Shown: positions 1 through 64,000 of the stretch, piece after piece
Position numbering within the stretch: position 1 is the first letter of the stretch
How the letters are laid out: every line of letters begins with the position of its first letter
Made by a program: the position numbers and the translations under genes
The notes under the pieces: model-generated
What the model was told of the DNA's origin: nothing
The model's database searches: none
Seen by the model: the letters and a program-made list of their open reading frames with translations, nothing else
NCBI GenBank assembly: GCA_950097015.1
Contig: CATNEN010000041.1
Location: 1,302,001-1,366,000 of the forward strand
Source: Macrostomum hystrix
Taxonomy: Eukaryota > Animalia > Platyhelminthes
DNA: 64,000 nt
Direction: 5' to 3'

Positions 1-170
1 TCAGATCAGAGAGATTCTAAATCAGATCAGAGAGATTCTAAAACAGATCAGTGAGATTCTAAATCAGATCAGTGAGATTCTAAATCAGATCAGTGAGATT
101 CTAAGAAAGAACAGTGGGGTTCTAAGAAAGAACAGGGAGATTCTAAATCAGATCTGTGAGATTCTAAAAT
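1..170. repeat. ~20-bp tandem repeat (TCAGATCAGTGAGATTCTAAA-like), intronic in the ZDHHC gene
   Basis: Direct repetition of tcagatcag(a/t)gagattctaaa from the window edge, degenerating towards 170. Confidence 0.85.
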
Positions 171-294
171 TGATTAGAGATGTTTATTTAAAAAATAGCA
201 GTGAGATTTGAAAAAATTTTGGGATTCAGAGAAGCACCAGCACTTCAAAATGACCACTGGCCACTAACTGACTGACCGCTAACACCTATCCAAG

Positions 295-1886
295 GGCACC
301 GTTCCGCTCAACAACGACACGAAGGAGAACCTGCTGCGCCTGGCACCAGCCGCCGCTGACGGTCAGCAGGAGCGGGTGGTGTACCGCTGCCCTCGCTGCA
401 GCTGCATCAAGCCGGACCGGGCGCACCACTGCAGCATCTGCCGGCGTTGCATTCGCCGCATGGACCACCACTGCCCCTGGGTGAACAACTGCGTTGGAGA
501 GGCCAACCAGAAATTCTTCATTCTGTTCACTGTGAGTCCACTCAGCCGCCTATGCCTCACCATCTACTCTTCTGCCACAGACCGTTTTATGCACCCTCCC
601 TGTGTTAAGAATCCCTTGCTGTAATCCCATTGTGTTAGATCCCTATACGGGTAGTTTTGATCCCATCGTTTTAGATCCCTCAGCGAGTCTCTAATTCCAG
701 GGAGGGGGGCATGACTATCCTAAATGAGCCTATTCTGCTAGAATCGTGATCCCAACCTATCTCCACATTCGCAGAGCTACATCGCGCTAACCAGCTTCTT
801 TGCCATCTACCTGTGCATTCACGAATTCGTCACCTGCATTGGCAGCGACTGGCAGGGTGAGTGTTAAGCTTTACTTGATGCGCATTGCTGATAATCTTAT
901 CCATTTTCTTCTGAACATTGTTCTTAGATTCTAATTGCTATTGCAGCCTGCCGCAATGGGCCGCTGCCACCTGTGAGCACCCTACTGCTGTTTGCACTGG
1001 TCATCACAGGCCTGGTGTTTGGCCTCTTCACCCTGGTCATGTCCTGCTCACAGCTGGTGTCCATTGTGTCCGACACAACGGTTAGCAAACTCACCAGCAC
1101 TTTTATCTGTGTACTTTTGCTTCTGTCAGCGCCGTTAGTTTGATAAGGCTGCGTTAGAGCCATCGTTTTAGTGGTCAGGGTCATGCTCCCTGATGCTTGG
1201 ATGTACAGTGCCCTAACTGATCTATCAGTGCCCGCTGATAGGTCGGCTAAAATAGGGTCAGTGCCCTCTGATAGGTCGGCTAAAATGGGGTCAGTGCCCT
1301 CTGATAGGTCGGTTAAAAGAGGGTCAGTCCCCGCTGAGTGACCGCTGGATTATCCTGTGTGGGGTCAGTGACCGCTGGGTTATCCTGTGTGGGGGTCAGT
1401 GACCCCTGGGTTATCCCTGGTTGGGGTCAGTGACCCCTGGGTTATCCGGTGTGGGGGGTCAGTGACCCTGGGTTATTCGTGGTTGGGGTCAGTGACCCTG
1501 GTTTATCCGTAGTTGGGGTCAGTGACCGCTGGGTTATCCGTGGTTGGGGTCAATGACCCCTGGGTTATCCGTGGATGGGGTCAGTGACCGCTGGGTTATC
1601 CGTGGTTGGGGTCAATGACCCCTGGGTTATCCGTGGATGGGGTCAGTGACCGCTGGGTTATCCGGGGGTCGGTATCCACCAACTTCAATTGTCACCTCAC
1701 CGTCCTCCTCCCCGCTGCCTGCAGGGCATCGAGCGAATTAAAGGCGAGCATCGCGGTGACGCCGAGGCGGGCGACGGCGTCGGGCACCGGTGGGGCAGGC
1801 TGGCCAGCCTGGAGCGGGTGTTCGGCAGCCCGGTGTCCTGGCGCTGGCTCAGCCCGTTCCACTCTCCCGCGGCGCGGTCTGATTAA
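295..1886 (+). CDS. ZDHHC3: DHHC palmitoyltransferase of the ZDHHC3/ZDHHC7 type; 5' exons lie outside the window
   Basis: Exons 295-531, 775-856, 947-1080, 1725-1886 with canonical AG/GT ends join in frame: [13 protein letters not shown]...[48 protein letters not shown] / [21 protein letters not shown] / TM segment ending [10 protein letters not shown] / GIERIK...[14 protein letters not shown]. The DHHC-CRD, a TTxE-like motif (DTTGIE) and the C-terminal VFG..W.SPF box match ZDHHC3/7; 3 versus 7 cannot be resolved. Confidence 0.9.
1225..1672. repeat. ~31-bp minisatellite (GGGGTCAGTGACCGCTGGGTTATCCGTGGTT) in the last ZDHHC intron
   Basis: About 10 copies, preceded by a related ~30-bp unit; explains spurious ORF 1606-1896. 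Confidence 0.9.
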
Positions 1887-3032
1887 CTCCAATTAGATTT
1901 GCTGGATGTCTGAGCTGAGCAGGTGTAAAATTCTGTGAGCCAGGCCAATTACGAGTTTGTCAGGTATAACAAAGCGAGTAAATGGGAATCTCAGAATGAA
2001 TTAATAGGTTTTCAACTTCAATAAATCGGTTCAACACAGGCCTTGAGACTGGGTCTGAAACAGGCTCGCGCACTGAGTATTCGGACTGCCAAATTAATTC
2101 TCTTGTTGCAGTCCTTTTCACTCCATTTTCACTCCATTTTCCTTACTGAAGATGCAGATTTTTGTAGATTTTGAACTTAATTGACAACTCCGCTATCGTA
2201 CGCGAGAGTACTGTAAGTAGTATGCATTGCTGCACGTCTCTATTTATGCACGCGATCGTTTACGTTGTCTATTGAGCAGTCATGAATAAAACTTTTTATG
2301 TTGAAAATAATATCAAGACCAGTTATTGTAATATACAATGGAGAAATTATATAATATTCAATTTACCTGACCAAACTTTGCTCTCAAAGGTTTACACTTG
2401 ACTGCTTTCTCTAACTGATTTCAAGCATATTCTGCGCCCTGTTCTACGTTCGCTTGCTGTCGTCTTATACCTTCATACTTGAAATGACTGGTTAAAAATA
2501 AAAATATTATGTTTTAGAATTGATATCAGCCATGTGCATTGTGGCTCTTTGTAATTGTCGCATTTTCAAAGAGTCGGAAAATAATTTATCTACTTTAGCC
2601 CATTTTTTAATCCACCTCGTGCTGGTATGAGAAATATGAGGAGAGAAACTAACAAATATTATCGATCAGTACCAGTCGGACTTCAGACTTTGATGCGCAT
2701 TCAAAAAACGCAAACACAGTCTCAACATTAAACTACAACATCAGGTGCGGGAATTCACCATGACATTTTCGCCCACCGACTGTACATTTGGTGCAAAAGT
2801 TGGATCCATGTGGTGGACTTCCACGATAATCGGTACATTTGAAATACCGTGCTGTATTCATTTGACTTTTGCCAATTTCAATTCATTTTTTAAATACACC
2901 CTGGTCTTTCCACAGAGGGCAAAATAGCGTGGTGTTTCTACTAACAAACCTTTGATTTTCTCCTATTTAATACACTTCACCCACGACCCTCTCATCATTA
3001 AGTTAATTATTAGAAATGAAAACTTGCCTCAT

Positions 3033-3520
3033 GGCTAGATGAATAGATGGCTAGATGACTATATGACTACATGACTAAATGGCTAGATGACTAGATAGCT
3101 AGATGAATAGATGGCTAGATGACTAGATGACTAGATGGCTAGATGAATAGATGGCTAGATGACTATATGACTACATGACTAAATGGCTAGATGACTAGAT
3201 AGCTAGATGAATAGATGGCTAGATGACTAGATGACTAGATGGCTAGATGAATAGATCGCTAGATGAATAGATGGCTAGATGACTAGATGACTAGATGGCT
3301 AGATGAATAGATCGCTAGATGAATAGATGGCTAGATGGCTATATTACTAGATGGCTAGATGACTAGATAGCTAGATGAATAGATGGCTAGATGACTAGAT
3401 GACTAGATGACTAGATGACTATATAACTAGATGACTAGATTAATAGATGGCTAGATGACTAGATGACTATATAACTAGATGACTAGATTAATAGATGGCT
3501 AGATGACTAGATGACTAGAT
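3033..3520. repeat. 8-bp-based tandem repeat (CTAGATGA / GGCTAGAT / GAATAGAT variants)
   Basis: Direct visual repetition between the convergent ZDHHC and lectin-receptor 3' ends. Confidence 0.9.
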
Positions 3521-4058
3521 ACAGGGCTACTTGTAGATAGTTGTGATTTCAACTTGTTAGTTATATCTGTAGAGTTGTTACCTGTTTGGCTGGCAGATCG
3601 AGCCGACAGTCTCACAACACGCGAACATTCAATGGCTGTTTGAACGCGTCTGCAGTGTGGCGTATTGAGAGAATCTGAATTTGGACAATGTGAGTTCACC
3701 CAGAGATTAGATATTGAGACTAGACACAGATTATGCTTGCAGCTAGCCGAAAAATAATAGGAAAGACAAAACAATTCCACAACAACTAAGTATTGTTCAT
3801 CTATGAAAGAGCAAATTGTATAATCAGTTATCAAAGTAATCAGAATATTCTAGTCAGTTTTCAAGACGAATCTTGGATTTTAAGAGTAAAAATGTTTCAA
3901 AAGTATATTAAATGTACGGGCGTTTTTTGTTCGGTTATTTGATGAGGACGAACTGGTGCTTAAAAAACATTGGCTTAGCTATATTATACTACTTATTTTA
4001 TCAGTCTGTCAGTAGTCGCATCGAGTATTTACAAAATTTTAAATAGAGGTCTCCCGAG

Positions 4059-7000
4059 CTACGAAGCGAAGCTGGGATTCTCCAGCCCGGCGTCCAGCTG
4101 AATCTGGACCCGCGGCGCGCTGCTGCTCTCCAGGTTCACCGCGTCCGTCGCTCTGGACCAGTTGGCGTTGGCGAAACCGCTGTCGCCCCCCACAGACTTC
4201 GGGCCGGCGCGCCTTCGGTAGATGATCACCGCGGTCACAATGACCGCCAGCACCAGAAGGAAGGCCACCACCATGATAGCCACCAGGACGTCGTTCTTCA
4301 GGTCTGGAAAACGGGATTTTTTAATTTATTTCTGGGGCCCTCCGTATAGCTTTATTGTGTACCAGAGACATCGTGTAGCCTATTAGAGGGAAATAGAAAA
4401 TCCTCAACTATTTTTGTCACACTCTCCTCACGGTAGCCCTATAGTCCAGTAACCGTGGTCATAACAAAGACTTTTTCAGTTTAACGTCTTGGTTTCTACC
4501 CGTATGCATAGTCACTAACACCATATGCACTTAAAAAAGCATACAAGTCTAGACAGAGTCGTTTAGTATTACGCCAATCCCCTTCTATTCAATTAACTAA
4601 CCATACTAACCCTGGCCCCACTAACCTGCAATGATTCGGCCAATCTCAGTGCCAGGTGACCGGCTGGTGGGTGCAGCCGTGCTACTGGTTGGAGCCCTGG
4701 TCTGAGTCGACTGCGGTGTGTTGGGCGGTGAGCGAGTCGGGCCAGAGGTAGTCGAAACGCCAGGCGGACGAGTCGTCGTTGCTCCGCTGGTCGCGGGCAG
4801 TTTGGGCATCTTGCAGATGTAAGAGTTCTTCCTGTTGCAGTAGTGGTCGTTCCACTTCAGGTTGATGTGGTACATCTCCACGCAGTTTTCATTCGGAAGG
4901 TTGGAGGGCTCGCCGCCGTTCCAGTAGTAGTAGCTCACGGGCGTGTTGTCCAGCCACTCGAAGCTGCTGTCCTTGCCCCGCAGCAGTCCGATCCAGTAGT
5001 CCTTGCGAGTCCTCTCGTCCTGGGCTTTCTGTCGGATCTGCGCGGCCACGAAGTCCTGCTCGGCCTGGGTGGAAATGCTGACCAGGGTACTGCGGTACCG
5101 TCTGCCGCACTCGTACATTGCTTCGGAGGCGTCCTTCGACTCGGTACTGTTCCCTACGTAATAGCAGCTCGTGCCGAACGGCGCGAATTCGGGTGGACAG
5201 TCGCCTGGCTGATAGGGAGCCGTAGTGGGCATCGGGCCGAAGCTCTGCCGACAGATGAAGTTCAGCTTGTCGTCACAGTCTCCAGAGAACCACACGCCTG
5301 TGTAGTCCATGTACACACAGGTCCTCTTGTTGCCTCCATCGGGCTGACTTCTGCCCCAGTTCGTGTAGGAGACTGGCCACTTGTCACTCCATTCGTACTG
5401 TCCGCTGCCCATCTGGTCGGACAGACCGATCCATGTTGAGACTCGGCTGATCGACTCCGTCCTGAAGTGCACGAAGCTCTGCTCATACAGGTCGTGAATG
5501 GAGGCAAGCTGCCCGCCATTGGAGCTGCAAGTAGCCACGGCGCCTGTCCATGTGGCGGCGTTGGTCACAAACTGAAAGCAGGCCTGATTGTAAGCGTGCC
5601 AGCCCGGTTTGCAGGTGACCATTGTGGGCGGCACCCAGTCAGTGACTAGATTTGTTCGCTTGTACGTCATGCACACGTACCCCAGGCGTCTGGTACAGGC
5701 TGCATCATTCCATTTTCCGGCTCGGTACTTCTCTGTGTACATTTCGACACATTGCTCCTAGAAAAGCAGGAAATCGAGCGCAACAGTGATTTACGTTTTC
5801 TTGAATACTGAATTCTTTGGCATGCATGTACTCACAAAGAGACTGTTAGGCTCTCCATGATCCCAATTAGTGTAAGAGACTTCAGAGTTGTCGTGCCAGT
5901 AATACAGTTGCTGAAAAGATCTCGTGTACAGGCCGATCCAGAGCTGCAGATCATTTTTTGTTCGGACGGCAGTCAGTGCAGCTGCGTAAAAGTCACGAGT
6001 GAGAGCGGTTCTTTGTATTGGTAAATATTTTCCCTGCATTAAAAGTATCCTATGCAAGCCAAAAATGCGACTTTATAAACTTACCTTGCTCATACTCGCT
6101 AGAGATGGACGCCAGGTAGCTCCTTCCCGTGTCGATTTTCTCACACTTCTCGCGAGCCTCCTGCCAGGTAGAGAGATCGTCTTCAAAGAATCGATAGCAC
6201 TTATTACCCACCGTATAAAAGTCCTTGGGGCACTTTCCTGGCATTGGGGTCACTGGTGGGATCGTCCTGCTTGTGTCGTTTGACCTCTTGCAGATGTAGC
6301 GCAGCGTGATGCCGCACTGGTCGTCATTCCAGAGACCAGAGTTGGACAACATCGAACCGCAGTGCTCGGCACCACCCCAGTTGTTGGGCTCGCCGCTGTT
6401 CCAGTGTAGAAGATTGACTCCAGTGCCGTCGCTCCACTGGTATCCCTCGCTCTGTCCGAGCTCATTCAGACCGATCCAGTATGCGGCCGAGCTGATGTGC
6501 AGTTTGCTAATCAGGCCGACCAGAAAGTCAATCTCCTCGTAGCTGTGTATGCTGACTAAGTCTCCGCGTTGCTCCCGACAGGTCTTCAAGCTCTGGTGCC
6601 AAGTTAGCATCTGGGATGAGGCGACGAAATAGCAGGAGTCATTGAAGTACTTCCAACCGCTTCCGCAGTCAGGGGCATCTGGAGGAGTCGTTGGCATCGG
6701 AGTCGTGCCGTTCGGGTAGATCCCCTTTGGGGTCTCGCACAGCCAATTAGAAGCCACATTGCAGTTCTCGATGGTCCATGCCATGTCGCGCGGGTTGAGA
6801 AGAGCGCAGTTCTGGTTCTGGCCAATATTTTCTGGTTCTGCGTTCCCTCGCCATTTGAAGTACTTGGCTGGCTTGCCGTCCGCCCAGACGAAGCCCTGGT
6901 TCGAGTCTCTGGTGTTCAGTCCGATCCAGTATGGGTAAAAGCCACCAACCGTCTGTCTGATGGCAGTCATGGCTGCGTCGCTGTTGATGGTGGCTAGATC

Positions 7001-10000
7001 TCCATTCAATGATTTGCACTGCGCGCGTGCCTCAGGCCAGGAAAGTCGGTTGCTCGCCACACTAACGCTGAAGCCCTTGTAGCAGGTGTTGTCTGCTTCC
7101 ACCCAGCCCGGGGCACAGTAAGCAGGATTGTAGGTCGGGGCCAATGTTGTCCGTCCTGGCTGCCTTGCCTGACAAATGTAGTTTGTGAACCTAATGTCCT
7201 CCGACTGGCTCATTTGCCACTGACCCGACTCTGCCGACATGGAGGCTCTGAAGCCTTGCAGTGAGGCTCCGGGCTTCCAGTAGGCGTACGACACTGTCCG
7301 GCCATCTTCCCATTTGAAAGTGTTTCCCGATCTGGTCAAGCCGATCCAGAAGTCGGTGCGCGCCTGTGACTGGGTGATGCGTAGGAAGAAGTGATCCTGC
7401 ACATTCTTGTTGGGAATCGTGGCCAGAGTGCCACCGATCTGTGCGCACCGCATCTGAGCTTCGTTGCCCGTCACTGCGGAGGTTCCGGTGACGAATTTCA
7501 AACAATAGCCGTCAAAGGCGTCTTCGAACTGATCGGAGCAGCCGTAAGGCCTCGTTATCGGCTCCGTCACCTGAACGGCAATCTGACGCTGCTTGCAGGC
7601 AAAGCGATTTAGGGCGGAACATTCGTAGTCGTTCCAGTCGCCATTCTAAAAGATAGAAATATTTCTCGAATGAAAGTCTTCGCCTTCAAAGCTCCACAAA
7701 AACTATTCTATTTAATAACTGAATGGGTTGAGCTCCGAAGTTTTAAGAAATACCCGTTAAAATGAAGTTTACAACATTTTATTGGAAGTCCAGCAAATTG
7801 ATTTTATCAAACTTTCATGCTCCATCAAAATTGCGATCCATCACAACTGACTGCTCAATGCGCTCATTTGACAACTCACCCAGCCGTCCCGGTTCACGGA
7901 TTCAACACAGTCTTCCCCGGTGGCGTGGTTGTTTGGCTCGTTGAATCCCCAGCTGGTGAACTGCGGCTGGGAGCCGTCCGTCCACTGGAAGAACATGGTC
8001 CTCTGCACTGCCACCGAGTCGTACAGGCCGATCCAGAAACTGACTGCAAGGACAGGAAAATACTTTTTCAATCAACATGGAGAAAAAGGAAAAAGCCACT
8101 GCTAACGACTATTATACGAGTTCGTACTCGTACTCGTATTTCTTGCAAGTTCGCCCCGTTTCTCGGTAATTCGAGATTCGCTCCCACGTTTCAGGAAGTT
8201 TGCTAGCCTTCAATAGTACTCACAGGCTCCCTGTTGACTGGCCAGTTCTAGCAGGAAAGTGTGCTCGGCCGGGCTGTTCACAGACGCCAGGTTGCCGCCC
8301 TGCAAGCGACACGTCTGCTGCGCCGCTTCCCAAGTCACCTGATCATTCTCGGCGCCAAAAATCTTGTAGCACATGTCGTTGAAGCCCGTGTAACCACTGC
8401 GGCAGCCTCTGTACTGACCGTTCGGTACGGAGATGGTCGTCGCCGGTCGCGCAGTCGTGGTGGTCATCGCATTGCCGAGCTTCTTGCAGATTGACGCGAA
8501 TCGCTTCTCGCACTTCTCATCATCCCAGTAGGCGGTCTTCGGGTTGATGGTGGCGCAGTTCTCCTCACTTGCACTGGGCTGCCCCACGGCCCAGTTGAGG
8601 AAGATGGAGGGCTGGCCGTCGTCCCAGACCCAGCGGCCCTCCACGGCGCGGTCATTGAAGCCGGTCCAGAAGTTCACGACGCTGGGGTTCGATGCGATCA
8701 CCTCCTGCATTCTGCCTGCGATGTAGGACTTCTCCTGGAAGATTTTGTGCGGGTGTCACGTTGTCTTTATCGCCCATTCCTTTTACAGCATAATCGATGA
8801 AAGCTCATGGCAATAAAATGCGAGTATATTGATGCTTTCAACACATCCATTTTCCATGTTGATTTTCTAAGACTAGAAGTCAAGGGATAGAAGCGCCAGG
8901 GTTTGCTCTCTGAGCAAGTGCACTCTTAGTACGTAGTAAGACTGTCCCTTGCGTCTGTTGTTTGCCCCATCAATCGACTGTAGTCAAATAATGCGTCTGT
9001 GCCCACACCTGTGCCCATCTACAGAGTTTGTTGCCCTACCGTCTGGGAGACTATGCTCAGCAGCCTGCCGCCCTGGTACTCGCACTGGTGCTTTGCGTCT
9101 ACCCAAACCATGGGGTCAGTGTTGAACAGGTAGCAGTAGTTGGACAGCAGATCTCTCGACCAGAACGGGCCGCAGAACGGATCCCATTTCAGCGAAGTGG
9201 TTGGCGGAACCGTTGGCAGGGTGCCTCCAATATCTGCAGTGTTTGATTTATCTTTTTATATAAGAACTTAATGTAGTTTTAGTTTATAGAAATATCAGTG
9301 GCTGAAAACTACCTGCGACAGGTAGTCAGATTTACTTTTCAATATTTTGCCTTTTGAACTTACACGCCCTCTTCTTGCAGATGTAGGGCAGTCGATTGGT
9401 GCACCGGATGTCGTTCCACTTTCCGAACAAGTACATCTCGACGCAGTTCTCCTCTCCCTCCATGTTGTTCGGCTCGCCGTCGTTCCAGTTCTCATAGTCC
9501 ATGTCCGTCTCGTCAACGGCCCACGTCCACTTGCGAGTCTCGCCAGTCCTGGTGTGCAGGCCAATCCAGAAGTCGTGATCAGCCAGCTTGCCCTGGATGA
9601 ACTCCTGCTCACCTCGGGACCGGATGTCGATGAGGTCGGCTGAGTGGTTGCTCATGCAGTTGCCGCGCGCGGTCAGCCAGTCGGCGTACTTGATCTCCAG
9701 CTTGTAGCAGCTCGGGCCGTAGAGCATCCAGCCGTCATCACAGCTGAACCGAGCTGCAAAGATAAGAAATTTTAATGTTCTTTCTAATTTTATGAGTTCG
9801 GTCTCACAAAAGTATTGAATGACAGAAGAAAGACCTCGCTATTTTCCCCTGGGGAAAGAACACGGGCTATTTCAAATACGACAGCTCCCAAACCGGAAAA
9901 ACTTTCGTCAAAGTGCACCTATTGGATCAAACTTTTCCGCCCTTTACAATGAACTAACTTGCTCTGTATAAACCTCTGGCGAATCCATATTGGTTCAATA

Positions 10001-13000
10001 GGATAATAATTAGCTATATAATCAATACGATATAATCAGCAGCAATAGCCGACATGGTTACGTGGTTACCATGGTTACATGATGAAATTTTGTGAGCAGA
10101 AAAATTATGCCTATATTGGTGGTTTTTGCCACCAGACACCCCGGCGAGAATCGTTGAATATCTCGACGATGCCGATGTTCTGTGATTCTGAAAGTTTTTT
10201 CATCGGATAAAAGTGGAAAAATTCAGCTACTGCTCTGCATTTTCATGTCGATTGGTTGAATGAGAGCAAACAGAGAACAGGACTGGTGCTTAAATGGCTC
10301 TCCGGGACCAATCCATCGATTGGTCCTGAATGGACTCACGCGGCTCTGGAGTCGGCACCTGCGGCACTTTTCCCAGCGGGATCTCGCACACGAAGCCGCC
10401 CATCTCGACTGGATCGGCTACCTCCCACAGGCCGACATCGCTGGACACGATGATCCGTGCGGCGTTGGACTTGCCTGGCAGCAGCTTTGGCTGGTCAGTG
10501 GCCCAGTTCTGGTAGTACTTGGCGTAATCTCCACCAGTGGTCCAGGTAAGCCTGTTGTTGCTGGTCGCACCTAGAAATTCATAAATGAATATACAGAATG
10601 TGAGACTACTTCAAGCAGAGATCGTCATGCAAATTATGCATTGGCTTACTGTACATGCCGATCCAAATGAATGGGACGCCCTGACTCTCAAAGTCGTTCT
10701 TGTACTTGTTGACGAAGTCCTGAATATGCTTCCTGATTTTGTGAAGACATTTTGCGGTTTCATTTTTATATTTTTTTCATGTAGATCTGATTGCAAGTTA
10801 AACTTGTGAGAAAGAGACCTCTTGTTCCCTCGAGAATTTTATTTATAAGAGTTCTGCATTTCCTCAGTTTGAGCTTTCATTTGCATGATTTTTGTGAGTG
10901 CATTTTTTCTGTCACTCACTGCTTGATCTGCAGGATCGTGGAGTTGCGGGCTTTGCAGTACTGGTTGGCCTCGTCCCACGACACCTTCCTGGTGTAGATG
11001 TCGTAGCACATGTCTCGGTGCTGGTACCACCCGGCGGGACAAGTGCCCGCCGATCTGGAGCACACAAAGCCGAACCGTCCACCAGTGCAGGCCTGAGGCC
11101 TCCACTGCGTCCGGGTGCTGTCCAGGCGAACGGTCTGTACACAGACCTTATCAATGACGTCTGGTGTGATTTCCGGCCTTGACCCGGAGCTCCAGGTCTC
11201 GTAAGTCAAACCCGAGTCGTCGACCCATCGCCAAGCGTATCCTTTCGGGTCACTGGCATCAGCGTATGTTCTCAAGCCGATCCAGAAGTTTGTGCTACTC
11301 CCGCTGGATCTCGAGGTCAGGTCGTGAACGGCCATGTTCGTGTCCTCATCGGGTATGACTGCCAGGTCCGATTCGTCAGCATTGCAGGTAGCTCTGGGCA
11401 TTGTTGGGATGTTTTATTTCGAGTGCAACTATCGAGGCTTCGATGGGACTTAGAGATGTCGGGATTTTAATTCCAGAAGCTGTTAATTGGTTTCGAGAAT
11501 CGTGCAATTTTATTAACTTATCATCTCTTTCGTGAGACTGGTTTGATTGTCGCAGGAATTAACTCGAAATCAGTCTCACACAGGGATTTACGGACTCACC
11601 GAGCCTCCTCCCAGTTCTGACCATCATTGCCATCGAAGTTGTGTACCTTGTAGCACTTGTTGTTCTGGTATTGCCAGCCATTGTCCGTGTCACAGGAGGT
11701 CACTTCCTCTGGAACATGTAAGTAATGCATGTGAAGGCTCTGGGGCTGGGTGACAGACACATCAACATCAGCGGGAAGGCCGTCCAAACAAGCTATAGGG
11801 ATAAGAATTTTCTTTCTACAGCTGAGGCCTAACTCAAGAGAAACTTGGCAGCAAACTGAATCAAAATACGAGCGCATATGTTTATTTTCTTCAAATCATC
11901 TTCCATTTTGATCCACTGCTTCGTCTTCCACATCCTGGTTGGTGAAGTGAAGCAGTTATTACAAAATAGTTTTGTTAGAGGTCAGAGTTCATTACAGCTA
12001 CTCACGCTTCAGCTTCTTGCACACGTATTTCTGCTTCACACTGCAGTCACGTGGAGACACAACAAGGTAGCTGCTTCTCGCGTACTCAAGGAAGGCCATG
12101 CACTGCCCTGGCGTGTCATCACTGATGCCACCCGTTAGCGGGTATGACCTGCAGTGGGAAACATACCTTTCAGACAATTAGCTGCAATCATACAAAAACA
12201 CTTTTAATGGGCTTCACAAGTACTGACTGACTCACAGCAATGTGCCTTTTCCTATCCTGTCCGGCTGCTCGTTGCCCGTGTGGCCGTCGTCCCATCGCCA
12301 GGAACCAGTGAAACGGCTGAGGCCGAACCACCAAAATCTATCGCCTAAAGGCGATCCGAAAGCGTTGATGATCCTAGCCAGGTACGTCTGAATTGAAGAA
12401 ACGCAAAAAGAGTCCTGCTATTTCATGTGAACTTTCTACTTATTTCTGTCTCAGGTCAAGAGCTTAATTTCAGTTGTTTTAATCTGCTTAAACAACTTAC
12501 GAGTAAGTAGAGCATGGCTTCATAGCTGATGGAGCAAATGTAGCACTCAAAACACACACCAATTGATTCACAATCGTACTTTAATATTAATTTTTAATAT
12601 TCATCTAATCGATTTCGTGTCCTCTTGGAGACTCTCCATGACTCAAAGTAACGCAACAGGCTCGTTGAAACAAACTGTTCTACATTTTGTAAAAGCATTT
12701 TACTAAATAAAGCACAAAGATGAAGAAGTTGATCATGATGAAGATGAAGCCGCTTGAGTGTCTCATGAAGCGCAAAAGCGTTTTCAAAGCCGAGGCCCTG
12801 GCTCACCCGCTCCTCCTCGTCCACAACGGACACCAGCGAGCTGTACTGCAGTTCGCAGGCCTTCTTGGCATCCGCCCAGCTCTTGTAGTTGGCCTGGCTG
12901 TTGGACAGCTGGTAGCAGAAGTTGCTGTTGGGCCGGCTGATCCACCCGGCTGGGCACTTGCCATCGACCTGGGCGTCTGCAGGCAACGAACGAGTTTCCA

Positions 13001-13139
13001 ACGGTAGCGAAAACTGTTATTTTCGTAACTAGCAAGTGTTTGAGCAGCATTTCTCAGTCAGGAACTCACCACTGTGACCGGCCAGAATGCTCAAAGCCAG
13101 GAGGCAGCTCAGCGCTGATGCCATTGTCAGCGGCTGCAT
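4059..13139 (-). CDS. Mannose-receptor-like multi-CTLD type I membrane protein A (1924 aa predicted: signal peptide, 12 C-type lectin domains, S/T/P stalk, TM, short tail)
   Basis: 16 exons: 13139-13070 (MQPLTMASALSCLLALSILAGHS), 12976-12807, 12387-12236, 12148-12006, 11708-11600, 11393-10920, 10732-10650, 10570-10340, 9753-9364, 9233-9040, 8734-8224, 8043-7880, 7645-6085, 5981-5836, 5757-4626, 4303-4059. All GT-AG, phases compatible, total 5775 nt. Repeated C..GW...CY / WIGL / EPN / WND / C motifs; TM VLVAIMVVAFLLVLAVIVTAVIIY. No ricin or FN2 domain seen. Confidence 0.9.
9845..10205 (+). mobile_element. Unclassified interspersed repeat, copy 1 (intron of lectin receptor A)
   Basis: Collinear similarity to 19455-19860: acgacagctcccaaacc, actttcgtcaaagt, cgccctttac, tggcgaatc, aaattatgcc-atattggtggtttttgccac, gacgatgccga, tgtgattctg. 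Confidence 0.7.
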
Positions 13140-13892
13140 TTTGAGCAGTGGAGTAAAATTCACAAGTTATGAGATCGCGGCTATTCACCAATGCACTGGT
13201 AGACCTGAATGCCGAATTTAAACTGCTCGGCGCCCCGAGTTCTTCTCCACTGCCGCCAAGCCGTGCCAGACCGTTTAACAGGGCCTGCGCCGCTAACTTT
13301 CTCCCTCTCGACCCTGCCTTATCTCGCCGCTTGAACCCCAGGCTGCACTGGGGGTCGAGGCGAATCTCTGCTCCAGTAGGTCTGCGTGAGTCCACAGATA
13401 AGGCAGAAAGCTTTTGACACAAAAAACCTGCTCACTTTCCCTGCGACTTGCGCACGCCAAGGCGTCATGGCAACTCGCTGAAGTTTCGAACTGTTGAGCA
13501 GTGGGGACCAAGCTTCTTTCACCTAGCTTGAGAATTCACCTGATAAGGAGCTGGTAGGCACAAACCGGTGGCACCGACCTGGCTTCTCTGCCTTCTGATA
13601 AGTGATTTGAGATCTTTCGAGCTTCGCCTATTTTCACCTGTTTGTTTCTCATTCCTTATAACGGAGAAAGTCAAATTGTTGCCAATACTCAAAAAGCAAT
13701 CTTTTTTCGGGGCCTCGACAGCTTCGAAACACATGTTAGAAAGTTAATTATCTGAATTAATTAGAGCACTGCCTTTATCGCAATCCAAAATTCCTTGTCC
13801 TCCACACTGTGTTTTAAAAAACTTGTTTACCGTCAAGTAGCTCCACCTGATGATCTGGGATGGTGGCTGCTCCTCCTGAGAATGTAAGATGT

Positions 13893-14292
13893 CCCAAATC
13901 CTAAAGTCCCAAATCCCAAATCCCAAAGTCCCAAATCCCAAATCCCAAATCCCAAAGTCCCAAATCCCAAATCCCAAATCCCAAAGTTCCAAATCCCAAA
14001 TTCCCAAATCCCAAAGTCCCAAATCCCAAAGTCCCAAATCCCAAAGTCCCAAATCCCAAAGTCCCAAATCCCAAATCCCAAATCCCAAAGTTCCAAATCC
14101 CAAATTCCCAAATCCCAAAGTCCCAAATCCCAAAGTCCCAAATCCCAAAGTCCCAAATCCCAAAGTCCCAAATCCCAAAGTCCCAAATCCCAAAGTCCCA
14201 AATCCCAAAGTCCCAAATCCCAAAGTCCCAAATCCCAAAGTCCCAAATCCCAAATTCCCAAATCCCAAAGTCCCAAATCCTAAATCCCAGAT
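13893..14292. repeat. 15-bp telomere-like repeat (CCCAAATCCCAAAGT)n; G-rich on the minus strand
   Basis: More than 25 units between the two divergent lectin-receptor start codons; produces the spurious LGFGT/LWDLG ORFs. Confidence 0.92.
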
Positions 14293-14733
14293 TCCTAAAA
14301 TCTGAAATTCCTGATTCCGGAATGCCAGAAAAAAATTCTCGAATCTGGATTTAGTCAAAGAGCCTTGTGGAATGATACATAGAAAAAAATCGGTTTATTT
14401 AGATCTGAAATTAAAAATAAAAGTTTGGCAATACATTTTTTTCTTAACCTGACTACCAGTGCGGCTCATTTCAATACATGGAAGCCCTAACAGCGAATGC
14501 TAAAGACCTAAAGACCTAATGCTAAACGGCAGATTTTTATATTCTTCAGTAAGATAAAACCCGAAATACTTATCTGGCCTGTTGCTCAGCTTATCTCAAA
14601 ATCCTCAACTTGCAATATAAAATGATTGGCTTTGACTGGCTGGCTACTGATGTGGCTGCTGCTGCTGCTGTTGCTGCCGCAAAGCTTTCACTGCTAGCCA
14701 GCATCCGATAGGCGATTGGTCCGCAATCCCACA

Positions 14734-17700
14734 ATGCGACTTCTTAGACTAAATGGTGCTTCCATCTGTGTCATTGCTCTACTGGGACTTGCGTGTATGC
14801 TTGGTGAGTGCCAATGATTCTGCTGGGTAAAGTTGAATTTACTCGGTAATCTCAATCGGTTCAACAAATGTGCATAGTTCAGTTCAGTTCAGTTCAGTTC
14901 AGTTCATTTCAGTTCAGTTCAGTTCAGTTCAGTTCATTTCAGTTCAGTTCATTTCAGTTCAGTTCATTTCAGTTCAGTTTAGTTTAGTTCAGTTCATTTC
15001 AGTTCATTTCAGTTCAGTTCAGTTCATTTCAGTTCAGTTCATTTCAGTTCAGTTCAGTTCAGTTCAGTTCATTTCAGTTCAGTTCAGTTCATTTCAGTTC
15101 AGTTTAGTTCAGTTCAGTTTAGTTTAGTTCAGTTCAGTTCAGTTCAGTTCAGTTCATTTCAGTTCAGTTCAGTTTAGTTTAGTTTAGTTTAGTTTTGTTT
15201 AGTTCAGTTCAGTTTAGTTTAGTTTAGTTCAGTTCAGTTCATTTCATTTTAGTTCAGTTCATTTCATTTCAGTTCAGTTTAGTTCAGTTCAGTTCAGTTC
15301 AGTTCAGTTCAGTTTAGTTCAGTTCAGTTCAGTTCAGTTCATTTCAGTTCAGTTCAGTTTAGTTTAGTTTAGTTTTGTTTAGTTCAGTTCAGTTTAGTTT
15401 AGTTTAGTTCAGTTTAGTTCATTTAATTTTAGTTCAGTTCATTTCATTTCAGTTCAGTTCAATTCAGTTCAGTTCATTTCAGTTCAGTTCAGTTCAGTTC
15501 AGTTCAGTTCATTTCAGTTCAGTTCAGTTCAGTTCAGTTCATTTCATTTTAGTTCAGTTCAGTTCATTTCAGTTCAGTTTAGTTTAGTTCAGTTCAGTTC
15601 AGTTCATTTCAGTTCAGTTCAGTTCATTTCAGTTCAGTTCAGTTCATTTCAGTTCAGTTCAGTTCAGTTCATTTCATTTTAGTTCAGTTCAGTTCAGTTC
15701 AGTTCATTTCAGTTCAGTTTAGTTCAGTTCAGTTCATTTCATTTTAGTTCAGTTCAGTTCATTTCAGTTCAGTTCAGTTCAATTCAGTTCATTTCAGTTC
15801 AGTTCAGTTCAGTTCAGTTCAGTTCATTTCAGTTCAGTTCAGTTCATTTCAGTTCAGTTCATTTCAGTTCATTTCAGTTCATTTCAGTTCAGTTCAGTTC
15901 AGTTCATTTCATTTTAGTTCAGTTCATTTCAGTTCAGTTCAGTTCATTTCAGTTCAGTTTAGTTCAGTTCAGTTCATTTCATTTTAGTTCAGTTCAGTTC
16001 AGTTCATTTCAGTTCAGTTTAGTTCAGTTCAGTTTAGTTTAGTTTAGTTCAGTTCAGTGCAGTTCAGTTCAGTTCATTTCAGTTCAGTTTAGTTTAGTTC
16101 AGTTTAGTTTAGTTTAGTTTAGTTCAGTTTAGTTTAGTTTTGTTTAGTTCAGTTTAGTTTAGTTCAGTTCAGTTTAGTTTAGTTTAGTTTAGTTCAGTTC
16201 AGTTCAGTTTAGTTTTGTTTAGTTCAGTTCAGTTTAGTTCAGTTCAGTTGATGAGTACAGCTGAGATGCATTGCTGCTAAACACTGCCAGACGCAGCCGT
16301 GGATTCTGCCGGTTCTGGGAGGCATTGTGAGCCTGGCTGGCTGAAGTTGGACGGCCGCTGTGTCCGACTTCTCGAGACTGACGGGGACAGCCGGGCACTG
16401 AAGGCCCTGAGCCGCGATGAAGCCAGGTTTGAGAGATAAATCATTTCATAGTGCTACAGTTTGGCTCATGGAGTGATGGTACAGTTTCGCTCATGGAGTG
16501 ATGGTACAGTTTGGCTCATGGAGTGATGGTACAGTTTGGCTCATGGAGTGATGGTACAGTTTGGCTCATGGAGTGATGGTACAGTTTGGCTCATGGAGTG
16601 ATGGTACAGTTTGGCTCATGGAGTGATGGTACAGTTTGGCTCATGGAGTAATGGTACAGTTTCGCTCATGGAGTGATGGTACAGTTTGGCTCATGGAGTA
16701 ATGGTACAGTTTGGCTCATGGAGTGATGGTACAGTTTGGCTCATGGAGTGATGGTACAGTTTGGCTCATGGAGTGATGGTACAGTTTGGCTCATGGAGTG
16801 ATGGTACAGTTTGGCTCATGGAGTGATGGTACAGTTTGGCTCATTGTACCGTTTGGCAAACTGTAAAATGAGTCCGTACAAAAAATATCCTTCTATTGCT
16901 TTTGCCTGCTATCCACTGGAAGCCTTGGGTCCCTTGAGCCATATCAGTATTTTCAATGTCGAATATATTTTCCAGCTTGAAGATATTTAATGCAATGTTA
17001 TTCAGTAAGAAATATGAAAGGTCCTTCAACTTCGCGCCTTGTTATCGGTCTTATCTTTCGCCTGAATACCTGGAATACCAGCCGCGCCTGGTTCAGCAGC
17101 GGTTTGGAGGGTCGGACAAAAATGCTGCGACCTCTGACCTAAGCGGGCCGAATTGCCAGGGGGTGGCGGTCGCCACCAGCCCATGTGACCCTGCGGCACT
17201 TTCTGGAGACAAATCTTCTGGCTCATGGAAATGGGCATTCAAATTGAAAACATGTCCTAACATTGCCGGTATTTGTGCTGTTATTAATAGTAATCCTGAA
17301 CCGAAACCTCCCAACTCCCCAGATCCCGCTGCCAGACCCTTGGCGCAGAGCTCCTCGACCTGAGCCCAGCTGACTCGGCCGAGCCCGGAGCTGGCGCTCG
17401 CTGCGTCAAGCCGTTCAGCAACTGCGCCATCGGCTGGTACGAGAGTTCGCGGGCCTGCTACCAGCTCAACGCCAAGGCAATGTCCTGGGATGAGGCCAAG
17501 ACTGCCTGCAACCAGATGGGCGCCGACCTCATCCAGATCACCGAGTGAGTGCCGGCCCCACATCTTTACGCTCCGTTTCTCCCAGGCCAATCAGCTCTCA
17601 GCGAGTCCTAGAAGCTCAGTAAACGGGCTTCGGTGACGCCTTTGAACCCTGGACTATCGTACATAGTCTGGGCTCGCAGTTTGAGTTAGGCCTAACGTTT

Positions 17701-20700
17701 TTGGGGGAATTATTTTTGTCATGGCGAGTTTAAGAATAATGTTTTAGATTACTCACAGTAGTAGTGAGGCGAGAATATCAAGTCAGTCTCCAATAAAAAT
17801 GGATGTTTTTGACTTTGCTAATACACGCATATTTCACACACCTATACCTATTTCAGAGAGGATACCCAGCGATTTGTGAACGGCTACCTGAGTGCCTTCA
17901 GAAAGCAGAGCATTTCCTACATCTGGATTGGCATTTACCGTGCGTTTGGCAACTTTTTTGTATTTCCTATTGTTTTTTTCAGTTTTTAGCGTCAAAACAC
18001 TACTCTTGTAGAGCCCGAAAGGTCAGGGCCGCTCACTTGGACCAGCGGGCCGGAGGTAAGCCAGACTTACAAGAACTGGTATCCGGGTCAGCCGCAGGTC
18101 AGCCCGTCTCTGAGAAACTCCGGCCGGGTGATGACCGTCACGGACAATGGCGCCTGGGAGATTGGCGTGCCCACTGAGAGCGGCGGTTACATCTGCCAGT
18201 TGCCACTAGGAGCCACTCCGAGCATTCCTACACCGGACTGTGAGCGCAACAACCCCATCATTCCACTCTTCAACCACCACCCCATTCGACTCTTGCCCCG
18301 CGCAACCACGACCCCATTCCACTCTTGCCCCGCACAACCACCACCCTGTTCCACTCTTGCCCCGCGCAACCACCACCCCATTCCTCTCTTGCCCCGCACA
18401 ACCACCACCCCATTCGACTCTTGCCCCGCGCAACCACCACCCCATTCCACTCTTGCCCCGCGCAACCACGACCCCATTCCACTCTTGCCCCGCGTAACCA
18501 CCACCCCTTGCCACTCTTGCCCCGCGCAACCACCACCCTATTCAACTCCCGCTCTTACGTTTTTTCATCGTAAATCTTTTGTCCGCAGACAAGTTTTCCT
18601 GTCCCGATCAGTGGCATCTTTTCCGCGGTAGCTGCTATCAGTTCTCCAAGACCGAGGCCACCTGGCAGGGTGCCAGAGACGCCTGTCGTCGCTTTTCGCC
18701 CGTCACGGACTTGGTGGACATCCGCGACGACGGCGAGCAGGAATTTGTGCAACGGAACCTGGAACAGCGCGATATCTGGATCGGCCTTCACGCCAAGCCG
18801 GACAAGTGGGGCGACTGGTACTGGAACGATGACCAAATGACGGCCACCTACTACAACTGGAACGATGGCGAGCCGAACAACAGTGGCGGCATCGAGTTCT
18901 GCGTTGAAATTCTCATTAACACAAAGTGGAAGTGGAACGACCGCAGGTGCGACCACCTTGCCGGATACGCCTGCAAAAGACCGGCTGGTGAGTGCGGATA
19001 TGTACAGATGACTATTGAGTAAAGAGTGAATTTCCGAATAGAACCCACTTTGGGGATATGCAGATAATGATTCGAACGAAAGCCGATCGCATTTCGCAGA
19101 CATCAATGGCTCTCCGCCAACTCAGCCTCCGACCACGACTCGGAAGTGGGATCCGATCTGCGGGCCCGGCTGGTACAGGGACCCATTCTCCAACGAGTGC
19201 TACCTGATCAACCTGGAGCCAATGAATTGGAATGATGCCCGGCTTTACTGCCAAAGCCAGCGCGGAGACTTGGCCAGCATCACCAGCATCAGCGTGAGCC
19301 CCAGAAAACCTGATTTTTTGGGATTTTTTGGAATAAAAAAAATCTTAAAACCGCAAATTACTCGTAGAATCGTAAAAGTTATAATTGTAAAAGTTTCGAG
19401 CGGCACAGATCTGTACAGCTTTGCGAGATCCTTAACAGTATAAAAACCACGCTAATTTCCCCTGTGGAGAGGCCAGTTGGTGTAATTCACCGCCCACCGC
19501 CTAGTTCACGACAGCTCCCAAACCGAATCACAGACTTTCGTCAAAGTCCACATTGTGGATAAAAAATATTCGCCCTTTACGATGAACTGTCAGATATATT
19601 CAGTGATTCTTGTCGAACACCCTGGTGACAAGGACTGACTTTGCTCGGTGTAAGCCTTCATGGCGAATCTAAAATAGTTCCATGATATAATAATTAACAA
19701 TATAATAAATTAGCAACAATAGCCGATATCGTTACATGATAAAACTATTCTGAACAGAAAATTATGCCAATATTGGTGGTTTTTGCCACTAAACACCCCG
19801 ACTAGAATTATTGAATACATTGACGATGCCGACGTGTGATTCTGGAAGTTGTTTCATCATTTGAAATGCCCCCCTGTGAATCCCCTTGTCTGCAGGAGAA
19901 GGCCATCATTGCCAGCCAGATTCAGGCTGCCATCCAAGCCGGCGCCAATCCCTTGGCCTTCTGGATCGGCTTGAACGACCTCGCCGAGAAGCACCGCTAC
20001 GTCTGGTCGGACGGCGCCCCGGTGGCCTTCATCAACTGGGACTTCGGCGAGCCCAACAACTGGGAAGACGACGAGGACTGCGGCCAAATCTTCGCTTCAA
20101 ATCTGTTCTGGAACGATGAGACATGCAGTCGGGAGTTCGCGTCAGTCTGCAAGAAGTCGGCCAGCTCTGGAACCACAGCGAGGCCGGTGCCGACAACAAT
20201 TCGGGTGCCGGATGGCCAGACGCGCGGCTGCCCCAGCGGGTACTCGGGCTACAACAGCATGTGCTACCGAGTGTTCAACAACAAGCTGGACTGGGACGGC
20301 GCCAGGCAGCACTGCAGAAATGAGGGCGGCGACCTGGTGTCCATGGAGAACGCTCAGGAGCACGAGTTCGTGTACGAGCTGACGCAGCGGAATGGCGACG
20401 GTGGGTTCTCACGCGATTGTCTGATGGCTCGGGCCTCGAATTTAGGACTCAATTTTGTTGGCCTTCGATCTACATTTAGCTGAGGGCTGTGGCACGCGGG
20501 GGCTGTGGAAACTGACCAATGAGTTCACAGTACACCGCAGCAGTGTTCACCTGCCCTGATTTTTTTCATCGTCAGGCTTATAATTAGAATAATATGAATA
20601 ATATGTTTAATACTACTAATAATAATAATAACAGTAGTAGTTGATTACACCTTCACCAGTTGGGCCAACTGTGCAGCCGACAACGCGGCGCATCTGAAGG

Positions 20701-23700
20701 CTGCGTACAGCTTTTCAGTCCATGGACTGAGGGGACGCCAAACGCACCCCAAATTACACCCAGCTCATGCTTGTACCCCTCTAACAGCTTTAACAGCATT
20801 GCCTAATATGACAATATCATCTTATGGATGATGAGATTGGCATTTAACTGAATAAGCTACTGACATTACTCCATCACTGCAGTGGATATTTGGATCGGGC
20901 TTCACGACACAACGCCGGCTCAGCGCACCATGTATTTCCAATGGAGCGACGGGTCGCCTGTGACCTTCACAAACTGGAACGCTGGGGAGCCAAACGACTG
21001 GGAGAACAAGGAGAACTGCGTGCAGCAGTACGCCACAAGAGTGGTAGGTTCCGCATTTCACGGAAAAAATTCGCACTACCCTTGCTGTAGCTTACAATCC
21101 TGCAGCAACCCCCTAATCCTCACAGAGAGGCTTGTGGAACGACCTGTCCTGTGACGAGCAGCATTCCTTTGTGTGCAAGCGGCGGGAAATCGCCCTGGTG
21201 ACCACCCTGCCCACCACCCGACCGATGGGCTGCCCTGTGGACTATGATGACTTCTACAATGGGAACTGCTACAAGTTCGTGACTGGGGCGACCCAGCTAA
21301 CCTGGAACAGCGCCAACTACGAGTGCAGGGCGATCGGGGGCCTGCTAGTGAGTATTCTGACCAGCGAGGAGCAGGGCCACCTCAACCTGAAGCTGTTCGC
21401 TTTGAATGCCGCGGAGCCCTTCTGGATCGGCCTAGCGCGAAGCCTCGGAGGCCTGGCCTGGACTGGGGGCTCCAGCCTGAGTCCCACGTCCTACACCAAC
21501 TGGGCCTCCGACGCAAACACCAAGGACTCATACGCCTTTATGTATCCAAGCGGCAGAGCGCTGGGCACCTGGAGCATGGAGTCCACAATCTACAAGCACC
21601 CGAACTATGTGTGCAAGCGCCGGCAGGATGGGCCCACAACACCACCACCGCCGCCGACAACCTACGATCCCAGCTTCTGCGCCGCTGGCTGGGCGGAGGC
21701 TGACAACACGTGCTATCGCAGCTTCACCACCGCCATCACCAGCCGGCTCCTGCTCTGGGACGAGGCCAGAGTCTACTGCAAGCACCTGGGAGGCGACCTG
21801 GCCAGTATTCACAGCGACAATGCCACAGAGGTCCTGCGCTCCGTGGTTGACAGTACAGCCAACACGCCCTACTGGATCGGCTTGAACTCCAGGGACACGG
21901 ACAAGAGCCACCAGTGGGTTGACGGCACATCTCCGAACTACTTCAACTGGAAGACAAACGAGCCGAACAATTTCAACAAGAAGCTGAATTGCGTCCTGTT
22001 GGATCACAGGGACATGAAGTGGTATGTCACCAGCTGCTCTGGAACAGCTAACGTCATCTGTGAGACACCCAAAGGAACCAACCCCGGCAATGTGACCACA
22101 ATGGAGCCAACCACGGCCCCAAACGCACCGGACTGCGATGGAATCGGATGGAAGTACTTTAAGGGCTCTTGCTACTACTTTAGAGTGGTCTCAGGCGATT
22201 GGTACACGTCGCGAAAGTACTGTCGAGACAGAGCGGCAGATCTGGTCAGCATCCTGGATGAGGACGAGAATGAGTTTATTCATCGCCAGATCGCAAAGGT
22301 GTCTCGCGTCGCCTCCTACTGGATCGGTCTCAACGAACTCGGCCAAACTGACGGCTTCAAATGGAGCGACGGGAGCGCCGTAGGCTACGTCAATTGGAAG
22401 GAGAACGAGCCAAACAACGCTGGTGGCGCGGAGCACTGCGTCACCATGCACGGCATCGACGGCTTGTGGAATGACGATCAGTGCGGCACAAGCATGCTGA
22501 GCATCTGCAAGCGGAACAATGACACCGCGGCAACGGATCCGCCGCAGACACCCATGCCGGGCGAGTGTCCCAAGGACTTCCACACTGTCGGGGACAAGTG
22601 CTTTCGAATTTTCAGCCGAAGCACTGACTTGGTGACCTGGCAAGAAGCATTTGAACTTTGTGCCGCTTGGGGCGGCGTGAACAAGACTTACCTGGCGTCT
22701 ATTTCGTCTGAGTATGAGCAGGGTGAGTCTTCATGACTGCTTTCTGCAAGCATACATAAAGACCATATTTCTCTATGCGAGCTAAATGTCGGTGATGTTT
22801 TGAGAATCCGAAAACTTTTGACACCAAATTTTCAATCACCCAGCCGCTCTGATCGCTCTCGCCTCGGAAGCCCAGGAGGACCTGTGGATCGGACTGCACA
22901 CCCGGCTGTCCTGGCCGCGCAGATATGTCTGGATTGACAACAGCCAGCTGGTGTACTCCAACTGGGACCGGGGCGAGCCCAACGGCAACGCGAACAACAA
23001 TGTGAGTGCTGAACAATCGGATTTCTGAAATGCAAAGTTTGCACAGCCAGACAGAGCTACATATTTTTCACTTGTGGCTTTCATTTTCACTATGCGCAAA
23101 ATAATTTCATTCTGCACACCGCAGGAAAACTGCGTGGAGATGTACTCGCAGAAGTATCGCGCCGGTAAGTGGAACGACATTCAATGCCAGGCTAAGAGGG
23201 GCTACATCTGCATGACGCACAAGCAGGCCAATCTGCTCACGACCTGGCCGGGGCCGCAGCCGACCCGGCTGCTCTGCTCAGCCGGCTGGATGCAGTACGG
23301 CTCGGCCTGCTTCAGATACTTCGAGCAGCCGGCGAGGTGGGCCGACGCTCAGGCGCAGTGCAAGGCGCAGGGCGGTGATCTGGCTTCCGTGCACGATGTC
23401 TGGGAGCAGAACTACCTCCACTGGCTCACTAGGGACAAGTTAGTGGGGACCACCTGGCTGGGCCTCACGGACCAGCAGACAGAGGGCACCTACCTCTGGT
23501 CCGACGGCTGGCCCGTGCTCTACACCTACTGGGGCATCAACCAGCCGAACGATGAAGCTGGCAAAGGCTGCGTCCGAATGGACGTCAAGGGCAAATGGTT
23601 CAATGGACCGTGCACCGCCATCATGCCCTATCTGTGCCGCATCAGCTTCGGGCCGGCTCCCACCACTCCCCCCAGCGTGCCCGGCCGCTGCCCCAGCAAC

Positions 23701-24640
23701 GAGTTCGTGCAGTACGGCCAGCACTGCTACTACATCTCCGAGGTGCGCATCGCCGCCAACCGGCGCAACTTTGCCAGCGCGCAGCTCGAATGCAAGCTGA
23801 AGGGTGGCGACCTGGCTTCTATAACCAGCCCGGGCGAGCAGGACTTCCTGGCGCACACCATCGCGGCCCTCACCCAGGACGGCCGGGTCTACAGCAACTA
23901 CTGGATCGGCATGGCCCGCCAGCTGGAGGACGGCTTCCAGTGGATGGACGGCAGCCCCGTCAGCTATGTCCACTGGGCCAGGGGCGAGCCCTCCGACAAG
24001 GACGGCTCGGGCGGCGAGAATTGCGTGGAGATGTACCACCTTAACTACCAGTGGAACGACGTCAGCTGCGGTGTCAGCAACGCCTACGTGTGCAAGGTGG
24101 CGAAGAGGCCCTTCACAGCCGGCACCCAGCAGACGGCAGGTGCCACGACTGCCAGCACCGAGCCGGGCGGCATCACGACTGCGAGGGTGACGCAACCGCC
24201 GGGTCAGACGAGCACTTCAGTGACAACCAGGGCAGAGGCTGGAAGGACCACCCAGGGACAGACGGGCCGGCTTATCACGGGTATGTTACTGACTACAAAA
24301 TCACCGACTTAGTTCAGGACCTACAGGGTTGGAAATAGTTTAGAAAAAAATTTGAAACTAGTAGAAAAACATCGCAAACCCCTCGCCAGACCATCGCAAC
24401 GACATCCTGGTTGGCGGCGCGATCGCCGGGATCCTGCTGCTGCTGCTGGTGCTGGTGCTGGCTGTGTTTCTCTACCGGCGCACCCGTCCCAGTCCCAAAG
24501 GCACGGACGAGTCGGGCTTCAGCAACGCCAACTGGAGCAAGGGGGACAGCGAGGCCGTCACCCTGGAGGCCAGGCCGGCTGAATCGGCTGTTGGCATCGC
24601 CAACCCGAGCTTCGCCGCGCCAGTGGAAGCGGAGGCCTGA
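14734..24640 (+). CDS. Mannose-receptor-like multi-CTLD type I membrane protein B (1719 aa predicted: signal peptide, 1 internally deleted plus 10 complete CTLDs, stalk, TM, tail); paralog of A
   Basis: 13 exons: 14734-14803 (MRLLRLNGASICVIALLGLACML), 16291-16426, 17323-17544, 17857-17939, 18012-18239, 18589-18987, 19100-19293, 19896-20400, 20883-21043, 21126-22722, 22844-23001, 23125-24280, 24390-24640. All GT-AG, total 5160 nt. Intron positions and phases match gene A (70, 83 and 194-nt exons identical in length). TM ILVGGAIAGILLLLLVLVLAVFLY. Confidence 0.88.
14876..16250. repeat. Pentanucleotide satellite (AGTTC/ATTTC/AGTTT)n, ~1.4 kb, intron 1 of receptor B
   Basis: Direct repetition. 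Confidence 0.95.
16455..16845. repeat. 25-bp minisatellite (TACAGTTTGGCTCATGGAGTGATGG)n, intron 2 of receptor B
   Basis: About 15 near-identical units. Confidence 0.95.
18243..18545. repeat. 32-bp minisatellite (CATTCCACTCTTGCCCCGCGCAACCACCACCC)n starting at a splice donor
   Basis: About 9 units; source of several spurious ORFs at 18128-18631. Confidence 0.92.
19455..19860 (+). mobile_element. Unclassified interspersed repeat, copy 2 (intron of lectin receptor B)
   Basis: Collinear similarity to 9845-10205 with a short internal insertion. Confidence 0.7.
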
Positions 24641-24754
24641 CAGAGCTTTAATTGACATGCACTGCTGAACTTGTACCTGCCAATTTGCAAAACTGCGTTG
24701 AACATTCCAGTACACGTGGAACCATTCTTAACTGCATCTCTGGGGCACCGAGCT

Positions 24755-25110
24755 GTGTGAGTGAGTGAGTGAGTGAGTGTGTGAGTGAGTGTGAGTGAGT
24801 GAGTGTGTGAGTGAGTGAGTGAGTGAGTGAGTGAGTGAGTGAGTGAGTGTGTGAGTGAGTGTGAGTGAGTGTGAGTGAGTGAGTGAGTGAGTGAGTGAGT
24901 GAGTGAGTGAGTGTGTGAGTGAGTGAGTGAGTGTGTGAGTGAGTGAGTGAGTGAGTCAGTGAGTGAGTGAGTGAGTGAGTGAGTCAGTGAGTGTGTGAGT
25001 GAGTGAGTGTGAGTGTGAGTGTGTGTGTGTGAGTATGTGTGTGAGTGTGAGTGTGAGTGAGTGTGTGTGAGTGTGAGTGAGTATGAGTGAGTGAGTGTGT
25101 GTGTGTGTGT
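24755..25110. repeat. (GAGT)n/(GT)n compound microsatellite downstream of receptor B
   Basis: Direct repetition. Confidence 0.95.
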
Positions 25111-25112
25111 AA

Positions 25113-25480
25113 GGGGGTCGGTGGCAGAGCGGTTATCGCGTTTGCCCCTCGCACCACGGTCCCTAAGTTCGATTCCACGGCGAGGCCACATTTATTTTGG
25201 GAGCAGCCGCGGAGAGAAGGCTTGGGGGCTTGTCGTGCAATTTACGCCCTTGAGGGCCAACCTCCTAAGTACAGTGGAATGTACACTGTCTGACAATTAG
25301 AAAGTCAGAGCAGATGTACACACCTGTGTGAGCGTATGCCTGCGTACAGTATCTGTGTGCGTGTGTTCTCAGGAGTCAGCGAAATGGGCAGAATTGCCTC
25401 CTCGCTGGATGCGGGTCTAGTGTCACCAAATGATGTGCCACTGGCTGCAGCCCTCCTGCAATTATTGCTATTATATTGTG
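25113..25480 (+). mobile_element. tRNA-derived SINE (full-length-looking copy)
   Basis: Pol III A box TGGCAGAGCGG (25122-25132) and B box GTTCGATTCC (25167-25176), a ~300-bp body and an (ATT)-rich tail; flanked by GT microsatellite on both sides. The body recurs at 35417-35715. Confidence 0.75.
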
Positions 25481-26112
25481 TGTGTGTGTGTGTGAGTGTG
25501 TGTGTTGCATGATTGCCAGTTAGACCAGTACACTTGCACCAGTTGTCAGATGTCAGATAGAGCATCAGCTCTTTAAGATCTGAGCAGTGCTCGTGTACGC
25601 ATGTGCAGTATAAAAACTATATATTATATTATTTTCAATTTCGGTTCCTGATTGCTTTGCAACAATCGCAAATTTCCAATGTAAAAATTGATCTACAAAT
25701 TAAATTATATATATATTATTTATTATATTGCTTCCAAGAAAAGAGAAAAACCCGAAGAAAAAAGATAAAAGCTTTTTTACTTTTCAATTGTGAAAGCTAT
25801 AACAATTGAGGATTGACAATAATAGTTTATTTAGTACATAAGCGGCAGTCTGTGAGATGACTTGAAACACGAAAACACTTACTACTAGTCTAATAAGTAG
25901 TGATAGATGAAACTACAGTAGACACAAGAATGACGGCCAAACAACTATCACAGAACATTACATTTTCTTGCTCTACAATCGAATGTTTAGGGAGATAAAC
26001 GCTTAAATATTGGATTAAACAGTGGACTAACTTTTTACAAGCTTGTGAAAGCAGGCTGCTAGAATTTTTACAGACTATTAATAGGCAAGACGTGCAAGGG
26101 CACTCCACGTGT

Positions 26113-26395
26113 TAGGTGGGTCAGGCCCTGGATGTCAGGCGGGTCAGGCCCTGGCTGTCAGGTGGGTCAGGCCCTGGGTGTCAGGTGGGTCAGGCCCTGG
26201 GTGTGAGTGGGTCAGGCCCTGGGTGTCAGGTGGGTCAGGCCCTGGGTGTGAGTGGGTCAGGCCTTGGATGTCAGGTGGGTCAGGCCCTGGGTGTGAGTGG
26301 GTCAGGCCCTGGGTGTCAGGTGGGTCAGGCCCTGGGTGTGAGTGGGTCAGGCCCTGGATGTCAGGTGGGTCAGGCCCTGGATATTAGGTGGTTCA
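26113..26395. repeat. 22-23-bp minisatellite (GGGTCAGGCCCTGGGTGTCAGGT / GTGAGT variants)
   Basis: About 12 units. Confidence 0.92.
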
Positions 26396-26956
26396 GATAG
26401 TCAAGGCTTAATATACGAAAAACTTAATTTAAAAACTTTTTGGCACTGCTAGCTAGTTAAATAGACAACAAGGCACAAGTTAGAATGATCGGAACTAGCT
26501 ACTACAAGTAAAAAAATAAAAAGGTTCAAAGAAACTAACAAAAATACTACTTAAGACTAGTTTATAAGTAGTGACACGCGTGCGCTGTTGGCTGAATGTG
26601 AAAAGTGAAAAGAAAAGCTTCACACTAAAGCTTGTTGGTTTCTGTTGGTTTCTAAAGCTTGAGCTAAATTTTACTGCGATTGTAGAGTGAGTCATTTAAC
26701 AGCTTTCTAGTTGGGCTGAGTGACGAGTTTCATTGGACGCCGAACAGACAGGCATCTCCCGGGGAGTCAGTAAGATCAACAGCAAACAGATAATATGGAT
26801 GAGTCTCTATGGGTCACCTAAGCAAGTCCTGGGGGTCAGCTGGGTCAGTCCCGGTGGGTCAGATTTGTCAGATCCCGGTGGGTCAGCTGGGTCAGGTCCT
26901 ATAGGTCAGCTGAGTCAAGCCGTGGGTCAGCTGGGTCAAGCCGTGGGTCAGCTGCG

Positions 26957-29483
26957 TCAGGCCCAGTCGCTGCGGCAGTACAGCAGCAGGTAGTGACTCC
27001 GCCTTCCGTCTTCGAAGTGCGAATTGAAGAATTTCTTCCTCAGGCCGAAGCCGCGCGACTCGAGGAGGCCACGCAGGCGAGGCAGCAGGGAGTCGAACAG
27101 CAGGATGTGCGACGGCAGCCGCTCATTGTCCAGCAGGCGGCGGGTGAAGCCGGCGGGGTCTCCGTAGAATTCCTGCTGCTCCTCCACGTAGTCCGGCCGG
27201 TCGCGCCAGTTTGGGGAACAGTCGAGGGTTCGAGCGCTCACGTTGCTATGGAGATGGGAGTAGAGCGGAGTGGAGTGGCAGGGCGCCAGGAACAGGAAGT
27301 GCAGGTCGGGGTCCAGGTGGGCGGGCACGCCGGTGCGGGCGAGACGCAGCTCGGCCTCCTTGCCCAGGTGATTCACAGCGTCCAGCGGGCCACGCTGGTG
27401 GATGAGGCAGAAGTACAGGGCGGCGGGAACCCCCAGACAGCAGAGCCAGGCCACTGAGGCCTTGCGCAGGCGGGGGCCCAGCTCGCTGAGGCAGAGGCCG
27501 CACTGGTGCATCATCAGAGGCAGCAGGGGGAACACGAAGCGGAACTCCTTGTGGGCTAGGAAGCTGCGGGCCGATGTGACGATATGAGTGATGGGCTTCG
27601 CGAATCGTAACTTTTACTTTTACCCATAGCCTACTAAATGTCACAGGCTTCAAATACGAGCTAAGCCTCTCTCATGTACAGGATTTTAATTATGCGCACT
27701 AGTCTCACCTGCACAGGATTCCAACCATGCATACAACTCTCACCAATACTCAATTCCAAAACTGTACACCGTTCTCACCTGAACAGGATTTTAACCATGT
27801 ACACAACTCTCACCTGTAAACGATCCCAACACTGTACACCGTTCTCACCTTAACAGGATTCCGATTATGTACACCATTATCACCTGTACAGGATTTCAAC
27901 CATGTACATCATTATCACCTGTACAGGATTTCAACCATGTACACCGTTATCCCCTGTACAGGATTTCAACCATGTACACCGTTATCCCCTGTACAGGATT
28001 TCAACCATGTACACCGTTATCCCCTGTACAGGATTCCAATCATGTAGACCAATCTCACCTATAAACGTAGAGTGTCCAAACTATGAGAAGCGTGAGAGCA
28101 GTCTCCACCCGTCGCTTCTGTCGCCAGCTGCGATAACTGGCGTACAGGCAAAGCGGCAGATGGGGGCCCAAAATGGCGGGCACGCCTGCAGTGAAAAAAA
28201 ATTGGTTCAGCTGGTAGTTCAGGTGATACTTAAAACTGAATGGGAAGCTTCAGGCGGAACAAAGAGCTCACCCTGAGTGATGTACCAATGCCAGGGGTGC
28301 ACTCCGTAGAATGAGCCGATGTCGCTGAGCAGATTGTAGTGCAGGAAGTTCAGCTGGGAGAGTGTCCAGCGGCCATAGTAATGCTTGTCGGCCAGGGCGC
28401 TGGCACTCAGCACTAGCAGGCCGGTGGCGGCGTACAGGGCCAGCACCTTCAGCAGACGCCGCCTGCTCCGGGCCGCGTGCCACAGGCAGAGCATCAGCCA
28501 GGGCACAGCGGAGGTTGGGCGGAGGGCGCAGGCTGAGCAAACCGCCAGGGCGAATTTCCACTGCGCCTTGCGACTGGGAATCTCCGGCCAGGGATAATAG
28601 TACAGCCCGACTGTGGTCAGCAGCCACTCCACGCAGTTGGAGAGTGTCCTGGGCGCTGTGTACAGCGTGAACCAGTTCAGCAGCTGGCAGATCAGCGCCC
28701 ACTGAGCAGCCCGTTGGCCAGCCACGCGGCGACTGAATTTGTACAGGTAGAAATCTGCCACCGCAGCTAGGCAGGCCTGGAGCAGGCGGGGCAGCTTCGA
28801 CACGGCCAGCCGGCTGTCCGCACCAATGAGCTGCAGCAGCTTGAACAGCAGGGCGAATGCGCCGGGGTACAGCGGACTACGGAGGCCCGCCTGCCACTCC
28901 CAGGTGAGGCGGCCGTAGCCGAAGGCTGATCTGCAGGTCAAGGTTCAGGTGATCAAGGCGAAGGTTCAGGTGAACAAGGCGAAGGTTCAGGTGATTAGGG
29001 TGAATAATCAGGTGAACAAAGCGAAGGTTCAGGTGAACAAGGCCAAGGTTCAGGTGAACAAGGCGAAGGTTCAGGTGATTAGGGTGAAGAATCAGGTGAA
29101 CAAGGCGAAGGTAGTTCGGGCAGATCCGCAGCTCACCTGTGGGCGACCTCAACGGACTGCCAGAATTCGTCAGGTACAAAGTGCGTGTGCAGCAGCAGGG
29201 CGTTGGCGCAGCGAAAAGCCACCAGCGACAGTAGAAGGCCGCGCTCCGTCAGCAGCGACCGGCGAAGCGGCTCCGGGCCGACCGTCTCTGACGGCTCGAT
29301 GTCGGCATCGCGGTCATCCCGGGTGGCCTCCGGGCCCCACCACAGCCGGCCCAGGAGGGTCGCCACGCCGTTAGGCTGCGGGCCGGACCGCCTTGAACGC
29401 TGGGCGCGGCTGGAGCGGCTGCGCACGAAGGCGCTGGCGTGGCTGGTGCGGCCGGGAGCGGCAGCGCTGCCAGGACTGCTCAT
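26957..29483 (-). CDS. PIGB: GPI mannosyltransferase 3 (PIG-B, GT22 family), 579 aa predicted
   Basis: Exons 29483-29137, 28930-28272, 28185-28059, 27563-26957 (1740 nt, in frame). Signatures: [80 protein letters not shown]. Confidence 0.95.
27690..28058. repeat. 35-bp minisatellite (CACCGTTATCCCCTGTACAGGATTTCAACCATGTA)n in PIGB intron 3
   Basis: About 10 units, most homogeneous next to the donor. Confidence 0.88.
28935..29112. repeat. 21-bp minisatellite (AAGGTTCAGGTGAACAAGGCG)n filling PIGB intron 1
   Basis: About 8 units. Confidence 0.88.
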
Positions 29484-30026
29484 GACCGGCTGGCCGGCGG
29501 CTGGAAATGCTGTAGTCAATTTAAACACTTGTTTGGTTACTAAGGTCGAGATTTGGAACAAAGAAAAAGAAACAAAAAAATAACAAGAAAACAAATAAAA
29601 TAAAATCGGAACGGACAAATGAGCAAGTCGGCAAAAACGCAAACAAATATCGTAATTGATTTGTACTCAAGTTTTGCTACTCAATTTGTTATATTGATTT
29701 GCAATTCATTTGATTGAAGAAAAGTTTTCTAACAAAAAATCCAGTAGCGCAAAGAAGTAGCTCAGCTTCACCGAGTTAAAAACTGAGGCAAAAGTGCAGG
29801 CCATAGAACAGCCATAGAACATGGATAGAACAGCATATAATCAACACTTTCATCAGGATCTCAAACCTGAATAAAAAATAGCACAAATTGCTGGCAAATT
29901 GATAGAATCGGTCCGATTCTACTCGTATTAACATTTTCAGACGATAACACGCAATTTGTTTCGGTTCGCAGTAAATCGTAAGCTTCTGCTGAGCAGTAAA
30001 TCACAGCTGAGCAGCACAGTATGTGC

Positions 30027-31386
30027 TCAATGCGTCTGGCAAACACATTCCCCCACTTTGATGGTCCGGAAGTCGCCCAGGTTGCTGTCTCCCTGCTGCC
30101 TGGCGTTCTCCATGGCCTTACTCAGGTCCTCAGGCGGCTGCAACAAGCCCTGAAATCCAGCGAGGGATTCCGTTTAGTGCCAGCTCGGCTCGATCTCCCG
30201 GGCCTACTCAAGTCGGTCTCACCTCTCTCGTGGTCATGCGGAAAGCGCCCCAGTGAATGCCGACAGACAGTTTGCTGCGGATCTCCCGGTGAATCACGAC
30301 AGCCTCCTCGGGGCAGACGTGCTGCACGCCAAACACGTTCCTGAAAAAAAACGGATCACGTCACGTGACTGTTGAGGCTGAACATTAGGAGAGCCTTTCA
30401 GCAACCGCTCACCGAGGCTCGTAGCAGCCAATGGGAATGGCCGACAGGTCAAACGGACCGAACCGCTGGCCTAATTTGAGGAAACAAATATATAGATAAC
30501 GTAGCAAAATTCAGCGAAATTCAAGGGTTGCGAAACCTGAAAACCCTGGGCAGAACTGGCTCACCAATGAGCTGGAAAACCTGAAAAGCCTAGGCAGAAC
30601 TGGCTCACCAATGAGTTTGAAGATGCTGTTCTGGTAGCCCGTGTCTCCGGCAAAGAATACTTTGAGCTCGCCAAACTGCAGCACGAAGCTGCCCCACAGG
30701 CTGCAGTTCCTGTCTAAGGCGCCGCGACCGCTCCAGTGACTGGCGGGCGCGAATGTCACACTAAGACCGCTCACGCTGTTGCAGTCCGTGTTCCACCATT
30801 TCATTTCTGCCACCCTCTCGAAGCCAAAACTGCGCATCAGCTGAGCATCGCCGGCTGGGACGAAGCACTGAACGCCCCGATTGGCCAAAGCCAGCTCCTT
30901 CAGGGTTTTCTCGTCCATGTGGTCCATGTGGTTGTGGCTGATGCACAGCGCATGAATCTGCGGCAGGTCCCTCACCTGGCAGGCGGATGGGATGTGCCGA
31001 CTGGACCCGGTCCATTTCGTTGGCCCAATGAAGTCGCTGAAGTTTGGATCACAAAGAACTCGAATTGGGCTGCCAGCGGAGCTGCTCTGCGCACTGTAGA
31101 ATGTGAACAGGCAGGAGGCGTGGCCCAGCCAGGTCAGGCAGGCGGAGTTTGGCTGGAAGGTGGGGAACTGGCAGCCTCGGTGCTGATAATCTGACAAATC
31201 ACTGGGCGCTGGCTGCCTCTTCATAGGATTTCCCGCAACGAACATTGAGTAGCCAAGGACGCTGGGCAGCTTGAAATCCCATGGACAGCTGTACACCACA
31301 CCTTGGCCAGATATCCACGAGTTGTATGGCTGCTCCTTGGCAGCTGGTAGATCTTCACCTGTTGACGATGATGATGCTGTCCTCAT
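30027..31386 (-). CDS. NAPEPLD: N-acyl-phosphatidylethanolamine phospholipase D-like metallo-beta-lactamase, 358 aa predicted
   Basis: Exons 31386-30609, 30470-30413, 30340-30223, 30149-30027 (1077 nt). Motifs [72 protein letters not shown]. An additional upstream exon cannot be excluded. Confidence 0.9.
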
Positions 31387-32482
31387 GATTATGCACTGAA
31401 ATCACAGAAGCTTGCCTGAAGGTGCTTCCAGCGTCAAATAAAGCTGTCACTTGAAATGAGGACTTATTAGAATAGGACTGGGTTTGCTCAATACTATTTC
31501 TACATAGCAAATATATAAAAATAAAAAGCAGCTAAAATAGTCACTGCTTCATTTACTTGGAAAGCAGTGAAAAATATTTGATTGAAAGGACAAAAATTAT
31601 ATTGAACAGATATATAGTTTAAAAAGTTGATAGAAACAGTGAACAGTAGAAAAAATGTGAGTAAAATTATGAACTAAAGACTATAAAATACATAACTATA
31701 AAATATTTAGCTAATGAAACACATCACCAATTTTTTAAAATCAAATATGTAGTGAATTTTTTTTATAAATTATTATAATAAACATTACTAATGAATGCCT
31801 ACATTCAACTATTTGTAGTATAGAGCAAACCTTATCCTACTTATTAATAATAATAATAGGATTCAGAACAATATAGAATATGTAATTAATACTTACCTTT
31901 TCAAAACTAAAGTCAGGAATATGCCATGGAAAATAAAAAGTGAGGTCTAGGCCAATCATTACTTATAATATTTAGAAATATAGAAACATTGAAAAGAAAT
32001 AGTTGCCAACCCCCTAAACAATGCATACCATTTTACTATTCAATTAATGTAAATATTTGTCTAGTGTCACAACACAAATAGTCACATTAGACAACACATC
32101 ATAAAATTTTAACTGCAAGACTAATCACATAGTATGTGTTCGGGATTTGTAAAAATATGAGATACAATTTTAGTTTTCCAGATTTATTTAAAATGTAAAA
32201 TATTTTTGTTCACTTGAGTCAATTGCAATCCATTATGTGTAGGCCTATATCTCCCATAAATGAAAGATAGTAAAGTAAGCGACATTTGAATCAATCAAAT
32301 CAAGCTGAACACATAACAGAAACAGATACAAATATTAGAAACACATTACATATTTTATACTATACTATACAATATAGATAAAAATAAATTACTGATTTGT
32401 TCACCCATTGCACTGATGTAGCAAAGATTATTAAGACTAGAAAACTAGCAAATGAATGTGTATAATTTGATCCGGGAATGAG

Positions 32483-32909
32483 CAGGGTTTTTCTGCCAAA
32501 AAATCTGGATGCAAGCTTGCATCTCAAGCTAAAAAATGGATGCAAATATGAAAGTCAGGATGCAACTTGCATCTAGGCCTAAATTTGCGAATTTTGTTTG
32601 GATGAATAATTAATTATCTTATTTGTTCATTATTTACATAGTTAAAGTAAGTGGCATAACGCATAAGTATGGTTCGATTCATTAAACTATTTGGAATTCA
32701 AATTTGTGCTAAAACCAAAGAAAAATGTATTTTTAAAAACAATTTATTTATACATGATGTTTTGTTCCTAACTTTTGCTAAAAATGACTAAAAAATCTTG
32801 TCATCTTGATCTAAAAAATGCAGATTCACGAGTTGCATCTAGTGTTAAAAAGTGGGTGCAAATCCAAATTTCAGGGTGTAAGTTACACCCTATTTGCATA
32901 AAAACCCCG
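32483..32909. mobile_element. MITE (427 bp) with short TIRs and a 9-bp target-site duplication
   Basis: Left end CAGGGTTTTT, right end AAAAACCCCG (9/10 inverted match). Flanks GGGAATGAG (32474-32482) and GGGTATGAG (32910-32918), 8/9 identical. Subterminal palindromes GATGCAAGCTTGCATC, GATGCAACTTGCATC, GGGTGTAAGTTACACCC. Confidence 0.7.
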
Positions 32910-33472
32910 GGGTATGAGTCGTACGAGAGTTAGGCCTATTATGATGAAGTCTCATGACTCATATTTCGAAGAAAAAAACTACTTTGAATCTGTTCCGTCG
33001 ACGGAACAGATAGCGATAATTAACGATTTACAGGCCAGAATAGTATAACTCAAACTTGAATAGAAAAACACAACTTTTATATATTTCTAATAATCTGCTT
33101 CGATTAACACCGAAATTTTCGCTAGAAAACGGTGCATAGAATATTATAAAATTGGCTGAAACTATTATGTTCAATATTTCTAAACTAAATGGATAGTGGT
33201 TACATGGGCTATCAGTGTTTATATCGCATAATACAATACAACATATTATATCATATGTCATATAACATTCGGCAAAAGATCCTCAGCAGTTTGTGAATTT
33301 AAATTAACTGAAGAAACATTTAGTTTTTTAATTTCTACAAAAATTAGCTTAAGGCTTTGACAAAATTTGACTCCAAGCGAATAAATTGTCCACTGCCCCC
33401 AGTTTGAAGATGTAAATATGGGAATAATTATTATTGAAAGTATTGTTTTATCATTACTCAAAACTTTCAGTT

Positions 33473-36400
33473 TTAGTTCTTGTGTTGTAGCATGGCGTCG
33501 GCAGCTTTTCTAGCGACTGCCACCACCAGCTCATGCGGCCCGCAGTCTGGCACTGATGGAAGAATGCTGGCATCGACCACCCGCAGTCCATTCGTGCCAT
33601 GAAAACTGAAATACGAAAAAACTTTGATTTTCGTACAATTGAAGGTTAGGGTCTCAGTAAAAGCAACTCAAAGCTAAGCATAAATAAGAAAATTGACTAA
33701 AATTGTGGGTCACACGTAATTTATTCGCTTAATTGGATTTGAAAGCAACTCAAACTAATTTTGAATGCGCACCGAAAATTTTTATCCACAAAACCGCCTT
33801 GAGACTTTGGCGTCATTGGCACGGAGGCTGCATAGTGATAGCTGCTGACTGCTGACTGCCTGATGGAGCAGTCCAGCTGGCTGTCACTCAGCAACTCTTC
33901 GTATCTGACACCACCGACTTTACCGCCACACGTCTTCATCATCGGAAGGTGCACCCGAAAGTTCCAGCCGGCGAGGCCGGGCGCAGTCCATAGCCACTCG
34001 GCCAGTCTCTTCGCCGACTCACGCAGCCGCGACGCGTCCAACGGGTGACTGAGGTAAGCCGGGTCGGGCCGGCCGTCAGCCGCGACTCCCCGGCTGCCTG
34101 TCCGGGCCAGGGTGAGGACTGCCAGAAAGCCTGACCGCCCGTCAGGCAGGCCCGCGAACTCGCGCCAAGCCGCAGGCAGATAGTTGGACGACCGGCGGAG
34201 CACAGCATTGTCTAGCTGGCTGCTGGCCACAATGTACACCAGGGCGTCCGGCGGCATCCGGCCGGTGAGGATGATGGTGCCAGATGTGGATAGAATGCCT
34301 TCATGCAGGTTTGGAGTTTCAGGAGCTCAGAGATTGGTGCAGGGGGAAATCTTCAATTGGCATGCCAGTCCCAGATCCCGAATCCCGACAAGTCGCGCCA
34401 AGAATGCCTCCTGCACAACCTCCATCACAAAGCCCTGCCTAAATGCCCCCTCACAAAGCCAAACCTACAAAGCCTCCCCACATGTACACAGCCTCCACCA
34501 AAATTCAAAGCCTCCCCCACAAAGCCTTCCCCACACAGCTTCCCGCACAAAGCCTTCCCCACAAAGCCTCCCCCACACAGCCTCCCCCATACAGCATCCC
34601 CCACAAAGCCTTCCCCATACAGCCTCCCCCATACAGCATCCCCCACAAAGCCTCCCCCACAAAGCCTCCCCCACACAGCCTCCCCCATACAGCATCCCCC
34701 ACAAAGCCTCCCCCATACAGCCTCCCCCATACAGCATCCCCCACAAAGCCTTCCCCACACAGCTTCCCGCACAAAGCCTTCCCCCAAGCCTCCTCCATAC
34801 AGCATCCCCCACAAAGCCTTCCCCATACAGCCTACCCCATACAGCATCCCCCACAAAGCCTTCCCCACAAAGCCTCCCCCACACAGCCTCCCCCATACAG
34901 CATCCCCCACAAAGCCTCCCCCATACAGCCTCCCCCATACAGCATCCCCCACAAAGCCTCCCCCACAAAGCCTCCCCCACACAGCCTCCCCCATACAGCA
35001 TCCCCCACAAAGCCTCCCCCATACAGCATCCCCCATACAGAGCCTCCAAAGCTCCCCCAAAGCCTCAGCAGCGCACCCTGCCCCCAGCGCCAGAAGTTCC
35101 ACAGCTCCCCCAGGCCAAAGAGGCTCCTCAGGCCGAAGCGGCCGGCCTCGAAGTGGTCTGAGGAGACGTAGAGCGAGTACAGCAGGTGGTCCTGCAGGCC
35201 GCGGCGCGGCACAGCGAGGCTGGACCTGGCGAGAATTCGCGGGGTCGTCAGCGCTCCAGCAGCCAGTGCCACCTCGCCATCGTACGGACTCAGCAGGATA
35301 TTGAAATCATTTCCGCCTGTCGAACCTCGCTCTATACTGGCTTGGACACCGATGGTTCGATTTTCTGGCGACATGAGCACCTGCATCACATGCAGAAGTA
35401 GCGCGGATAGCTTTAGTGGCGAGGCCACATTCATTTGGGGCGCAGCCGCGTAGAGAAGGATTGGGTTCTTGTCGTGCAAGATCCTAAGGGTCGTACGCCC
35501 CTTGACCTCCAGGGCACAGTGAGAGTGTACACTGCCCGACGATGAGAAAGTCGGGGCAATTGTACCAGTGCACGGTGTGCCAGTGCACGGTATCTTTGTG
35601 CGTGTTTGCTCAGAAGGCAGTGAAAGGGGCAGGGATGCCTCCTCGCTGGCTGCGGGTCCAGTGTCACCAAATGATGTGCCGTTGCCCGCAGCCCTCCTGC
35701 AATTTTTATTATTATGACATAGCTATCTATCCATCTTTAGATTTATAGGATAATATGGAACAACTAAGATATAAATTGAGACGTTAGAACCAGCTAATGC
35801 TGATGAGGCAGAGAATCTGGATGACCTTGACCACTCGAACGCCCGCCAGCAGCCGCAGATACGAGTTTCGGTGACCGAATTTCTCAGGCTCCAGATTCGA
35901 CATCAGCTGATCGCACGGCGTGAACCGCAGGCCCTGGCGAGTTCGCACTGAGTGAAATCAAATTTAACCAAGCTTTTTCTAAATCTATAACTCACATTTG
36001 AAGCTTGAGTATTAAACATTGAAAACCCAAGACTCAGACTCACACAGAGGCGGACTCAGACTGAAACGGAAATGCGCCTGCCGGGCAGACTCTGACAGCA
36101 GCTTAGACAGCTGGCCGTGTGGACTTGACTCGGACAGCCGCAACCTGTTAAACTGGCGAACCTCCTCTGCGGGATGGAGGGGAATCGACTGGGATGTAGG
36201 ATGGGGAATCGACTGGGATGTAGGATGGGGAATCGACTGGGATGTAGGATGGGGAATCGACTGGGATGTAGAATGTGGAATCGGATGGGATGTCGTATGG
36301 GTTATTGTCTCGGAAGTCGGAAGGTGGGGAATCGGATGGGAAATGAGACGGCATGCTCAGATGGCGCTGAGCTGTCACGTTGCAGACCGTGCATGAGTCG

Positions 36401-37259
36401 CCGCAGCAGGCTGGCATTCCAGAACTCGGCCCCGTGTCTGGCCTGCCAGCTGGCCAGGGAGTCGCAGTCGGCCGGCTCGGTCATGAGGAGGGCGTTCACA
36501 AGACTCGAACCACCGACGCCCCTGCCCGCGTGGAGCACGAAGGACTGGTGATCGGAGGTGGTCAAAAGAGCTATCTAGAAAAGCTGGCGCCAATCGCCAA
36601 TAAAATATTTTTTGTCCGCTACTTTTGCTTATCCCGCTTCGCCCGCTTGTCCCGCTTCGCCCGCTTGTCCCGCTTCGCCCGCTTGTCCCGCTTCGCCCGC
36701 TTGTCCCGCTTCGCCCGCTTGTTCCGCTTCGCCCGCTTGTCCCGCTGCAACCGCTTGTCCCGCTTCACCCACCCGCGCTCGCATGGCCAGACCGGCTCTT
36801 CGCTGCGCAGCGGAGCGGAAGTTCCAGACCAGGCGCTGCTCCGGCAGCAACGCCAGCGGCCCCAGCGCCGGCCAGCTTGTCAGGAAGCGCGCCGGCCAAC
36901 CGACATCGGCGCGATCGCCAGCTTCAACCAGGGCGACGGCGATGGGTCGCTTCGATTTGGCGAGTATTCGTCGAGCCAGAGCGCAGCCGGAACTTCCAGC
37001 GCCAACTTTGAATAGCGGAAAGGGACGGAGGACGGTAGCTAGACCTGGCCCAACAACTGTATTCAGAGCTTTAAAAAGAACTGCGAGTTCGGAAAGCTCA
37101 AGAGTCCGCACCTATGATTACGTCGTATCGAGCCGAACCGCCTATCAGCTGATGGTACTCTGACTGCTGCTGCTGTTGCTGCTGTTGCCACACAAATTTC
37201 CCAAATAGAAGACTAGCTACCAGTCCGAGAACTGCCAGGCACAATGAGCTAAGCTGCAT
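33473..37259 (-). CDS. GMC (glucose-methanol-choline) oxidoreductase family flavoprotein with N-terminal signal/anchor
   Basis: Exons 37259-37112 (MQLSSLCLAVLGLVASLLFGKFVWQ8...RYDVII), 37005-36773 (VGAGSSGCALARR...VALVEAG), 36574 to ~36370 (AGRGVGGSSLVNALL), ~36144-36044, 35947-35826, 35380-35077 (EVALAAGALTTPRIL, LQDHL), 34298-33773 (SSYH), 33605-33473 (GLRVVDASILP...ARKAAD). The exon 3/4 junction is not resolved with confidence. Confidence 0.85.
34430..35060. repeat. C-rich minisatellite built from ~14-15-bp subunits (AGCCTCCCCCATAC / AGCATCCCCCACAA) in a GMC intron
   Basis: Direct repetition; source of spurious ORFs at 34184-35304. Confidence 0.92.
35417..35715 (+). mobile_element. 5'-truncated second copy of the SINE at 25113 (GMC intron)
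   Basis: Shared blocks ggcgaggccacatt, gcagccgcg-agagaagg, cttgtcgtgcaa, gtacactg, gaaagtc, gcctcctcgctgg-tgcgggtc-agtgtcaccaaatgatgtgcc, gcagccctcctgcaatt, then ATT tail. Confidence 0.75.
36175..36300. repeat. 24-bp minisatellite (GGGAATCGACTGGGATGTAGGATG)n, GMC intron
   Basis: About 5 units. Confidence 0.85.
36630..36772. repeat. 18-bp minisatellite (CCCGCTTCGCCCGCTTGT)n, GMC intron 2
   Basis: About 8 units starting at the donor. Confidence 0.88.
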
Positions 37260-38144
37260 GACTGCTTGGCCTCACAAAATCCTTGTCAATTTTTCCCTCT
37301 ACCGACTACCTTTATCTAGCCCTGCACTCGCAAAATACCTGTTCGCGAGCGCCGAGGCGGGCGTCGTCAGTTCTCGGTCTCTCCCGCCGGATCGGATTGC
37401 AACAAAAAAATGGGAGGCAGCAGGGGATGTCAGAGTACTTCGTGCGCGCTCACGGCGCATCTGCGTCCCTCACAGTCCCTACTCACTCTGTCCCAACTCC
37501 CAGAAAATGCAACCTGTTGCAAATGCCCCTTTCTCCCTCTCCCGTCTCCTCTGAATTCTGCCGCCTTCCTCATCCTGACGCTCCCGCCCCAATTCCTCGG
37601 GATAAACATGTCCGAGTCTCGCACCCAAGCTCGCACTCTTGTCCTCACCGCGGATGGCCTCTCTCTGACGCAGCTTTGTGAGCTAGGGACTGTGCATCGA
37701 ACTCAAAGATTGGCTGCATGCTGAGTAGGCTTTTGCGCCGCATTAATTTTCTTTCTCGGAGTCTCAGTTGGCCAAGTGTAATTTCTACCCTATACTCGTA
37801 CTCGTGTCTATGAAATGAACAAGTCGACTTAAATCCATTCTTAATACGAGCGTAATAGCGGCTGAAAGCAAATTATTCATTGTTCTCATAGTCAGTCTCG
37901 CCAGTCTGGCTCCACCGTTCAATACGCAGGAGGAAAAAGAAAAAAATTAGCTTAGTCGATCAGTTTGTTTATTAATTAGTTTAATTTGTCATATTAAGGA
38001 AGAAAACTTGGCCACCACCTTAACAGAGTTCGCGACAGTTTCTCTGGTTTCAGTCAAATAGAGCAGCGGAGGTCGACCTGCAATTTGGGATTGTGGTTGG
38101 CGAGCATGTTATTTATTATTTGAACAATCACTTCTAGCTTTTGC

Positions 38145-39732
38145 AGTTCTACTACTAGATCTAGCTGCAGTTCTACTACTAGATCTAGCTCCACTTCTGC
38201 TACTAGATCTAGCTCCACTTCTACTACTAGATCTAGCTCCACTTCTGCTACTAGATCTAGCCCCACTTCTACTACTAGATCTAGCTCCAGTTCTACTACT
38301 AGATCTAGCTCCACTTCTACTACTAGATCTAGCTCCACTTCTGCTACTAGATCTAGCCCCACTTCTACTACTAGATCTAGCTCCAGTTCTACTACTAGAT
38401 CTAGCTCCACTTCTACTACTAGATCTAGCTCCACTTCTGCTACTAGATCTAGCTCCACTTCTACTACTAGATCTAGCTCCAGTTCTACTATTAGATCTAG
38501 CTCCACTTCTACTACTAGATCTAGCTCCAGTTCTACTACTAGATCTAGCTCCAGTTCTACTACTAGATCTAGCTCCAGTTCTACTACTAGATCTAGCTCC
38601 AGTTCTACTACTAGATCTAGCTCCAGTTCTACTATTAGATCTAGCTCCAGTTCTACTACTAGATCTAGCTCCAGTTCTACTACTAGATCTAGCTCCACTT
38701 CTACTACTAGATCTAGCTCCAGTTCTACTACTAGATCTAGCTCCAGTTCTACTACTAGATCTAGCTCCACTTCTACTACTAGATCTAGCTCCACTTCTAC
38801 TACTAGATCTAGCTTCACTTCTACTACTAGATCTAGCTCCACTTCTGCTACTAGATCTAGCTCCACTTCTACTACTAGATCTAGCTCCAGTTCTGCTACT
38901 AGATCTAGCCCCACTTCTACTACTAGATCTAGCTCCAGTTCTACTACTAGATCTAGCTCCACTTCTACTACTAGATCTAGCTCCACTTCTACTATTAGAT
39001 CTAGCTCCACTTCTACTATTAGATCTAGCTCCACTTCTACTACTAGATCTAGCTCCACTTCTACTACTAGATCTAGCTCCAGTTCTACTACTAGATCTAG
39101 CTCCAGTTCTACTACTAGATCTAGCTCCACTTCTACTACTAGATCTAGCTCCACTTCTACTACTAGATCTAGCTCCACTTCTACTATTAGATCTAGCTGC
39201 AGTTCTACTACTAGATCTAGCTCCACTTCTACTACTAGATCTAGCTCCACTTCTACTACTAGATCTAGCTCCAGTTCTACTACTAGATCTAGCTCCAGTT
39301 CTACTACTAGATCTAGCTCCACTTCTACTACTAGATCTAGCTCCACTTCTACTACTAGATCTAGCTTCACTTCTACTACTAGATCTAGCTCCACTTCTAC
39401 TACTAGATCTAGCTCCACTTCTACTACTAGATCTAGCTTCACTTCTACTACTAGATCTAGCTCCACTTCTACTACTAGATCTAGCTCCACTTCTACTACT
39501 AGATCTAGCTCCAGTTCTGCTACTAGATCTAGCTCCACTTCTGCTACTAGATCTAGCTCCAGTTCTACTACTAGATCTAGCTCCAGTTCTACTACTAGAT
39601 CTAGCCCCACTTCTACTACAAGATCTAGCTCCAGTTCTACTACTAGATCTAGCTCCACTTCTACTACTAGATCTAGCTCCAGTTCTACTATTAGATCTAG
39701 CTGCAGTTCTACTACTAGATCTAGCTGCAGTT
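38145..39732. repeat. 24-bp minisatellite (ACTAGATCTAGCTCCA(C/G)TTCTACT)n, ~66 units
   Basis: Direct repetition; each unit carries the palindrome TAGATCTA. Lies just past the putative poly(A) signal of the giant gene. Confidence 0.95.
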
Positions 39733-39754
39733 CTTGTCGTTTTGTAATCATTAT

Positions 39755-39760
39755 TTTATT
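39755..39760 (-). promoter_or_regulatory. Putative poly(A) signal AATAAA of the giant Arg-rich gene
   Basis: AATAAA on the minus strand about 80 nt after the TAA at 39839. Confidence 0.55.
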
Positions 39761-39838
39761 TCCAACGCCAGTCCCAGATCTTCTTCGAGCTTAGGTCTGT
39801 ATCTATATAAAAAAGCAGTGCCTCACTTTTTCGCTGCA

Positions 39839-42800
39839 TTAATTCTTGGTCTCAGTGATGACCGGGCCAGTGCTGGTCTCCGTGATGACAGGACCAGTCT
39901 GGGTGATGACAGGACCAGTGCTGGTCTCCGTGATGACCGGGCCAGTGCTGGTCTCCGTGATGACAGGACCAGTCTGGGTGATGACAGGGCCAGTGCTGGT
40001 CTCAGTCCAGGAGGTGGATCCGTCAGGGTTGACTGTCTTCACAGTCTCTGCAAGGCAAAGGGGCGATAGGCATTTGGTTTCAATTAATAAAATTGAACCA
40101 ATCTGGCAAGCATTATTTCCGCTGGAAAACTCACTGGTTGCGCCACCAGAACTGCTCATTTTTGTGCTCGATGTTCCACCTGTAAGTTCAAAATGTTCGA
40201 CCAAGTTATCAAGAGGCCCATATTAGACTGTCTATGCGGGAATGCGGGCATGGCAAGGCGGTAACTCACCTCCGCCACCGACGGTCTTCGAAGCGGACCA
40301 GCCGGAGTTTCCTGTGCTTGACTTGGTCTCCGTTGTCAGTGGGCCTGCAGTCGGGAAAATCAAAATTTGAGTTTTGAATTTAAACTTTGATTCACGAAAG
40401 TTCCACGCGTTCACACGAACATATGGTTTTCTTTTTGTGTAGATTTGATTTGACGTGTACAGAAAGCGCAAGGCGATAATTTACCAAGTTGTTGGCAAAA
40501 TACTCACCGTTGATGACTTGCGACGAAGAAGTCTCAGTCCAAGAGATGGAGCCGTCAGGGTTTACAGTCTTGACCATTTCTGAAAAGCGAGTTCTCTAAT
40601 GTGAGAATGGTCTCTCAATGGATTTTCAACTCCTCTAGCAAATAATTCCTTGTGGTCCTAAATATTTCGGGATGATGAGACTCACTGGAACCGGCTCCAT
40701 GAGACTGACTGCTTCCAGAGCTGGTCGATGATCCACCTAAAAGGCAAAGGTTTCATGCTTAAAAAGCGAACAAACAGTGGGCCTTGGTTTTTAGGCCTTG
40801 GTACAGCCCATGAAAAGAAAAGCCGAAAAGATTTCCTAATTAATGACGGGAACAGTCTTAACTCCGCACTTACTTGAGCTGACACCGGAGTGGCTCACTG
40901 TTTTTGATGTGGTTGCTGCGCCGCCTGTAGAGAAATAAAGATTACATCTGATTTAGCCAATCACAGCAAGGCGACGTTTATCGAAGCGTAAGAGAAAACT
41001 CATTTCTACCTCCAACGGTCTTCCAGGCTGACCAGCCAGCATTTCCAGTGCTAGACTTGGTCTGCGTGATGATTGGTCCTGCATGTTACGGCAAACGGTT
41101 GCCCAAATTTAGGAAAGTATCCATAGTGAGGCAGTGGCTTGAACTGAACGACATTCTTAGAGGAAGTCAGAGTCTCATTTACTGTACCAGCCCCTACACC
41201 AACGGGAAATCAATTCTACGTAGGATAACAGAAACCAGTCACAGAATTTGTCGCCACTGACGAATCAAGTTTAATAATTCTCCAAGATTTGTGACCCGAG
41301 TCTCAGAGACGCGGACTCACCATTTGTCACGTCGGAAGAAGTCTCAGTCCAGGAAATGGATCCATCAGGGTTGACAGTCTTGGTGACTTCTAAAAGTGAA
41401 AATTAAAAACATAGCTCATTGCTCTTTATTAGTGAAAAACTGTGGAAAGATTCGCTCGATGCATGGCGTCGCAATTCACTCACTGGTCTTTCCTGCAATG
41501 CCATTCGGAATTGATCTCGAGGCTAAAAAATACACGTGGGGAATCTCATTTCCACGCGTTAAATTTGTATCCACTACTATAGAGGAATAATATACATACT
41601 TGTTGAGCTCGTTCCATGTCCACCGATTGCAACTACTCCACCGTCTAAAAGGCAAAAACGTTTTTCGTAATCACTATGATTACCATAAAAATGCGGACAC
41701 TTTAAATAAAAACGACCGAGATTCTTACCGATGACCTTTGTTTCACCAGGAACGGTTTCTCTGATGGTTTCTGAAAAAAGAAACAAAGCATTGACGAAAG
41801 AGTGCCCCAAAATTATGCACTTGAAAAAAGTTGAAGTCTCACGAGTTACGACTTACGAGTCTCAGTTGTCTCGGGGCCATTCAATGTAATAACACCTCCA
41901 TCTAGATTTTGCGTTAAAAAATATGTTCGAAAAAACTAGTCACGTCAGGCACAGGGTGTAACTCAAAAATGTAACCGCAAAATGTCTAGAAAAGATTCTC
42001 ACCAATTGTGTCAACAGCCTCCAATATGAGTGTTTTGAATTCAGTGTTATACAGCCAATTTTGCTGTGAAATAATGTCGCTGAAAATGTTCTTCGCTCTA
42101 GCAACTTTTGCCTTAAGACCAGACGTCACGCTCGAAAGGCCAGATTGCAAAATTGACCTGCTCCGCTTAACAAGCAGCTCAAATTTGGGACCAGACATCT
42201 TCAGTCTTCTCTTAAGTGCCAAAAGTCGAAGTCTGAGCTTCTCCTGCAAAGCCTTAATTTTATGCACTGGAACCTTCCGAGACGATCGAAGAACTCTTTT
42301 AGCAACACGCTCAACGCGAGATCGTCTCAGAGAACGCTTACCAACGATTTGTTGAATTGCAATCCCAACTTTAATCCTTGGCTGCCGCTTCAAAATCTTA
42401 CGAATACTAGTCCGCAGATGCAGCTGCCTTTTTACTGCCTTCTTTTTCAAACGCAAAATATGACGTACCCGGGTCAAAACCGACACGCGACGATTCAAGC
42501 CACGTATACGATGATACACACTACGGGAAAGACGCGGCAAAACAACTCGATTACCCGGTACAAAAGATCGTCTCACTACAACGGAAGATTTGCGACGCCG
42601 TACACGTCTAAGACCAACAGACGGTCTGATGACTCGTCGGATCACTCTTCGCCTCCTCACGATGCGTCTGCGTCGCATGATGCGTCGGATGATGCGTCGT
42701 CGGCGGATGACTCGTCGGCGTCCAATGAATCCTCGGATTACTCGTCGCCTCCTCACGATGCGTCTGCGTCGCACGATGCGTCGGATGATGCGTCGTCGGC

Positions 42801-45800
42801 GGATCACTCGTCGGATCACTCTTCGTCTCCTCACGATGCGTCTTCTTCGCACAATGCGTCGGATGATGCGTCGTCGGCGGATGACTCGTCGGCGTCTGAT
42901 GACTCGTCGGATCACTCGTCGTCTCCTCACGATGCGTCTTCTTCGCACAATGCGTCGGATGATGCGTCGTCGGCGGATGACTCGTCGGAGTCCGATGACT
43001 CGTCGGATCACTCGTCGCCTCCTCACGATGCGTCTGACAATCCTTCTTCGCACAATTTTCCTTCTGAGCACCTTGCTTGCCACTCGGCGTCCAGCGATCT
43101 TTCTGATAAATCTTCTCGTTCTCGGAATGAGTTTACGGATTACTCTGCGTCTAACAATCTTTCGTCTGACAACGCGGCGGACAATCTTTCGCTTTCTAAC
43201 GACCAGACGCTTGATTCGTCTAATCTGGCGTTTTCGTCTAAAGACGCAGACGGAGATGCGTCGACGGAGGTATCGGCGCCTAATAGAGTTCTTCACTATT
43301 CTGCGCTTCAGGGTCACGCGTCGTCTCCTGAGTTTAAAGATTCTCGATGTGCAAATGGAAATGCGCCTGACAAGGCGGCGAATGCGGAATGTGGTTCGCC
43401 TAACGCGTCGCCTCACCCGCCTTACAACACGCTTCACAACTCTGCGGCGGACGACTTTGCGGCGAACGATTTTGCGGCGAACGACCCTGCGCCTGATGAC
43501 TTTTCGCTGGATTCTTAGCCTCCTCACGCGTCTAATCAAGCGGGTGCGGCGAACGCGAACGGCTGTAATTCTGCGCAACAGAATGCGTCGCCTCACCCTA
43601 AGCTTCACAGCACGACGTTTCAGAACAATACGCCTCCTGAAAATTCTGCGGACTCGACGTCTAATAACAACATGCCTGCGAATAACCCGCCGAATCTTAC
43701 GATACACACGCCTGACTCGTCGGACGACTCGAGTTACCACACGGCGTACTACGCGACGTCGAACAACGCGTCTGATGATGCGTCGTCGGCGGATGACTCG
43801 TCGGAATCCGATGACTCGTCGGATCACTCGTCGCCTCCTCACGATGCGTCTTCTTCGCACAATGCGTCGGATGATGCGTCGTCGGCGGAAGACTCTTCGG
43901 CGTCTGATGACTCGTCGGATCACTCGTCGCCTCCTCACGATGCGTCTTCTTCGCACAATGCGTCGGATGATGCGTCGTCGGCGGATGACTCGTCGGCGTC
44001 TGATGACTCGTCGGATCACTCGTCGCCTCCTCACGATACGTCTTCTTCGCACAACGCGTCGGATGATGCGTCGGCGGCGGATGACTCGTCGGAGTCCGAT
44101 GACTCGTCGGATCACTCGTCGCCTCCTCACGATGCGTCTTCTTCGTACAATGCGTCGGATGATGCGTCGTCGGCGGATGACTCGTCGGCGTCTGATGACT
44201 CGTCGGATCACTCGTCGCCTCCTCACGATGCGTCTCCGTGGAACGATGCGTCGGATGACTCTTCGGCGTCTGATGACTCGTCGGATCACTCGTCGCCTCC
44301 TCACGATGCGTCTTCTTCGCACAATGCGTCGGATGATGCGTCGGCGGCGGATGACTCGTCGGAGTCCGATGACTCGTCGGATCACTCGTCGCCTCCTCAC
44401 GATACGTCTTCTTTGCACAATGCGTCGGATGATGCGTCGTCGGCGGATGACTCGTCGGAGTCCGATGACTCGTCGGATCACTCGTCGCCTCCTCACGATG
44501 CGTCTTCTTCGCACAATACGTCGGATGATGCGTCGTCGGCGGATGACTCGTCGGCGTCTGATGACTCGTCGGATCACTCGTCGCCTCCTCAAGATGCGTC
44601 TTCTTCGCACAATGCGTCGGATGATGCGTCGTCGGCGGATGACTCGTCGGAGTCCGATGACTCGTCGGATCACTCGTCGCCTCCTCACGATGCGTCTTCT
44701 TCGCACAATGCGTCGGATGATGCGTCGTCGGCGGATGACTCTTCGGCGTCTGATGACTCGTCGGATCACTCGTCGTCTCCTCACGATGCGTCTTCTTCGC
44801 ACAATGCGTCGGATGATGCGTCGTCGGCGGATGACTCGTCGGAGTCCGATGACTCGTCGGATCACTCGTCGCCTCCTCACGATGCGTCTTCTTCGCACAA
44901 TGCGTCGGATGACGCGTCGTCGGCGGATGACTCGTCGGAGTCCGATGACTCGTCGGATCACTCGTCGCCTCCTCACGATGCGTCTTCTTCGCACAATGCG
45001 TCGGATGATGCGTCGGCGGCGGATGACTCGTCGGAGTCCGATGACTCGTCGGATCACTCGTCGCCTCCTCACGATGCGTCTGACAATCCTTCTTCGCACA
45101 ATTTTCCTTCTGAGCACCTTGCTTGCCACTCGACGTCCAGCGATCTTTCTGATAAATCTTCTCGTTCTCGGAATGAGTTTACGGATTACTCTGCGTCTAA
45201 CAATCTTTCGTCTGACAACGCGGCGGACAATCTTTCGCTTTCTAACGACCAGACGCTTGATTCGTCTAATCTGGCGTTTTCGTCTAAAGACGCAGACGGA
45301 GATGCGTCGTCGGAGGTATCGGCGCCTAATAGAGTTCTTCACTATTCTGCGCTTCAGGGTCACGCGTCGTCTCCTGAGTTTAAAGATTCTCGATGTGCAA
45401 ATGGAAATGCGCCTGACAAGGCGGCGAATGCGGAAGGTGGTTCGCCTAACGCGTCGCCTCACCCGCCTTACAACACGCTTCACAACTCTGCGGCGGACGA
45501 CTTTGCGGCGAACGATTTTGCGGCGAACGACCCTGCGCCTGATGACTTTTCGCTGGATTCTTAGCCTCCTCACGCGTCTAATCAAGCGGGTGCGGCGAAC
45601 GCGAACGGCTGTAATTCTGCGCAACAGAATGCGTCGCCTCACCCTAAGCTTCACAGCACGACGTTTCAGAACAATACGCCTCCTGAAAATTCTGCGGACT
45701 CGACGTCTAATAACAACATGCCTGCGAATAACCCGCCGAATCTTACGATACACACGCCTGACTCGTCGGACGACTCGAGTTACCACACGGCGTACTACGC

Positions 45801-48800
45801 GACGTCGAACAACGCGTCTGATGATGCGTCGTCGGCGGATGACTCGTTGGAATCCGATGACTCGTCGGATCACTCGTCGCCTCCTCACGATGCGTCTTCT
45901 TCGCACAATGCGTCGGATGATGCGTCGTCGGCGGAAGACTCTTCGGCGTCTGATGACTCGTCGGATCACTCGTCGCCTCCTCACGATGCGTCTTCTTCGC
46001 ACAATGCGTCGGATGATGCGTCGTCGGCGGATGACTCGTCGGCGTCTGATGACTCGTCGGATCACTCGTCGCCTCCTCACGATGCGTCTTCTTCGTACAA
46101 TGCGTCGGATGATGCGTCGTCGGCGGATGACTCGTCGGCGTCTGATGACTCGTCGGATCACTCGTCGCCTCCTCACGATACGTCTTCTTCGCACAATGCG
46201 TCGGATGATGCGTCGGCGGCGGATGACTCGTCGGAGTCCGATGACTCGTCGGATCACTCGTCGCCTCCTCACGATGCGTCTTCTTCGCACAATGCGTCGG
46301 ATGATGCGTCGTCGGCGGATGACTCTTCGGCGTCTGATGACTCGTCGGATCACTCGTCGCCTCCTCACGATGCGTCTCCGTGGAACGATGCGTCGGATGA
46401 CTCGTCGGCGTCTGATGACTCGTCGGATCACTCGTCGCCTCCTCACGATGCGTCTTCTTCGCACAATGCGTCGGATGATGCGTCGTCGGCGGATGACTCG
46501 TCGGCGTCTGATGACTCGTCGGATCACTCGTCGCCTCCTCACGATGCGTCTTCTTCGTACAATGCGTCGGATGATGCGTCGTCGGCGGATGACTCGTCGG
46601 AGTCCGATGACTCGTCGGATCACTCGTCGCCTCCTCACGATGCGTCTTCTTCGCACAATGCGTCGGATGATGCGTCGTCGGCGGATGACTCGTCGGCGTC
46701 TGATGACTCGTCGGATCACTCGTCGTCTCCTCACGATGCGTCTTCTTCGCACAATGCGTCGGATGATGCGTCGTCGGCGGATGACTCGTCGGAGTCCGAT
46801 GACTCGTCGGATCACTCGTCGCCTCCTCACGATGCGTCTTCTTCGCACAATGCGTCGGATGACGCGTCGTCGGCGGATGATTCGTCGGAGTCCGATGACT
46901 CGTCGGATCACTCGTCGCCTCCTCACGATGCGTCTTCTTCGCACAATGCGTCGGATGATGCGTCGGCGGCGGATGACTCGTCGGAGTCCGATGACTCGTC
47001 GGATCACTCGTCGCCTCCTCACGATGCGTCTGACAATCCTTCTTCGCACAATTTTCCTTCTGAGCACCTTGCTTGCCACTCGACGTCCAGCGATCTTTCT
47101 GATAAATCTTCTCGTTCTCGGAATGAGTTTACGGATTACTCTGCGTCTAACAATCTTTCGTCTGACAACGCGGCGGACAATCTTTCGCTTTCTAACGACC
47201 AGACGCTTGATTCGTCTAATCTGGCGTTTTCGTCTAAAGACGCAGACGGAGATGCGTCGTCGGAGGTATCGGCGCCTAATAGAGTTCTTCACTATTCTGC
47301 GCTTCAGGGTCACGCGTCGTCTCCTGAGTTTAAAGATTCTCGATGTGCAAATGGAAATGCGCCTGACAAGGCGGCGAATGCGGAAGGTGGTTCGCCTAAC
47401 GCGTCGCCTCACCCGCCTTACAACACGCTTCACAACTCTGCGGCGGACGACTTTGCGGCGAACGATTTTGCGGCGAACGACCCTGCGCCTGATGACTTTT
47501 CGCTGGATTCTTAGCCTCCTCACGCGTCTAATCAAGCGGGTGCGGCGAACGCGAACGGCTGTAATTCTGCGCAACAGAATGCGTCGCCTCACCCTAAGCT
47601 TCACAGCACGACGTTTCAGAACAATACGCCTCCTGAAAATTCTGCGGACTCGACGTCTAATAACAACATGCCTGCGAATAACCCGCCGAATCTTACGATA
47701 CACACGCCTGACTCGTCGGACGACTCGAGTTACCACACGGCGTACTACGCGACGTCGAACAATGCGTCTGATGATGCGTCGTCGGCGGATGACTCGTCGG
47801 AATCCGATGACTCGTCGGATCACTCGTCGCCTCCTCACGATGCGTCTTCTTCGCACAATGCGTCGGATGATGCGTCGTCGGCGGAAGACTCTTCGGCGTC
47901 TGATGACTCGTCGGATCACTCGTCGCCTCCTCACGATGCGTCTTCTTCGCACAATGCGTCGGATGATGCGTCGTCGGCGGATGACTCGTCGGCGTCTGAT
48001 GACTCGTCGGATCACTCGTCGCCTCCTCACGATGCGTCTTCTTCGTACAATGCGTCGGATGATGCGTCGTCGGCGGATGACTCGTCGGCGTCTGATGACT
48101 CGTCGGATCACTCGTCGCCTCCTCACGATACGTCTTCTTCGCACAATGCGTCGGATGATGCGTCGGCGGCGGATGACTCGTCGGAGTCCGATGACTCGTC
48201 GGATCACTCGTCGCCTCCTCACGATGCGTCTTCTTCGCACAATGCGTCGGATGATGCGTCGTCGGCGGATGACTCTTCGGCGTCTGATGACTCGTCGGAT
48301 CACTCGTCGCCTCCTCACGATGCGTCTCCGTGGAACGATGCGTCGGATGACTCGTCGGCGTCTGATGACTCGTCGGATCACTCGTCGCCTCCTCACGATG
48401 CGTCTTCTTCGCACAATGCGTCGGATGATGCGTCGTCGGCGGATGACTCGTCGGCGTCTGATGACTCGTCGGATCACTCGTCGCCTCCTCACGATGCGTC
48501 TTCTTCGTACAATGCGTCGGATGATGCGTCGTCGGCGGATGACTCGTCGGAGTCCGATGACTCGTCGGATCACTCGTCGCCTCCTCACGATGCGTCTTCT
48601 TCGCACAATGCGTCGGATGATGCGTCGTCGGCGGATGACTCGTCGGCGTCTGATGACTCGTCGGATCACTCGTCGTCTCCTCACGATGCGTCTTCTTCGT
48701 ACAATGCGTCGGATGATGCGTCGTCGGCGGATGACTCGTCGGAGTCCGATGACTCGTCGGATCACTCGTCGCCTCCTCACGATGCGTCTTCTTCGCACAA

Positions 48801-51800
48801 TGCGTCGGATGACGCGTCGTCGGCGGATGACTCGTCGGAGTCCGATGACTCGTCGGATCACTCGTCGCCTCCTCACGATGCGTCTTCTTCGCACAATGCG
48901 CCGGATGATGCGTCGTCGGCGGATGACTCGTCGGCGTCTGATGACTCGTCGGATCACTCGTCGCCTCCTCACGATACGTCTTCTTCGCACAACGCGTCGG
49001 ATGATGCGTCGGCGGCGGATGACTCGTCGGAGTCCGATGACTCGTCGGATCACTCGTCGCCTCCTCACGATGCGTCTTCTTCGCACAATGCGTCGGATGA
49101 TGCGTCGTCGGCGGATGACTCGTCGGCGTCTGATGACTCGTCGGATCACTCGTCGCCTCCTCACGATGCGTCTCCGTGGAACGATGCGTCGGATGACTCG
49201 TCGGCGTCTGATGACTCGTCGGATCACTCGTCGTCTCCTCACGATGCGTCTTCTTCGCACAATGCGTCGGATGATGCGTCGTCGGCGGATGACTCGTCGG
49301 AGTCCGATGACTCGTCGGATCACTCGTCGCCTCCTCACGATACGTCTTCTTCGCACAATGCGTCGGATGATGCGTCGGCGGCGGATGACTCGTCGGAGTC
49401 CGATGACTCGTCGGATCACTCGTCGCCTCCTCACGATGCGTCTTCTTCGTACAATGCGTCGGATGATGCGTCGTCGGCGGATGACTCGTCGGCGTCTGAT
49501 GACTCGTCGGATCACTCGTCGCCTCCTCACGATGCGTCTTCTTCGCACAATGCGTCGGATGATGCGTCGTCGGCGGATGACTCGTCGGCGTCTGATGACT
49601 CGTCGGATCACTCGTCGCCTCCTCACGATGCGTCTTCTTCGTACAATGCGTCGGATGATGCGTCGTCGGCGGATGACTCGTCGGAGTCCGATGACTCGTC
49701 GGATCACTCGTCGCCTCCTCACGATGCGTCTTCTTCGCACAATGCGTCGGATGATGCGTCGTCGGCGGATGACTCGTCGGCGTCTGATGACTCGTCGGAT
49801 CACTCGTCGTCTCCTCACGATGCGTCTTCTTCGCACAATGCGTCGGATGATGCGTCGTCGGCGGATGACTCGTCGGAGTCCGATGACTCGTCGGATCACT
49901 CGTCGCCTCCTCACGATGCGTCTGACAATCCTTCTTCGCACAATTTTCCTTCTGAGCACCTTGCTTGCCACTCGACGTCCAGCGATCTTTCTGATAAATC
50001 TTCTCGTTCTCGGAATGAGTTTACGGATTACTCTGCGTCTAACAATCTTTCGTCTGACAACGCGGCGGACAATCTTTCGCTTTCTAACGACCAGACGCTT
50101 GATTCGTCTAATCTGGCGTTTTCGTCTAAAGACGCAGACGGAGATGCGTCGACGGAGGTATCGGCGCCTAATAGAGTTCTTCACTATTCTGCGCTTCAGG
50201 GTCACGCGTCGTCTCCTGAGTTTAAAGATTCTCGATGTGCAAATGGAAATGCGCCTGACAAGGCGGCGAATGCGGAAGGTGGTTCGCCTAACGCGTCGCC
50301 TCACCCGCCTTACAACACGCTTCACAACTCTGCGGCGGACGACTTTGCGGCGAACGATTTTGCGGCGAACGACCCTGCGCCTGATGACTTTTCGCTGGAT
50401 TCTTAGCCTCCTCACGCGTCTAATCAAGCGGGTGCGGCGAACGCGAACGGCTGTAATTCTGCGCAACAGAATGCGTCGCCTCACCCTAAGCTTCACAGCA
50501 CGACGTTTCAGAACAATACGCCTCCTGAAAATTCTGCGGACTCGACGTCTAATAACAACATGCCTGCGAATAACCCGCCGAATCTTACGATACACACGCC
50601 TGACTCGTCGGACGACTCGAGTTACCACACGGCGTACTACGCGACGTCGAACAACGCGTCTGATGATGCGTCGTCGGCGGATGACTCGTCGGAATCCGAT
50701 GACTCGTCGGATCACTCGTCGCCTCCTCACGATGCGTCTTCTTCGCACAATGCGTCGGATGATGCGTCGGCGGCGGATGACTCGTCGGAGTCCGATGACT
50801 CGTCGGATCACTCGTCGCCTCCTCACGATACGTCTTCTTCGCACAATGCGTCGGATGATGCGTCGTCGGCGGATGACTCGTCGGAGTCCGATGACTCGTC
50901 GGATCACTCGTCGCCTCCTCACGATGCGTCTTCTTCGCACAATACGTCGGATGATGCGTCGTCGGCGGATGACTCTTCGGCGTCTGATGACTCGTCGGAT
51001 CACTCGTCGCCTCCTCACGATGCGTCTTCTTCGCACAATGCGTCGGATGATGCGTCGTCGGCGGATGACTCGACGGAGTCCGATGACTCGTCGGATCACT
51101 CGTCGCCTCCTCACGATGCGTCTTCTTCGCACAATGCGTCGGATGATGCGTCGTCGGCGGATGACTCGTCGGCGTCTGATGACTCGTCGGATCACTCGTC
51201 GCCTCCTCACGATGCGTCTTCTTCGCACAATGCGTCGGATGATGCGTCGTCGGCGGATGACTCGTCGGCGTCTGATGACTCGTCGGATCACTCGTCGTCT
51301 CCTCACGATGCGTCTTCTTCGCACAATGCGTCGGATGATGCGTCGTCGGCGGATGACTCGTCGGAGTCCGATGACTCGTCGGATCACTCGTCGCCTCCTC
51401 ACGATGCGTCTTCTTCGCACAATGCGTCGGATGACGCGTCGTCGGCGGATGACTCGTCGGAGTCCGATGACTCGTCGGATCACTCGTCGCCTCCTCACGA
51501 TGCGTCTTCTTCGCACAATGCGTCGGATGATGCGTCGGCGGCGGATGACTCGTCGGAGTCCGATGACTCGTCGGATCACTCGTCGCCTCCTCACGATGCG
51601 TCTGACAATCCTTCTTCGCACAATTTTCCTTCTGAGCACCTTGCTTGCCACTCGACGTCCAGCGATCTTTCTGATAAATCTTCTCGTTCTCGGAATGAGT
51701 TTACGGATTACTCTGCGTCTAACAATCTTTCGTCTGACAACGCGGCGGACAATCTTTCGCTTTCTAACGACCAGACGCTTGATTCGTCTAATCTGGCGTT

Positions 51801-54800
51801 TTCGTCTAAAGACGCAGACGGAGATGCGTCGTCGGAGGTATCGGCGCCTAATAGAGTTCTTCACTATTCTGCGCTTCAGGGTCACGCGTCGTCTCCTGAG
51901 TTTAAAGATTCTCGATGTGCAAATGGAAATGCGCCTGACAAGGCGGCGAATGCGGAAGGTGGTTCGCCTAACGCGTCGCCTCACCCGCCTTACAACACGC
52001 TTCACAACTCTGCGGCGGACGACTTTGCGGCGAACGATTTTGCGGCGAACGACCCTGCGCCTGATGACTTTTCGCTGGATTCTTAGCCTCCTCACGCGTC
52101 TAATCAAGCGGGTGCGGCGAACGCGAACGGCTGTAATTCTGCGCAACAGAATGCGTCGCCTCACCCTAAGATTCACAGCACGACGTTTCAGAACAATACG
52201 CCTCCTGAAAATTCTGCGGACTCGACGTCTAATAACAACATGCCTGCGAATAACCCGCCGAATCTTACGATACACACGCCTGACTCGTCGGACGACTCGA
52301 GTTACCACACGGCGTACTACGCGACGTCGAACAACGCGTCTGATGATGCGTCGTCGGCGGATGACTCGTCGGAATCCGATGACTCGTCGGATCACTCGTC
52401 GCCTCCTCACGATGCGTCTTCTTCGCACAATGCGTCGGATGATGCGTCGTCGGCGGAAGACTCTTCGGCGTCTGATGACTCGTCGGATCACTCGTCGCCT
52501 CCTCACGATGCGTCTTCTTCGCACAATGCGTCGGATGATGCGTCGTCGGCGGATGACTCGTCGGCGTCTGATGACTCGTCGGATCACTCGTCGCCTCCTC
52601 ACGATGCGTCTTCTTCGTACAATGCGTCGGATGATGCGTCGTCGGCGGATGACTCGTCGGCGTCTGATGACTCGTCGGATCACTCGTCGCCTCCTCACGA
52701 TACGTCTTCTTCGCACAATGCGTCGGATGATGCGTCGGCGGCGGATGACTCGTCGGAGTCCGATGACTCGTCGGATCACTCGTCGCCTCCTCACGATGCG
52801 TCTTCTTCGCACAATGCGTCGGATGATGCGTCGTCGGCGGATGACTCTTCGGCGTCTGATGACTCGTCGGATCACTCGTCGCCTCCTCACGATGCGTCTC
52901 CGTGGAACGATGCGTCGGATGACTCGTCGGCGTCTGATGACTCGTCGGATCACTCGTCGCCTCCTCACGATGCGTCTTCTTCGCACAATGCGTCGGATGA
53001 TGCGTCGTCGGCGGATGACTCGTCGGCGTCTGATGACTCGTCGGATCACTCGTCGCCTCCTCACGATGCGTCTTCTTCGTACAATGCGTCGGATGATGCG
53101 TCGTCGGCGGATGACTCGTCGGAGTCCGATGACTCGTCGGATCACTCGTCGCCTCCTCACGATGCGTCTTCTTCGCACAATGCGTCGGATGATGCGTCGT
53201 CGGCGGATGACTCGTCGGCGTCTGATGACTCGTCGGATCACTCGTCGTCTCCTCACGATGCGTCTTCTTCGCACAATGCGTCGGATGATGCGTCGTCGGC
53301 GGATGACTCGTCGGAGTCCGATGACTCGTCGGATCACTCGTCGCCTCCTCACGATGCGTCTTCTTCGCACAATGCGTCGGATGACGCGTCGTCGGCGGAT
53401 GACTCGTCGGAGTCCGATGACTCGTCGGATCACTCGTCGCCTCCTCACGATGCGTCTTCTTCGCACAATGCGTCGGATGATGCGTCGGCGGCGGATGACT
53501 CGTCGGAGTCCGATGACTCGTCGGATCACTCGTCGCCTCCTCACGATGCGTCTGACAATCCTTCTTCGCACAATTTTCCTTCTGAGCACCTTGCTTGCCA
53601 CTCGACGTCCAGCGATCTTTCTGATAAATCTTCTCGTTCTCGGAATGAGTTTACGGATTACTCTGCGTCTAACAATCTTTCGTCTGACAACGCGGCGGAC
53701 AATCTTTCGCTTTCTAACGACCAGACGCTTGATTCGTCTAATCTGGCGTTTTCGTCTAAAGACGCAGACGGAGATGCGTCGTCGGAGGTATCGGCGCCTA
53801 ATAGAGTTCTTCACTATTCTGCGCTTCAGGGTCACGCGTCGTCTCCTGAGTTTAAAGATTCTCGATGTGCAAATGGAAATGCGCCTGACAAGGCGGCGAA
53901 TGCGGAAGGTGGTTCGCCTAACGCGTCGCCTCACCCGCCTTACAACACGCTTCACAACTCTGCGGCGGACGACTTTGCGGCGAACGATTTTGCGGCGAAC
54001 GACCCTGCGCCTGATGACTTTTCGCTGGATTCTTAGCCTCCTCACGCGTCTAATCAAGCGGGTGCGGCGAACGCGAACGGCTGTAATTCTGCGCAACAGA
54101 ATGCGTCGCCTCACCCTAAGCTTCACAGCACGACGTTTCAGAACAATACGCCTCCTGAAAATTCTGCGGACTCGACGTCTAATAACAACATGCCTGCGAA
54201 TAACCCGCCGAATCTTACGATACACACGCCTGACTCGTCGGACGACTCGAGTTACCACACGGCGTACTACGCGACGTCGAACAATGCGTCTGATGATGCG
54301 TCGTCGGCGGATGACTCGTCGGAATCCGATGACTCGTCGGATCACTCGTCGCCTCCTCACGATGCGTCTTCTTCGCACAATGCGTCGGATGATGCGTCGT
54401 CGGCGGAAGACTCTTCGGCGTCTGATGACTCGTCGGATCACTCGTCGCCTCCTCACGATGCGTCTTCTTCGCACAATGCGTCGGATGATGCGTCGTCGGC
54501 GGATGACTCGTCGGCGTCTGATGACTCGTCGGATCACTCGTCGCCTCCTCACGATGCGTCTTCTTCGTACAATGCGTCGGATGATGCGTCGTCGGCGGAT
54601 GACTCGTCGGCGTCTGATGACTCGTCGGATCACTCGTCGCCTCCTCACGATACGTCTTCTTCGCACAATGCGTCGGATGATGCGTCGGCGGCGGATGACT
54701 CGTCGGAGTCCGATGACTCGTCGGATCACTCGTCGCCTCCTCACGATGCGTCTTCTTCGCACAATGCGTCGGATGATGCGTCGTCGGCGGATGACTCTTC

Positions 54801-57800
54801 GGCGTCTGATGACTCGTCGGATCACTCGTCGCCTCCTCACGATGCGTCTCCGTGGAACGATGCGTCGGATGACTCGTCGGCGTCTGATGACTCGTCGGAT
54901 CACTCGTCGCCTCCTCACGATGCGTCTTCTTCGCACAATGCGTCGGATGATGCGTCGTCGGCGGATGACTCGTCGGCGTCTGATGACTCGTCGGATCACT
55001 CGTCGCCTCCTTACGATGCGTCTTCTTCGTACAATGCGTCGGATGATGCGTCGTCGGCGGATGACTCGTCGGAGTCCGATGACTCGTCGGATCACTCGTC
55101 GCCTCCTCACGATGCGTCTTCTTCGCACAATGCGTCGGATGATGCGTCGGCGGCGGATGACTCGTCGGCGTCTGATGACTCGTCGGATCACTCGTCGTCT
55201 CCTCACGATGCGTCTTCTTCGCACAATGCGTCGGATGATGCGTCGTCGGCGGATGACTCGTCGGAGTCCGATGACTCGTCGGATCACTCGTCGCCTCCTC
55301 ACGATGCGTCTTCTTCGCACAATGCGTCGGATGATGCGTCGTCGGCGGATGACTCGTCGGCGTCTGATGACTCGTCGGATCACTCGTCGTCTCCTCACGA
55401 TGCGTCTTCTTCGCACAATGCGTCGGATGATGCGTCGTCGGCGGATGACTCGTCGGAGTCCGATGACTCGTCGGATCACTCGTCGCCTCCTCACGATGCG
55501 TCTTCTTCGCACAATGCGTCGGATGACGCGTCGTCGGCGGATGACTCGTCGGAGTCCGATGACTCGTCGGATCACTCGTCGCCTCCTCACGATGCGTCTT
55601 CTTCGCACAATGCGTCGGATGATGCGTCGGCGGCGGATGACTCGTCGGAGTCCGATGACTCGTCGGATCACTCGTCGCCTCCTCACGATGCGTCTGACAA
55701 TCCTTCTTCGCACAATTTTCCTTCTGAGCACCTTGCTTGCCACTCGACGTCCAGCGATCTTTCTGATAAATCTTCTCGTTCTCGGAATGAGTTTACGGAT
55801 TACTCTGCGTCTAACAATCTTTCGTCTGACAACGCGGCGGACAATCTTTCGCTTTCTAACGACCAGACGCTTGATTCGTCTAATCTGGCGTTTTCGTCTA
55901 AAGACGCAGACGGAGATGCGTCGTCGGAGGTATCGGCGCCTAATAGAGTTCTTCACTATTCTGCGCTTCAGGGTCACGCGTCGTCTCCTGAGTTTAAAGA
56001 TTCTCGATGTGCAAATGGAAATGCGCCTGACAAGGCGGCGAATGCGGAAGGTGGTTCGCCTAACGCGTCGCCTCACCCGCCTTACAACACGCTTCACAAC
56101 TCTGCGGCGGACGACTTTGCGGCGAACGATTTTGCGGCGAACGACCCTGCGCCTGATGACTTTTCGCTGGATTCTTAGCCTCCTCACGCGTCTAATCAAG
56201 CGGGTGCGGCGAACGTGAACGGCTGTAATTCTGCGCAACAGAATGCGTCGCCTCACCCTAAGCTTCACAGCACGACGTTTCAGAACAATACGCCTCCTGA
56301 AAATTCTGCGGACTCGACGTCTAATAACAACATGCCTGCGAATAACCCGCCGAATCTTACGATACACACGCCTGACTCGTCGGACGACTCGAGTTACCAC
56401 ACGGCGTACTACGCGACGTCGAACAACGCGTCTGATGATGCGTCGTCGGCGGATGACTCGTCGGAATCCGATGACTCGTCGGATCACTCGTCGCCTCCTC
56501 ACGATGCGTCTTCTTCGCACAATGCGTCGGATGATGCGTCGTCGGCGGAAGACTCTTCGGCGTCTGATGACTCGTCGGATCACTCGTCGCCTCCTCACGA
56601 TGCGTCTTCTTCGTACAATGCGTCGGATGATGCGTCGTCGGCGGATGACTCGTCGGCGTCTGATGACTCGTCGGATCACTCGTCGCCTCCTCACGATACG
56701 TCTTCTTCGCACAATGCGTCGGATGATGCGTCGGCGGCGGATGACTCGTCGGAGTCCGATGACTCGTCGGATCACTCGTCGCCTCCTCACGATGCGTCTT
56801 CTTCGCACAATGCGTCGGATGATGCGTCGTCGGCGGATGACTCTTCGGCGTCTGATGACTCGTCGGATCACTCGTCGCCTCCTCACGATGCGTCTCCGTG
56901 GAACGATGCGTCGGATGACTCGTCGGCGTCTGATGACTCGTCGGATCACTCGTCGCCTCCTCACGATGCGTCTTCTTCGTACAATGCGTCGGATGATGCG
57001 TCGTCGGCGGATGACTCGTCGGCGTCTGATGACTCGTCGGATCACTCGTCGCCTCCTCACGATGCGTCTTCTTCGCACAATGCGTCGGATGATGCGTCGT
57101 CGGCGGATGACTCGTCGGAGTCCGATGACTCGTCGGATCACTCGTCGCCTCCTCACGATGCGTCTTCTTCGCACAATGCGTCGGATGATGCGTCGTCGGC
57201 GGATGACTCGTCGGAGTCCGATGACTCGTCGGATCACTCGTCGCCTCCTCACGATGCGTCTTCTTCGCACAATGCGTCGGATGATGCGTCGGCGGCGGAT
57301 GACTCGTCGGAGTCCGATGACTCGTCGGATCACTCGTCGTCTCCTCACGATGCGTCTTCTTCGCACAATGCGTCGGATGATGCGTCGTCGGCGGATGACT
57401 CTTCGGCGTCTGATGACTCGTCGGATCACTCGTCGCCTCCTCACGATGCGTCTCCGTGGAACGATGCGTCGGATGACTCGTCGGCGTCTGATGACTCGTC
57501 GGATCACTCGTCGCCTCCTCACGATGCGTCTTCTTCGCACAATGCGTCGGATGATGCGTCGTCGGCGGATGACTCGTCGGCGTCTGATGACTCGTCGGAT
57601 CTCTCGTCGCCTCCTCACGATGCGTCTTCTTCGTACAATGCGTCGGATGATGCGTCGTCGGCGGATGACTCGTCGGAGTCCGATGACTCGTCGGATCACT
57701 CGTCGCCTCCTCACGATGCGTCTTCTTCGCACAATGCGTCGGATGATGCGTCGTCGGCGGATGACTCGTCGGCGTCTGATGACTCGTCGGATCACTCGTC

Positions 57801-60800
57801 GTCTCCTCACGATGCGTCTTCTTCGCACAATGCGTCGGATGATGCGTCGTCGGCGGATGACTCGTCGGAGTCCGATGACTCGTCGGATCACTCGTCGCCT
57901 CCTCACGATGCGTCTTCTTCGCACAATGCGTCGGATGACGCGTCGTCGGCGGATGACTCGTCGGAGTCCGATGACTCGTCGGATCACTCGTCGCCTCCTC
58001 ACGATGCGTCTTCTTCGCACAATGCGTCGGATGATGCGTCGGCGGCGGATGACTCGTCGGCGTCTGATGACTCGTCGGATCACTCGTCGCCTCCTCACGA
58101 TACGTCTTCTTCGCACAATGCGTCGGATGATGCGTCGGCGGCGGATGACTCGTCGGAGTCCGATGACTCGTCGGATCACTCGTCGCCTCCTCACGATGCG
58201 TCTGACAATCCTTCTTCGCACAATTTTCCTTCTGAGCACCTTGCTTGCCACTCGGCGTCCAGCGATCTTTCTGATAAATCTTCTCGTTCTCGGAATGAGT
58301 TTACGGATTACTCTGCGTCTAACAATCTTTCGTCTGACAACGCGGCGGACAATCTTTCGCTTTCTAACGACCAGACGCTTGATTCGTCTAATCTGGCGTT
58401 TTCGTCTAAAGACGCAGACGGAGATGCGTCGTCGGAGGTATCGGCGCCTAATAGAGTTCTTCACTATTCTGCGCTTCAGGGTCACGCGTCGTCTCCTGAG
58501 TTTAAAGATTCTCGATGTGCAAATGGAAATGCGCCTGACAAGGCGGCGAATGCGGAAGGTGGTTCGCCTAACGCGTCGCCTCACCCGCCTTACAACACGC
58601 TTCACAACTCTGCGGCGGACGACTTTGCGGCGAACGATTTTGCGGCGAACGACCCTGCGCCTGATGACTTTTCGCTGGATTCTTAGCCTCCTCACGCGTC
58701 TAATCAAGCGGGTGCGGCGAACGCGAACGGCTGTAATTCTGCGCAACAGAATGCGTCGCCTCACCCTAAGCTTCACAGCACGACGTTTCAGAACAATACG
58801 CCTCCTGAAAATTCTGCGGACTCGACGTCTAATAACAACATGCCTGCGAATAACCCGCCGAATCTTACGATACACACGCCTGACTCGTCGGACGACTCGA
58901 GTTACCACACGGCGTACTACGCGACGTCGAACAACGCGTCTGATGATGCGTCGTCGGCGGATGACTCGTCGGACTCCGATGACTCGTCGGATCACTCTTC
59001 GCCTCCTCACGATGCGTCTGAGTGGCACGATGCGTCGGATGACTCGTCGGCGTCTGATGACTCGTCGGATCACTCGTCGTCTCCTCACGATGCGTCTTCT
59101 TCGTACAATGCGTCGGATGATGCGTCGTCGGCGGATGACTCGTCGGCGTCCGATGACTCGTCGGATCACTCGTCGCCTCCTCACGATGCGTCTTCTTCGC
59201 ACAATGCGTCGGATGATGCGTCGTCGGCGGAAGACTCGTCGGCGTCTGATGACTCGTCGGATCACTCGTCGCCTCCTCACGATGCGTCTTCTTCGTACAA
59301 TGCGTCGGATGATGCGTCGTCGGCGGATGACTCGTTGGCGTCTGATGACTCGTCGGATCACTCTTCGCCTCCTCACGATGCGTCTTCTTCGCACAATGCG
59401 TCGGATGATGCGTCGTCGGCGGATGACTCGTCGGAGTCCGATGACTCGTCGGATCACTCGTCGCCTCCTCACGATGCGTCTTCTTCGCACAATGCGTCGG
59501 ATGATGCGTCGTCGGCGGATGACTCGTCGGCGTCTGATGACTCGTCGGATCACTCTTCGCCTTCTCACGATGCGTCTGCGTGGCACGATGCGTCGGATGA
59601 TGCGTCGTCGGCGGATGACTCGTCGGCGTCTGATGACTCGTCGGATCACTCTTCGCCTTCTCACGATGCGTCTGCGTGGCACGATGCGTCGGATGACTCG
59701 TCGGCGTCTGATGACTCGTCGGATCACTCGTCGTCTCCGTACGATGCGTCTTCTTCGCACAATGCGTCGGATGATGCGTCGCCGGCGGATGACTCGTCGG
59801 CGTCTGATGACTCGTCGGATCACTCGTCGCCTCCTCACGATACGTCTTCTTCGCACAATGCGTCGGATGATGCGTCGGCGGCGGATGACTCGTCGGAGTC
59901 CGATGACTCGTCGGATCACTCGTCGCCTCCTCACGATGCGTCTGACAATCCTTCTTCGCACAATTTTCCTTCTGAGCACCTTGCTTGCCACTCGGCGTCC
60001 AGCGATCTTTCTGATAAATCTTCTCGTTCTCGGAATGAGTTTACGGATTACTCTGCGTCTAACAATCTTTCGTCTGACAACGCGGCGGACAATCTTTCGC
60101 TTTCTAACGACCAGACGCTTGATTCGTCTAATCTGGCGTTTTCGTCTAAAGACGCAGACGGAGATGCGTCGTCGGAGGTATCGGCGCCTAATAGAGTTCT
60201 TCACTATTCTGCGCTTCAGGGTCACGCGTCGTCTCCTGAGTTTAAAGATTCTCGATGTGCAAATGGAAATGCGCCTGACAAGGCGGCGAATGCGGAAGGT
60301 GGTTCGCCTAACGCGTCGCCTCACCCGCCTTACAACACGCTTCACAACTCTGCGGCGGACGACTTTGCGGCGAACGATTTTGCGGCGAACGACCCTGCGC
60401 CTGATGACTTTTCGCTGGATTCTTAGCCTCCTCACGCGTCTAATCAAGCGGGTGCGGCGAACGCGAACGGCTGTAATTCTGCGCAACAGAATGCGTCGCC
60501 TCACCCTAAGCTTCACAGCACGACGTTTCAGAACAATACGCCTCCTGAAAATTCTGCGGACTCGACGTCTAATAACAACATGCCTGCGAATAACCCGCCG
60601 AATCTTACGATACACACGCCTGACTCGTCGGACGACTCGAGTTACCACACGGCGTACTACGCGACGTCGAACAACGCGTCTGATGATGCGTCGTCGGCGG
60701 ATGACTCGTCGGACTCCGATGACTCGTCGGATCACTCTTCGCCTCCTCACGATGCGTCTGAGTGGCACGATGCGTCGGATGACCCGTCGGCGTCTGATGA

Positions 60801-63800
60801 CTCGTCGGATCACTCGTCGTCTCCTCACGATGCGTCTTCTTCGCACAATGCGTCGGATGATGCGTCGTCGGCGGATGACTCGTCGGCGTCCGATGACTCG
60901 TCGGATCACTCGTCGCCTCCTCACGATGCGTCTTCTTCGCACAATGCGTCGGATGATGCGTCGTCGGCGGAAGACTCGTCGGCGTCTGATGACTCGTCGG
61001 ATCACTCGTCGCCTCCTCACGATGCGTCTTCTTCGTACAATGCGTCGGATGATGCGTCGTCGGCGGATGACTCGTTGGCGTCTGATGACTCGTCGGATCA
61101 CTCGTCGCCTCCTCACGATGCGTCTTCTTCGCACAATGCGTCGGATGATGCGTCGTCGGCGGATGACTCGTCGGAGTCCGATGACTCGTCGGATCACTCG
61201 TCGCCTCCTCACGATGCGTCTTCTTCGCACAATGCGTCGGATGATGCGTCGTCGGCGGATGACTCGTCGGCGTCTGATGACTCGTCGGATCACTCTTCGC
61301 CTTCTCACGATGCGTCTGCGTGGCACGATGCGTCGGATGATGCGTCGTCGGCGGATGACTCGTCGGCGTCTGATGACTCGTCGGATCACTCTTCGCCTTC
61401 TCACGATGCGTCTGCGTGGCACGATGCGTCGGATGACTCGTCGGCGTCTGATGACTCGTCGGATCACTCGTCGTCTCCGTACGATGCGTCTTCTTCGCAC
61501 AATGCGTCGGATGATGCGTCGCCGGCGGATGACTCGTCGGCGTCTGATGACTCGTCGGATCACTCGTCGCCTCCTCACGATGTGTCTGCGTGGCACGATG
61601 CGTCGGATGATGCGTCGGCGGCGGATGACTCGTCGGAGTCCGATGACTCGTCGGATCACTCGTCGCCTCCTCACGATGCGTCTTCTTCGCACAATGCGTC
61701 GGATGATGCGTCGTCGGCGGATGACTCGTCGGCGTCTGATGACTCGTCGGATCACTCGTCGTCTCCTCACGATGCGTCTTCTTCGTACAATGCGTCGGAT
61801 GATGCGTCGTCGGCGGATGACTCGTCGGAGTCCGATGACTCGTCGGATCACTCGTCGCCTCCTCACGATGCGTCTGCGTGGCACGATGCGTCGGATGACT
61901 CGTCGGCGTCTGATGACTCGTCGGATCACTCGTCGTCTCCTCACGATGCGTCTTCTTCGCACAATGCGTCGGATGATGCGTCGCCGGCGGATGACTCGTC
62001 GGCGTCTGATGACTCGTCGGATCACTCGTCGCCTCCTCACGATGTGTCTGCGTGGCACGATGCGTCGGATGATGCGTCGGCGGCGGATGACTCGTCGGAG
62101 TCCGATGACTCGTCGGATCACTCGTCGCCTCCTCACGATGCGTCTTCTTCGCACAATGCGTCGGATGATGCGTCGTCGGCGGATGACTCGTCGGAGTCCG
62201 ATGACTCGTCGGATCACTCGTCGCCTCCTCACGATGCGTCTTCTTCGCACAATGCGTCGGATGATGCGTCGTCGGTGGATGACTCGTCGGCGTCTGATGA
62301 CTCGTCGGATCACTCGTCGTCTCCTCACGATGCGTCTTCTTCGCACAATGCGTCGGATGATGCGTCGTCGGCGGATGACTCGTCGGCGTCCGATGACTCG
62401 TCGGATCACTCGTCGCCTCCTCACGATGCGTCTGACAATCCTTCTTCGCACAATTTTCCTTCTGAGCACCTTGCTTGCCACTAGGCGTCCAGCGATCTTT
62501 CTGATAAATCTTCTCGTTCTCGGAATGAGTTTACGGATTACTCTGCGTCTAACAATCTTTCGTCTGACAACGCGGCGGACAATCTTTCGCTTTCTAACGA
62601 CCAGACGCTTGATTCGTCTAATCTGGCGTTTTCGTCTAAAGACGCAGACGGAGATGCGTCGTCGGAGGTATCGGCGCCTAATAGAGTTCTTCACTATTCT
62701 GCGCTTCAGGGTCACGCGTCGTCTCCTGAGTTTAAAGATTCTCGATGTGCAAATGGAAATGCGCCTGACAAGGCGGCGAATGCGGAATGTGGTTCGCCTA
62801 ACGCGTCGCCTCACCCGCCTTACAACACGCCTCACAACTCTGCGGCGGACGACTTTGCGGCGAACGATTTTGCGGCGAACGACCCTGCGCCTGATGACTT
62901 TTCGCTGGATTCTTAGCCTCCTCACGCGTCTAATCAAGCGGGTGCGGCGAACGCGAACGGCTGTAATTCTGCGCAACAGAATGCGTCGCCTCACCCTAAG
63001 CTTCACAGCACGACGTTTCAGAACAATACGCCTCCTGAAAATTCTGCGGACTCGACGTCTAATAACAACATGCCTGCGAATAACCCGCCGAATCTTACGA
63101 TACACACGCCTGACTCGTCGGACGACTCGAGTTACCACACGGCGTACTACGCGACGTCGAACAACGCGTCTGATGATGCGTCGTCGGCGGATGACTCGTC
63201 GGACTCCGATGACTCGTCGGATCACTCTTCGCCTCCTCACGATGCGTCTGAGTGGCACGATGCGTCGGATGACTCGTCGGCGTCTGATGACTCGTCGGAT
63301 CACTCGTCGTCTCCTCACGATGCGTCTTCTTCGCACAATGCGTCGGATGATGCGTCGTCGGCGGATGACTCGTCGGAGTCCGATGACTCGTCGGATCACT
63401 CGTCGCCTCCTCACGATGCGTCTTCTTCGCACAATGCGTCGGATGATGCGTCGTCGGCGGATGACTCGTCGGCGTCTGATGACTCGTCGGATCACTCTTC
63501 GCCTTCTCACGATGCGTCTGCGTGGCACGATGCGTCGGATGACTCGTCGGCGTCTGATGACTCGTCGGATCACTCGTCGTCTCCTCACGATGCGTCTTCT
63601 TCGCACAATGCGTCGGATGATGCGTCGCCGGCGGATGACTCGTCGGCGTCTGATGACTCGTCGGATCACTCGTCGTCTCCTCACGATGCGTCTTCTTCGC
63701 ACAATGCGTCGGATGATGCGTCGTCGGCGGATGACTCGTCGGAGTCCGATGACTCGTCGGATCACTCGTCGCCTCCTCACGATGCGTCTTCTTCGCACAA

Positions 63801-64000
63801 TGCGTCGGATGATGCGTCGTCGGCGGATGACTCGTCGGAGTCCGATGACTCGTCGGATCACTCGTCGTCTCCTCACGATGCGTCTTCTTCGTACAATGCG
63901 TCGGATGATGCGTCGTCGGCGGATGACTCTTCGGCGTCTGATGACTCGTCGGATCACTCTTCGCCTTCTCACGATGCGTCTGCGTGGCACGATGCGTCGG
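39839..64000 (-). CDS. Giant Arg/Ile/Val-rich repetitive protein (>7500 aa; N-terminus beyond the window) with a micro-exon-encoded Gly/Ser/Thr-rich C-terminal tail
   Basis: Frame open from the window edge to a donor at 42003 (DTI-G/gtgaga). Then exons 41770-41729, 41644-41600, 41522-41484, 41389-41321, 41078-41010, 40924-40874, 40736-40686, 40579-40508, 40344-40270, 40179-40135 (all GT-AG, phase 1, lengths multiples of 3) and terminal exon 40047-39839 ending ...GPVITETKN*. No recognisable family. Confidence 0.8.
42620..64000. repeat. Coding nested tandem array: 96-bp units interspersed with ten ~740-bp blocks
   Basis: Blocks start (+ coordinates) at about 43033, 45080, 47030, 49921, 51601, 53551, 55693, 58201, 59941 and 62431; runs of 96-bp and 78-bp units lie between them. 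Confidence 0.95.

Follow-up and report, generated by a model that had tools for sequence, protein, structure and literature searches.

Does a minus-strand reading frame of more than 7,300 codons, half of them for arginine, in a 64-kb window of Macrostomum hystrix DNA (the whole stretch analysed) encode a protein, and what would such a protein do? The original prediction, made from the letters alone, took it for a real gene with a spliced Ser/Thr/Gly-rich tail and not for an open frame in a satellite. Our re-analysis agrees: RNA splicing, a contig running from tail to array, a codon signature and a 58%-identical homologue in M. lignano together make it very probable that this is a genuine minus-strand coding gene in the Arg/Ile/Val frame. 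The statement as a whole, a coding gene whose product is a secreted giant polycation, we hold at a probability of roughly 0.6, while the proposed secretory mechanism, taken by itself, is tentative.

Gene structure and transcription

The minus-strand frame is stop-free from 63999 to 41989 (7,337 codons), which reproduces the claimed run of more than 7,300 codons to 42003, where exon 1 leaves the frame at its donor; none of the other frames is fully open across the array. Exon 1 measures at least 22 kb, and the visible part of the gene is bounded by the window edge at 64000, with the N-terminus beyond the 64-kb window. Its frame encodes 52% Arg and 35% Ile/Val (R 3,836, I 1,294, V 1,252) with about 1% Gly, and the predicted near absence of acidic residues holds (D 2, E 7). 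The bulk of the exon is a repeat array (42622–64000, running past the window edge) whose units and spacers are covered by RNA contigs. It passes into a 206-aa K/R/L/V-rich segment (42003–42621, its codons at 42004–42621) that is non-repetitive, as described at the outset, and ends on a donor GT (42002–42001) used in RNA. A 45-nt micro-exon (41857–41901) follows, and then ten micro-exons within 40135–41770, each a multiple of 3 nt long (41729–41770, 41600–41644, 41484–41522, 41321–41389, 41010–41078, 40874–40924, 40686–40736, 40508–40579, 40270–40344 and 40135–40179), all defined by RNA joints. The last coding exon (39839–40047) ends at a TAA stop (39841–39839) and is followed by a 3′UTR in two forms (37950–39838). 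All of these features lie on the minus strand. Splicing into downstream exons and the stop had thus been read correctly, but the exons number 12, not 11. The rebuilt spliced coding sequence is open for 7,602 aa, with a predicted mass of ~1.0 MDa, a predicted net charge of about +4,000 for the visible product and residue shares of 50.5% Arg and 3.0% Lys; in the spliced tail the coding frame alone is open, the two alternative frames holding 18 and 30 stops.

RNA evidence came from unstranded assembled contigs of eight runs, seven of which contain minus-strand GT–AG introns (12 in total). All twelve joints, seen on the plus strand as CT..AC, occur in runs X1, X4 and X10, and subsets of them in X5, X6, X7 and X8. 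Splicing from 42003 to the downstream exons, a point on which the gene reading depended, is therefore seen as GT–AG joints in RNA; the partner proposed for this donor, 41770, was wrong, as the overlooked 45-nt exon lies between them (joint 41901>42003 in X1, X4, X10 and X7; joint 41770>41857 in X1, X4 and X10). A 1,405-nt contig (X1, record 2) extends from 39959 through the splices and the unique segment to 42715, within the array. Continuity of tail and array in RNA reaches this position, and we infer the strand of the array from its linkage to the spliced 3′ part.

RNA from the array is abundant. The spacer is covered unspliced, fully or nearly so, by contigs of 816–834 nt in X1, X4 and X5 and of 715 nt in X10, and depth in intron bins is 0–11 against 500 in exons, so that carry-over of DNA is negligible. 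Relative to single-copy exons, the spacer contig has 5 times the depth in X10 and about 8 times in X5; in X1 and X4 it has only 1.2–1.6 times the depth of unique exons, where at least 10 times would be expected, and this low value could be due to 3′ bias or to shorter transcripts.

Array architecture and the coding frame

Rather than a simple repeat, the array forms a series of ten higher-order units of 1.7–2.9 kb each. Its basic repeat unit is 32 aa long (96 bp, with 78-bp variants) and follows the grammar R4-xx-R4-xx-R2-xx, taken twice, in which xx is an Ile/Val pair; the resulting 20 Arg and 12 Ile/Val per unit match the composition first given for the core unit. Each higher-order unit holds one non-periodic spacer of 241 codons, rich in R/K/I/V/L. 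The spacer nearest the 3′ end lies at 43036–43758 on the minus strand, and the near-identical copies 2–10 lie on the same strand at 45082–45804, 47032–47754, 49924–50646, 51604–52326, 53554–54276, 55696–56418, 58204–58926, 59944–60666 and 62434–63156, with seven variants in total among the ten copies. Length variants are all multiples of 3 nt (18, 75, and 78 versus 96). The longest basic run is four residues over 7,332 aa, a cap that was seen in 92 of 20,000 spacer shuffles, and basic runs give way directly to Ile or Val in 1,215 of 1,339 cases. This four-residue cap may be what permits ribosomal translation. In single-sequence AlphaFold models, six repeat units showed no fold (pLDDT 48) and the 206-aa segment was weakly helical at low confidence (pLDDT 59). 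Comparison with the spacers ruled out that this segment is a diverged spacer copy.

Open frames by themselves prove little for this array, because two plus-strand frames are also nearly open (a single stop in 21.5 kb in plus frame 1, one per higher-order unit in plus frame 0), a property that the Arg plus Ile/Val composition itself brings about. Codon use settles the frame, and shows that the Arg/Ile/Val frame has been shaped by selection. Within the non-redundant spacer of 241 codons, 103 of the 110 plus-frame Ser, Ala, Pro and Thr codons are antisense Arg codons, compared with a share of 25.7% in reference ORFs (P = 7e-52). All six Arg codons are used in the minus frame of the spacer (18, 32, 3, 12, 21 and 18 times), and the entropy of its three codon positions is 1.78, 1.66 and 1.99 bits, the third being near uniform. 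Variants within the array give an omega of ~0.54 for the minus frame (P = 0.027) and ~0.86 for the plus-strand Ser/Asp frame, in tests of low power among nearly identical higher-order units. Two substitutions had been singled out as creating plus-strand stops while being only missense in the minus frame. Both are real, with Arg>His at 56216 and Arg>Leu at 62482, but the TAG at 62482 is not the sole one in plus frame 0, where every higher-order unit has a conserved TAG.

Alternative readings

A non-coding satellite with frames open through composition, perhaps inflated by the assembly, would account for the near identity of the units and for three of six frames being open or nearly so. It is highly improbable, given that the array is joined in frame to conserved coding exons, bears the codon-level Arg signature with its near-uniform third positions, varies in length by multiples of 3 nt and is abundantly represented in RNA. 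The slightest chance goes to a plus-strand product, a Ser/Asp-rich acidic protein whose frame would be antisense to that of Arg codon for codon. Plus frame 0 does stay open for ~560–960 codons per stretch and resembles an acidic biomineral or phosphoprotein repeat, but we rejected this candidate on three grounds: its codon use is impossible (Ser nearly all TCG/TCT, Ala GCG, Pro CCT, Thr ACG), the conserved TAG of each higher-order unit is removed by no splice, and the introns are all on the minus strand. In this frame, moreover, the spacer variants are 0 synonymous and 7 non-synonymous, one of them a stop. Better placed, though still quite unlikely, is an array that is transcribed and left untranslated, whether as non-coding RNA or as a very long 5′ leader, with a short C-terminal protein starting at ATG 42678 or 42198. 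Stalling of ribosomes on polybasic tracts and the low spacer-to-unique depth ratio in X1 and X4 would suit it. The codon signature of the spacer nevertheless requires selection on Arg in the minus frame, conservation in M. lignano reaches upstream of 42198, ATG 42678 is a single variant within one repeat unit, the leader would hold at least 10 out-of-frame ATGs, and the short product would carry a mucin-like tail with no signal peptide ahead of it.

Two further readings accept translation of the Arg frame and differ in the fate of the product. As a polyprotein precursor, it would be cut by convertases at RRRR sites to free short cationic Arg/Ile/Val peptides, perhaps with antimicrobial or cell-penetrating activity. 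Multibasic sites number in the hundreds, and antimicrobial peptides typically combine Arg with aliphatic residues. Cleavage at every Arg run, on the other hand, would yield di- to hexapeptides; the Ile or Val that follows most basic runs would stand at P1′, where these residues disfavour furin-type cleavage; and the visible sequence contains no discrete peptide units with flanking sites of their own, the spacers sharing the composition of the repeats. We consider this precursor unlikely, and improbable an intracellular polycation of the protamine type that packs sperm or chromatin and is not secreted. The latter would fit the extreme, protamine-like Arg content and an N-terminus beyond the window, yet protamines span tens to a few hundred residues, against at least 7,602 aa here, and a tail rich in Ser/Thr/Gly is what glycosylated extracellular proteins typically have.

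Database relatives

The similarity search proposed for the unique segment and tail returned one relative, the M. lignano protein A0A1I8JLP0, which is 58% identical over residues 77–205 of the 206-aa segment (E = 1.6e-35) and shares DGGV, GWSxWKTV and KTVxPDGSxSWTETS modules with segment and tail. The alignment extends upstream of the sole nearby Met, the one at 42198, which is Leu in the relative. This 185-aa entry bears the automatic name N-acetylmuramoyl-L-alanine amidase, for which Pfam gave no support; as a gene model it is truncated, beginning where the array would be, and its sequence would suit either an orthologue or a paralogue of the giant gene. The giant gene itself is absent from protein databases, where its sole relative is truncated and misnamed. 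Whole-library phmmer and word-seeded protein searches gave no relative besides A0A1I8JLP0, with HMMER suppressing low-complexity matches, and word-seeded searches with 366-aa and 2,000-aa queries gave no match. Pfam searches of the unique segment, spacer, last exon and window-edge piece yielded nothing significant, and the WSC domain (PF01822) was not found by Pfam in any visible piece of the protein, the 400 aa next to the window edge among them. A PDB sequence search found no match and the ESM Atlas no look-alike above 0.58. RNA reads searched at 80% likeness for a diverged orthologue came from the same species only, at low depth, and Rfam, tRNA and bacterial promoter/terminator scans gave nothing informative. 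A metagenome contig (L001) matching a 20-mer of the unit was dismissed as a chance bacterial match.

Comparison with known polycations

Mlig-ap1, at 5,407 aa, is the nearest case by genus: it too is a very large basic protein, in its case a secretory one, for which charge interaction with polyanions has been proposed. This cohesive adhesive protein of M. lignano contains more than 3,600 aa of extremely basic low-complexity sequence, and its KR regions have been confirmed by antibody, mass spectrometry and RNAi (PMC6410801). The two proteins are distinct, as originally argued. Mlig-ap1 uses motifs such as SRKPRRKNRKSRKP in basic regions rich in Lys/Arg, and its C-type lectin, vWD/C8/TIL and EGF domains are all absent from the visible giant protein, where Lys makes up just 3% and strict Arg runs are parted by Ile/Val pairs.

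The claim that the polycation is undescribed goes a little too far, since giant polycations that stand alone and consist almost entirely of low-complexity repeats have precedents in the adhesive glands of flatworms, where ap3 (Tmed-ap3, Mile-ap3a/b) is expressed from long repetitive exons that are likewise beyond short-read assembly. Tmed-ap3 has 3,700 aa, a pI of 13.2 and a signal peptide (PMC9229212), and on knock-down of Mile-ap3 the adhesive vesicles lose their dense core (PMC6745481). The ap3 proteins differ in their Gly/Arg/Lys/His/Ser makeup, which is without a hydrophobic partner residue; the giant protein is at least twice as long, with a conserved C-terminal segment and the Ser/Thr/Gly tail in addition. 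Its composition also departs from the Lys/Arg/Gly dominance of flatworm adhesive polycations. Library searches, with low-complexity matches suppressed by HMMER, detected no similarity to ap1 or ap3, which were compared by description. Judged by its composition, the giant protein is basic, yet built differently from the ap1 KR regions and ap3. The giant gene, itself unannotated, would be an extreme version of the secretory polycations of flatworm glue.

The cement of sabellariid tube worms pairs polybasic with polyphosphoserine proteins. It offers a model of charge-driven polycation–polyanion condensation in a granule that sets after release, although its polycations are small, Lys/Gly/Tyr-rich, unrelated in sequence and from another phylum. 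Polybasic proteins of this cement are the subject of PMC12621633. Protamines, poly-PR and poly-GR share an Arg content of ~50% or more and raise the same questions of stalling and toxicity (PMC9830226). Protamines, however, are tiny nuclear proteins and the dipeptide repeats pathological products, whereas the giant gene has abundant spliced mRNA, more than 7,300 such codons and basic runs capped at four.

A putative secreted polycation

In the reading that we prefer, translation would start upstream of the window and the product, of at least 7,600 aa, would be secreted. Because its Arg runs would bind sulphated or phosphorylated polyanions, and its Ile/Val pairs would supply cohesive contacts once charge is neutralised, the polycation would condense into a dense secretory-granule matrix that on release would form a gel, glue or mucus. 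Such condensation is modelled on proposals for the K/R-rich Mlig-ap1 and ap3. Somewhat more speculative is the stronger form of this reading, that the entire frame of more than 7,600 codons yields one secreted chain of about a megadalton (~+4,000) serving as the main cationic matrix of rhabdite, cement or adhesive granules. Its grammar would then have evolved for handling by the ribosome and the secretory pathway, with at most four basic residues in a row and an Ile/Val pair after every run, a suggestion we offer equally tentatively. Against translation of the array speaks the documented stalling of ribosomes on Arg-rich repeats (PMC9830226, PMC5534433).

If translated as read, the product would rank with the natural proteins of highest Arg content and highest charge described so far, in an animal where RNAi and in situ hybridisation can be used to test such proteins. 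It would provide a natural test case of ribosomes coping with thousands of polybasic codons, a matter that bears on ribosome quality control and on the toxicity of Arg-rich repeat proteins. It would also add an Arg-plus-aliphatic design to the Lys/Arg/Gly repeats known among flatworm secretory polycations, and offer researchers on coacervates and adhesives a ready-made ‘sticker and spacer’ sequence.

Tail and 3′UTR forms

The tail comprises 270 aa and is Ser/Thr/Gly-rich (T 21%, S 17%, G 15%, P 5%), its micro-exons encoding repeated KTVNPDGSxSWTETS and GWSxxKTVGGG modules. Set beside the Ser/Thr/Pro tandem repeats that are the hallmark of mucins, it has TGPVIT(E/Q)T repeats, in the last coding exon, at this Pro content. 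One RNA run contains a 75-nt repeat-copy variant of that exon. The AATAAA noted after the stop is present at 39760–39755 and serves the unspliced 3′UTR form, but it is spliced away in part of the RNA. In the spliced form, a 1,749-nt intron (donor GT 39826–39825, acceptor AG ending at 38078) takes out a 24-bp satellite at 38147–39734, and the AATAAA at 37973–37968 is used; the splice was recognised from loose contig ends at 39825 in X10 and X6 that match 38046–38075 exactly.

Structure and transcription of the gene

A stop-free minus-strand frame of 7,337 codons (63999 to 41989; R 3,836, I 1,294, V 1,252, only two Asp and seven Glu) reads through a nested tandem array between about 42620 and the window edge. 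It is built from 96-bp units with some 78-bp variants, organized into ten higher-order units of 1,680–2,892 bp that each contain one non-periodic 723-bp spacer. The frame, its composition and the 32-aa unit, (R4-xx-R4-xx-R2-xx)x2 with xx an Ile/Val pair, agree with the original prediction, and the two substitutions it singled out are real: both create plus-strand stops and read in the minus frame as Arg>His (56216) and Arg>Leu (62482). Because all repeat lengths are multiples of three, duplication of a unit preserves the frame. Two plus-strand frames are nearly open as well. Plus frame 1 (Arg/Thr/Leu/Met) contains a single stop over 21.5 kb, and plus frame 0, antisense to the Arg frame codon for codon, gives an acidic Ser/Asp/Ala/His/Pro reading with one conserved TAG in each higher-order unit. 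A protein built from Arg, whose codons have G in the middle, and Ile/Val, whose codons have T there, automatically leaves these plus frames with hardly any stops, and an open frame by itself is weak evidence of coding at the array.

The RNA data are assembled contigs without direction, in which splice joints are still readable. Twelve joints with CT..AC on the plus strand (GT..AG on the minus strand) were recovered in RNA runs X1, X4 and X10, and subsets of them in X5, X6, X7 and X8 from other studies. Splicing from donor 42003 to the downstream exons, as had been predicted, is present in RNA, although the predicted exon model lacked one exon: the donor joins a 45-nt exon (41857–41901), which then joins 41770. 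The Arg frame runs on through eleven micro-exons (45, 42, 45, 39, 69, 69, 51, 51, 72, 75 and 45 nt) into a last exon with TAA at 39841–39839, yielding a predicted visible product of 7,602 aa in the coding sequence rebuilt from these joints; its N-terminus lies beyond the window edge. An alternative minus-strand 3'UTR intron of 1,749 nt (38078–39826), seen in contigs of two runs that join 39827 to 38077, begins 13 nt past the stop codon and takes out an entire 24-bp satellite (38147–39734) together with the first AATAAA.

Continuity between tail and array is documented by a 1,405-nt X1 contig that runs from the last exon, with introns spliced, through the 206-aa unique segment at the 3' end of exon 1 to 42715 inside the array. 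Its X4 counterpart (1,349 nt) ends barely inside the array at 42659, and an X10 contig of 892 nt over the unique segment and array start extends to 42653; ends just inside the array are expected where repeats break the assembly graph. An intron bin in X10 has a depth of 0–11 versus about 500 in exons, so the libraries contain little DNA. Unspliced contigs of 816–834 nt cover the entire spacer in X1, X4 and X5, and a 715-nt contig covers nearly all of it in X10. Spacer depth relative to a single-copy exon is 5x in X10, about 8x in X5 and only 1.2–1.6x in X1 and X4, ratios which, given at least ten spacer copies per mRNA, are compatible with full-length transcripts and a 3' bias of varying strength but fall short of proof.

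The reading frame under selection

In the unique segment and tail the Arg frame alone is open, the other two frames carrying 18 and 30 stops. For the array, the 241-codon spacer, lacking a simple repeat structure, was chosen as the best test piece. Its plus Ser/Asp reading encodes Ser by TCG/TCT in 38 of 42 codons, Ala by GCG in 32 of 35, Pro by CCT/CCG in 21 of 21 and Thr by ACG in 12 of 12; altogether 103 of these 110 codons are exact reverse complements of Arg codons, against 25.7% in a reference set made up of the C-type lectin ORFs in the window plus the tail exons (P = 7e-52). At the same positions the minus frame uses all six Arg codons (CGA 18, CGC 32, CGG 3, CGT 12, AGA 21, AGG 18), and base use in the spacer is nearly uniform at the third codon position (entropy 1.99 bits) versus 1.78 bits at the first and 1.66 at the second. 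Under plus-frame coding with ordinary codon usage, each spacer should contain about 7 stops in the minus frame, and none is observed (P = 5e-4); conversely, one plus-frame stop is observed versus 2.2 expected if the minus frame codes.

The array is very homogeneous, so variants among its copies are few. For the minus frame, repeat and spacer variants divide into 22 synonymous and 25 non-synonymous changes, an omega of about 0.54 (P = 0.027); the plus Ser/Asp frame has an omega of about 0.86, with 0 of 7 spacer variants synonymous and one variant a stop. Length variants in genome or RNA (18, 75, and 78 versus 96) are all multiples of 3 nt. The gene, its strand, splicing and reading frame are shown. 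Relative to the spacer/array boundary at 43771–43780, RNA contigs from three runs have six extra codons, an 18-nt insertion; copies or alleles thus differ in length while staying in frame.

A conserved C-terminal part

A full HMMER scan over 1.8 billion representative proteins returned one real relative, the 185-aa Macrostomum lignano entry UniRef A0A1I8JLP0 (E = 1.6e-35, 58% identity). The alignment begins at residue 77 of the unique segment, crosses the exon junction and enters the tail modules, sharing DGGV, GWSxWKTV and KTVxPDGSxSWTETS; the C-terminal part is therefore a conserved protein. A0A1I8JLP0, a truncated gene model, would be an orthologue or family member in a second Macrostomum species. 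Its automatic name (N-acetylmuramoyl-L-alanine amidase) found no support in a Pfam scan of the entry. The only in-frame ATGs of exon 1 within the window lie at 42198 and 42678, the latter a single variant inside one repeat unit, and a short protein starting at Met 42198 might alone be made. This reading loses support, since that Met is Leu in A0A1I8JLP0 and conservation continues upstream of 42198.

The tail itself has 270 aa, is Thr/Ser/Gly-rich (pI 6.4) and contains three KTVNPDGSxSWTETS / GWSxxKTVGGG modules plus TGPVIT(E/Q)T repeats. An X6 metatranscriptome contig lacks 75 nt (25 codons; 39855–39929) of the last-exon TGPVIT(E/Q)T repeat, an in-frame copy-number variant rather than a splice.

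Predicted protein and possible role

The visible predicted protein has a mass of about 1.0 MDa, 50.5% Arg and a net charge of about +4037. Over 7,332 residues the longest basic run is four, a cap that in the spacer was matched by just 92 of 20,000 shuffles, and Val or Ile directly follows a basic run of at least two residues in 1,215 of 1,339 cases. In AlphaFold models made without an alignment, six repeat units showed no fold (pLDDT 48) and the unique segment formed weak helices (pLDDT 59), and searches of Pfam, PDB and ESM Atlas returned no match. Since ribosomes stall on polybasic and Arg-rich repeats, the cap may make translation easier. An aliphatic residue directly behind a basic run would be unfavourable for cleavage by furin-type enzymes.

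Giant low-complexity polycations are a known kind of component in flatworm secretions, and the predicted protein belongs among them. The nearest precedents are the adhesive polycations Mlig-ap1, Tmed-ap3 and Mile-ap3. Mlig-ap1, with more than 3,600 aa of K/R-rich sequence, was shown to be secreted and required for adhesion, and has been proposed to bind partners of negative charge (PMC6410801); Tmed-ap3, 3,700 aa long and with a pI of 13.2, is a polycation that stands alone and has a signal peptide (PMC9229212); and the electron-dense core of adhesive vesicles is lost upon Mile-ap3 knock-down (PMC6745481). The predicted protein differs from Mlig-ap1 and the ap3 proteins in composition, motifs and domains, and sequence searches detected similarity to nothing but the one M. 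lignano model. Its size, Arg-only basic charge and strict grammar of Arg runs and aliphatic pairs are unusual, as is a gene with an exon of more than 22 kb that is absent from the annotation.

Beyond gene, strand, splicing and frame, what we propose for this protein is inferred. By analogy with the adhesive polycations, it may be secreted and may condense, together with sulphated glycans or another type of polyanion, to form the dense matrix of a granule. Upon release it would form or cross-link a gel, and Ile/Val pairs could give cohesion after charges are paired. Planarian rhabdites hold sulphated glycosaminoglycans (PMC5450325) and come from acidophilic precursor cells (PMC3001876), which makes rhabdite or other gland secretions candidate sites; the data favour no particular tissue.

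Genomic surroundings and samples

In two long ORFs, at 4621–7645 on the minus strand and 19836–24312 on the plus strand, C-type lectin domains follow one another in series (Pfam PF00059, with E-values down to 1e-61). Both are probably large genes for secreted multi-lectin proteins that flank the polycation gene. A minus-strand Alg9-like mannosyltransferase (GT22) exon (28219–28938) and metallo-beta-lactamase-fold ORF (30511–31386) look like ordinary neighbours. Positions 1–38000 are unusually rich in further tandem repeats, several yielding long incidental ORFs, including (AGTTC)n at 14876–16249 and repeats of 8 bp (3031–3520), 14 bp (34509–35040) and 25 bp (16455–16844). Runs X5, X6 and X9, labelled sediment metatranscriptomes, contain transcripts of this flatworm that are 99–100% identical and, in X5 and X6, spliced; those sediment samples therefore included either the animal or its RNA.
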